From positions 3,720,001-3,784,000 of the forward strand of contig CDPCPM010000023.1 of assembly GCA_976551045.1 (NCBI GenBank): a stretch of 64,000 bases of DNA. The letters run 5' to 3'. This document shows, one piece after another, positions 1 through 64,000 of this stretch; position 1 is the stretch's first letter, and each line of letters starts with the position of its first letter. The translations under genes were made by a program, and so were the position numbers. The DNA comes from Glaucostegus cemiculus (Eukaryota). The notes beneath the pieces are model-generated. The model worked only from the letters and a program-made list of their open reading frames with translations. It ran no database searches and had not been told where the DNA came from.

Positions 1-266
1 TGGAAGAAGGACAATGAGAGCCACCAATTGGCACCCTGCTGTGTCCCTGTGACAATTATCAGGTCAGCACCACAACCCATTTCCAGCAAGAATTATGCTG
101 ACTGATGCTCCGCAGGCATCTATATCCACTGATTTGTTGACTCCATCACTGGCTAATGTATCTTCCCTGATACGATTGCACAAGAAGTTCGCGCTCCAGC
201 TTGACTCTTCTGCTTGCTCAAGGAGGGGCACCCAACAACACAAATTCCACGTGAAGCTACCCTTAC

Positions 267-524
267 CTGTAGTAGAAGAGACATTGACTGCATCAGCTGA
301 TGTATTATCTGCTGCCAGTGTGATTACGCTGAATGTGTATCCAGTTCCAGGATTCAGTTGCGTCACAGTAATCAATTCAGTAGCAGTCGTCATTATCGAA
401 CGATTTCCGCTCGGTACCACCTTATAGGTGTACTCAGGCTTGTGGTCGACTGGTCTGCCCCAGCTCAGAGTAACTGAAGTGGTGGTGCGATTTCTAACGG
501 TTACCGAATTCACAGGGTTTGGCT
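267..524 (-). CDS. FN3 exon type A (copy 1), 258 nt
   Basis: ttgcag|AG CCA AAC ... ACA G|gtaagg; PNPVNSVTVRNRTTTSVTLSW...LNPGTGYTFSV. Confidence 0.92.
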
Positions 525-3500
525 CTGCAATTATTAGTGAGATGTTGAGAATAACAGCAACTTCATACTGCCTCATGCTTCACTGCACCTGCTTAATAAC
601 GAAGACTGGTGCTGCAGCCATGCATGTCTTTGCCATTCCTTTCTATTTGCAACGCAGTGCCCGGCACGTTCCCGATCTGTCTGCATATCTGATGACACCT
701 TGCAGGCATTCAAAGAAAGAAGGCAACCACTGTCAAATAGCCTGTCACATTCCTTTTTGCCTGCTTTCCTGAGTGTCAATTAGTCATAATCCTCAAAAGG
801 TACTTGAGAACTCATGGCAATCGACGAGTTATCTGCTTGCTCTACTGGCTCTGATGTGACTGCAGTATCCACTCACCGCAGCAAGCAGAACGACCGAACA
901 ACCACATATGACTTTTCCAATAAATGATGTACGTTGCCACGATGTGATGCTTCAAAAGGACAACGTCTTTATTGCAAGGTTAGGTTCACTTCATACATTT
1001 CTGGGCACCAGCCATCAACAGCTGCTGCTAATTATTGCATCCATCCTACCAGAGAAATGCTCAACCTCTTCAAACACTCAAGACTTATCAATGTTAACCC
1101 ATGCTACCAAGCTGCAACACTCCTCCAACAATATGATTCCTACCAATACTACTCCATTTTGTTTACCAGTCCACACTTACTGGAAGCACATCCTCATGAC
1201 AAGGTGACAGAGAAGCAACTTGAATTGAGGCAGAGTAACCAGCTGCTCACTCATAAGAAAAGCTACAGCCCAATGAACACACTGCAGAACTCCTTCAGTC
1301 AAACCTCTGACGCTGCCTGAAGATGCTTTCCTAAATCCAATGACCACCTCTGGTGCAACATGGTCCTTCGGCATCTGCTGCCCGCCTGTGGGCCGCACCC
1401 CAGCTCACGAGAGAAATTACAATCCACTTACGTGTGAAGTGATTCAGAACCACAGCTTCACTCTTCACTCCACCGTGAACAATAGTAGTCACAGAGATGG
1501 TGTAATTGGTTCCAGATTGAAGGTTTCGGATGCTGATGGAATTTGACCTTTCATTCAAGGAGACGTCAGAACTGCTTGCAGTCCTGTACGTGATGCTGAA
1601 GTTGTACTGGGTGACCTCCATATCCACAGGTCTTCCTAAGCTCATGGAGATGGAACTGTTGCTTATAGCTGTCACAGTAATGCTCGCTGGCTTGGAAGGA
1701 ACTGTCAGAGGCAAGTAATTGGATAACGATGGTTGGTGAAACCACAAAAATAGACAGAGCAACTTAAACATCTGCACAAATTGCTCACTTCCATCAACAT
1801 CGCATACGTCAGCGGTGCGAGTTAGTGGAGGACCCCTTCAAGCTGAGTCGCCCCTTTCCAGGTGCAGAAAACAGGTGCAAAGTTTCACTCCTACACCTCC
1901 CAGGAGGAGATAATGTACAACCGTCAAAATCCTTGAAGGATATTCATGGAAGAAGGACAATGAGAGCCACCAATTGGCACCCTGCTGTGTCCCTGTGACA
2001 ATTATCAGGTCAGCACCACAACCCATTTCCAGCAAGAATTATGCTGACTGATGCTCCGCAGGCATCTATATCCACTGATTTGTTGACTCCATCACTGGCT
2101 AATGTATCTTCCCTGATACGATTGCGCAAGAAGTTTGCGCTCCAGCTTGACTCTTCTGCTTGCTCAAGGAGGGGCACCCAACAACACAAATTCCACGTGA
2201 AGCTACCCTTACCTGTAGTAGAAGAGACATTGACTGCATCAGCTGATGTATTATCTGCTGCCAGTGTGATTACGCTGAAAGTGTATCCAGTTCCAGGATT
2301 CAGTTGCGTCACAGTAATCAATTCAGTAGCAGTCGTCATTATCGAATGATTTCCGCTCGGTACCACCTTATAGGTGTACTCAGGCTTGTGGTCGACTGGT
2401 CTGCCCCAGCTCAGAGTAACTGAAGTGGTGGTGCGATTTCTAATGGTTACCGAATTCACAGGGTTTGGCTCTGCAATTATTAGTGAGATGTTGAGAATAA
2501 CAGCAACTTCATACTGCCTCATGCTTCACTGCACCTGCTTAATAACGAAGACTGGTGCTGCAGCCATGCATGTCTTTGCCATTCCTTTCTATTTGCAACG
2601 CAGTGCCCGGCACGTTCCCGATCTGTCTGCATATCTGATGACACCTTGCAGGCATTCAATGAAAGAAGGCAACCACTGTCAAATAGCCTGTCACATTCCT
2701 TTTTGCCTGCTTTCCTGAGTATCAATTAGTCATAATCCTCAAAAGCTACTTGAGAAGTCATGGTAATCGACGAGTTATCTGCTTGCTCTACTGGCTCTGA
2801 TGTGACTGCAGTATCCACTCACCGCAGCAAGCAGAACCACCGAACAACCACGTACGACTTTTCCAATAAATGACGTACGTTGCCACGATGTGATGCTTCA
2901 AAAGGACAACGCCTTTATTGTAAGGTTAGCTTCACATCTTACATTTCTGGGCAACAGCCAACAACAGCTGCTGCTAAATATTGCATCCATCTGACCCAGA
3001 GAAATACTCAACCTCTTCAAACACTCAAGACTTATCAATGTTAACCCATGCTACCAAGCTGCAACTCTCCTCCAACAATATGATTCCTGCCAATTATTAC
3101 TCCATTTTGATTACCAGACCACACATACTGCAAGCACATCATCCTGCCAGGGTGACAGAGAAGCAACTTGAATTGAAGCAGAGGAACCAGCTGCTCACTC
3201 ATAAGAAAAGCTACAGTCCAATAAACACCCTGCAGAACTCCTTCAGGCAAATGTCTGACGCTGCCTGAAAATGCTTTCCTAAATCCAATGACCACCCAGG
3301 GTGCAACATGGTCCTTCGTCATGTGCTGCCCGCCTGAGGGCTGCACCCCAGCTCACGAGGGAAGCTACAATCCACTTACGTGTAAAGTGATTCAGAACCA
3401 CAGCTCCACTCTTCACTCCACCGTGAACAATAGTAGTCACAGAGATGGTGTAATTGGTTCCAGATTGAAGGTTTCGGATGCTGATGGAATTTGACCTTTC

Positions 3501-6500
3501 ATTCAAGGAGACGTCAGAACTGCTTGCAGTCCTGTACGTGATGCTGAAGTTGTACTGGGTGACCTCCATGTCCACAGGTCTTCCTAAGCTCATGGAGATG
3601 GAACTGTTGCTTATAGCTGTCACAGTAATGCTCGCTGGCTTGGAAGGAACTGTCAGAGGCAAGTAATTGGATAACGATAGTTGGTGAAACCACAAAAATA
3701 GACAGAGCAACTTAAAGATCTGCACAAATTGCTCATTTCCATCAACATCGCATACGTCAGCCGTGCGAGTTAGTGGAGGACCCCTTCAAGCTGAGTTGCC
3801 CCTTTCCAGGTGCAGAAAACAGGTGCAAAGTTTCACTCCTACACCTCCCAGGAGGAGATAATGTACAACCGTCAAAATCCTTGAAGGATATTCATGGAAG
3901 AAGGACAATGAGAGCCACCAATTGGCACCCTGCTGTGTCCCTGTGACAATTATCAGGTCAGCACCACAACCCATTTCCAGCAAGAATTATGCTGACTGAT
4001 GCTCCGCAGGCATCTATATCCACTGATTTGTTGACTCCATCACTGGCTAATGTATCTTCCCTGATACGATTGCACAAGAAGTTCGCGCTCCAGCTTGACT
4101 CTTCTGCTTGCTCAAGGAGGGGCACCCAACAACACAAATTCCACGTGAAGCTACCCTTACCTGTAGTAGAAGAGACATTGACTGCATCAGCTGATGTATT
4201 ATCTGCTGCCAGTGTGATTACGCTGAATGTGTATCCAGTTCCAGGATTCAGTTGCGTCACAGTAATCAATTCAGTAGCAGTCGTCATTATCGAACGATTT
4301 CCGCTCGGTACCACCTTATAGGTGTACTCAGGCTTGTGGTCGACTGGTCTGCCCCAGCTCAGAGTAACTGAAGTGGTGGTGCGATTTCTAACGGTTACCG
4401 AATTCACAGGGTTTGGCTCTGCAATTATTAGTGAGATGTTGAGAATAACAGCAACTTCATACTGCCTCATGCTTCACTGCACCTGCTTAATAACGAAGAC
4501 TGGTGCTGCAGCCATGCATGTCTTTGCCATTCCTTTCTATTTGCAACGCAGTGCCCGGCACGTTCCCGATCTGTCTGCATATCTGATGACACCTTGCAGG
4601 CATTCAAAGAAAGAAGGCAACCACTGTCAAATAGCCTGTCACATTCCTTTTTGCCTGCTTTCCTGAGTGTCAATTAGTCATAATCCTCAAAAGGTACTTG
4701 AGAACTCATGGCAATCGACGAGTTATCTGCTTGCTCTACTGGCTCTGATGTGACTGCAGTATCCACTCACCGCAGCAAGCAGAACGACCGAACAACCACA
4801 TATGACTTTTCCAATAAATGATGTACGTTGCCACGATGTGATGCTTCAAAAGGACAACGTCTTTATTGCAAGGTTAGGTTCACTTCATACATTTCTGGGC
4901 ACCAGCCATCAACAGCTGCTGCTAATTATTGCATCCATCCTACCAGAGAAATGCTCAACCTCTTCAAACACTCAAGACTTATCAATGTTAACCCATGCTA
5001 CCAAGCTGCAACACTCCTCCAACAATATGATTCCTACCAATACTACTCCATTTTGTTTACCAGTCCACACTTACTGGAAGCACATCCTCATGACAAGGTG
5101 ACAGAGAAGCAACTTGAATTGAGGCAGAGGAACCAGCTGCTCACTCATAAGAAAAGCTACAGCCCAATGAACACACTGCAGAACTCCTTCAGTCAAACCT
5201 CTGACGCTGCCTGAAGATGCTTTCCTAAATCCAATGACCACCTCTGGTGCAACATGGTCCTTCGGCATCTGCTGCCCGCCTGTGGGCCGCACCCCAGCTC
5301 ACGAGAGAAATTACAATCCACTTACGTGTGAAGTGATTCAGAACCACAGCTTCACTCTTCACTCCACCGTGAACAATAGTAGTCACAGAGATGGTGTAAT
5401 TGGTTCCAGATTGAAGGTTTCGGATGCTGATGGAATTTGACCTTTCATTCAAGGAGACGTCAGAACTGCTTGCAGTCCTGTACGTGATGCTGAAGTTGTA
5501 CTGGGTGACCTCCATATCCACAGGTCTTCCTAAGCTCATGGAGATGGAACTGTTGCTTATAGCTGTCACAGTAATGCTCGCTGGCTTGGAAGGAACTGTC
5601 AGAGGCAAGTAATTGGATAACGATGGTTGGTGAAACCACAAAAATAGACAGAGCAACTTAAACATCTGCACAAATTGCTCACTTCCATCAACATCGCATA
5701 CGTCAGCCGTGCGAGTTAGTGGAGGACCCCTTCAAGCTGAGTCGCCCCTTTCCAGGTGCAGAAAACAGGTGCAAAGTTTCACTCCTACACCTCCCAGGAG
5801 GAGATAATGTACAACCGTCAAAATCCTTGAAGGATATTCATGGAAGAAGGACAATGAGAGCCACCAATTGGCACCCTGCTGTGTCCCTGTGACAATTATC
5901 AGGTCAGCACCACAACCCATTTCCAGCAAGAATTATGCTGACTGATGCTCCGCAGGCATCTATATCCACTGATTTGTTGACTCCATCACTGGCTAATGTA
6001 TCTTCCCTGATACGATTGCGCAAGAAGTTCGCGCTCCAGCTTGACTCTTCTGCTTGCTCAAGGAGGGGCACCCAACAACACAAATTCCATTTCAAGCCAG
6101 CCTTACCTGTAGTAGAAGAGACATTGACTGCATCAGCTGATGTATTATCTGCTGCCAGTGTGATTACGCTGAATGTGTATCCAGTTCCAGGATTCAGTTG
6201 CGTCACAGTAATCAATTCAGTAGCAGTCGTCATTATCGAACGATTTCCGCTCGGTACCACCTTATAGGTGTACTCAGGCTTGTGGTCGACTGGTCTGCCC
6301 CAGCTCAGAGTAACTGAAGTGGTGGTGCGATTTCTAACGGTTACCGAATTCACAGGGTTTGGCTCTGCAATTATTAGTGAGATGTTGAGAATAACAGCAA
6401 CTTCATACTGCCTCATGCTTCACTGCACCTGCTTAATAACGAAGACTGGTGCTGCAGCCATGCATGTCTTTGCCATTCCTTTCTATTTGCAACGCAGTGC

Positions 6501-9500
6501 CCGGCACGTTCCCGATCTGTCTGCATATCTGATGACACCTTGCAGGCATTCAATGAAACAAGGCAACCACTGTCAAATAGCCTGTCACATTCCTTTTTGC
6601 CTGCTTTCCTGAGTGTCAATTAGTCATAATCCTCAAAAGGTACTTGAGAACTCATGGCAATCGACGAGTTATCTGCTTGCTCTACTGGCTCTGATGTGAC
6701 TGCAGTATCCACTCACCGCAGCAAGCAGAACGACCGAACAACCACATATGACTTTTCCAATAAATGATGTACGTTGCCACGATGTGATGCTTCAAAAGGA
6801 CAACGTTTTTATTGCAAGGTTAGGTTCACTTCATACATTTCTGGGCACCAGCCATCAACAGCTGCTGCTAATTATTGCATCCATCCTACCAGAGAAATGC
6901 TCAACCTCTTCAAACACTCAAGACTTATCAATGTTAACCCATGCTACCAAGCTGCAACACTCCTCCAACAATATGATTCCTACCAATACTACTCCATTTT
7001 GTTTACCAGTCCACACTTACTGGAAGCACATCCTCCTGCCAGGGTGACAGAGAAGCAACTTGAATTGAGGCGGAGGAACCAGCTGCTCACTCATAAGAAA
7101 AGCTACAGCCCAATGAACACACTGCAGAACTCCTTCAGTCAAACCTCTGACGCTGCCTGAAGATGCTTTCCTAAATCCAATGACCACCTCTGGTGCAACA
7201 TGGTCCTTCGGTATCTGCTGCCCGCCTGTGGGCTGCACCCCAGCTCACGAGAGAAATTACAATCCACTTACGTGTGAAGTGATTCAGAACCACAGCTTCA
7301 CTCTTCACTCCACCGTGAACAATAGTAGTCACAGAGATGGTGTAATTGGTTCCAGATTGAAGGTTTCGGATGCTGATGGAATTTGACCTTTCATTCAAGG
7401 AGACGTCAGAACTGCTTGCAGTCCTGTACGTGATGCTGAAGTTGTACTGGGTGACCTCCATATCCACAGGTCTTCCTAAGCTCATGGAGATGGAACTGTT
7501 GCTTATAGCTGTCACAGTAATGCTCGCTGGCTTGGAAGGAACTGTCAGAGGCAAGTAATTGGATAACGATAGTTGGTGAAACCACAAAAATAGACAGAGC
7601 AACTTAAAGATCTGCACAAATTGCTCACTTCCATCAACATCGCATACGTCAGCCGTGCGAGTTAGTGGAGGACCCCTTCAAGCTGAGTTGCCCCTTTCCA
7701 GGTGCAGAAAACAGGTGCAAAGTTTCACTCCTACACCTCCCAGGAGGAGATAATGTACAACCGTCAAAATCCTTGAAGGATATTCATGGAAGAAGGACAA
7801 TGAGAGCCACCAATTGGCACCCTGCTGTGTCCCTGTGACAATTATCAGGTCAGCACCACAACCCATTTCCAGCAAGAATTATGCTGACTGATGCTCCGCA
7901 GGCATCTATATTCACTGATTTGTTGACTCCATCACTGGCTAATGTATCTTCCCTGATACGATTGCACAAGAAGTTCGCGCTCCAGCTTGACTCTTCTGCT
8001 TGCTCAAGGAGGGGCACCCAACAACACAAATTCCACGTGAAGCTACCCTTACCTGTAGTAGAAGAGACATTGACTGCATCAGCTGATGTATTATCTGCTG
8101 CCAGTGTGATTACGCTGAATGTGTATCCAGTTCCAGGATTCAGTTGCGTCACAGTAATCAATTCAGTAGCAGTCGTCATTATCGAATGATTTCCGCTCGG
8201 TACCACCTTATAGATGTACTCAGGCTTGTGGTCGACTGGTCTGCCCCAGCTCAGAGTAACTGAAGTGGTGGTGCGATTTCTAACGGTTACCGAATTCACA
8301 GGGTTTGGCTCTGCAATAATTAGTGAGATGTTGAGAATAACAGCAACTTCATACTGCCTCATGCTTCACTGCACCTGCTTAATAACGAAGACTGGTGCTG
8401 CAGCAATGCACGTCTTTGCCATTCCTTTCTATTTGCAACGCAGTGCCCGGCACGTTCCCGATCTGTCTGCATATCTGATGACACCCTGCAGGCATTCAAT
8501 GAAAGAAGGCAACCACTGTCAAATAGCCTGTCACTTTCCTTTTTGCCTGCTTTCCTGAGTGTCAATTAGTCATAATCCTCAAAAGGTAATTGAGAACTCA
8601 TGGCAATCGACGAGTTATCTGCTTGCTCTACTGGCTCTGCTGTGACTACAGTATCCACTCACCGCAGCAAGCAGAACGACCGAACAACCACATATGACTT
8701 TTCCAATAAATGATGTACGTTGCCACGATGTGATGCTTCAAAAGGACAACGTTTTTATTGCAAGGTTAGGTTCACTTCATACATTTCTGGGCACCAGCCA
8801 TCAACAGCTGCTGCTAATTATTGCATCCATCCTACCAGAGAAATGCTCAACCTCTTCAAACACTCAAGACTTATCAATGTTAACCCATGCTACCAAGCTG
8901 CAACACTCCTCCAACAATATGATTCCTACCAATACTACTCCATTTTGTTTACCAGTCCACACTTACTGGAAGCACATCCTCATGACAGGGTGACAGAGAA
9001 GCAACTTGAATTGAGGCAGAGGAACCAGCTGCTCACTCATAAGAAAAGCTACAGCCCAATGAACACACTGCAGAACTCCTTCAGTCAAACCTCTGACGCT
9101 GCCTGAAGATGCTTTCCTAAATCCAATGACCACCTCTGGTGCAACATGGTCCTTCGGCATCTGCTGCCCGCCTGTGGGCCGCACCCCAGCTCACGAGAGA
9201 AATTACAATCCACTTACGTGTGAAGTGATTCAGAACCACAGCTTCACTCTTCACTCCACCTTGAACAATAGTAGTCACAGAGATGGTGTAATTGGTTCCA
9301 GATTGAAGGTTTCGGATGCTGATGGAATTTGACCTTTCATTCAAGGAGACGTCAGAACTGCTTGCAGTCCTGTACGTGATGCTGAAGTTGTACTGGGTGA
9401 CCTCCATATCCACAGGTCTTCCTAAGCTCATGGAGATGGAACTGTTGCTTATAGCTGTCACAGTAATGCTCGCTGGCTTGGAAGGAACTGTCAGAGGCAA

Positions 9501-12500
9501 GTAATTGGATAACGATGGTTGGTGAAACCACAAAAATAGACAGAGCAACTTAAACATCTGCACAAATTGCTCACTTCCATCAACATCGCATACGTCAGCG
9601 GTGCGAGTTAGTGGAGGACCCCTTCAAGCTGAGTCGCCCCTTTCCAGGTGCAGAAAACAGGTGCAAAGTTTCACTCCTACACCTCCCAGGAGGAGATAAT
9701 GTACAACCGTCAAAATCCTTGAAGGATATTCATGGAAGAAGGACAATGAGAGCCACCAATTGGCACCCTGCTGTGTCCCTGTGACAATTATCAGGTCAGC
9801 ACCACAACCCATTTCCAGCAAGAATTATGCTGACTGATGCTCCGCAGGCATCTATATCCACTGATTTGTTGACTCCATCACTGGCTAATGTATCTTCCCT
9901 GATACGATTGCGCAAGAAGTTCGCGCTCCAGCTTGACTCTTCTGCTTGCTCAAGGAGGGGCACCCAACAACACAAATTCCATTTCAAGCCAGCCTTACCT
10001 GTAGTAGAAGAGACATTGACTGCATCAGCTGATGTATTATCTGCTGCCAGTGTGATTACGCTGAATGTGTATCCAGTTCCAGGATTCAGTTGCGTCACAG
10101 TAATCAATTCAGTAGCAGTCGTCATTATCGAACGATTTCCGCTCGGTACCACCTTATAGGTGTAATCAGGCTTGTGGTCGACTGGTCTGCCCCAGCTCAG
10201 AGTAACTGAAGTGGTGGTGCGATTTCTAACGGTTACCGAATTCACAGGGTTTGGCTCTGCAATTATTAGTGAGATGTTGAGAATAACAGCAACTTCATAC
10301 TGCCTCATGCTTCACTGCACCTGCTTAATAACGAAGACTGGTGCTGCAGCCATGCATGTCTTTGCCATTCCTTTCTATTTGCAACGCAGTGCCCGGCACG
10401 TTCCCGATCTGTCTGCATATCTGATGACACCTTGCAGGCATTCAATGAAACAAGGCAACCACTGTCAAATAGCCTGTCACATTCCTTTTTGCCTGCTTTC
10501 CTGAGTGTCAATTAGTCATAATCCTCAAAAGGTACTTGAGAACTCATGGCAATCGACGAGTTATCTGCTTGCTCTACTGGCTCTGATGTGACTGCAGTAT
10601 CCACTCACCGCAGCAAGCAGAACGACCGAACAACCACATATGACTTTTCCAATAAATGATGTACGTTGCCACGATGTGATGCTTCAAAAGGACAACGTTT
10701 TTATTGCAAGGTTAGGTTCACTTCATACATTTCTGGGCACCAGCCATCAACAGCTGCTGCTAATTATTGCATCCATCCTACCAGAGAAATGCTCAACCTC
10801 TTCAAACACTCAAGACTTATCAATGTTAACCCATGCTACCAAGCTGCAACACTCCTCCAACAATATGATTCCTACCAATACTACTCCATTTTGTTTACCA
10901 GTCCACACTTACTGGAAGCACATCCTCCTGCCAGGGTGACAGAGAAGCAACTTGAATTGAGGCGGAGGAACCAGCTGCTCACTCATAAGAAAAGCTACAG
11001 CCCAATGAACACACTGCAGAACTCCTTCAGTCAAACCTCTGACGCTGCCTGAAGATGCTTTCCTAAATCCAATGACCACCTCTGGTGCAACATGGTCCTT
11101 CGGTATCTGCTGCCCGCCTGTGGGCTGCACCCCAGCTCACGAGAGAAATTACAATCCACTTACGTGTGAAGTGATTCAGAACCACAGCTTCACTCTTCAC
11201 TCCACCGTGAACAATAGTAGTCACAGAGATGGTGTAATTGGTTCCAGATTGAAGGTTTCGGATGCTGATGGAATTTGACCTTTCATTCAAGGAGACGTCA
11301 GAACTGCTTGCAGTCCTGTACGTGATGCTGAAGTTGTACTGGGTGACCTCCATATCCACAGGTCTTCCTAAGCTCATGGAGATGGAACTGTTGCTTATAG
11401 CTGTCACAGTAATGCTCGCTGGCTTGGAAGGAACTGTCAGAGGCAAGTAATTGGATAACGATAGTTGGTGAAACCACAAAAATAGACAGAGCAACTTAAA
11501 GATCTGCACAAATTGCTCACTTCCATCAACATCGCATACGTCAGCCGTGCGAGTTAGTGGAGGACCCCTTCAAGCTGAGTTGCCCCTTTCCAGGTGCAGA
11601 AAACAGGTGCAAAGTTTCACTCCTACACCTCCCAGGAGGAGATAATGTACAACCGTCAAAATCCTTGAAGGATATTCATGGAAGAAGGACAATGAGAGCC
11701 ACCAATTGGCACCCTGCTGTGTCCCTGTGACAATTATCAGGTCAGCACCACAACCCATTTCCAGCAAGAATTATGCTGACTGATGCTCCGCAGGCATCTA
11801 TATCCACTGATTTGTTGACTCCATCACTGGCTAATGTATCTTCCCTGATACGATTGCGCAAGAAGTTTGCGCTCCAGCTTGACCCTTCTGCTTGCTCAAG
11901 GAGGGGCACCCAACAACACAAATTCCACGTGAAGCTACCCTTACCTGTAGTAGAAGAGACATTGACTGCATCAGCTGATGTATTATCTGCTGCCAGTGTG
12001 ATTACGCTGAATGTGTATCCAGTTCCAGGATTCAGTTGCGTCACAGTAATCAATTCAGTAGCAGTCGTCATTATCGAATGATTTCCGCTCGGTACCACCT
12101 TATAGGTGTACTCAGGCTTGTGGTCGACTGGTCTGCCCCAGCTCAGAGTAACTGAAGTGGTGGTGCGATTTCTAACGGTTACCGAATTCACAGGGTTTGG
12201 CTCTGCAATTATTAGTGAGATGTTGAGAATAACAGCAACTTCATACTGCTTCATGCTTCACTGCACCTGCTTAATAACGAAGACTGGTGCTGCAGCCATG
12301 CATGTCTTTGCCATTCCTTTCTATTTGTAACGCAGTGCCCGGCACGTTCCCGATCTGTCTGCATATCTGATGACACCTTGCAGGCATTCAATGAAACAAG
12401 GCAACCACTGTCAAATAGCCTGTCACATTCCTTTTTGCCTGCTTTCCTGAGTATCAATTAGTCATAATCCTCAAAAGCTACTTGAGAAGTCATGGTAATC

Positions 12501-15500
12501 GACGAGTTATCTGCTTGCTCTACTGGCTCTGATGTGACTGCAGTATCCACTCACCGCAGCAAGCAGAACCACCGAACAACCACGTACGACTTTTCCAATA
12601 AATGACGTACGTTGCCACGATGTGATGCTTCAAAAGGACAACGCCTTTATTGTAAGGTTAGCTTCACTTCTTACATTTCTGGGCAACAGCCATCAACAGC
12701 TGCTGCTAATTATTGCATCCATCTGACCCAGAGAAATACTCAACCTCTTCAAACACTCAAGACTTATCAATGTTAACCCATGCTACCAAGCTGCAACTCT
12801 CCTCCAACAATATGATTCTGACCAATTATTACTCCATTTTGTTTACCAGTCCACACATACTGGAAGCACATCCTCCTGCCAGGGTGACAGAGAAGCAACT
12901 TGAATTGAGGCAGAGGAACCAGCTGCTCACTCATAAGAAAAGCTACAGCCCAATGAACACCCTGCAGAACTCCTTCAGGCAAATGTCTGACGCTGCCTGA
13001 AAATGCTTTCCTAAATCCAATGACCACCCAGGGTGCAACATGGTCCTTCGTCATGTGCTGCCCGCCTGAGGGCTGCACCCCAGCTCACGAGGGAAGCTAC
13101 AATCCACTTACGTGTAAAGTGATTCAGAACCACAGCTTCACTCTTCACTCCACCGTGAACAATAGTAGTCACAGAGATGGTGTAATTGGTTCCAGATTGA
13201 AGGTTTCGGATGCTGATGGAATTTGACCTTTCATTCAAGGAGATGTCAGAACTGGTTGCAGTCCTGTACGTGATGCTGAAGTTGTACTGGGTGACCTCCA
13301 TGTCCACAGGTCTTCCTAAGCTCATGGAGATGGAACTGTTGCTTATAGCTGTCACAGTAATGCTCGCTGGCTTGGAAGGAACTGTCAGAGGCAAGTAATT
13401 GGATAACGATGGTTGGTGAAACCACAAAAATAGACAGAGCAACTTAAACATCTGCACAAGTTGCTCACTTACATCAACATCGCATACGTCAGCCGTGCGA
13501 GTTAGTGGAGGACCCCTTCAAGCTGAGTCACCCCTTTCCAGGTGCAGAAAACAGGTGCAAAGTTTCACTCCTACACCTCCCAGGAGGAGATAATGTACAA
13601 CCGTCAAAATCCTTGAAGGATATTCATGGAAGAAGGACAATGAGAGCCACCAATTGGCACCCTGCTGTGTCCCTGTGACAATTATCAGGTCAGCACCACA
13701 ACCCATTTCCAGCAAGAATTATGCTGACTGATGCTCCGCAGGCATCTATATCCACTGATTTGTTGACTCCATCACTGGCTAATGTATCTTCCCTGATACG
13801 ATTGCGCAAGAAGTTTGCGCTCCAGCTTGACTCTTCTGCTTGCTCAAGGAGGGGCACCCAACAACACAAATTCCACGTGAAGCTACCCTTACCTGTAGTA
13901 GAAGAGACATTGACTGCATCAGCTGATGTATTATCTGCTGCCAGTGTGATTACGCTGAAAGTGTATCCAGTTCCAGGATTCAGTTGCGTCACAGTAATCA
14001 ATTCAGTAGCAGTCGTCATTATCGAATGATTTCCGCTCGGTACCACCTTATAGGTGTACTCAGGCTTGTGGTCGACTGGTCTGCCCCAGCTCAGAGTAAC
14101 TGAAGTGGTGGTGCGATTTCTAATGGTTACCGAATTCACAGGGTTTGGCTCTGCAATTATTAGTGAGATGTTGAGAATAACAGCAACTTCATACTGCCTC
14201 ATGCTTCACTGCACCTGCTTAATAACGAAGACTGGTGCTGCAGCCATGCATGTCTTTGCCATTCCTTTCTATTTGCAACGCAGTGCCCGGCACGTTCCCG
14301 ATCTGTCTGCATATCTGATGACACCTTGCAGGCATTCAATGAAACAAGGCAACCACTGTCAAATAGCCTGTCACATTCCTTTTTGCCTGCTTTCCTGAGT
14401 ATCAATTAGTCATAATCCTCAAAAGCTACTTGAGAAGTCATGGTAATCGACGAGTTATCTGCTTGCTCTACTGGCTCTGATGTGACTGCAGTATCCACTC
14501 ACCGCAGCAAGCAGAACCACCGAACAATCACATACGACTTTTCCAATAAATGACGTACGTTGCCACGATGTGATGCTTCAAAAGGACAACGCCTTTATTG
14601 TAAGGTTAGCTTCACTTCTTACATTTCTGGGCAACAGCCATCAACAGCTGCTGCTAATTATTGCATCCATCTGACCCAGAGAAATACTCAACCTCTTCAA
14701 ACACTCAAGACTTATCAATGTTAACCCATGCTACCAAGCTGCAACTCTCCTCCAACAATATGATTCCTACCAATTATTACTCCATTTTGTTTACCAGTCC
14801 ACACATACTGGAAGCACATCCTCCTGCCAGGGTGACAGAGAAGCAACTTGAATTGAGGCAGAGGATCCAGCTGCTCACTCATAAGAAAAGCTACAGCCCA
14901 ATGAACACCCTGCAGAACTCCTTCAGGCAAATGTCTGACGCTGCCTGAAAATGCTTTCCTAAATCCAATGACCACCCAGGGTGCAACATGGTCCTTCGTC
15001 ATGTGCTGCCCGCCTGAGGGCTGCACCCCAGCTCACGAGGGAAGCTACAATCCACTTACGTGTAAAGTGATTCAGAACCACAGCTTCACTCTTCACTCCA
15101 CCTTGAACAATAGTAGTCACAGAGATGGTGTAATTGGTTCCAGATTGAAGGTTTCGGATGCTGATGGAATTTGACCTTTCATTCAAGGAGATGTCAGAAC
15201 TGCTTGCAGTCCTGTACGTGATGCTGAAGTTGTACTGGGTGACCTCCATGTCCACAGGTCTTCCGAAGCTCATGGAGATGGAACTGTTGCTTATAGCTGT
15301 CACAGTAATGCTCGCTGGCTTGGAAGGAACTGTCAGAGGCAAGTAATTGGATAACGATGGTTGGTGAAACCACAAAAATAGACAGAGCAACTTAAACATC
15401 TGCACAAATTGCTCACTTCCATCAACATCGCATACGTCAGCCGTGCGAGTTAGTGGAGGACCCGTTCAATCTGAGTCGCCCCTTTCCAGGTGCAGAAAAC

Positions 15501-18500
15501 AGGTGCAAAGTTTCACTCCTACACCTCCCAGGAGGAGATAATGTACAACCGTCAAAATCCTTGAAGGATATTCATGGAAGAAGGACAATGAGAGCCACCA
15601 ATTGGCACCCTGCTGTGTCCCTGTGACAATTATCAGATCAGCACCACAACCCATTTCCAGCAAGAATTATGCTGACTGATGCTCCGCAGGCATCTATATC
15701 CACTGATTTGTTGACTCCATCACTGGCTAATGTATCTTCTCTGATACAATTGCGCAAGAAGTTCGCGCTCCAGCTTGACTCTTCTGCTTGCTCAAGGAGG
15801 GGCACCCAACAATACAAATTCCATTTCAAGCCAGCCTTACCTGTAGTAGAAGAGACATTGACTGCATCAGCTGATGAATTATCTGCTGCCAGTGTGATTA
15901 CGCTGAATGTGTATCCAGTTCCAGGATTCAGTTGCGTCACAGTAATCAATTCAGTAGCAGTCGTCATTATCGAATGATTTCCGCTCGGTACCACCTTATA
16001 GGTGTACTCAGGCTTGTGGTCGACTGGTCTGCCCCAGCTCAGAGTAACTGAAGTGGTGGTGCGATTTCTAACGGTTACCGAATTCACAGGGTTTGGCTCT
16101 GCAATTATTAGTGAGATGTTGAGAATAACAGCAACTTCATACTGCCTCATGCTTCACTGCACCTGCTTAATAACGAAGACTGGTGCTGCAGCCATGCATG
16201 TCTTTGCCATTCCTTTCTATTTGCAACGCAGTGCCCGGCACGTTCCCGATCTGTCTGAATATCTGATCCCACCTTGCAGGCATTCAATGAAACAAGGCAA
16301 CCACTGTCAAATAACCTGTCGCATTCCTTTATGCCTGCTTTCCTGAGTATCAATTAGTCATAAGCCTCAAAAGCTACTTGAGAAGTCATGGTAATCGACG
16401 AGTTATCTGCTTGCTCTACTGGCTCTGATGTGACTGCAGTATCCACTCACCGCAGCAAGCAGAACCACCGAACAACCACGTACGACTTTTCCAATAAATG
16501 ATGTACGTTGCCACGATGTGATGCTTCAAAAGGACAACGTCTTTATTGTAAGGTGAGCTTCACTTCTTACATTTCTGGGCCACAGCCATCAACAGCTGCT
16601 GCTAATTATTGCATCCATCCGACCAGAGAAATGCTCAACCTCTTCATAAAACTCAAGACTTAGCAATGTTAACCCATGCTACCAAGCTGCAACTCTCCTC
16701 CAATAATATGATTCCTACCAATTACTACTCCATTTTGATTACACGTCCACACATACTGGAAGCACATCCTCCTGCCAGGGTGACAGAGAAGCAACTTGAA
16801 TTGTGGCAGAGGAACCAGCTGCTCACTCATAAGAAAAGCTACAGCCCAATGAACACCCTGCAGAACTCCTTCAGTCAAACGTCTGACGCTGCCTGAAGAT
16901 GCTTTCCTAAATCCAATGACTACCTCTGGTGCAACATGGTCCTTCGGCATCTGCTGCCCGCCTGTGGGCTGCACCCCAGCTCACGAGTGAAATTACAATC
17001 CACTTACGTGTGAAGAGATTCAGAACCACAGCTTCACTCTTCACTCCACCGTGAACAATAGTAGTCACAGAGATGGTGTAATTGGTTCCAGATTGAAGGT
17101 TTCGGATGCTGATGGAATTTGACCTTTCATTCAAGGAGACGTCAGAACTGCTTGCAGTCCTGTACGTGATGCTGAAGTTGTACTGGGTGACCTCCATGTC
17201 CACAGGTCTTCCTAAGCTCATGGAGATGGAACTGTTGCTTATAGCTGTCACAGTAATGCTCGCTGGCTTGGAAGGAACTGTCAGAGGCAAGTAATTGGAT
17301 AACGATAGTTGGTGAAACCACAAAAATAGACAGAGCAACTTAAACATCTGCACAAATTGCTCATTTCCATCAACATCGCATACGTCAGCCGTGCGAGTTA
17401 GTGGAGGACCCGTTCAAGCTGAGTCGCCCCTTTCCAGGTGCAGAAAACAGGTGCAAAGTTTCACTCCTACACCTCCCAGGAGGAGATAATGTACAACCGT
17501 CAAAATCCTTGAAGGATATTCATGGAAGAAGGACAATGAGAGCCACCAATTGGCACCCTGCTGTGTCCCTGTGACAATTATCAGGTCAGCACCACAACCC
17601 ATTTCCAGCAAGAATTATGCTGACTGATGCTCCGCAGGCATCTATATCCACTGATTTGTTGACTCCATCACTGGCTAATGTATCTTCTCTGATACAATTG
17701 CACAAGAAGTTCGCGCTCCAGCTTGACTCTTCTGCTTGCTCAAGGAGGGGCACCCAACAACACAAATTCCATTTCAAGCCAGCCTTACCTGTAGTAGAAG
17801 AGACATTGACTGCATCAGCTGATGTATTATCTGCTGCCAGTGTGATTACTCTGAATGTGTATCCAGTTCCAGGATTCAGTTGCGTCACAGTAATCAATTC
17901 AGTAGCAGTCGTCATTAATGAATGATTTCCGCTTGGTACCACCTTATAGGTGTACTCAGGCTTGTGGTCGACTGGTCTGCCCCAGCTCAGAGTAACTGAA
18001 GTGGTGGTGCGATTTCTAACGGTTACCGAATTCACAGGGTTTGGCTCTGCAATTATTAGTGAGATGTTGAGAATAACAGCAACTTCATACTGCCTCATGC
18101 TTCACTGCACCTGCTTAATAACGAAGACTGGTGCTGCAGCCATGCATGTCTTTGCCATTCCTTTCTATTTGCAACGCAGTGCCCGGCACGTTCCCGATCT
18201 GTCTGCATATCTGATGACACCTTGCAGGCATTCAATGAAACAAGGCAACCACTGTCAAATAGCCTGTCGCATTCCTTTATGCCTGCTTTCCTGAGTATCA
18301 ATTAGTCATAATCCTCAAAAGCTACTTGAGAAGTCATGGTAATCGACGAGTTATCTGCTTGCTCTACTGGCTCTGATGTGACTGCAGTATCCACTCACCG
18401 CAGCAAGCAGAACCACCGAACAACCACGTACGACTTTTCCAATAAATGACGTACGTTGCCACGATGTGATGCTTCAAAAGGACAACGCCTTTATTGTAAG

Positions 18501-21500
18501 GTTAGCTTCACTTCTTACATTTCTGGGCACCAGCCATCAACAGCTGCTGCTAATTATTGCATCCATCTGACCCAGAGAAATACTCAACCTCTTCAAACAC
18601 TCAAGACTTATCAATGTTGACCCATGCTACCAAGCTGCAACTCTCCTCCAACAATGTGATTCCGACCAATTATTACTCCATTTTGTTTACCAGTCCACAC
18701 ATACTGGAAGCACATCCTCCTGCCAGGGTGACAGAGAAGCAACTTGAATTGAGGCAGAGGAACCAGCTGCTCACTCATAAGAAAAGCTACAGCCCAATGA
18801 ACACCCTGCAGAACTCCTTCAGGCAAATGTCTGACGCTGCCTGAAAATGCTTTCCTAAATCCAATGACCACCCAGGGTGCAACATGGTCCTTCGTCATGT
18901 GCTGCCCGCCTGAGGGCTGCACCCCAGCTCACGAGGGAAGCTACAATCCACTTACGTGTAAAGTGATTCAGAACCACAGCTTCACTCTTCACTCCACCGT
19001 GAACAATAGTAGTCACAGAGATGGTGTAATTGGTTCCAGATTGAAGGTTTCGGATGCTGATGGAATTTGACCTTTCATTCAAGGAGATGTCAGAACTGTT
19101 TGCAGTCCTGTACGTGATGCTGAAGTTGTACTGGGTGACCTCCATGTCCACAGGTCTTCCTAAGCTCATGGAGATGGAACTGTTGCTTATAGCTGTCACA
19201 GTAATGCTCGCTGGCTTGGAAGGAACTGTCAGAGGCAAGTAATTGGATAACGATGGTTGGTGAAACCACAGAAATAGACAGAGCAACTTAAACATCTGCA
19301 CAAGTTGCTCACTTCCATCAACATCGCATACGTCAGCCGTGCGAGTTAGTGGAGGACCCGTTCAAGCTGAGTCGCCCCTTTCCAGGTGCAGAAAACAGGT
19401 GCAAAGTTTCACTCCTCCACCTCCCAGGAGGAGATAATGTACAACCGTCAAAATCCTTGAAGGATATTCATGGAAGAAGGACAATGAGAGCCACCAATTG
19501 GCACCCTGCTGTGTCCCTGTGACAATTATCAGGTCAGCACCACAACCCATTTCCAGCAAGAATTATGCTGACTGATGCTCCGCAGGCATCTATATCCACT
19601 GATTTGTTGACTCCATCACTGGCTAATGTATCTTCTCTGATACAATTGCGCAAGAAGTTCGCGCTCCAGCTTGACTCTTCTGCTTGCTCAAGGAGGGGCA
19701 CCCAACAATACAAATTCCATTTCAAGCCAGCCTTACCTGTAGTAGAAGAGACATTGACTGCATCAGCTGATGTATTATCTGCTGCCAGTGTGATTACGCT
19801 GAATGTGTATCCAGTTCCAGGATTCAGTTGCGTCACAGTAATCAATTCAGTAGCAGTCGTCATTATCGAATGATTTCCGCTCGGTACCACCTTATAGGTG
19901 TACTCAGGCTTGTGGTCGACTGGTCTGCCCCAGCTCAGAGTAACTGAAGTGGTGGTGCGATTTCTAACGGTTACCGAATTCACAGGGTTTGGCTCTGCAA
20001 TTATTAGTGAGATGTTGAGAATAACAGCAACTTCATACTGCCTCATGCTTCACTGCACCTGCTTAATAACGAAGACTGGTGCTGCAGCCATGCATGTCTT
20101 TGCCATTCCTTTCTATTTGCAACGCAGTGCCCGGCACGTTCCCGATCTGTCTGAATATCTGATCCCACCTTGCAGGCATTCAATGAAACAAGGCAACCAC
20201 TGTCAAATAACCTGTCGCATTCCTTTATGCCTGCTTTCCTGAGTATCAATTAGTCATAAGCCTCAAAAGCTACTTGAGAAGTCATGGTAATCGACGAGTT
20301 ATCTGCTTGCTCTACTGGCTCTGATGTGACTGCAGTATCCACTCACCGCAGCAAGCAGAACCACCGAACAACCACGTACGACTTTTCCAATAAATGACGT
20401 ACGTTGCCACGATGTGATGCTTCAAAAGGACAACGTCTTTATTGTAAGGTGAGCTTCACTTCTTACATTTCTGGGCCACAGCCATCAACAGCTGCTGCTA
20501 ATTATTGCATCCATCCGACCAGAGAAATGCTCAACCTCTTCATAAAACTCAAGACTTAGCAATGTTAACCCATGCTACCAAGCTGCAACTCTCCTCCAAT
20601 AATATGATTCCTACCAATTACTACTCCATTTTGATTACACGTCCACACATACTGGAAGCACATCCTCCTGCCAGGGTGACAGAGAAGCAACTTGAATTGT
20701 GGCAGAGGAACCAGCTGCTCACTCATAAGAAAAGCTACAGCCCAATGAACACCCTGCAGAACTCCTTCAGTCAAACGTCTGACGCTGCCTGAAGATGCTT
20801 TCCTAAATCCAATGACCACCTCTGGTGCAACATGGTCCTTCGGCATCTGCTGCCCGCCTGTGGGCTGCACCCCAGCTCACGAGTGAAATTACAATCCACT
20901 TACGTGTGAAGAGATTCAGAACCACAGCTTCACTCTTCACTCCACCGTGAACAATAGTAGTCACAGAGATGGTGTAATTGGTTCCAGATTGAAGGTTTCG
21001 GATGCTGATGGAATTTGACCTTTCATTCAAGGAGACGTCAGAACTGCTTGCAGTCCTGTACGTGATGCTGAAGTTGTACTGGGTGACCTCCATGTCCACA
21101 GGTCTTCCTAAGCTCATGGAGGTGGAACTGTTGCTTATAGCTGTCACAGTAATGCTCGCTGGCTTGGAAGGAACTGTCAGAGGCAAGTAATTGGATAACG
21201 ATAGTTGGTGAAACCACAAAAATAGACAGAGCAACTTAAACATCTGCACAAATTGCTCATTTCCATCAACATTGCATACGTCAGCCGTGCGAGTTAGTGG
21301 AGGACCCGTTCAAGCTGAGTCGCCCCTTTCCAGGTGCAGAAAACAGGTGCAAGGTTTCACTCCTACACCTCCCAGGAGGAGATAATGTACAACCGTCAAA
21401 ATCCTTGAAGGATATTCATGGAAGAAGGACAATGAGAGCCACCAATTGGCACCCTGCTGTGTCCCTGTGACAATTATCAGGTCAGCACCACAACCCATTT

Positions 21501-24500
21501 CCAGCAAGAATTATGCTGACTGATGCTCCGCAGGCATCTATATCCACTGATTTGTTGACTCCATCACTGGCTAATGTATCTTCTCTGATACAATTGCACA
21601 AGAAGTTCGCGCTCCAGCTTGACTCTTCTGCTTGCTCAAGGAGGGGCACCCAACAACACAAATTCCATTTCAAGCCAGCCTTACCTGTAGTAGAAGAGAC
21701 ATTGACTGCATCAGCTGATGTATTATCTGCTGCCAGTGTGATTACTCTGAATGTGTATCCAGTTCCAGGATTCAGTTGCGTCACAGTAATCAATTCAGTA
21801 GCAGTCGTCATTAATGAATGATTTCCGCTTGGTACCACCTTATAGGTGTACTCAGGCTTGTGGTCGACTGGTCTGCCCCAGCTCAGAGTAACTGAAGTGG
21901 TGGTGCGATTTCTAACGGTTACCGAATTCACAGGGTTTGGCTCTGCAATTATTAGTGAGATGTTGAGAATAACAGCAACTTCATACTGCCTCATGCTTCA
22001 CTGCACCTGCTTAATAACGAAGACTGGTGCTGCAGCCATGCATGTCTTTGCCATTCCTTTCTATTTGCAACGCAGTGCCCGGCACGTTCCCGATCTGTCT
22101 GCATATCTGATGACACCTTGCAGGCATTCAATGAAACAAGGCAACCACTGTCAAATAGCCTGTCGCATTCCTTTATGCCTGCTTTCCTGAGTATCAATTA
22201 GTCATAATCCTCAAAAGCTACTTGAGAAGTCATGGTAATCGACGAGTTATCTGCTTGCTCTACTGGCTCTGATGTGACTGCAGTATCCACTCACCGCAGC
22301 AAGCAGAACCACCGAACAACCACGTACGACTTTTCCAATAAATGACGTACGTTGCCACGATGTGATGCTTCAAAAGGACAACGCCTTTATTGTAAGGTTA
22401 GCTTCACTTCTTACATTTCTGGGCACCAGCCATCAACAGCTGCTGCTAATTATTGCATCCATCTGACCCAGAGAAATACTCAACCTCTTCAAACACTCAA
22501 GACTTATCAATGTTAACCCATGCTACCAAGCTGCAACTCTCCTCCAACAATGTGATTCCGACCAATTATTACTCCATTTTGTTTACCAGTCCACACATAC
22601 TGGAAGCACATCCTCCTGCCAGGGTGACAGAGAAGCAACTTGAATTGAGGCAGAGGAACCAGCTGCTCACTCATAAGAAAAGCTACAGCCCAATGAACAC
22701 CCTGCAGAACTCCTTCAGGCAAATGTCTGACGCTGCCTGAAAATGCTTTCCTAAATCCAATGACCACCCAGGGTGCAACATGGTCCTTCGTCATGTGCTG
22801 CCCGCCTGAGGGCTGCACCCCAGCTCACGAGGGAAGCTACAATCCACTTACGTGTAAAGTGATTCAGAACCACAGCTTCACTCTTCACTCCACCGTGAAC
22901 AATAGTAGTCACAGAGATGGTGTAATTGGTTCCAGATTGAAGGTTTCGGATGCTGATGGAATTTGACCTTTCATTCAAGGAGATGTCAGAACTGTTTGCA
23001 GTCCTGTACGTGATGCTGAAGTTGTACTGGGTGACCTCCATGTCCACAGGTCTTCCTAAGCTCATGGAGATGGAACTGTTGCTTATAGCTGTCACAGTAA
23101 TGCTCGCTGGCTTGGAAGGAACTGTCAGAGGCAAGTAATTGGATAACGATGGTTGGTGAAACCACAGAAATAGACAGAGCAACTTAAACATCTGCACAAG
23201 TTGCTCACTTCCATCAACATCGCATACGTCAGCCGTGCGAGTTAGTGGAGGACCCGTTCAAGCTGAGTCGCCCCTTTCCAGGTGCAGAAAACAGGTGCAA
23301 AGTTTCACTCCTCCACCTCCCAGGAGGAGATAATGTACAACCGTCAAAATCCTTGAAGGATATTCATGGAAGAAGGACAATGAGAGCCACCAATTGGCAC
23401 CCTGCTGTGTCCCTGTGACAATTATCAGGTCAGCACCACAACCCATTTCCAGCAAGAATTATGCTGACTGATGCTCCGCAGGCATTTATATCCACTGATT
23501 TGTTGACTCCATCACTGGCTAATGTATCTTCTCTGATACAATTGCGCAAGAAGTTCGCGCTCCAGCTTGACTCTTCTGCTTGCTCAAGGAGGGGCACCCA
23601 ACAATACAAATTCCATTTCAAGCCAGCCTTACCTGTAGTAGAAGAGACATTGACTGCATCAGCTGATGTATTATCTGCTGCCAGTGTGATTACGCTGAAT
23701 GTGTATCCAGTTCCAGGATTCAGTTGCGTCACAGTAATCAATTCAGTAGCAGTCGTCATTATCGAATGATTTCCGCTCGGTACCACCTTATAGGTGTACT
23801 CAGGCTTGTGGTCGACTGGTCTGCCCCAACTCAGAGTAACTGAAGTGGTGGTGCGATTTCTAACGGTTACCGAATTCACAGGGTTTGGCTCTGCAATTAT
23901 TAGTGAGATGTTGAGAATAACAGCAACTTCATACTGCCTCATGCTTCACTGCACCTGCTTAATAACGAAGACTGGTGCTGCAGCCATGCATGTCTTTGCC
24001 ATTCCTTTCTATTTGCAACGCAGTGCCCGGCACGTTCCCGATCTGTCTGCATATCTGATGACAACTTGCAGGCATTCAATGAAACAAGGCAACCACTGTC
24101 AAATAGCCTGTCACATTCCTTTTTGCCTGCTTTCCTGAGTGTCAATTAGTCATAATCCTCAAAAGGTACTTGAGAACTCATGGCAATCGACGAGTTATCT
24201 GCTTGCTCTACTGGCTCTGATGTGACTGCAGTATCCACTCACCGCAGCAAGCAGAACCACCGAACAACCACGTACGACTTTTCCAATAAATGACGTACGT
24301 TGCCACGATGTGATGCTTCAAAAGGACAACGTCTTTATTGTAAGGTGAGCTTCACTTCTTACATTTCTGGGCAACAGCCATCAACAGCTGCTGCTAATTA
24401 TTGCATCCATCCGACCAGAGAAATGCTCAACCTCTTCAAACACTCAAGACTTATCAATGTTAACCCATGCTACCAAGCTGCAACACTCCTCCAACAATAT

Positions 24501-27500
24501 GATTCCTACCAATACTACTCCATTTTGTTTACCAGTCCACACTTACTGGAAGCACATCCTCCTGCCAGGGTGACAGAGAAGCAACTTGAATTGCGGCAGA
24601 GGAACCAGCTGCTCACTCATAAGAAAAGCTACAGCCCAATGAACACCCTGCAGAACTCCTTCAGTCAAACCTCTGACGCTGCCTGAAGATGCTTTCCTAA
24701 ATCCAATGACCACCTCTGGTGCAACATGGTCCTTCGGCATCTGCTGCCCGCCTGTGGGCCGCACCCCAGCTCACGAGAGAAATTACAATCCACTTACGTG
24801 TGAAGTGATTCAGAACCACAGCTTCACTCTTCACTCCACCGTGAACAATAGTAGTCACAGAGATGGTGTAATTGGTTCCAGATTGAAGGTTTCGGATGCT
24901 GATGGAATTTGACCTTTCATTCAAGGAGACGTCAGAACTGCTTGCAGTCCTGTACGTGATGCTGAAGTTGTACTGGGTGACCTCCATGTCCACAGGTCTT
25001 CCTAAGCTCATGGAGATGGAACTGTTGCTTATAGCTGTCACAGTAATGCTCGCTGGCTTGGAAGGAACTGTCAGAGGCAAGTAATTGGATAACGATGGTT
25101 GGTGAAACCACAAAAATAGACAGAGCAACTTAAACATCTGCACAAGTTGCTCACTTCCATCAACATCGCATACGTCAGCCGTGCGAGTTAGTGGAGGACC
25201 CGTTCAAGCTGAGTCGCCCCATTCCAGGTGCAGAAAACAGGTGCAAAGTTTCACTCCTACACCTCCCAGGAGGAGATAATGTACAACCGTCAAAATCCTT
25301 GAAGGATATTCATGGAAGAAGGACAATGAGAGCCACCAATTGGCAACCTGCTGTGTCCCTGTGACAATTATCAGGTCAGCACCACAAACCATTTCCAGCA
25401 AGAATTATGCTGACTGATGCTCCGCAGGCATCTATATCCACTGATTTGTTGACTCCATCACTGGCTAATGTATCTTCTCTGATACAATTGCGCAAGAAGT
25501 TCGCGCTCCAGCTTGACTCTTCTGCTTGCTCAAGGAGGGGCACCCAACAATACAAATTCCATTTCAAGCCAGCCTTACCTGTAGTAGAAGAGACATTGAC
25601 TGCATCAGCTGATGTATTATCTGCTGCCAGTGTGATTACGCTGAATGTGTATCCAGTTCCAGGATTCAGTTGCGTCACAGTAATCAATTCAGTAGCAGTC
25701 GTCATTATCGAATGATTTCCGCTTGGTACCACCTTATAGGTGTACTCAGGCTTGTGGTCGACTGGTCTGCCCCAGCTCAGAGTAACTGAAGTGGTGGTGC
25801 GATTTCTAACGGTTACCGAATTCACAGGGTTTGGCTCTGCAATTATTAGTGAGATGTTGAGAATAACAGCAACTTCATACTGCCTCATGCTTCACTGCAC
25901 CTGCTTAATAACGAAGACTGGTGCTGCAGCCATGCATGTCTTTGCCATTCCTTTCTATTTGCAACGCAGTGCCCGGCACGTTCCCGATCTGTCTGCATAT
26001 CTGATGACAACTTGCAGGCATTCAATGAATCAAGGCAACCACTGTCAAATAGCCTGTCACATTCCTTTTTGCCTGCTTTCCTGAGTGTCAATTAGTCATA
26101 ATCCTCAAAAGGTACTTGAGAACTCATGGCAATCGACGAGTTATCTGCTTGCTCTACTGGCTCAGATGTGACTGCAGTATCCACTCACCGCAGCAAGCAG
26201 AACCACCGAACAACCACGTACGACTTTTCCAATAAATGACGTACGTTGCCACGATGTGATGCTTCAAAAGGACAACGTCTTTATTGTAAGGTGAGCTTCA
26301 CTTCTTACATTTCTGGGCAACAGCCATCAACAGCTGCTGCTAATTATTGCATCCATCTGACCCAGAGAAATACTCAACCTCTTCAAACACTCAAGACTTA
26401 TCAATGTTAACCCATGCTACCAAGCTGCAACACTCCTCCAACAATATGATTCCTACCAATACTACTCCATTTTGTTTACCAGTCCACACTTACTGGAAGC
26501 ACATCCTCCTGCCAGGGTGACAGAGAAGCAACTTGAATTGAGGCAGAGGAACCAGCTGCTCACTCATAAGAAAAGCTACAGCCCAATGAAAACCCTGCAG
26601 AACTCCTTCAGTCAAACCTCTGACGCTGCCTGAAGATGCTTTCCTAAATCCAATGACCACCTCTGGTGCAACATGGTCCTTCGGCATCTGCTGCCCGCCT
26701 GTGGGCCGCACCCCAGCTCACGAGAGAAATTACAATCCACTTACGTGTGAAGTGATTCAGAACCACAGCTTCACTCTTCACTCCACCGTGAACAATAGCA
26801 GTCACAGAGATGGTGTAATTGGTTCCAGATTGAAGGTTTCGGATGCTGATGGAATTTGACCTTTCATTCAAGGAGATGTCAGAACTGCTTGCAGTCCTGT
26901 ACGTGATGCTGAAGTTGTACTGGGTGACCTCCATGTCCACAGGTCTTCCGAAGCTCATGGAGATGGAACTGTTGCTTATAGCTGTCACAGTAATGCTCGC
27001 TGGCTTGGAAGGAACTGTCAGAGGCAAGTAATTGGATAACGATGGTTGGTGAAACCACAGAAATAGACAGAGCAACTTAAACATCTGCACAAATTGCTCA
27101 CTTCCATCAACATCGCATACATCAGCCGTGCGAGTTAGTGGAGGACCCGTTCAAGCTGAGTCGCCCCTTTCCAGGTGCAGAAAACAGGTGCAAAGTTTCA
27201 CTCCTACACCTCCCAGGAGGAGATAATGTACAACCGTCAAAATCCTTGAAGGATATTCATGGAAGAAGGACAATGAGAGCCACCAATTGGCACCCTGCTG
27301 TGTCCCTGTGACAATTATCAGGTCAGCACCACAACCCATTTCCAGCAAGAATTATGCTGACTGATGCTCCGCAGGCATCTATATCCACTGATTTGTTGAC
27401 TCCATCACTGGCTAATGTATCTTCTCTGATACAATTACGCAAGAAGTTCGCGCTCCAGCTTGACTCTTCTGCTTGCTCAAGGAGGGGCACCCAACAATAC

Positions 27501-30500
27501 AAATTCCATTTCAAGCCAGCCTTACCTGTAGTAGAAGAGACATTGACTGCATCAGCTGATGTATTATCTGCTGCCAGTGTGATTACGCTGAATGTGTATC
27601 CAGTTCCAGGATTCAGTTGCGTCACAGTAATCAATTCAGTAGCAGTCGTCATTATCGAATGATTTCCGCTCGGTACCACCTTATAGGTGTACTCAGGCTT
27701 GTGGTCGACTGGTCTGCCCCAGCTCAGAGTAACTGAAGTGGTGGTGCGATTTCTAACGGTTACCGAATTCACAGGGTTTGGCTCTGCAATTATTAGTGAG
27801 ATGTTGAGAATAACAGCAACTTCATACTGCCTCATGCTTCACTGCACCTGCTTAATAACGAAGACTGGTGCTGCAGCCATGCATGTCTTTGCCATTCCTT
27901 TCTATTTGCAACGCAGTGCCCGGCACGTTCCCGATCTGTCTGCATATCTGATGACAACTTGCAGGCATTCAATGAATCAAGGCAACCACTGTCAAATAGC
28001 CTGTCACATTCCTTTTTGCCTGCTTTCCTGAGTGTCAATTAGTCATAATCCTCAAAAGGTACTTGAGAACTCATGGCAATCGACGAGTTATCTGCTTGCT
28101 CTACTGGCTCAGATGTGACTGCAGTATCCACTCACCGCAGCAAGCAGAACCACCGAACAACCACGTACGACTTTTCCAATAAATGACGTACGTTGCCACG
28201 ATGTGATGCTTCAAAAGGACAACGCATTTATTGTAAGGTTAGCTTCACTTCTTACATTTCTGGGCAACAGCCATCAACAGCTGCTGCTAATTATTGCATC
28301 CATCTGACCCAGAGAAATACTCAACCTCTTCAAACACTCAAGACTTATCAATGTTAACCCATGCTACCAAGCTGCAACTCTCCTCCAACAATATGATTCC
28401 TACCAATTATTACTCCATTTTGTTTACCAGTCCACACATACTGGAAGCACATCCTCCTGCCAGGGTGACAGAGAAGCAACTTGAATTTAGGCAGAGGAAG
28501 CAGCTGCTCACTCATAAGAAAAGCTACAGCCCAATGAAAACACTGCAGAACTCCTTCAGCCAAACGTCTGACGCTGCCTGAAAATGTTTTCCTAAATCCA
28601 ATGACCACCCAGGGTGCAACATGGTCCTTTGTCATCTGCTGCTCGCCTGTGTGCTGCACCCCAGCTCACGAGGGAAATTACAATCCACTTACGTGTAAAG
28701 TGATTAAGAACCACAGCTTCACTCTTCACTCCACCGTGAACGATAGTAGTCACAGAGATGGTGTAATTGGTTCCAGATTGAAGGTTTCGGATGCTGATGG
28801 AATTTGACCTTTCATTCAAGGAGATGTCAGAACTGCTTGCAGTCCTGTACGTGATGCTGAAGTTGTACTGGGTGACCTCCATGTCCACTGGTCTTCCTAA
28901 GCTCAAAGAGATGGAACTGTTGCTTATAGCTGTCACAGTAATGCTCGCTGGCTTGGAAGGAACTGTCGGAGGCAAGTAATAGGATAATGATGGTTGGTAA
29001 AACCACAAAAATAGACAGAGCAACATAAACATCTGCACAAATTGCTCACTTCCATCAACATCGCATACATCAGTCGTGCTAGTTAGTGGAGGACCCGTTC
29101 AAGCTGAGTCGCCCCTTTCCAGGTGCAGAAAACAGGTGCAAAGATTCACTCCTCCACCTCCCAGAAGGAGATAATGTACAACCGTCAAAATCCTTGAGGG
29201 ATTTTCATGGAAGAAGGACAATGAGAGCCACCAATTGGCACCCTGCTGTGTCCCTGTGACAATTATCAGGTCAACACCACAACCCATTTCCAGCAAGAAT
29301 TATACTGACTGATGCTCAGCAGGCATCTGTATCCACTGTTTTGTTGACTCCACCACTGGCTGATGTATCTTCTCTCATACGATTGCGCAAGCAGTTCGCG
29401 CTCCAGCTTGACCCTTCTGCTTGCTCAAGGAAATGCACCCAGCAACACAAATTCAACATCAAGCTACCCTTACCTGTAGTAGAAGAGACATTGACTGCAT
29501 CAGCTGATGTATTATCTGCTGCCAGTGTGATTACGCTGAATGTGTATCCAGTTCCAGGATTCAGTTGCGTCACAGTAATCAATTCAGTAGCAGTCATCAT
29601 TATCGAGAGATTTCCGCTCGGTACCACCTTATAGGTGTACTCAGGCTTGTGGTCGACTGGTCTGCCCCAGCTCAGAGTAACTGAAGTGGTGGTGCGATTT
29701 CTAACGGTTACCGAATTCACAGGGTTTGGCTCTGCAATTATTAGTGAGATGTTGAGAATAACAGCAGCCTCATACTGCCTCATGCTTCACTGCACCTGCT
29801 TAATAACGAAGACTGGTGTGCCAGCCATGCATGTCATTGCCATTCATTTCTATTTGCAACGCAGTGCCCGGCCCCTTCCCGATCTGTCTGTATATCTGAT
29901 GCCACCTTGCACGCATTCAGTGAAACAAGGCAACCACTGTCAAATAGCCTGTCACATTCCTTTTTGCCTGCTTTCCTAAGTATCAATTCGTCATAATCCT
30001 GAAAAGGTACTTGAGAAGTCATGGCAATCGACGAGTTATCTGCTTGCTCTACTGGCTCTGACGTGACTGCAGTATCCACTCACCGCAGCAAGCAGAACCA
30101 CCGAACAACCACATACGACTTTACCAATAAATGACGTACGTTGCCACGATGTGATGCTTCAAAAGGACAACGTCTTCATTGCAAGGTTAGCTTCTCTTCT
30201 TACATTTCTGGGCACCAGCCATCAACAGCTGCTGCTAATTATTGCATCCATCTGACCCAGAGAAATACTCAACCTCTTCAAACACTCAAGACTTATCAAT
30301 GTTAACCCATGCTACCAAGCTGCAACTCTCCTCCAACAATATGATTCCTGCCAATTATTACTCCATTTTGATTACCAGTCCACACCTACTGCAAGCACAT
30401 CCTCCTGCCAGCGTGACAGAGAAGCAACTTGAATTGAGGCAGAGGAACCAGCTGCTCACTCATAAGAAAAGCTGCAGCCCAATGAACACCCTGCAGAACT

Positions 30501-33500
30501 CCTTCAGCCAAACGTCTGACGCTGCCTGAAAATGCTTTCCTAAATCCAATGACCACCCAGGGTGCAACATGGTCCTTTGTCATCTGCTGCTCGCCTGTGG
30601 GCTGCACCCCAGCTCACGAGGGAAATTACAATCCACTTACGTGTAAAGTGATTCAGAACCACAGCTTCACTCTTCACTCCACCGTGAACGATAGTAGTCA
30701 CAGAGATGGTGTAATTGGTTCCAGATTGAAGGTTTCGGATGCTGATGGAATTTGACCTTTCATTCAAGGAGATGTCAGAACTGCTTGCAGTCCTGTACGT
30801 GATGCTGAAGTTGTACTGGGTGACCTCCATGTCCACTGGTCTTCCTAAGCTCAAGGAGATGGAACTGTTGCTTATAGCTGTCACAGTAATGCTCGCTGGC
30901 TTGGAAGGAACTGTCGGAGGCAGGTAATAGGATAATGATGGTTGGTAAAACCACAAAAATAGACAGAGCAACATAAACATCTGCACAAATTGCTCACTTC
31001 CATCAACATCGCATACGTCAGTCGTGCTAGTTAGTGGAGGACCCGTTCAAGCTGAGTCGCCCCTTTCCAGGTGCAGAAAACAGGTGCAAAGTTTCACTCC
31101 TCCACCTCCCAGGAGGAGATAATGTACAACCGTCAAAATCCTAGAGGGATTTTCATGGAAGAAGGACAAAGAGAGCCACCAATTGGCACCCTGCTCTGTC
31201 CGTGTGAGAATTATCAGGTCAACACCACAACCCATTTCCAGCAAGAATTATGCTGACTGATGCTCAGCAGGCATCTGTATCCACTGTTTTGTTGACTCCA
31301 CCACTGGCTAATGTATCTTCTCTCAACGATTGCGCAAGAAATTTGCGCTCCAGCTTGACCCTTCTGCTTGCTCAAGGAGGGGCACCCGACAACACAAATT
31401 CCATGTCAAGCCAGCCTTACCTGTAGTAGAAGAGACATTGACTGCATCAGCTGATGTATTATCTCCTGCCAGTGTGATTACGCTGAATGTGTATCCAGTT
31501 CCAGGATTTAGCTGCGTCACAGTAATCAATTCAACAGCAGTCGTCATTATCGAGAGATTTCCGCTCGGTACCACCTTATAGGTGTACTCAGGCTTGTGGT
31601 CGACGGGTCTGCCCCAGCTCAGGGTAACTGAAGTGGTGGTGCGATTTCTAACGGTTAACGAGTTCACAGGGTTTGGCTCTGCAATTATTAGTGAGATGTT
31701 GAGAATAACAGCAACCTCATACTGCCTCATGCTTCTCTGCACCTGCTTAATAACGAAAACTGGTGCTGCAGCCATGCATGTCATTGCCATTCCTTTCTAT
31801 TTGCAACACAGTGCCCGGCACGTTCCCGATCTGTCTGCATATCTCATGCCACCTTGCAGGCATTCAATGAAACAAGGCAACCACTGTCAAATAGCCTGTC
31901 ACATTCCTTTTTGCCTGCTTTCCTGAGTATCAATTAGTCATAATCCACAAAAGGTACTTGACAACTCATGGCAATCGACGAGTTATCTGCTTGCTCTACT
32001 GTCTCTGACGTGACTGCAGTATCCACTCACCGCAGCAAGCAGAACCACCAAATAACCACATACGACTTTTCCAATAAATGACGTACGTTGCCACGATGTA
32101 ATGCTTCAAAGGGACAACGTCTTAATTGCAAGGTTAGCTTCACTTCTTACATTTCTGGGCACCAGCCATCAACAGCTGCTGCTGATTATTGCATCCATCT
32201 GTCCCAGAGAAATACTCAACCTCTTCAAACACTCAAGACTTATCAATGTTAACCCATGCTACCAAGCTGCAACTCTCCTCCAACAATATGATTCCTACCA
32301 ATTATTACTCCATTTTGTTTACCAGTCCACACATACTGGAAGCACATCCTCCTGCCTGGGTGATAGAGTAGCAACTTGAATTGAGGCAGAAGAAACAGCT
32401 GCTCACTCATAAGAGAAGCTACAGCCCAATGAACACCCTGCAGAACTCCTTCAGCCAAACGTCTGACGCTGCCTGAAAATGCTTTCCTAAATCCAATAAC
32501 CACCCAGGGTGCCACATGGTCCTTCGTCATCTGCTGCCCGCCTGTGGGCTGCACCCCAGCTCACGAGGGAAATTACAATCCACTTACGTGTGAAGTGATT
32601 CAGAACCACAGCTTCACTCTTCACTCCACCGTGAACGATAGTAGTCACAGAGATGGTGTAATTGGTTCCAGATTGAAGGTTTCGGATGCTGATGGAATTT
32701 GACCTTTCATTCAAGGAGACGTCAGAACTGCTTGCAGTCCTGTACGTGATGCTGAAGTTGTACTGGGTGACCTCCATGTCCACTGGTCTTCCTAAGCTCA
32801 AGGAGATGGAACTGTTGCTTGTAGCTGTCACAGTAATGCTCGCTGGCTTGGAAGGAACTGTCAGAGGCAAGTAATAGGAAAATGATGGTTGGTGAAACCA
32901 CAAAAATAGACAGAGCAACTTAAACATCTGCACAAATTGCTCACTTCCATCAACATCGCATACATCAGTCGTGCTAGTTAGTGGAGGACCCGTTCAAGCT
33001 GAGTCGCCCCTTTCCAGGTGCAGAAAACAGGTGCAAAGATTCACTCCTCCACCTCCCAGGAGGAGATAATATACAACCGTCAAAATCCTTGAGGGATTTT
33101 CATGGAAGAAGGACAAAGAGAGCCACCAATTGGCACCCTGCTGTGTCCCTGTGACAATTATCAGGTCAACACCACAACCCATTTCCAGTAAGAATTATGC
33201 TGACTGATGCTCAGCAGGCATCTGTATCCACTGTTTTGTTGACTCCACCACTGGCTGATGTATCTTCTCTCATACGATTGCGCAAGAAGTTCGCGCTCCA
33301 GCTTGACCCTTCTGCTTGCTCAAGGAGATGCACCCAGCAACACAAATTCAACATCAAGCTACCCTTACCTGTAGTAGAAGAGACATTGACTGCATCAGCT
33401 GATGTATTATCTGCTGCCAGTGTGATTACACTGAATGTGTATCCAGTTCCAGGATTCAGTTGCGTCACAGTAATCAATTCAGTAGCAGTCATCATTATCG

Positions 33501-36500
33501 AGAGATTTCCGCTCGGTACCACCTTATAGGTGTACTCAGGCTTGTGGTCGACTGGTCTGCCCCAGCTCAGAGTAACTGAAGTGGTGGTGCGATTTCTAAC
33601 GGTTACCGAATTCACAGGGTTTGGCTCTGCAATTATTAGTGAGATGTTGAGAATAACAGCAGCCTCATACTGCCTCATGCTTCACTGCACCTGCTTAATA
33701 ACGAAGACTGGTGTGCCAGCCATGCATGTCATTGCCATTCCTTTCTATTTGCAACGCAGTGCCCGGCACCTTCCCGATCTGTCTGTACATCTGATGCCAC
33801 CTTGCACGCATTCAATGAAACAAGGCAACCACTGTCAAATAGCCTGTCACATTCCTTTTTGCCTGCTTTCCTAAGTATCAATTCGTCATAATCCTGAAAA
33901 GGTACTTGAGAATTCATGGCAATCGACGAGTTATCTGCTTGCTCTACTGGCTCTGACGTGACTGCAGTATCCACTCACCGCAGCAAGCAGAACCACCGAA
34001 CAACCACGTACAACTTTTCCAATAAATGACGTACGTTGCCACGATGTGATGCTTCAAAAGGACAACTTCTTTATTGCAAGGTTAGCTTCACTTCTTACAT
34101 TTCTGGGCACCAGCCATCAACAGCTTCTGCTAATTATTGCATCCATCTGTCCCAGAGAAATACTCAACCTCTTCATACACTCAAGACTTATCAATGTTAA
34201 CCCATGCTACCAAGCTGCAACTCTCCTCCAACAATATGATTCCTGCCAATTATTACTCCATTTTGATTACCAGTCCACACCTACTGCAAACACATCCTCC
34301 TGCCAGCGTGACAGAGAAGCAACTTGAATTGAGGCAGAGGAACCAGCTGCTCACTCATAAGAAAAGCTACAGCCCAATGAACACCCTGCAGAACTCCTTC
34401 AGCCAAACGTCTGACGCTGCCTGAAAATGCTTTCCTAAATCCAATGACCACCCAGGGTGCAACATGGTCCTTCGTCATCTGCTGCTCGCCTGTGGGCTGC
34501 ACCCCAGCTCACGAGGGAAATTACAATCGACTTACGTGTAAAGTGATTCAGAACCACAGCTTCACTGTTCACTCCACCGTGAATGATAGTAGTCACAGAG
34601 ATGGTGTAATTGGTTCCAGATTGAAGGTTTCGGATGCTGATGGAATTTGACCTTTCATTCAAGGAGACGTCAGAACTGCTTGCAGTCCTGTACGTGATGC
34701 TGAAGTTGTACTGGGTGACCTCCATGTCCACAGGTCTTCCTAAGCTCAAGGAGATGGAACTGTTGCTTATAGCTGTCACAATAATGCTCGCTGGCTTGGA
34801 AGGAACTGTTCAAGGCAATAATTGGATAATGATGGTGAAAATAACAATAGGTCAATCAACTTAAACTTCTACACAAATCACCCACTTCAATCAACATTAA
34901 TTCTGTTGGTCATGAATGTTGCAGCAATACGTGTTCAAGGTTTGTCCGCTGTTTGCTATTCGGAATGTTAACTGTGACATTAACTCCCACAGCTCTCAGT
35001 TTAAATCATATGCAGGCTGCACATCCTCCATCTCGATGCAGGGTTGGCAAGCAAGGGACAAACAGGACCTCAGATTGGCATCCTCCAGCATTCGCATTAC
35101 AACTGTCAGATGGCACATTAGTGCTCTATAAAGAATTAAGCTCACTGAGTCCATAGTTCACATTGTAACTACATACCCATTATCCAGAGATGGACAAAAT
35201 AAAAAAGAAATGACATTGGACCCGTTGCACAATGAAACGTAAACGTGAAGCAGCAACATTTTGTTCTCAGTGCCAAACCACAAATTTTATCACCATGCAT
35301 GAATTTTCAACATGAACTATTTCATTATTTTCTTAGTCAGGATCATCTAAGAAGGGACTTACTCCAGCTTAACCCATCTGGCTTGGTCAGGGAGGAACTC
35401 CAATTAAAGCAATTCCATATTAACCTTTCCTTACCTGTAGTCAAAGAGACAGTAACGGGATCTGCAGATGTGTTATCTGCCGCCATTGTAAACACACTAA
35501 AGACGTATCTTGTTCCTGGATTCAGTTGAGTCACAGTAATTAACTCATTACCAATCACAGTTGTTGAGAGATTTCCATTCACTGCCACCTTATAGGTATA
35601 CTCCGGCTTGTGGTTGAATGGTTGGTCCCAGCTCAGAGTAACTGAAGTCGTGGTGCGATTCAAAACGGTTACATTGTTCACAGGGTTTGGTTCTGCAATG
35701 ATTAATGACATGTTGAGAATAACATCAACTCATGTTGTCTCCACTTGATCTTTGACAACTGATGCTGGATATATCCATGACACTGCAATCCTTTTCTGTT
35801 GGTTAGGCAGTGCACAGTAGACTGTTGAACTGTGGATATTTAGTGTTGCCTTCAAGAGATCCAATAAAACAAGACAACCACTTTCAAACATCCTCTCAAT
35901 TTCTCCTCTGCTTCATCTCCTCAGGACCAATTAATCATAATCCTCTAAGGCACTTGACAAGCCAAGCCTGTCAACAGGTTCCAGAAGGGAAAAATCATCA
36001 TAATAACTGGAACCATTAAACAGTCAGGGGAGCTGCAATCACTTGTCTTTACAATAATTAATGCTAATTTCTATGACAAACTAAATCTCCAGTATTGGAA
36101 AAGCATTACCTCCTGCATGACTGGACACTGTCACTATTAACAAGCAGGGAACTAAGTTTATGCAGAGTTCTTGGCAATCTTTAATCTGGCAGTGGACTCC
36201 TTCTGAACCAAACCTTTTCCATTACTGACATTCCGTCTCCTTTCACGATCTGGCTACGCAATCTTAAATTCAGATTTAAAGGTGCTTTTTGACAAACCTG
36301 CATTCATGAAGGAAGCTTCCCTTCCTTTCAGCCATCAAACAAGATCAGGCATATCTTCATAAGCAGCTTGAGACAAGTTTTACCAACACTTCTACCTTTC
36401 AGTGCAATATATGGTGTGCAGCTGATGTGTCAAATAACGCCACTGAGTACATTCCTAATTTCAGTGCCTCACAACTGAGTGTTTGAGAGGTCAGATTGAC

Positions 36501-39500
36501 AGAGGATAATATTGCACACAAAGGAACTAATGCCTTGGTTCATGATGTGCAGGTGAAACCAGACATAGAGTCAGAAACATGGCTTTGTTCACTCTTGTGC
36601 CTCAGCATCAACATCTCATCGGCTAGGAGTGATAGGCACTAACTGCTCACCTAGCCAGCAATACATAGAGAAAGGTCAATGATAAATGCAAACAACAGGG
36701 GAGGATGAGAATAGTTGTTGCATCCCTCTGTCCCATGTGCTTAAGCCATGCCATCTGTCATGTGAAACCTGAGTCTTGAAAATTGCATTGATGACCTGAA
36801 GAAAAATATCTGCTAACAGAAGTTGTTTGTGCATTAGGTGCCAACAAGTGGTTACCTGTACAAGAAGCAGCTTCCAGCTTTCCATCTCCACACAACTATA
36901 GTCATCAGAAGCCTTTTGACTACAAGATACATTTGCCTTCTTCTCCAAACGGTAGAAGGAGTCAGGCTCGTGATGGGAAAGTGTGTTCCAGATGAGTTTT
37001 AATGACATGTTGTTACGAAACTTATATTTCACCAAGAGGACACTGTTTTGGCTTGCAAACATTGATGAGATGCTCCTGATTGGATCCATCTTAACCAGAG
37101 TAATGCTCAACAACATCATATCATGCAAAACTGATCAATACTAATACAAGCTACGCTGCTGTAACTCTCCACCAAAAATGTGACTCCTGGCAATTATTCC
37201 ATCGTGTAGATCCACCAGAACCACTTCAAATATTACAAGCACTACTCCAGTGCCAAGCTGAGAGAGCAACTATTATAACTCAGGCAGAGAAGCCAGCTGC
37301 ACATAAATAAGAAAAGCTGCAGCAAACTGAAGATTCTGCAGAACACCTGCAACCAAATATCTGACACTGCCTCCCAAATCCAATGATCACCAGCGGAAAC
37401 ATATTCCTTGCCTACTTGCTTTGTGCCTCCAACTCAGGAGGAAAATTTCATCCCACTTATACGGAAACTGATTTAGAACCACAGCGTAACACCTCAGTGA
37501 ACAGCTCATGTATTTAAGCCATGCCATCTCACATGTGAAACCTGAGCCTTTAAAACTGTATTCCCTCTTCGAGAGCTGTTTGTATTTCATGTGCCAAGAA
37601 GTAGAGACGGTTAATGAGAAGCAGGCTTCTACATTCTCTCTCCTCACAAGTGCAGTTATTACAACTTCTTTTATCCGAAGATGGACTTGCCCTCATCTCC
37701 ATGCTGCAGCGAATGTCAGGCTCATGATTAGGAAGACTGCCCCAGACCAGATTTAATGGCATCCTGATATGTGCCTCTAACTTCAATGAAGTGTCATGAT
37801 TCAATTTGTAATTGTGGATAATGTTAATAATTGGAATAAACTCATTCAGAGCAATACTCAACAAGCTCCACGTCAAAAGGTGATTCAATCCTAACACAAA
37901 CTAGACTGCAACATTCCATTCCAACAACGTTAAACTCCCTAGCAAGAACGTAACCGCAGCCAATTATTCTGCTGCATTTGCCACAAGAAGGCCAGTCTTA
38001 AGATACGAGAAATGTTTCTCTAGTGTCAAGGTTAAAGAGCACGAATTCTAACTGATTAATCATTCATCAGAAAAGCTGTAACCATCTCAGGTCTCTGCAG
38101 AACACCTTCAACCAAATATCTTGCACCATCTCCAAAATACAATCTTAAATCCAATGACGTCACAACCTGGAAGATTGTCCTTTCTTACTTGCTTCTTGCA
38201 TTCGGGCTGCAACACAGTCTACGAGGGAAATTTCACGCCACGTATGTGTAAACTGACTTCGAACCACAGCTTCACTCTTCACTCCACCGTGAACAATAGT
38301 AGTCACAAATATGGTGTAATTGGTTCCAGATTGCAGACCTTGGATCGTGGTGGAATTTGAACTTTCAATCAAGGAAACAACAGAACGGTTGGCAGTCCTG
38401 TATGTGATGTTGAAATTATACTGGTTGACCTCCATGTCCACAGGTCTTCCTAAGCTGAGGGAGATGGAACTGTTGCTTAAGGCCATCACATTGATGGCTC
38501 CTGGCTTGGAAGGAACTATCAGAGTCAAATACATGGATATTGATTGTTGGACAAAGAACAAAAACAGATACAGCAAATTAAGCATCTATGCAAATTGACA
38601 ACTCCAATCAGGAATACATATGTTCATCATCAACATTGCAGTAAAACCCTTTCAAGACTTAGCCACTATTTCCAAAATCAAAGGCCATCTGTGACATTCA
38701 CTGAAACAGCTCTCAGCATATGATCACGTACAGCACGCAACATTCTCCATCCATACACAGGGTTATCACAACCAAGGGAAACTGAGGGAACCATTAATTG
38801 GTGCCATAACAACTGTCAGGTCAGCACATTACAGCTCTATCAAGTTTTATGCTTCCTGATTCCATAATTCACATTGCAAAAATATCCCCATTACACTGAG
38901 ACAGATGAAAAGAATGAAAAAGGTACAACATGGGACCTTTCCACCTCATTACATCACTGGGATGTGATAACATTCTCTTTGCAAAGGTAGGAGACCATTT
39001 TCATCACGATGCATGGATTTTCAACTTGACCTTTTCATTATGTGTATAGTCTATTCTGACCTAGGATCAACTAAAGAGGGTCTCACTCCAGCTTAACCCA
39101 TCTGGCTTGGTCAGGGAGGAACTCCAATTAAAGCAATTCCATATTAACCTTTCCTTACCTGTAGTCAAAGAGACAGTAACGGGACCTGCAGATGTGTTAT
39201 CTGCCGCCATTGTAACACACACTAAAGACGTATCTTGTTCCTGGATTCTTTTCTGTTGGCTGGACATCCCACTTATACGGAAACTGATTTAGACCTACAG
39301 CATAACATCTCAATCTTAACATTAATCTCATACTGCCTGATGCGTCTCTGCACTTAATGATCCGTGTTAACTGGTTCTGCAGCCATCTATATCATACCAA
39401 TTACTTTCTATTTGCAAGGCATTGCCTAGTACATCCTTAAACTACATGCATATTTGATGCAATGTTCGCGAGATCTAATAAACATGGCAGCTAAATTCAT

Positions 39501-42500
39501 TCAGTCCCTTTTGCCTTCTTTCCTCACCACTATTTTATCATTATCCAAGCCACTCGACAAACAACATGTTTGGTTGGTGAACATCTTCTAGAAAGGCAAA
39601 TCATGGCAGTAGCCTGAAGCACTAAAAAGCCAACAAAGCTGTGACTTTCCATTAATTGATGCACATTTACGAGACACAGTGTTTGCAAACAACAAGATCT
39701 TAAATATAGAGCAAGCATAACCTCCTGCATATCCATCACATCCTGGTTGGGCCCAGCCCAGAGTAATTGAACTTGTGGCTGAATTTCTAATGTTTACCTT
39801 GTTCACAGGGTTTGGTTCTGCTATTATTAACGAGATGTTGAGAATAACATCAATCTCATAATGCCTGATACTTCTCTGCACTTAAAGATCTCTGATAATT
39901 GACAGTGTATCTATCCATGTCATTCCAATCTCTTTCCATTGTTAAGTAGTGTCCAGTTCATCTTTAACCTCGGTGCATTTTTAATGCCCCCTTCAACAGA
40001 CGAAATAAAACATAGCAAGCACATTCAATCATTCCCTCAACTTCCCCTTTTGTTATTTCCTCAGTATTTAACCATAATCACCAAAAATACTTGACAACCA
40101 TTGCCAGTCCACAAGATGTCTGGTTTGTCAACTAACTCTGACAGTTCCAGAAAGACAAATCACAGCAGTAATATGAACCCCTAAGCAAGCAGCAGAGCTG
40201 TGATCACCTATGACATTCCAATAACTGATGCACATCTTCAGAGCATGGTGCTTACAAACAAGATCTTCAATGTTGGGCAAGCATTACCTCATGATGTCTG
40301 AGCATGATTACCATCAACAACCAGGGAACCAAGCGTATGCAGAGTTCACAAAAATCTTCCAAGTCCTTATTTTTCAGTAAACCTCTTCTGAAACAATACA
40401 TTTGCCAACACCCATCTGCCATGGGAATATATAGCTACACAATCTTGAATTGAGTTTCAGAAGTCCTTTTTGACAAACACACATTCTTGAAGGGAAGGTT
40501 CCTTCTTTTCAACTACCTAGCCAATTCAGATATAGCCTCACAAGAAATATGAGTCAAGATTTACCAGTAATTCCCTTCTGTACTAGAAGACATGGTGAGT
40601 TTTGAATTTGTTAACCATCGCTGACGAGCAAGAGTCAGAATTTTAGGAGGCAAGTTTGAAAGGGGATAATATTCCATGAAAAGAACCAATGCTGGAGTTT
40701 GCAATGTGCAAATAATGTAGTCGGCAATAAAGCTTTGTAACACCTTAATCAGGAAACCTGATGCCCAACAACACTGTTTGAGCTGTTTCACCAGATAAAC
40801 AAAAGGTGGTGGATAAGCAACATCTTAAAAGGGAAACAGGGATGGGGAGTAAATATTTAGCATTTCTCACATCTTGAAAAGTGAATAACCAATTCAAGTA
40901 GGTGAGGATGAGAATAACTTTTCCACATCTTTGTCCCATCTACTTAAGCCAAGCCAGTACTCATTCAAAACCTGAGTCTATAGAACTATATCCATTCTCT
41001 GAAGAGAAAGATGTATTCGAGTCCTGTTTGTGTTTTGTATGTCAACAAGTGGATACAGTAACTATATGCAGGCTCGATCATCACATCTCCTCACAACTAC
41101 AGTCATTAGGAACCTTTTGATTTAGAATTGAACTTGCCCTCTCCTCCAAGCTTTCGCTACTATCAGGACTGTTATCAGCAAATCTGTTCTGGATGAGATT
41201 TAATGACCCAGTGCTCTGGGTATTCAGCCTCACTCAGATGACATTGTTCTGATTTGCAAGCATCAATGAGATGTTGATAATTGGGAGTTCAAGTATTAGA
41301 AACATCTCACTACTACCAAGATGCAAGGACTACAATTCTCAAGCACATAAACCAGCAGCCCATTTATAACAAAAGCTGCAACTAACTAAGCTCTCTGCAG
41401 AACACTCTCAAGGCTTGTAGTTGACTGATTTGTTTCAGCTCAGAGTCACTGAAGTGGTGTTGCAGGTTTAAAGGGTTATGTTTCTCACAGGATTTGGTTC
41501 TGCAGTTATTAATGAGATGTTGAGAACACATCAATCTCATACCTCCTCAGGCTCCACTGCTCTTTATGATGTGTGACATCTGATGCTGCATTGATTCATG
41601 CCATTCCAATTTCTTTTCACTGGCAATCTAGTGCCCATTGCAACAATCAATTTGTTAACATAATTGTTGATTATTTTTTTCCCCTCAAGGGATCCTTGCA
41701 ACTATTCCCTGAACTTCAATTTTGCACATTTTCCTCAAGAATTAATTCATTATCTTGGGTACTCTACTAGCCAAAGATGAACAAGCTGCCTTCTTGGCCA
41801 ACTGACTTCTTTAGGTTTTCAATTTGTCAAAGGACATGAGCATTTGAATAATCAAACATTTAATTGCTTTTTGATCATCTATCACTTTTCCATAATTCAT
41901 CTACATTTTAAATCTTAGCAGCTTTGGTTGTTAGGTTTGTAAATAAGCCTGAAACTTCTACCTTGTACTGTGAAGCAAGCACTGATCAAGTAAAGAAATA
42001 TTACGAGGTTGGTGGAAATCAGAAGTTAAGCATTACTACAATAATTGCTAAACACTCCACAGAAACGGGTAACCAACCATGTACAGATTCCGCGACAGAC
42101 TTTTGAGCCCCCATTTGGCAGTTGACTGGCATGTTTATAAAGATCTTAGTGAAGCCATCACCCTTCTCTGTGCTGCCAAAAGTGTTTAAATTTCTGTGTT
42201 CCCTCTATTTGGAATGTTTAGTTACTTTGTTAGAGAATGAAGCACATTTACAGCTGAAGTAATCTTCCATGAATGGATGTTTCCTTCCTTTGTATCATCT
42301 AAAAATATTAAAAAGAACCTCAAAGCAAGCTTGAGGTTAGATTTACTAGCACTTACCCATTGTAAATACAATAATGATATGTTGATGTTCTGTTACTTGA
42401 GTGACACTTAGAGCACGTAAACAAGCTTGACTCCTCTCACCTTTAATATTCCAGACACTAATGTGCTCAGTATTTCTAAACTGCATTGTTCATCAATAAA

Positions 42501-45500
42501 TAATGCCTCAGTGCTCTTGACAATATTTATAATAAAAATGAATACATATTTGCATCAGTGATTAAAGATAGAGGTGGGAGGATGTGCCTGGAGGCGGCAG
42601 AAGTAGGGGAGGTTCTAAATGAATACTTCTCTTCGGTATTCACCCAAGGAGAGGGGTCTTGATGATGTGGTAGAGAGTGCTGGTAAGGGTAATGTTCTTG
42701 AGTACGTAGCTATCGAGAGGGAGGAGGTGTTGAAGTTGTTAAATAATATCAAGACAGATAAGTCTCTGGGGCCTGACGGTATATTCCCCAGGCTGCTTCG
42801 AGAGGCAAGGGAGGAGATTGTTGATCCGCTGATGAGGATCTTTGAGTCCTCGTTGTCCACAGGGATGGTGCTGGAGGATTGGAGGGTGGCAAATGTTGTT
42901 CCCTTGTTTAAGAAAGGTCGTAGGGATAGTCCGGTGAGTCTCACGTCTGTGGTGGGTAAGCTGTTAGAAAAGATTCTAAGCGATAGGATCTGTGAACACC
43001 TGGAGAGTCATTAACTGATTAGGGACAGTCAGCATGGCTTTGTGAAAGAAAGATCTTGCCTCACGAGCCTGATAGAATTCTTTGAGGAGGTGACGAGGAA
43101 GATTGATGAAGGCAGTGCGGTGGATGTGATCTACATGGATTTTAGTAAGGCGTTCGATAAGGTTCCTCATGGTAGGCTTCTTCAGAAGGTCAGAGGTCAA
43201 GGCAACCAGGGAAGATTGGCTGTGTGGATCAGGAATTGGCTCGCCTGTAGAAAGCAGAGGGTTGTGGTGGAGGAAGTGCCCTCGGACTGGAGGGCTGTGA
43301 CTAGTGGTGTCCCGCAGGGATCGGCTCTGGGACCTCGCTCTTTGTTATATTTATAGATGACTTAGGTGAAGGGGTGGAAGGATGGGTTGGTAAGTTTGCG
43401 GATGACACCAAGATCGGCGGTGTGGTGGATAGTGTGGAGGACTGTCGGAGCTTACAGAGGGATAGTGATAGGGTGCAGAGCTGGGTGGACGGGTGGCAGA
43501 TGGAGTTTAATCCGGAGAAGTGTGAGGTGGTGCACTTTGGTAGGACAAACTCCAGGGCAGAGTACAAGGTAAATGGCAAGGTACTTGGCAGTGTAGAGGA
43601 GCAGAGGGATCTGGGGGTTCATATCCACAGTTCACTCAAAGTTGCCTCGCAGGTGGATAGGGCAGTTAAGAAGGCTTATGGGATGTTAGCTTTTATAAAT
43701 TGTGGGATTGAGTTCAAGAGCAGAGAGGTGACGATGCTGCTTTACAAAACTCTAGTTAGGCCACACTTAGAGTATTGTGTTCCGTTCTGGTTGCCGCATT
43801 ATAGAAAGGATGTGGAGGCGTTGGAGAGGATATAGAGGCGATTTACCAGGATGATGCCTGGATTAGAGGGTATGGAATATGAGGAGGGGCTTAAGGTGCT
43901 AGGGCTTTACTCGTTGGAGAGGAGGAGGATGAGAGGGGACTTGACAGAGGTGTATAAGATATTGAGAGGATTAGATAGAGTTGACAGCCTGTGCCTCTTT
44001 CCCAGAGCACAGATGCTCAAGACGAGAGGGCATGGCTTTAAGATATTGGATGGAAAGTTCAGGGGAGATGTCAGAGGGAAGTTTTTCACCCAGAGAGCGG
44101 TTGGCGCATGGAATGCACTGCCTGGGGTGGTAGTGGAGGCAGATACATTGGACAGGTTCAAGAGATTGTTAGATAGGCATATGGAGGAATGTGGATAGAG
44201 GGATATGTGGGAGGAAAGAGTTAGATCATGTGCCGTTTGAAGGACGGCACAACTTGGTGGGCCGAAGGGCCTGTTTTGTGCTGTATTGTTCTATGGTTCT
44301 ATGATATTACACCCATCAACATCAGTTCTAATCCAAGTGCTCCTAAAGACTCCAAGCCGCACCAAATAAAAGCCAATTTGGTTCCATCCACCTTCAGCCA
44401 CAAAATGAAAAATGGACTGATTGTACCTTTGAAAGTTGATAGATTCTATATTCCAATGCTCAAGGAGTCTTTGACTGACAAGAATCTTTAACTGCAGTCC
44501 GCTAACGTTTTGCTTTTATAAAAAGAGGCCAAATGGAGGAAACAGTACAGTGTGTTTCAACTGTGAAATACAGTGATGAACTTTCCATTAGCACATTAGT
44601 TATTAACTGCAGTAGTTAAGTTTTTTTGTCAAAACTGGAAAAAAGGAAACAAAACATCAAGTATATTAAGTCATTTTGAAAATGTGGCCAATGGATGTTA
44701 AGGAAATAAAATAGCTTAATCTAATTTTGCATCAGTACGACAATCACATTGAGAATATAACACTCACCTATAATTATTAAAAACAAATGCAACATGTTCT
44801 TTTTTATCTGTTGGCACAACTGGAGCCAGAGCAGTCTGACCTTCAAAACCTATCCATATATAAAATGTGATTCAATTTGAAGTCATGGGTGCCATTGATA
44901 TAACCAATAACTTGAGTACATATCAGGCTTTTCTGACCAAATCTGTTCAATTATTTTATCGTGACATTAACTAGCTTGCACAAGGCAACTGGAAGATTAG
45001 TCAGTTGGTAAAGTAAGCTTATTTACTAGGTATTCTATTCTAACCTCAGCGATTATAAATGGTGTCAAGTATTCAACAATGCAAATGCAAAAACTTCAAT
45101 CATTACAGAAACTGGGAAAGCAATGAAACATGGACTCGTCCATACTCACAAGAAACTTAATAAGGTTTCTGTGTAAATGAAAATTATGTGGAGTTGCTGC
45201 GTGAATAGTGCAGAACAATAATAATCTGGATGGAACCTAAACAGTATCATCAGAGCAGAATCAAAATAGAAATAAAAATGTAGAATTATATGTAGGTTTT
45301 GTCCCCATAACTATTTAACACTCAAATATCCTTTCCACCATAGCTATGCACAAATTGTCACTGCTGACAAAACTGGAAATGCCCTAGATTCTGCTGTTTG
45401 GCATAAAGGGGGCTCATAACATTATGCCCAGATTCTCAGGCACAAGAATATCCACAAACATATGGACAACAATCAATTGAAGATGCAGGTCTTTTTGCAG

Positions 45501-48500
45501 CAGAAATCATTTTAAACAGAGAGCAAAGAACTATTTCCCACTTCACCTCCATCTTACATGTAAGGAAACTTTTGTTTTCTTCAAGCCTCCTTTTCATTAT
45601 CCCACTCTGGCACCTTGAATTCTCATTTACGTACCTTACTTCAGACACAAAATGCAGCACAAGTGATTCCCTGCTTGAATGCACTGATGCAATGTGAAAT
45701 TATACATCAGGCATATGCTAATAAGTTTACATGAAAAATGAGATGTTATTTACCTACTGCAAATCACTGAGGCCTTGATGCAAATTACACCTTCAGCCCA
45801 ATGAAAACTCTCAACTGCTGTTTACAGTACTTACTTGTAAAGATATTTTTAATCACAGGATCACTTCTTGTATCATTAGCATTAACAGTCACTACCATGA
45901 CTGTGTAATTGGTTCCAGGAAATAGGTTGGTTAGCATTGTGGAGTTTTTTACTTCTGTCTTGGAATGTGTTTCACCAGTATGAATGTAAGTAATGTTGAA
46001 ATTGTATTCCGAGTTGTTCATGTCTGCAGGCCAGCCCCAACTCAGTGAGATGGAATTATTGGTAACGTTCAGCACCACAATATCTCCAGGCTTGGGAACA
46101 ACTGTGTGAAACAAAACAGTGGATATTATACAATAATTGAAAGCATAGCATGTAAGTGAATGCTTCAAACCCGCTTCATTCATAAAGATGCAATATTGCA
46201 AAATGTCCACATCCCACTGTTCATCTTACCAGCACATAAATTCCAAAACAAACATGACAGGCAAAACAGAAGATTCTTTTTTTAAAAACTGAAAGCATGC
46301 TCAAGTCGTTACTGTAATTATAAAGTCAACATCATATGCAATGGTGTAAACACTGCTTACTTTAGGTGACTGACTGATAATTCAGTTTATTGATCAACTG
46401 CTTCCTTCAATCTACGTTTTATCTCAAAATCCCATGAGTCAACAAAGAGTCATGAGTGTATAATGCCAAACAATATTCCAACATTTCCCTCAAAGATGAT
46501 GAGGCTGAACAATTCATTGAGTTCACAACCCACAAGATCATATCACCATCAAGAAGTCAGCCAAGCATCCAAATGAGTGCCACTGCAACAGCTCCGTCGT
46601 GTTGCCTAAACCAATATATCAACTGATGAACTAATATTATAAGAGCAAATGCTGAAATTTCACAACATTTTATTCAAAGTCTGTACTCAACATGATTCTG
46701 TCAACTACATACTTCCAAATAGTTTCATTTTTACCAAATCATTTATCTTCTTATATTTCTTTTCCTACCCCAATTTAATTTGCCTTTACACGATCTCATC
46801 TCTCTCATGGGGGCCTTTTCATGACCATGCAAATGGACAGATGGAACCAGGATGGGAGGAGTGGATAAGGTGAACTAAGTGTGTGGAGCCTTCTGTCTTC
46901 ATCAAAATAGAACACTTTTGTTACCTCAGTTTCCATTGTTATGGGTCCTGTGAGTCTTATATTTAAAATACAACTATTCATATCCTACTGGGCAGGACAT
47001 CATTCAGTTTCTGTTCATTTCATTCTCCTTCACAAATCACCTTATGTATAATTCCCCTTTGTATAATTTTTGCAATCCTTTCTACATTTTTTACTCCCAC
47101 ATCATCTTATCTTCCAGCTACAATGTTCTTTGCAATTCCACTGCATTTCACTAAACTCTGACAAGCAACCGACTTCCTGATTCAAAGCTTTCCCATTCCC
47201 TGTAAGGCAGTATTCAAAAGGGATGGAACACTCTCAATTCTTGGATAAATACAGCTCCAACATTTTATTAAACATTCATGCTGTTTAATAAAATCCAGAA
47301 TCAGGGGTCCACTTAAGTGCTGGGACAGCATAGTTCTGGCATCTGCTAGATGCCCTGCTGCAAAGAGCCTAAGCTGCTTCAACAGCAACCTCCACCACCA
47401 AAAAGGTCAAGGGGAAAGGCAGGAACACAGAGGGCCGCTAACTTAAATGTTTCCCTCAAGGTCACATGTCATTCGATTTTTAAAATATATAATTTTTTCT
47501 TTATCTTTGCTGGATCAAAATTCTGAACTCGAGCGATTCAAGGCAGCTAATCACCACTTTCCAGGGTAATTAAGTACGAGTTGAATTAAATAAAAGAAAT
47601 ATGGAAGAATGAAAAGAGAAAAGGAAATAGAAGAACATGGAAGGATGTAACCCTCTACCTTTATTTCATTGTGTCTACATTTTCAACCATAGAACCATAG
47701 AACAATACAGCACAAAACAGGCCCTTCGGCCCACCAAGTTGTGCCGCCCTTCAAACGTCACACAATCTAACTCTTTCCTCCCACATATCCCACTATTCCA
47801 CGTTCTTCCATGTGCCTACCTAACAATCTCTTGAACCTGTCCAACGTATCTGCCTCCACCACCACCCCAGGCAGCGCATTCCATGCGCCAACCGCTCTCT
47901 GGGTGAAAAACTTCCCTCTGACATCTCCCCTGAACTTTCCACCCAATATCTTAAAGCCATGCCCTCTCGCCTTGCGCATCTGTGCTCTGGGAAAGAGGCA
48001 CTGGCTGTCAACTCTATCTATTCTTCTCAATATCTTATACACCTCTATCAAGTCCCCTCTCATCCTCCTCCTCTCCAACGAGTAAAGCCCTAGCACCTTA
48101 AGCCTCTCCTCATATTCCATACCCTCTAATCCAGGCATCATCCTGGTAAATCACCTCTGTATCCTCTCCAATGCCTCCACATCCTTCCTATAATGCGGCG
48201 ACCAGAACTGAACACAATACTCTAAGTGTGGCCTAACTAGAGTTTTGTAAAGCAGCATCATCACCTCTCTGCTCTTGAACTCAATCCCACGATTTATAAA
48301 AGCTAACATCCCATAAGCCTTCTTAACTGCCCTATCCACCTGCGAGGCAACTTTGAGTGAACTGTGGATATGAACCCCCAGATCCCTCTGCTCCTCTACA
48401 CTGCCAAATACCTTGCCATTTACCTTGTACTCTGCCCTGGAGTTTGTCCTACCAAAGTGCACCACCTCACACTTCTCCAGATTAAAACTCCATCTGCCAC

Positions 48501-51500
48501 CTGTCCGCCCAGCTCTGCATCCTATCAATATCCCTCTGTAAGCTCCGACAGTCCTCCACACTATCCACCACACCGCCAATCTTGGTGTCATCCGCAAGCT
48601 TACCAACCCATCCTTCCACCCCTTCATCTAAATCATCTATAAATATAACAAAGAGTAGAGGTCCCAGAACCTGAACCCTGCGGGACACCACTAGTCACAG
48701 CCCTCCAGTCCAAGGGCACTTCCTCCACCACAACCCTCTGCTTTCTACAGGCGAGCCAATTCCTGATCCACACAGCCAATCTCCCCTGGATGCCTTGACC
48801 TCTGACCTGCTGAAGAAGCCTGCCATGAGGAACCTTATCGAACGCCTTACTAAAATCCATATAGACCACATCCACCGCATTGCCCTCATCAATCTTCCTC
48901 GTCACCTCCTCAGAGAATTCTATCAGGCTCGTGAGGCAAGATCTTCCCCTCACAAAGCCATGCTGACTGTCCCTAATCAGTTCATGACTCTCCAGGTGTT
49001 CATAGATCCTATCCCTCAGTACCCTTTCTAACAGCTTACTCACCACAGACGTGAGACTCACTGGTCTGTAATTACCCGGACTATCCCTACTACCTTTCTT
49101 AAACAAGGGAACAACATCCGCTACCCGCCAATCCTCCGGCACCATCCCCATGGACAACGAGGACTCAAAGATCCTCACCAGCGGATCAACAATCTCCTCC
49201 CTCGCCTCTCGAAGCAGCCTGGGGAATATACCGTCAGGCCCCAGAGACTTATCTGTCTTGATATTATTTAACAACTTCAACAACTCCTCCCTCTCGATAG
49301 TTACATACTTGAGAACATTACCCTTACCAGCATTCTCTGTCACGTCATCAAGACCCCTCTCCTTGGTGAACACCGAAGAGAAGTATTCATTTAGAACCTC
49401 CCCTAATTCTGCCGCCTCCAGGCACATCCTCCCACCTTTATCTTTAATCGGACCTACCTTCACCCTAGCCATCCTTCTGCCCTTCACATACGAGAAAAAA
49501 GCCTTGGGATTTTCCTTAACCCTACTAGCCAACACCTTTTCATGCCCTCTTCCAGCTCTCCTCAGCCCTTTAAGTTCCTTCCTCGCTATACTATATTCCT
49601 CACGGGCCCTGCTTAAAAAGCAATCTTAATTCTTTTTGTCTGTGTCCAGTAAAATTTTCTAACTCTTTCATTTGTGATCTGTGCCCATCATAACACATCT
49701 GAAGCAGATGAAGTTTAATGTGAAGAAATGTGAGGTGATACATTTTGGGACCAATACACATTAGTGGGAAGAATGAGATGAGGCAATATAGAATCAAGGA
49801 TCTTGTTTTGAAAGGGCACAGCAGCAGAGAGACCTGTAGATGTGTGAAAATAATTGAAAGTGGCAGAGCAGGTTGAGAAAACAGTTTATAAGACATAGGC
49901 AATTCTACCCATCACCAACCAGCCTCTATCTGCTCCCCCCACCCCACACTCATACTGCAAAATTCTGCCAATTTTTCCTCTTCCCTTTCAGTCCCGATGA
50001 AGGGTCTAGACTCAAAACATTGACTTACACCTTTTGCCTTTGTCTTCGAAATGTGAATATTCAAAAAATGTAGGAAAAAGAAACCACATAAATAGGCACA
50101 TAATTTTATTCAAAAGAATGAAAGAGTCAGGCCTGAGGAGAGATGCTAAAACTTAGGAGAGTTTTGCATTTGGAAGTTGTCTACAGAGCGAATCTGCCCA
50201 CAATGTGTCTTTCATGTATCTTGTGGTTGTCATCTTTAAGAACTAATAATCACAGAAAGAGGAGACCACAAAGTCTTTTGAGTCTGTTCTACCATTCAAT
50301 CAGATCATATTAATCTTCCATCTCAGCTCTCTGTGCCTGCCCAAAGCCCACATCCTCTGTATTACAAGCTGAGGTTAAGCGAAGGAAGTTGAGATTGTTA
50401 CTGTCATTGTTCACAGCTGCCTATGAAAACATCTCAATAATTTTCAGCAGGTGTCATCTCAGTGAACTGCTGAGAGATTGTTGAAGCCGATGCGAGGTGT
50501 GCTGAAAACACAATGCCTGTTTCATATCACAAGGTGGTGCTAATGTTCCGCTCCTGGGTCATGGTGCAATGAACACACATAAACATACTGCCCAGCACCA
50601 GTTATTTCTCAAAAAGTATCTAACGTTTCCCAGAAACTTTTGATAGATTCTTCAAAAAAGCAAGGGAGTTTGCACTGGGAATTTCAACAATTACAAAAAC
50701 ACCACCAAACAGCAACAACTTCTTGCATTTCCATTGCAGGGCAGAAACTGTGCTGACCCATGTGGTCCTGGGCACAATCTTCCGCTGGAAGGGTGGCTCA
50801 CAGTTCACTGGTGTAGCACAGCACATGAGCTCTTCAAGTACCCCCAGAAAATCTTCAACTCCTGTGGAGGCCCCTACTCCTTGGCTCAGAAACTGTCAAA
50901 GTAGTTATTTGAATTGAATCTTCTAAAGTGCAAGAGGAAGGTTAAAAATGGAAATAATTGGCCGTCAAGCTTGGTTAGGCCTACTGCCCGTTTGCAGCCC
51001 GTCTGCACTTACCTGGAACGAAAATAAGCCAAACAAGCTGGGAGTCTAGTGGCAGAGCCCCAGGAGGTCTCAGCAGCAACTTGGCTTCTGCAAATGAATC
51101 ACCAAGGCCCTGCTCCTTGAAAACCCTTGATAGTGGGCCCTCACCTCCTCTCAAGGCCAGGAGACATTTTCAAATTAAAACAAAAACCTCTGATGTTTAG
51201 ACACTTCTAGACAATTAAAATGCTGTCAATAATTAAAAAAAAATTAAATAGGGAAATAAATTAAAGCATGTGAAAACATAATGAAGTAATTAAAAACATC
51301 AAAACTGAGTCAAAAAAAAATCTTGCCTTTTTCCTCTTCATCTCCACGTCATGTCACCCATTCAAATGATTCCCACTCATGCCAGTCTGAGACTATATTG
51401 AGGGAACAAGAAAGCTAGCCATGGAATCCAAGCAGTTTGGGCTCTGCAACTGTGTGTGACAGATGCATTGACATCCATCAGACTGCTGGTCCCAAATTTG

Positions 51501-54500
51501 TAACAGGTCCGTGCAAGTCTGGGTCACACTTATCTGTGAGTAACTGAGGAATGAGAGGTCCAAAGTTCACATCCAAGGCAATTCAGCTATAATTAAAAGG
51601 ACCACCATCTTTTGGAACTGACTGCTAACTCTGGTCAATTCGTAATCCCCTTAATCTTTACTGAACCACTTCATATACTATAAAAATCCTGATCACATTT
51701 CTCATCCCCTCTGATGTCCAAAATTGTCTGTAACATGCCACGTGTAAGGCTGTTTAAGTTACTTCAACTGAAAAGTATGAGCAAAAGTATGAAAGAAAAG
51801 TCCAACATGTGGGAATTTCAGAACTGAAACTGACAGACTTATACTGGGCAACAACAACAATTTTTATTTCTAGAGCACTTTAAACATAGCAGAACATACC
51901 AAAGTGCTTCACCAAAAATATGTATCAACACTTTGGGGTAGATGATCAAAGCTTAGTCAAGAGATAGTTTTAAAGAAGCATCTTAAGGGAGAAAAATGAG
52001 GTACAAGATAGAGAGATTAATGGAGAGGATTTCAGACAGGGCATTGACAGCTGGGTAGGACAGCTAATGGTAGCTGAGTTACAACTCTATGCCCTCCAAG
52101 GTAGAACTAGAGGAGCACAATTACCCTGGAGGGCATAAAGTCAAAGGCAATTACAGAGACTGAGAGGAACAAAACCATGGTGGAAGCTGGAAAGTGGATA
52201 AAAGTTTCAAAAGTTGAGCCTTTGTTTAACTGGGAAAGAGAACAGCTCAGCCATAAGAGGGTGATGAGCAACTGAGTTGGGAAATGGGAGTGTAAAGTTT
52301 CACCATACAGGGAGGCTGGCCAGGGGTAAACAAGACTAGTCAAAGTAACAAAGGCATGGATGAGGGTTTCAGCTGCAGAAGAATTAATAAAAATGGATCC
52401 AAGTCAACACAGATCCATTCAGCTGGATGACATGTTGGATGAGGACAGCATGACAAATCATGATGAGGAGGATGAGAAGTGATTGTCACAATCACAATCA
52501 CAGAGAATGTCATCAGGAACTTTGTTAAAAAAGCCACTTTGTTATGTGGCAGGGCAAAAACACAATTGGAATGATTAAACCAAAAAGTACCAAGAAAAGA
52601 TCAATATGAATTTGGGATGTCACAACATGTTCAAGGGTAAAGAAAAGGGACTGGAGATGGTGCAATAGTGATCATGGATTGACTTATGAGTAGGTGCATG
52701 AGGACAACAGCTTTGAAGAGCAAGGCAGTATCAGAGAGGGAAAACCTTTGGGAACATTAGCTAACATAGCAATCAGGAGGGAATGTTGCAAGGCTGGCAG
52801 CACATAGGAAATTGGGTTGAATGAGCAGAAGCTGTGTCTCATGGACAAGCTGAGAGGGAGAGACTACAGAAAGGTAAAAATTCTGGGTTTGAACTGGGTG
52901 GAAATATGGATGTTTGACAGAGTTGTCTAGGGGAAGGGATGTTCAAGTTCAAGTTTATTGCCGTAGGCATACATACACGGGGTATAAATGCCATGACAAT
53001 TAGCTTTTTGAAGCAGCAGCACAGTATAATACAAACATGATGAATGGCAACAGGTCAGTCCTACCTTTATTGAGAAAAATCACTCAAGAGTTTCTCAAAA
53101 TCTTGGAGATGACAAAATGGGTTCAAGAAGACAAGCTATAGAACAACAAAGAAACTAACTGGGCTAACTGTGCATTCCAGGTTAATCCTGGCAATACTGA
53201 GGAGGTTTGGTTGATAGTGTTCTGTGGAATTTCATGTGAAAGACTGCACCAGCTGCAAGGCATATCTGCTTGCTTGTGACCCTTAAATAGAAAAGAAGAG
53301 GACTAGACCATGGAAAATTACTGGGTTTAAAGATCAACGGTTTTAATGGGAACGAAGACATTTAGTTGGCCAATGAAACAGTGAAGCGATTGGTAGGTGC
53401 AGAAATATTGTGGGAAATGAAGGGCTAAAGGCAAGACTTTTCCCTCTGTATAGAGGATGTTCTGTCAGTCCTTTTTGATTGTTTGTCAGTTTGAGTTCTT
53501 TTTCCCCCCCCAAATACTACCACACATGCACTGGAATCAATAGACTGATAGGCAAGATCAATTATTTTGTATGAAATTAAAAATATACTTACCATCAGAA
53601 GTGATGATGCCCTAAGAGAGGGGAAAAGAGAAATAAAAATATATTAGAAAAATATTTAAATTTTCTTCCTCACTTCTTTAGTTGGTTCAGGGTTCCACCA
53701 TCTCTCTCTGCCAGTTCCTTGATACAGAGTCCAACTTTCTATGTTCTTTCAAAAGATGTGGACATGGCCAGTAGTTTTTGTCCATCCGTAATTACTAATT
53801 GCACATGAACTGAATGGTTCACACCAGTGTACTTGTACCTGAAATTGCCCTCATTTCAGACTTGATCATAAAGGTTTTCACGATCTTTGGTCATAAAGGA
53901 AATTTCCCACTCTTGAGGGCCCATGAACAAAATGATCTTTTATACTGAGCCAGTAGATTGCAAAGTCACCACCACAGATGAGAGCTTTTTAATTCCAGTT
54001 TTATTGAAGTATTTAACTGAATGCTGTGGTGGGATTTTTAATTGATGTGATGGGATTGTCAGTCCTAATCTCTGGATTAGTGACGTAACCAACATGGGAT
54101 TTTAACTCTGTGATCGCGTATAACATTCATTTTCCATTTTATACCTAAGCTAAATATTAGAGTGGAGGCTTAACCTGCTGTCAGTTAATCACCATATTAA
54201 CTGCATATAGTGCATTTTCTAATCAGAGTCACTTGCCAGCAATTAGGAGTATGGACCCTTTATGACTTTTATTCCCCTGGGTGTGAGTGCTAATTCAAAT
54301 GCCTTTCTAGCTATTTTAGGACAGATCAGGATTGGAAGCTACAACCTTCCTCGCCCAAGGCAAACACAGAAAGTGCTAGGGTCCTCAGGAGGTCACAAGG
54401 CATCCGTGTAAAGAGAAACAGTTAATGTTTCAGGTCTGACGCCCTTTGTTAGAACCTGAAAAATTCGACAAAAGCTGCTCGACATACTAAGTATCCCCAG

Positions 54501-57049
54501 CATTTTCTCCTTTTATTTCAGATGTCCAGATTTGCAGTTTTTTGCTTTTCACCTTGCTGATCATGTGGGTTAGCACTGTGAAACATACTCCTCATTGAAT
54601 ATTGAGCTACCAGATAATACAAGAACCTTTATTATTGTTCCCTTACCACTGCTTCTATTTTGCTGACTTGTGTCTTTACTGTGTAGTGATTGCAGGTCAG
54701 AGCCGAGGAAACTCTATCTCAGCTTTACAGCCATTGTACATGACATCAATTGATCTGAATGTACATGATAGCATGCTTAGTGGAATGAATTTTAGAAATA
54801 AACTAGCCCCCAAAAAACTTTCAGCAGGAACAGGAAGATCTACACAAGGACAAAACAGTTTTAGTTAAGCAGGAGAGTGGAGACATGAAAAGGATTTGAA
54901 TCTGAGCAAGTGCAAAGGGAAATTGGAATCCCAAAATGTTCCTGACCTGTGCTGTTGCCAGTTCTGATGCTATAAATTTGAAACATACTTATTGATTTAT
55001 AAACCTATGAGGGTCCCACTGAAATTGACTGGTTGTTCAACTTGTAGCCATAAGATCATGGTCAACTAATATTTCATAAGAATACCTATGTTCCAAAGGA
55101 AGTTAAAATTAACATTTGATGGGAAAAGCTGCCAAACCATGTTATGCAATGCCACATAATACTAATTTTCCCTGTGTTTATTCCTACTGGATTACCATTT
55201 GCCATCCTCTGACAACTCACTCAAACAGTGACTTTTCAAACGCTAATAATAGCCATCATTCAAAACGTATAAATTCAATCCTATCCCTGGCTTAACATTC
55301 AACATGTAAGATGAGATGAGTAACAAATGACTGCTTTCCCTTCTTACAAGCTTAGCAATTTTAAGCACAATTCTTGAAGTCCCAGTATGTACACTGCAAA
55401 CAAATCTGAACAAAATTGGCCAGCATGCTTTGAATGTGGGACCTTCAAAATTCCATTCTCTGTAAACCAATGGGTAAATTTTGACCATTACCCTGATCAT
55501 TAAATCTAGGTGGCCTCAAAAGAAGTACTACAAGTGGATCTTGGGTTCAAGGAATTCCTATCAGTCATGAGGAACAACTTAATTTGGATTTTATCTCCAA
55601 AAATGATGAATGCTAAATGAACAAGCTGAACATAGTTGAACAGGGAGGAAGTGAAAAGTAGATCAGTGCCAGTTGGGATTATGTTAGCATTCTCCTTCAA
55701 ATCAGAGATCACGGGTATTAAATTATTTAAGCGCTCAAATGCATAATTTTGGCTAACACTTCAGAACTGTATGGAGGGAGCTGTTGCAGATATTGCCTTT
55801 CAGATACGATTTTGATACCATTTTCTTTTTGAAAGAGACATGAATGATTCTGTGGCAATACTTAAAATAGTATGAACAACCTTCCTAACACAACTCCCTC
55901 AAACATTGCCTCAAACATCAATTAATCAATGATTCAATTTCTGTTGGCCATTATGCTTGTCCACCTATCAAGCTGGATCCAGAGTTGAGAACCAATATAC
56001 TTAAAGGCAAATGTTGCATCTTTGAATGATTCATAATAAAAGGAATGAATAGTACAGAATAACTGGACTATTCCAGCAAATGATATTTCAAAGCGCAGCA
56101 ATAACCATGTAGGAGCAGTCTGAGAAGATGCAAGGATGCAAAAGTTTGGTATTTTTAACCACCATATCATGTTCTAAAAACCGCCATCACCATAGCAATG
56201 ATCGAATGGCCTCTGTTAAACAATAACTTGGTTATTTGCAAACAATGAGGGCAGGGCACAAGGAAACAGGGAAATTTTCCTTTCAGTTTACTGACTGAAA
56301 TCCAAAGCCTTGAGCGAGTATGACCCTTAGCGCTCAATCAGGAGATCAGCATTCATGCAAAATTCGGCATGAGACGTCATAAATATTTGCTTGTGTTTGA
56401 AAACTGTGGACAGACCATGGACCCTGCAGAGTAGGCTGTAAATTTTTGTCTTTAGACCACATAAACAGCATTCCCTGGAGAAATTCCATACTTTTTTTTA
56501 GTTTGCAAGATTTCAAGTAATGTTTGCTTAAAATCAGCTGGGGTAAAAAGAAACAGGTTGTTGTAAATATTAATCATTTCCTCTCGTTTTTGCCAAGCTA
56601 CCACACCCCCTGGTCAGGTTTATAGCCAAACTTGCTAGGCTTCCATGCAAAAAGCAGCTATTTAAGTGAGAAAATGGAGGATAGCCCGTGCTAGTGGATT
56701 CACACTTTACCATTAAAGAAACTTGAAAAGGAGCTGAGCAAAATTTAGAATCAAAAAAAGGGTGAGGAAAATGGATGTAAAAACAGAAGCAGCTTATTGG
56801 ATGGTTTATCAAGAGACAAAAAATAGAGTGATATATATAAATTTCAAAGTGTAAGCAACAACACGATGATTACAAAAACAAGCTGGTGTGTCATACTGCT
56901 AGATGTACTGCCAAGTGCCTTTAATGTATTTACATTCATAAAAAATTTGAAATAATAGTAACCCAAAATAAAACAAGATACTGAACATACAGATCAAGTT
57001 TTTCAACATTCGGAATGTTGTTCTGCTCTCACCTCAGTTACTATCAAAA
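267..57049 (-). CDS. Multi-exon gene (partial) for a giant FN3-repeat ectodomain protein, probably R3-subtype receptor-type tyrosine-protein phosphatase (PTPRJ/eta- or PTPRH-like); start exon and TM/PTP exons not seen in window
   Basis: 38 intact one-domain FN3 exons (258/267/270 nt, all phase 1-1, AG..GT) with FN3 motifs (P..P, S.TLSW, Y..., L.PGT.Y...V). Two in-frame micro-exons precede them. One FN3 per exon, a tiny post-signal exon and dense N-sequons fit R3 RPTPs. Family assignment is inference. Confidence 0.7.
1432..1701 (-). CDS. FN3 exon type B (copy 1), 270 nt
   Basis: ctgacag|TT CCT TCC ... ACA C|gtaagt; PSKPASITVTAISNSSISMSLG...LQSGTNYTISV. Confidence 0.92.
2213..2470 (-). CDS. 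FN3 exon A (copy 2)
   Basis: Same splice sites and open frame as copy 1. Confidence 0.9.
3380..3649 (-). CDS. FN3 exon B (copy 2)
   Basis: Same splice sites and open frame; KSG variant. Confidence 0.9.
4161..4418 (-). CDS. FN3 exon A (copy 3)
   Basis: Same splice sites and open frame. Confidence 0.9.
5326..5595 (-). CDS. FN3 exon B (copy 3)
   Basis: Same splice sites and open frame. Confidence 0.9.
6107..6364 (-). CDS. FN3 exon A (copy 4)
   Basis: Same splice sites and open frame. Confidence 0.9.
7272..7541 (-). CDS. FN3 exon B (copy 4)
   Basis: Same splice sites and open frame. Confidence 0.9.
8053..8310 (-). CDS. FN3 exon A (copy 5)
   Basis: Same splice sites and open frame; EYIY variant. 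Confidence 0.9.
9218..9487 (-). CDS. FN3 exon B (copy 5)
   Basis: Same splice sites and open frame; VQGG variant. Confidence 0.9.
9999..10256 (-). CDS. FN3 exon A (copy 6)
   Basis: Same splice sites and open frame; PDY variant. Confidence 0.9.
11164..11433 (-). CDS. FN3 exon B (copy 6)
   Basis: Same splice sites and open frame. Confidence 0.9.
11945..12202 (-). CDS. FN3 exon A (copy 7)
   Basis: Same splice sites and open frame. Confidence 0.9.
13112..13381 (-). CDS. FN3 exon B (copy 7)
   Basis: Same splice sites and open frame. Confidence 0.9.
13893..14150 (-). CDS. FN3 exon A (copy 8)
   Basis: Same splice sites and open frame. Confidence 0.9.
15060..15329 (-). CDS. FN3 exon B (copy 8)
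   Basis: Same splice sites and open frame; SFG variant. Confidence 0.9.
15841..16098 (-). CDS. FN3 exon A (copy 9)
   Basis: Same splice sites and open frame. Confidence 0.9.
17008..17277 (-). CDS. FN3 exon B (copy 9)
   Basis: Same splice sites and open frame; NLFT variant. Confidence 0.9.
17789..18046 (-). CDS. FN3 exon A (copy 10)
   Basis: Same splice sites and open frame; SLM/FRV variant. Confidence 0.9.
18956..19225 (-). CDS. FN3 exon B (copy 10)
   Basis: Same splice sites and open frame; ANSSDI variant. Confidence 0.9.
19737..19994 (-). CDS. FN3 exon A (copy 11)
   Basis: Same splice sites and open frame. Confidence 0.9.
20904..21173 (-). CDS. FN3 exon B (copy 11)
   Basis: Same splice sites and open frame; NLFT variant. 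Confidence 0.9.
21685..21942 (-). CDS. FN3 exon A (copy 12)
   Basis: Same splice sites and open frame; SLM/FRV variant. Confidence 0.9.
22852..23121 (-). CDS. FN3 exon B (copy 12)
   Basis: Same splice sites and open frame; ANSSDI variant. Confidence 0.9.
23633..23890 (-). CDS. FN3 exon A (copy 13)
   Basis: Same splice sites and open frame. Confidence 0.9.
24798..25067 (-). CDS. FN3 exon B (copy 13)
   Basis: Same splice sites and open frame. Confidence 0.9.
25579..25836 (-). CDS. FN3 exon A (copy 14)
   Basis: Same splice sites and open frame. Confidence 0.9.
26745..27014 (-). CDS. FN3 exon B (copy 14)
   Basis: Same splice sites and open frame. Confidence 0.9.
27526..27783 (-). CDS. FN3 exon A (copy 15)
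   Basis: Same splice sites and open frame. Confidence 0.9.
28693..28962 (-). CDS. FN3 exon B (copy 15)
   Basis: Same splice sites and open frame; ISLSLG variant. Confidence 0.9.
29474..29731 (-). CDS. FN3 exon A (copy 16)
   Basis: Same splice sites and open frame; NLSIMM variant. Confidence 0.9.
30641..30910 (-). CDS. FN3 exon B (copy 16)
   Basis: Same splice sites and open frame. Confidence 0.9.
31421..31678 (-). CDS. FN3 exon A (copy 17)
   Basis: Same splice sites and open frame; several private substitutions. Confidence 0.9.
32588..32857 (-). CDS. FN3 exon B (copy 17)
   Basis: Same splice sites and open frame. Confidence 0.9.
33369..33626 (-). CDS. FN3 exon A (copy 18)
   Basis: Same splice sites and open frame; NLSIMM variant. 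Confidence 0.9.
34536..34805 (-). CDS. FN3 exon B (copy 18, array boundary)
   Basis: ttgaacag|TT CCT ... ACA C|gtaagt; the intron upstream of it diverges from the array consensus. Confidence 0.88.
35435..35692 (-). CDS. Diverged FN3 exon type A (copy 19), 258 nt
   Basis: ttgcag|AA CCA AAC ... ACA G|gtaagg; PNPVNNVTVLNRTTTSVTLSWDQP...LNPGTRYVFSV; open frame. Confidence 0.88.
38246..38515 (-). pseudogene. Diverged type-B FN3 exon with open frame but mutated splice donor (probable pseudo-exon)
   Basis: 270 nt, acceptor ctgatag| intact. The homologous donor reads C|ATACGT instead of C|GTAAGT. Confidence 0.65.
39159..39248 (-). pseudogene. 3' fragment of a type-A FN3 exon (truncated, frameshifted)
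   Basis: Near-identical to 35435-35523 including the donor, with a 1-nt insertion (tgtaacacacac vs tgtaaacacac); 5' two-thirds missing. Confidence 0.85.
39742..39817 (-). pseudogene. 5' fragment of a type-A FN3 exon
   Basis: Acceptor plus PNPVNKVNIRNSATSSITLGWAQPG, then homology stops. Confidence 0.8.
41411..41499 (-). pseudogene. 5' fragment of a type-A FN3 exon with in-frame stops
   Basis: ctgcag|AA CCA AAT CCT GTG...: PNPVRNITL*TCNTTSVTLS*NKSVNYKP. Confidence 0.8.
42560..44303 (+). mobile_element. CR1-clade LINE, 5'-truncated, defective (RT fragments and 3' tail)
   Basis: Motifs [52 protein letters not shown]; stops and frameshifts; ends gggccgaagggcctg...ttctatggttctatg. Confidence 0.95.
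45835..46101 (-). CDS. Unique first FN3 exon (B-like), 267 nt, phase 1-1
   Basis: ttcacacag|TT GTT CCC AAG ... ACA A|gtaagt; VPKPGDIVVLNVTNNSISLSWGWP...LFPGTNYTVMV. Confidence 0.9.
47685..49611 (-). mobile_element. CR1-clade LINE, 5'-truncated, same subfamily as 42560-44303
   Basis: 300-aa RT fragment ([33 protein letters not shown]) plus downstream frameshifted fragments; same (ttctatgg)n-type tail. Confidence 0.95.
49700..49890 (+). mobile_element. Old degenerate CR1 fragment
   Basis: gcagatgaagtttaatgtgaagaaatgtgaggtgatacattttggga matches the CR1 segment at ~59299-59345 (QMKFNV.KCEVIHFG). Confidence 0.65.
51850..52900 (-). mobile_element. Highly degenerate LINE (L2-like) remnant
   Basis: caacaacaa..tttatttctagagcactttaaacatag..aaagtgcttcac resembles an L2-type 3' end followed by a purine-skewed body; recognised by eye, boundaries approximate. 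Confidence 0.35.
53593..53611 (-). CDS. 19-nt micro-exon (G-I-I-T-S-D-[V]), phase 0-1
   Basis: atttttatttctcttttcccctctcttag|GGCATCATCACTTCTGATG|gtaagt: strong pyrimidine tract, perfect donor, joins in frame to 46101. Confidence 0.75.
53745..54095 (-). mobile_element. Degenerate SINE-like interspersed repeat
   Basis: Its start resembles the element at 63770; gggatttt...tctggattag motifs resemble a reverse tRNA-derived head; by eye only. Confidence 0.35.
54360..54545. repeat. Degenerate inverted-repeat (MITE/Penelope-like) interspersed element
   Basis: aaacacagaaagtgctag..ctcagga..gca arm versus gctgc..ctaagtatccccagcattttctcc arm form imperfect inverted ends; resembles a common elasmobranch repeat from memory. 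Confidence 0.45.
57033..57049 (-). CDS. Candidate 17-nt micro-exon (x-L-I-V-T-E), phase 1-0, likely end of signal peptide
   Basis: ttttacttgtctttttttctcgtcag|TTTTGATAGTAACTGAG|gtgaga. The only stop-free frame is the one that joins the 19-nt exon. Confidence 0.6.
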
Positions 57050-57469
57050 CTGACGAGAAAAAAAGACAAGTAAAATCAGCTACAGGCAATGCAAGTATGA
57101 GAACTACAGTAACTAATGTCAATGATTGTACCAGAGGGGTGTTGTGTTCCTGTGAAACTCCCAAAATCTGTATAGATCCATAAGTGAGAAAGCCAAAGTA
57201 AAAATCTGAGGGTGAAAGTGATAAATCTCAGGGGGATTAAAATTATGTGAATTCCAGCTATAAAATTCTTGCAAGGTAGCAGTCTTGCCTCAGGTGTACA
57301 ATTAGTGCCACAGTCAGAAAATCTCGAGTTCCAGTCTTGCTCCAGAGGTTTGAGTACAAAATCAAGGCAGATGCTTCAAAACTATTCAAGATAATGAAGT
57401 ATTGTTGCCAATCTTTGAAATGAGACAATAACCTCTCTCTGAAGTGGAAATAAAAGACCATAATATTAA

Positions 57470-57980
57470 AAAAAGGGTAGTCTTAGAGCCCCTTGAGTTT
57501 GCTCTGCCATTCAAAGAAATTGTGGCACTTCTGATCTTGGCTTCAGCTCCATTTTCTTAGCTGTTTTCCATAGCCTTCCTGTATGCCCATTACAAAAATA
57601 GGTTTATCTCTGCCTTAGATGTATTTGATGAGTTGGCCTCCACAGTTGTCTGGTGCTAGAGAACTATGATGTTGCACAACCCTCTGGGAGGAGGAATTCC
57701 TTATACCTTATAAGGAAGAATGCCTTATCTGAGTTTATGCCCCTCTTGTTCTGGATCCCCCAAGGAGAAACACATTCTCAGCATCTACCCATAAAGCGCA
57801 CTCAGAATTTTAGGTATTTCAGTAAGTTCACCTTTCATTTTTCCAAAGTCTAACAAGTTTTGGTCCATCCCACTTAGTTATTTCTCATCACAGAACATCT
57901 TCAACCTGGCAATCGACGTAGTGAACCTCTGAGCTGCCTCCAATGCAAATATATCCCTCCTTTAAATGAGGAAACCCAAC
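57470..57980 (-). mobile_element. Degenerate CR1 3' fragment
   Basis: ggcctccacag..tctgg..acaaccctctgggagg resembles the reverse complement of the CR1 3' region at ~59880-59945. Confidence 0.5.
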
Positions 57981-58577
57981 CCCCCACATTAACTACATGC
58001 CTGCAAATTAGCCACAGAATAGGGAGACAGTAAAGCTATAAGAGAGGAGAGCATAATCCCATAGTGAAGAATTGTGCTCGATCTAGGGCAGTTTTTTCTT
58101 GCTGAAGCAAATGCAATGAAGAAGTAATAATTATTCCAATCCTAATGCCCCAAAAAAAGTCCTTTATATTTTGAGTCAAGATGTCACACATATCATCACA
58201 ACAGACGTGCGTTGAGAAGAACTCAGAGCAGCAGGAAGTGACTCAGCTCCAACACAATGATCCTTACATTATTGTTATCTATTCCATACTACACTAACCA
58301 CAAAAAGAACACACACATTTAAAACCAGAAGCTGCTTTATATTTGATAGAATAAGAGAGAACATCAATTGCCTCAACTTCCCAGTTCTTCAGCAGGGTTT
58401 ATCATGCTAATGATCATTACATCCTCAATTTATTGAGAAGTAGTTCAAAGAGAAAAGACAGCATCATAGTTTATTGCAATCTAAAAAGGAACTTCTATTA
58501 CAAAGGCATCATAATTAAATCAAAAAGTGTTCACAGGACAAAGTCAATGTTCTGAATACTTAGCAAAATTAATAAAG

Positions 58578-60115
58578 AAGTGTTAAGGAGGTGGCTCTGG
58601 AAATTGTGGATGCATTGGTGATTATTTTCCGATGTTCCTTAGATTCGGGCTCAGTTCCTGAGGATTGGAGAAAGGCTAATGTTATCCCACTTTTTAAGAA
58701 AGGAGGGAGGGAGAAAACAGGGAACTATCGTCCAGTCAGCCTAACCTCTGTGGTGGGGAAGATGCTAGAGTCCATTATTAAGAATGAAATAGCGACATAT
58801 TTGGATAGCAATGATAGGATTGGGTCCAGTCAACATGGATTTACCAAGGGCAAATCATTCTTGACTAATCTACTGGAGTTCTTTGAGGATGTAACGAGGA
58901 AAATAGACGGGGGTGAGTCGGTGGATGTGGTGTACCTTGACTTTCAGAAGGCATTTGATAAGGTGCCGCACAGGAGATTGGTGGGTCAAATTAGGGCTCA
59001 TGGAATTGGGGGGAGGGTATTATTATGGATAGAAAACTGGTTAGCTGATAGGAAACAAAGGGTAGGGGTGAATGGATGTTTCTCAGAATGGCTGGCCGTG
59101 ACTAGTGGGGTGCCACAGGGCTCGGTGCTGGGACCGCAGCTGTTTACAATCTATGTTAATGATTTAGATTGAAGGCATTGAGAATAACATTAGCAAGTTT
59201 GCTGATGATAGAAAGTTGGGTGGCAGTGCGACATGTGTAGAGGTAGTTAGGAGAATTCAAGGTGACTTGGATAGGTTGGGTGAGTGGGAAGATACTTGGC
59301 AGATGAAGTTTAATGTGGACAAGTGTGAGGTTATCCACTTTGGGAGCAGGAACAGGAAGGCGGATTGTTATCTGAATGATGTGGAGTTAGGTAAGGGGGA
59401 AATACAAAGGGATCTAGGAGTCCTTGTTCATCAGTCACTGAAAGTAAATGAAAGTACAGCAGGCAGTGACAAAGGCTAATGGAATGTTGGCCTGTATTAC
59501 AAGGGGAATTGAGTACAAAAGCAAAGAGATTCTTTTGCATTTGTACAGGGCCCTGGTGAGACCCCTCCTGGAGTATTGTGTACAGTTTTCGTCTCCAGGG
59601 TTAAGGAAGGATATCCTGGCTATAGAGGGCGTGCAGCGTAGGTTTACGAGGTTAATTCCGGGGATGTCGGGACTGTCTTATGCAGGGAGGTTGGAGAGAC
59701 TGGGATTGTACACGCTGGAATTGAGAAGATTGAGAGGGGATCTGATTGAAACACAAGATTATTAAGGGATTGGACAAGATGGAGACAGGAAATATGTTGC
59801 AGATGTTGGGGAAGTCCAGGACCAGAGGGCATGATTTAAGAATAAGGGGTAGGCCATTTAGGACAGAGGTGAGGAAAAACTTCTTCTCCCAGAGGGTTGT
59901 GAATTTGTGGAATGCGCTGCCTCGGAAGGCAGTGGAGGCCAATTCTCTGGACACTTTCAAGAAGGAGCTAGTTAGGTTTCTTGTGGATGAGGGAATCAAG
60001 GGATATGGGGACAAAGCAGGAACAGGATATTGATTGTTGATGATCAGCCATGATCTCAAAATGGCGGTGCAGACTCGAAGGGCCGAATAGTCTACTTCTG
60101 CACCTATTGTCTATT
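58578..60115 (+). mobile_element. CR1-clade LINE, second subfamily, 5'-truncated, defective
   Basis: [61 protein letters not shown]; frameshifts; 3' end gggccgaatagtctacttctgcacctattgtctatt. Confidence 0.95.
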
Positions 60116-63100
60116 AAGAGTCATGAAGAGAGTGAGTACATGAAATATTTGCAGGAAAATTTATGAAGAGGATATACTATTTTTGCAATGCTGAAATAAT
60201 TGTTTTTGGTCCAGTGAATTCAGCCTAATGCCTGATTTTTTTCCCAATAGCTCAGTCCTGAGATAATTATTACGCAGAGCATTTTTACATTTAAATTTAG
60301 TTGTTCTGAATCTCTTTAAAAATATACAAGCACAGAAAATAATTATGCAAAACAAGTCAGGATATTGTCTTCTCAAATGGCATCTGATCAGAAAAAGAAC
60401 ACTTCAGCAATATCACATTGCAAACAAAAGGATGAACAGCATTAACCAAGAAACTATGGAGGTGGTTGTTCAGATGAGATTAAAAGAATAAAGGGACATT
60501 TGATAGCTTAATAATTGCTTATGTTACCTAGTCAACTGGCATCTCTGCTTTTGTCCTTTGGGATGATGAACAACTCAGCATGGCTGGCTTTACTCGCAAC
60601 CAATTATTCTTAATGGAAAAAAAAATTATTTGACAAAGATGGATTTGCCAACAGAAAGGACTATAATTCAAAACAGGAGGCATGTAACATCAGGAAGACA
60701 AAAGGAATGCTCATTTACAGGCATTAACAAAATACTTTAAAAAAATAACTTAACTGAGCTGTGACAAAGCCAGAACTTTCTGTTGTTAGGGATATGGTGA
60801 TGGTCAAAGAAATAATGATATTTTATGGGGCTGAAAGGAAAATATAGTGCAGCAACATCACATTGAGCACTGGTGTACAGCACAGAGCAAGGACAGTAAT
60901 TGACTGTATTGACATCAGAAATAGATTCATCATCATACATTAGCTTTTACAGGCAGGTCTCTTGCTGTGATTATTTGATACATCATTTGTAACATGATTT
61001 TCAATACAAACTAATGACCTTTCTGGATCATAGACAAGGACTACTTCACTGAGGTCCCATTGTTGAGTCTCATAATTGCTCAGTGGTCTGATGGGTCAAA
61101 TTCTCCACCTAGTCGAAATTGCTTTTCTTTACTTCAGAACGATACCTTGTAATTCAATAGCTATCTCTCTGCCCTCTGCTCTAACTCAGGCTATACCATG
61201 CTTAAATATGATATAAACACAATTATATATTAACAACTTGCCAAAGGAAAGCTAGTAGTAGTATGTGGAGCCATAGAGTATTTAAACAAGAAGTTAGCCA
61301 AATAATGATTCATAACAAAACTGGATCAACTTTAAACACTCATTTCTTCAAGCCTTCTTTTAACACTCATTCAGTTATCATCCACTGGAACCAGGATTTT
61401 ATGGAGGAATCAATAGATGCTTCATGACTTTTTCTTTCATAGAACACTCAAATAATGCAGAATGAATTGTGGTCCACTGCCAGACACAAAATCTGCCAAC
61501 ATTAGAAGCATAGCTAAGATCCATCTCAACTCTTCAATGATACATTCCAGTGTTGTGCAAGTACCTATGTGGCCAACTTTAATTCCATTCCCTGAGTAAA
61601 TGGTGATGAGCATGAAAAAAAACAATCGTTCTCCTTTTGATAAAAGTTGACATGGATGCATTAGAATGATTGATGGTGTCTAAGGTGGTATTGCTCAGGA
61701 CTGCTGATAAACTGTGCACACGGACAAACTTCCTCCAACTCATTATCAATGTCTCGTCAATACACAAAATTACTATAAATGTTCTTCACAGAGATGACAT
61801 GATTTACTTAACTGTTCGTAACTAGAGGATGTCATATTTAACAATGCACAATGCAAACCCTACAACTCTTACTGTTCCATTCACTATCTCCTCTCTCCTC
61901 CACTAGCTGTCACCTCACTGTTCCATTCACCACATCTCCACTGCTCCTTTTCATCTTGCCAGACTTTTCTCTAGTAATGCAGTACTCAAATTTGATATAA
62001 CATTAACGCTGTACCCACTAATTGTACCCATTTCAGTGTCCTGTGTCTACCAATACTGTACTCCTGTGTCAAACCCGTGTCCACTATTGCACCCTAGTGT
62101 TATACAGTGATAAATCTGTATCCACCAATAATGTACCCATTTTATAGTAACAACTCTGTGTTCACCAGCACATCTCAATCTATAGCTGGAGAGAAATCTG
62201 GATCTGAAGTTGATCCAGAAGATCGGACTAAGTTCCAGATATCTCATCTGTGGGCCTTAGGTGCTCAGGTTCATTTGTGCCTTGGGATTGGGTGGGTTGA
62301 AAAGGCAATGAGTTTGGGCTGAGCAGACCCATCTCATACACCACATCTAAATACCGGAATTCTCTATTCAACTTTCAGCTGGCTGACAATAAGTACTAGT
62401 CTTGTTAGCGATGTCCAGATACATTAAAAAAACTTTAAAATTTGTTTTACTGTCAATGAAGTACTTTTGAAATGTTTTCATAATTTTAATAATTTCAACA
62501 TTTTCATATTCAGTTTTCATTGATTTTAATGTGACTTTCTTGGTTAATAGCTGTGGTGGGATATATAAAATGTTGAAAATATCTCAAATTTAATTACTGG
62601 ACTCTAAATTAACATTTCAGAAATATTTTGGACTATTAAGGGAAGGAGCAGCAGAGAGAGACTGTTGTCCAGTAATCTCTTCTGAAAAGGACATGCATTT
62701 TGATGCTGGTTAAGGATAGATTTGGGCAAAGCTGTGATGTCATCCAGAGTCAAACATCCTGAAGCATTTCTGGGTCCAGTTACAGAGAATGGCCATGAGA
62801 ACAAAACATAAAAGGGCTGCAGGTCCTCGTGTAAAAGAACTGCAGCAACAATCAATGACAATGGGGAAGAATGGAAACACAAACTGCCATAGTTGTACTC
62901 TCAATTCCTAAGTTAAATCATTAGAATCATAGCATTGCTATAGTACAGAGGTAGTCATTAAGCCCGCTGAGTTTATGTCAGTTTATGATTGCTTAAGATT
63001 ACAGGAACAGGGAAGTACTCATTGATATTCTTCCCCTCTCTACTGGTTCTTACTCTAGTTTTCTGGCACTATCCCATCATACTCTTGTTTACACCAGCTC

Positions 63101-63499
63101 TCTTCCTCCATTCCAGACTATGCTGGCATTCTTCTCAATGTCCTCTCACAATTCATGCTGCCACAATCTTTCTCTATCATTCCTACTGAATTCAATTACT
63201 GCTCCAGATGATGCAAACCAGAAATTCCACATCTCCTAAAAATATTACAACAAATGTTATGCAATGATATAGAATGTCTCTTCTCAGAACTGCAAAACCA
63301 GTTCAAACACAAGAATGTCACTTATTTAATTTCATGAAGTGGAGAGGCTATCGATTCCATAATATTGATACCTCATAGATGGTTGCTAGTAGCACAGTGT
63401 TTGCAGTGTCTGTAGTAATAGTAGTGAAAGAGTAACTGTCGCTTATAAGCTGTTGCCTCTCTATACAGTGTCAACTGGTTAATTGCTTCCAGAATTATA

Positions 63500-63600
63500 A
63501 CATTATGAAGATATTAATTAGGCACAGAAGTAGGCTACTTGGCCCCTTGGGCCTGCCCATTAATCAATAAGATCATGGCTGATTTGACCTCACCCACAGA
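63500..63600 (-). mobile_element. Short CR1 3'-tail remnant
   Basis: agaagtaggctacttggcccc...aagatcatggctgat matches the reverse complement of ~60043-60100. Confidence 0.55.
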
Positions 63601-63769
63601 CTAATCTTTCCAAGCAGAGATTGGATAAGAACACTCAAACCCTTGTAATTACATCAATATTCATTCAAATCAGTGTAAAGTATCCTGCTTGAACCAATGC
63701 TTGAGAGGATTTGAGGTACAAAGAGATAAGTGGCTTGTACGGAGTGGTCAGATGCTTTTTTCATATAAA

Positions 63770-64000
63770 TTTATATTCATTTCCAAGATCTGGGCATTGC
63801 TGGCAAGCCCAACGTATATTGCTTATCTCTAACTACACTCTAGCAGGTTACAGTGAGCTGCATTTGTAAACAACTGCAGTTCTTCTGGCGGAGGTACTCA
63901 CAAAGTGCCAACAGACCTAGAGCTCCAGGATTTACATCCACTGACGATGAAAGCTGCGAAATATATTTCCAAGTCAGATGTGCAACTTGAAGGGGACTCT
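63770..64000 (-). mobile_element. Degenerate LINE 3' region running off the right edge
   Basis: tgggcattgctggcaagccc..atattgc..ccaggattt..atatatttccaagtcag resembles a common elasmobranch LINE end; from memory, unverified. Confidence 0.4.

Follow-up and report, generated by a model that had tools for sequence, protein, structure and literature searches.

The in-frame amplification of multi-kilobase exon-intron cassettes, which are homogenised and set the length of the encoded protein, is known from the kringle IV-2 region of LPA, the triplicate regions of nebulin and titin, and the VNTRs of mucins. The mechanism of amplification itself is already known. The locus presented here resembles these systems in its in-frame tandem coding cassette, and differs from them in belonging to a signalling receptor that has a catalytic tail. 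A VNTR is defined by length polymorphism among alleles, and the present gene is known from one assembly. Among receptor protein tyrosine phosphatases (PTPs), ectodomain size is believed to determine the sites at which CD148 and CD45 can act. The FN3 domains of mammalian PTPRJ (CD148, DEP-1) are mutually diverged, unlike the near-identical copies of the array described below. R3 receptor PTPs are defined by an ectodomain made of multiple FN3 domains only (PMC5336234). PMC10815196 gives 8-18 FN3 domains for the human R3 members and, in its Table 1, 8-9 for human PTPRJ, against 72 in the gene modelled here.

The window, that is, the whole stretch of 64,000 nucleotides that was analysed, belongs to contig CDPCPM010000023.1 (C23 in the coordinates below; window position 1 is C23:3720001), and the gene lies on its minus strand. 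Positions 1-34,900 of the window repeat with a period of 1,946-1,948 bp. The 18 copies found there are 93.8-100% identical to the reference unit 1-1948, although the rightmost matches it over 1.8 kb only, with both exons still present. The array is composed as follows:

267..34805, minus strand: cassette array within the window, 18 units, each a B exon, an intron of 907-909 nt, an A exon and an intron of 510-511 nt
34805-34536, 32857-32588, 30910-30641, 28962-28693, 27014-26745, 25067-24798, 23121-22852, 21173-20904, 19225-18956, 17277-17008, 15329-15060, 13381-13112, 11433-11164, 9487-9218, 7541-7272, 5595-5326, 3649-3380, 1701-1432, minus strand: 18 B-type FN3 exons of 270 nt
33626-33369, 31678-31421, 29731-29474, 27783-27526, 25836-25579, 23890-23633, 21942-21685, 19994-19737, 18046-17789, 16098-15841, 14150-13893, 12202-11945, 10256-9999, 8310-8053, 6364-6107, 4418-4161, 2470-2213, 524-267, minus strand: 18 A-type FN3 exons of 258 nt
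1..266, minus strand: intron leaving the window
C23:3754805-3694130, minus strand: whole array, 60,676 bp, 30 B and 29 A exons, one intron 3.9 kb larger

All 36 array exons in the window are open, in phase 1 and flanked by an AG acceptor and a GT donor, and each B-A pair encodes 176 aa. Together with two further intact FN3 exons beside the array (35692-35435 and 46101-45835), they bring the intact total in the window to 38 exons, 10,029 nt and 3,343 aa; the original prediction of 18 near-identical 1.95-kb two-exon units plus two intact FN3 exons was thus reproduced by recounting. Its expectation that the array runs past the left edge also holds, with 12 more B and 11 more A exons found there. 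Over the whole array, the 59 exons are all open with AG/GT borders and form 29.5 intact cassette copies. The proposed intragenic amplification of a two-exon cassette stands, and the domain number was understated (72 FN3, not 38). Fold and domain geometry were judged from Pfam and sequence matches: Pfam fn3 matches 5/5 exons scanned (E 1e-9 to 3e-14), and the B exon sequence matches fibronectin FN3 repeats (E 9e-8). At the strand-B Trp position the B exons carry Leu (Phe in 2/30), while the other aligned FN3 exons carry Trp. The B copy checked contains three N-glycan sequons and the A copy checked contains four.

To the right of the array lie older copies of the cassette exons and the 5′ end of the gene:

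35435..35692, minus strand: A′, older A-type exon, intact, second FN3 of the model
38246..38515, minus strand: B′, older B-type exon, frame open, canonical donor AT instead of GT, left out of the model
39150..39817, minus strand: decayed A-type exon whose 5′ end, at 39817, gives way to unrelated sequence after about 24 codons, and whose 3′ end and donor occupy 39256-39159
41411..41499, minus strand: start of a decayed A-type exon, with in-frame stops
45835..46101, minus strand: B0, first FN3 exon, 267 nt, single copy, matching the N-terminal FN3 of shark and ray orthologues
53593..53611, minus strand: exon 2, 19 nt, ranked first among all AG..GT candidates in the interval from exon 1 to B0
C23:3817954-3817895, minus strand: exon 1, signal peptide, 60 nt, outside the window, 80% identical to the Narcine N-terminus (E 2e-9)

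At the amino acid level, A′ is 73% identical to array A and 87% identical to the sawfish record. B′ would be either skipped or included four residues short through an in-frame GT located 12 nt earlier. The earlier claim that no copy has a stop, a frameshift or a broken GT/AG is therefore true of the 38 intact exons and false for the decayed copies within 35-42 kb. The exon 2 candidate has a strong pyrimidine tract and a GTAAGT donor.

To the left of the array the gene continues with the following features:

C23:3688676-3658372, minus strand: 11 unique FN3 exons
C23:3643952-3643865, minus strand: TM exon, preceded by three juxtamembrane exons
left of the TM exon, stop at about C23:3620264, minus strand: 10 cytoplasmic exons with one PTP domain

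The TM and PTP exons had been expected on this side, and they were found about 76-100 kb to the left. The full gene model comprises 88 exons, 6,921 aa and a CDS of about 20.8 kb, with 87/87 AG acceptors, 87/87 GT donors and one open frame whose sole stop is at the end; no N gaps occur in the 464 kb around the gene. Its 72 FN3 domains, counted with a profile built from orthologues (the Pfam scan was of individual exons), include 59 near-identical copies of one B-A pair. The model contains 265 sequons, and Ser plus Thr make up 29% of the ectodomain. Homology and inspection together indicate a signal peptide (the hydrophobic exon 1, which matches orthologue N-termini) and a single TM helix (a hydrophobic exon followed by basic residues). 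There is one cytoplasmic PTP, with a single HCSAGVGR before the stop, and Pfam Y_phosphatase matches 2/2 PTP exons scanned. A 12-nt cytoplasmic micro-exon is the best candidate for its position and has no close match to homologues.

Several features place this gene among the R3 receptors. The ectodomain of the model consists of FN3 repeats only. Tyrosine-specific R3 members, as opposed to PTPRQ, have a WPD loop Asp, the catalytic Cys/Arg and a C-terminal YxN (PMC5336234); the model carries all of these (WPDHG, HCSAGVGRTG and two C-terminal YEN), so that the PTP domain appears catalytically intact by its motifs and tyrosine-specific activity is predicted. PTPRJ, PTPRB and PTPRQ have a large juxtamembrane domain whose introns follow the phases 1:1:2:1, a trait that separates PTPRJ from PTPRH and PTPRO (PMC5336234); the phases in the model are 1, 1, 2, 1. 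Pfam PTP_tm matches the sawfish orthologue (E 1e-20) and gives no match with the single juxtamembrane exon of the present gene scanned alone. Against solved structures, the stingray orthologue P0069 scores 396 bits with human PTPRJ, 319 with PTPRB, 290 with PTPRH, 264 with PTPRO and 237 with PTPRQ; two PTP exons of the gene itself also rank PTPRJ first among R3 members, one of them narrowly ahead of PTPRB. In a PTP tree built without a mammalian PTPRJ or PTPRH row, the gene falls next to Pristis (support 97) inside an elasmobranch 'eta' clade (100). Judged from its sequence, it is a PTPRJ/CD148-type gene of what is likely a batoid close to sawfish, which refines the R3 receptor PTP predicted at the outset. 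Like mammalian PTPRJ, it has a signal peptide, an FN3-only ectodomain with one phase-1 exon per FN3, the larger juxtamembrane domain, a TM segment and a single PTP with WPD, HCSAGVGR and C-terminal YxN. NUP160, a neighbour of PTPRJ in mammals, is on contig C387 here and not on C23, and the two contigs are unscaffolded. A cluster of separate genes was considered and rejected, given one signal exon and one TM/PTP set in 464 kb; across 21 matches from 43 candidates, the second-best hit of a PTP exon in the genome is at most 59% identical.

It is important to consider whether such an array might be mostly an assembly artefact in which a few real copies were over-expanded. Units 25-27 are identical, which leaves the copy count uncertain by a few, and several unit pairs differ by only 1-3 bases. 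Nonetheless, 26/28 units are distinct and share 168 variable columns, the region lacks N gaps, and this cassette is likewise amplified in an independent assembly from a skate. In DNA contigs of relatives, run X5 has depths of 73.7-76.4 for unit contigs and 5.6-6.6 for those of the flanks, and run X4 has 16.3-18.9 and 2.6-4.3, respectively. Unit contigs are thus about 4-14 times deeper than the flanks in two relatives, contig depth not being equal to copy number; in X1 and X3 the single-copy flanks are almost uncovered, so these runs give no depth ratio. Head-to-tail unit junctions occur in contigs of X1 and X5. Over-expansion as the main cause, an alternative already raised in the original prediction, is therefore highly improbable, and the amplified PTPRJ array is very probably real. 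Among the rows listed from four contig runs of relatives, all including intron sequence, there were no splice joints.

The array copies bear signs of both exchange and selection. Four-gamete failures (161 sites) increase with distance, from 12.8% of site pairs separated by less than 250 bp to 37.4% of those separated by at least 1,500 bp, units 12-14 nearly equal units 20-22, and the edge copies are the most diverged, the last A and B exons being closest to copies at the opposite edge. B copies are 92-99% identical within this genome and 93-99% within the skate, versus 72-80% between the two. Within-species likeness and this recombination signal identify a concertedly evolving domain array. 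Over 28 units, segregating sites number 45/528 in exons and 219/1,421 in introns (Fisher P 5e-5), so that exons vary half as much as introns. The distinct coding variants are 32 nonsynonymous and 20 synonymous (dN/dS ratio 0.52, P 0.018), and no stop, splice-dinucleotide or frameshift lesion is found in array exons versus about 5.2 distinct ones expected at the intron mutation density (P ~0.006); the variants counted in these tests are non-independent events. The selection signal is modest and could partly reflect inheritance from an ancestral cassette or homogenisation from a few used copies.

Because selection acts across the copies, most of them would be spliced into the mRNA, which we consider probable. 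Alternatively, mRNAs might skip most cassettes or include a variable number of them, giving ordinary-sized or heterogeneous receptors among which the giant is rare. All exons are phase 1-1, so any skip stays in frame, identical splice sites spaced at 1.95 kb could compete, and orthologue isoforms do differ by whole FN3 domains (Narcine X1 versus X2, Stegostoma X1-X3, and many cichlid isoforms of 3,232-3,323 aa). Against this, array donors are of strong consensus throughout (GTAAGG 29/29 and GTAAGT 30/30) and every copy has an AG acceptor, coding change is depleted across the copies, and those outside the array have decayed. This alternative is accordingly rather unlikely; were most exons skipped, the locus would still be a clean vertebrate protein-coding array under concerted evolution, and much less surprising. 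Exon choice as in Dscam was rejected, since the copies are 92-99% identical and alternate strictly as B-A.

The reading that we favour, with a probability of roughly 0.55, is that the amplified array encodes a 6,921-aa receptor with 72 FN3 domains, likely heavily N-glycosylated, which likely acts as a length-tunable steric spacer. A membrane-distal two-exon cassette would have been amplified to 29.5 copies, likely by unequal crossing-over and concerted evolution, and the block duplications and mosaic haplotypes would be the record of these exchanges. As the exons are phase-1 symmetric, gain or loss of any whole number of cassettes would preserve the reading frame. The predicted contour length of the chain is about 250-270 nm, several-fold that of mammalian CD148, with a lower effective height should it be flexible. 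Its bulk may exclude the phosphatase from close contacts between cells or between a cell and a particle, as for mammalian CD148, and ectodomain length would then set where tyrosine-kinase signalling can start. If most copies are spliced in, this spacer role is, by analogy, fairly likely. According to PMC2173795, CD148 is excluded from the immune synapse through its ectodomain, with a contribution from factors beyond it; PMC10815196 predicts a near-linear CD148 ectodomain. In PMC6170634, CD45 isoforms of 22-40 nm, with an effective height below their length, are already excluded from contacts of 13-15 nm. Size exclusion may thus saturate well below the length of the present receptor.

The feature is less unusual than originally proposed: a skate has this cassette amplified as well, and most sharks and rays, like some bony fish, have amplified other ones. 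The Amblyraja radiata record XP_032894451 ('uncharacterized', 5,775 aa), which together with the elasmobranch 'PTP eta' records represents the same gene in the tree, has 52 FN3, 38 of them of the same B-A cassette; Narcine has 10 such domains, Heterodontus 5 and Pristis 6. These records are automatic predictions, and the Amblyraja model lacks a signal peptide and has apparent intron read-through. Copies cluster by species in identity tables and trees, those of Amblyraja apart from those of the present gene, with one Pristis B copy beside the B clade of this genome; this clustering indicates that the copies were homogenised or amplified separately in each species. The present gene is the longest of 18 elasmobranch models compared. 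The other 17 range from 8 to 52 FN3 (sawfish 18, another skate 17), and near-identical repeats are present in 15/17 and absent from 2/17. Copy number this uneven among relatives is as compatible with drift as with tuning, and could also stem from collapsed assemblies.

In 4/17 other species the amplified element is the fixed B-A pair and not a single domain. This might indicate a multivalent binding surface (for a host ligand, homophilic contact or a pathogen-adhesin decoy), with homogenisation spreading a binding variant, instead of a spacer. In this sense, PMC10815196 names thrombospondin-1 and syndecan-2 as ligands of the CD148 ectodomain, and PMC5100051 reports host-pathogen functions as enriched among concerted domain repeats. 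However, other lineages amplify other domains, dN/dS is below 1, and neither dN/dS nor the skate comparison revealed the diversifying selection looked for on array copies; conservation relative to the skate is higher in the repeated domains (B 78%, A 71%) than in the unique FN3s near the membrane (63%). A binding surface is consequently improbable.

It is also rather improbable, though less so, that copy number arose neutrally from unequal crossing-over, with length untuned and selection confined to purging copies that are broken or misfold. Lineages do amplify different cassettes to very different extents, two orthologue models lack near-identical repeats, and maintenance of frame and fold alone would give the purifying signal. 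On the other hand, a 745-kDa polypeptide is likely costly, and amplification has recurred in this single gene in sharks, rays and bony fish alike, compared with 0/3 PTPRQ records examined. The preferred spacer reading has a bolder and doubtful extension, namely that PTPRJ/CD148 outside mammals is an evolutionary accordion in which lineages repeatedly amplify different FN3 cassettes under concerted evolution. The batoid extreme would be a fully spliced receptor of about 250 nm whose allelic length tunes contact signalling thresholds, and the giants hidden as 'titin' or 'uncharacterized' would form a natural length series for kinetic segregation. Set beside the 8-52 domains of other shark and ray orthologues and the 31-33 of some bony fish, a 72-FN3 orthologue would be a natural experiment on the extent, if any, to which length matters, and would also bear on how cells splice, fold and glycosylate the product of a CDS of about 21 kb of near-identical exons. 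In a literature search that covered few subscription journals, no study of a giant or amplified PTPRJ ectodomain was found.

The locus further draws attention to a group of loci that are wrongly annotated or collapsed. Tandem Repeats Finder, whose maximum period is 500, did not detect the array for that reason. Frog giants with near-identical repeats (Pelobates 43 FN3, Lithobates 56 FN3) have no PTP motif in their records, and for this reason are not counted as PTPRJ. In bony fish, the Maylandia 'titin isoform' and the Anabas 'PTP beta-like' records (3,200-3,500 aa) contain 31-33 FN3, 20-23 of them near-identical, and one PTP, and they are PTPRJ-type by score (463 bits versus 304 for PTPRH) and by the tree. 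These cichlid and climbing-perch proteins are about half the size of the present one, and they are built from other cassettes, with no domain 50% identical to one of the present gene, which points to separate amplifications.

The tandem FN3 array predicted from the DNA is real, and the gene that holds it, on the minus strand, would encode a striking new form of a known receptor, an R3 receptor PTP of the PTPRJ/CD148 type. In a k-mer self-comparison, a period of 1,946-1,948 bp runs across window 1-34,900, beyond which the sequence is unique. Relative to the unit at 1-1948, identity across the 18 copies is 93.8-100%, and each copy carries, on the minus strand, one 270-nt exon (B) and one 258-nt exon (A), the two FN3 exon types of the amplified cassette. 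All 36 A and B exons of the window show an open frame and flanking AG and GT. Together with two intact FN3 exons outside the array (A', an older A-type exon, and B0, the first FN3 exon of the gene), the recount gives 38 exons with 10,029 nt in total, coding for 3,343 aa, in agreement with the original prediction of 38 FN3 exons, about 10 kb of CDS and more than 3300 aa; a Pfam fn3 match was obtained for 5 of 5 exons scanned. The accompanying claim that no copy is broken holds for these 38 exons but passed over decayed cassette copies at 35-42 kb of the window, one of them with an AT donor. The features outside the array (C23, contig CDPCPM010000023.1) are:

Window 35692-35435, minus: A', intact FN3 exon outside the array
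Window 38515-38246, minus: B', older B-type exon with AT donor, decayed
Window 39817/39256 and 41499, minus: A-type remnants, decayed copies
Window 46101-45835, minus: B0, intact FN3 exon outside the array
Window 53611-53593, minus: 19-nt exon, from homologue-guided search
C23:3817954, minus: signal-peptide exon, from homologue search

The A'/B' block (window 35413-39121) corresponds to a single 3.7-kb contig of sequencing run X5, at about twice the flank depth and with a go-back joint, and the A'-B' pair is repeated in the sawfish record; the block is an older cassette that relatives carry in duplicate and of which half has decayed in this gene. Introns at window ~42560-44300 and 48636-49625 hold high-copy LINE-like fragments of very high contig depth, the latter with an RVT_1 match. 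Regarding the domains themselves, the strand-B Trp of the A and B0 exons is replaced in B by Leu (Phe in 2/30); since the B domains of skate, Narcine and Heterodontus also carry Leu, the replacement is old, and amplification has since multiplied it up to 30 times. Among A codons, variation is greatest at codon 41 (His, Arg, Leu), the middle of an N-x-S sequon, which is thus preserved despite the variation.

For the whole gene, 200 kb was added on either side of the window, which spans C23:3720001-3784000 (464 kb in total, free of N letters, from a genome of 2.85 Gb). As had been anticipated, the array continues past the left edge, with 12 further B and 11 further A exons, and comprises 30 B and 29 A exons across 60,676 bp. 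The remaining exons were located by searching the flanks with shark and ray homologues; the cassette is present in 9 of 12 homologue matches (identity 48-78%), eight of them being named elasmobranch PTP eta or H-like. Leftward, 11 FN3, three juxtamembrane, one TM and the PTP exons were found, the TM and PTP exons lying where the original prediction proposed to look for them. The model has 88 exons, with AG acceptors and GT donors at 87/87 positions each and a single stop; one cytoplasmic exon, of 12 nt, is tentative, being the best candidate for its place, and B' is excluded. The predicted CDS of 20,766 nt would encode a protein of 6,921 aa (745 kDa), comprising a predicted ectodomain of 6,554 aa with 265 N-glycan sequons, 72 FN3 domains (counted with a profile built from orthologues) and a cytoplasmic tail with the motifs KNRY, WPDHG, HCSAGVGRTG and two YEN. 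Two membrane-proximal FN3 exons (C23:3687860-3687591 and 3678457-3678188) are near-identical to each other and represent an older triplet duplication, of a kind amplified further in Mobula and skate. A 3.6-kb LINE-like insert (RVT_1; C23 ~3695596-3699178) sits in the intron of the final complete unit, bordered on both sides by a directly duplicated 360-bp piece of the same intron; no other unit carries it. LTR-retrotransposon-like ORFs, judged from translation, occupy the intron that separates two unique FN3 exons at C23 ~3665500-3669200.

In its cytoplasmic portion the gene product shares 96% identity with the sawfish (Pristis) record and 89% with skates. A PTP-domain tree of 29 rows, built without mammalian PTPRJ or PTPRH, pairs the gene with Pristis (97), within batoids and within an elasmobranch 'eta' clade (100). 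Proteins of sturgeon, cichlids and climbing perch group with that clade (96), and the teleost PTPRH-like, PTPRQ and R2A rows stand apart. The likely source is accordingly a batoid close to sawfishes and guitarfishes. When the stingray orthologue is compared with solved structures, human PTPRJ receives 396 bits, PTPRB 319, PTPRH 290, PTPRO 264 and PTPRQ 237, and two-domain PTPs outscore PTPRJ only via the summing of two stretches. Two exons of the gene itself likewise have PTPRJ as their best match among R3 members. In the juxtamembrane region the intron phases, 1:1:2:1, agree with the pattern described for the large juxtamembrane domain of J, B and Q (PMC5336234). At the level of genomic PTP-exon matches the gene is single-copy. 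NUP160, the neighbour of PTPRJ in mammals, is on a different contig (C387) of this unscaffolded assembly.

Assembly over-expansion had been named as one finding that would refute the array. Among clean units, 26/28 are distinct, units 25-27 being the only identical ones, and 168 variable columns are common to two or more units. Contigs of four of five runs were compared with window 32990-46300. Depth in X5 is 73.7-76.4 for units against 5.6-6.6 for three flank contigs, and in X4 16.3-18.9 against 2.6-4.3. One 1,905-nt contig of X1 is a circularly permuted unit, and in one of X5 position 34808 is linked to position 33105 through 243 intervening letters, which adds up to one period. As X4 and X5 are related species and contig depth there is not a copy number, the comparison supports multi-copy head-to-tail arrays in relatives, the exact figure of 29.5 lying beyond this support.

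Exons are about half as variable as introns (segregating sites 45/528 versus 219/1,421, P 5e-5; pairwise diversity 1.3-1.6% versus 2.7-3.7%). The distinct coding variants comprise 32 nonsynonymous changes and 20 synonymous ones (ratio 0.52, P 0.018), and no stops, splice losses or frameshifts were observed against ~5.2 expected. A variant shared by several units enters these counts once, and the counted events are not independent. Block duplications are indicated by units 12, 13 and 14, which differ from units 20, 21 and 22 at 1, 3 and 6 bases, and by the resemblance of units 7-8 to 9-10. Four-gamete failures rise from 12.8% to 37.4% with growing distance, as exchange predicts. Since divergence is greatest in the units at the edges, and the final A and B exons are nearest to copies at the opposite edge, a newer variant has likely swept the array centre. 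Any gain or loss of a cassette is frame-neutral with symmetric phase-1 exons, so unequal crossing-over would be free to raise or lower the count, while selection would purge broken copies.

Judging from the signal of selection and the preserved splice sites, the copies are probably spliced in, in which case the chain contour would be ~250-270 nm. The rise per FN3 domain used here is 3.5 nm; CD45, at 15 nm per four domains, offers an alternative basis (PMC6170634). Exclusion of mammalian CD148 from the immune synapse is driven by its ectodomain (PMC2173795), for which a similar role is described at the phagocytic synapse (PMC10815196). By analogy, a longer, glycan-dense ectodomain would likely keep the phosphatase at a greater distance from close contacts and add to the glycocalyx. 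Against such a spacer, exclusion may be near complete already at 20-50 nm, and the height of a flexible chain is less than its length (PMC6170634). That the repeats form a binding or decoy surface is less favoured, because they are under purifying selection and, compared with skate, are 71-78% conserved, above the unique FN3s at 63%.

The orthologue, cichlid, Anabas, frog and PTPRQ records are all automatic predictions. A thorny-skate record of 5,775 aa from a cluster look-up, named 'uncharacterized', has 52 FN3 domains, 38 of them B-A cassette domains, followed by TM and PTP. B identity is 93-99% within skate and 92-99% within this genome, versus 72-80% between the two. Near-identical FN3 domains (at least 85% to another own domain) occur in 15 of 17 other elasmobranch orthologue models; the B-A pair is repeated in four of the 17 and the A-type alone in two, and membrane-proximal cassettes are repeated in manta, white shark, basking shark and others. 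A search for giant proteins (3,221-5,000 aa) gave 36 matches. Among the 10 examined, 31-33 FN3, 20-23 of them near-identical, and one PTP are present in two cichlid records named 'titin' and in two Anabas records named 'beta-like', the cichlid one being PTPRJ-type; in two frog records (43 and 56 FN3, many near-identical) a PTP motif was not found, and two PTPRQ records (Geotrypetes, Danio) lack near-identical repeats.

That exon cassettes can be amplified in frame and evolve in concert is already known; among the domain repeats of metazoans this is described as uncommon (PMC5100051). FN3 number is variable among R3 PTPs (PMC5336234), with 8-18 in human members (PMC10815196). Our literature search listed no paper describing a PTPRJ that is giant or has undergone internal amplification, and the skate giant is present in the database as an unnamed prediction. 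The gene, as modelled, belongs to a wider, unreported pattern of such amplification. Giant FN3 arrays of frogs, cichlid and Anabas carry the database names 'titin', 'uncharacterized' or 'PTP beta-like'.
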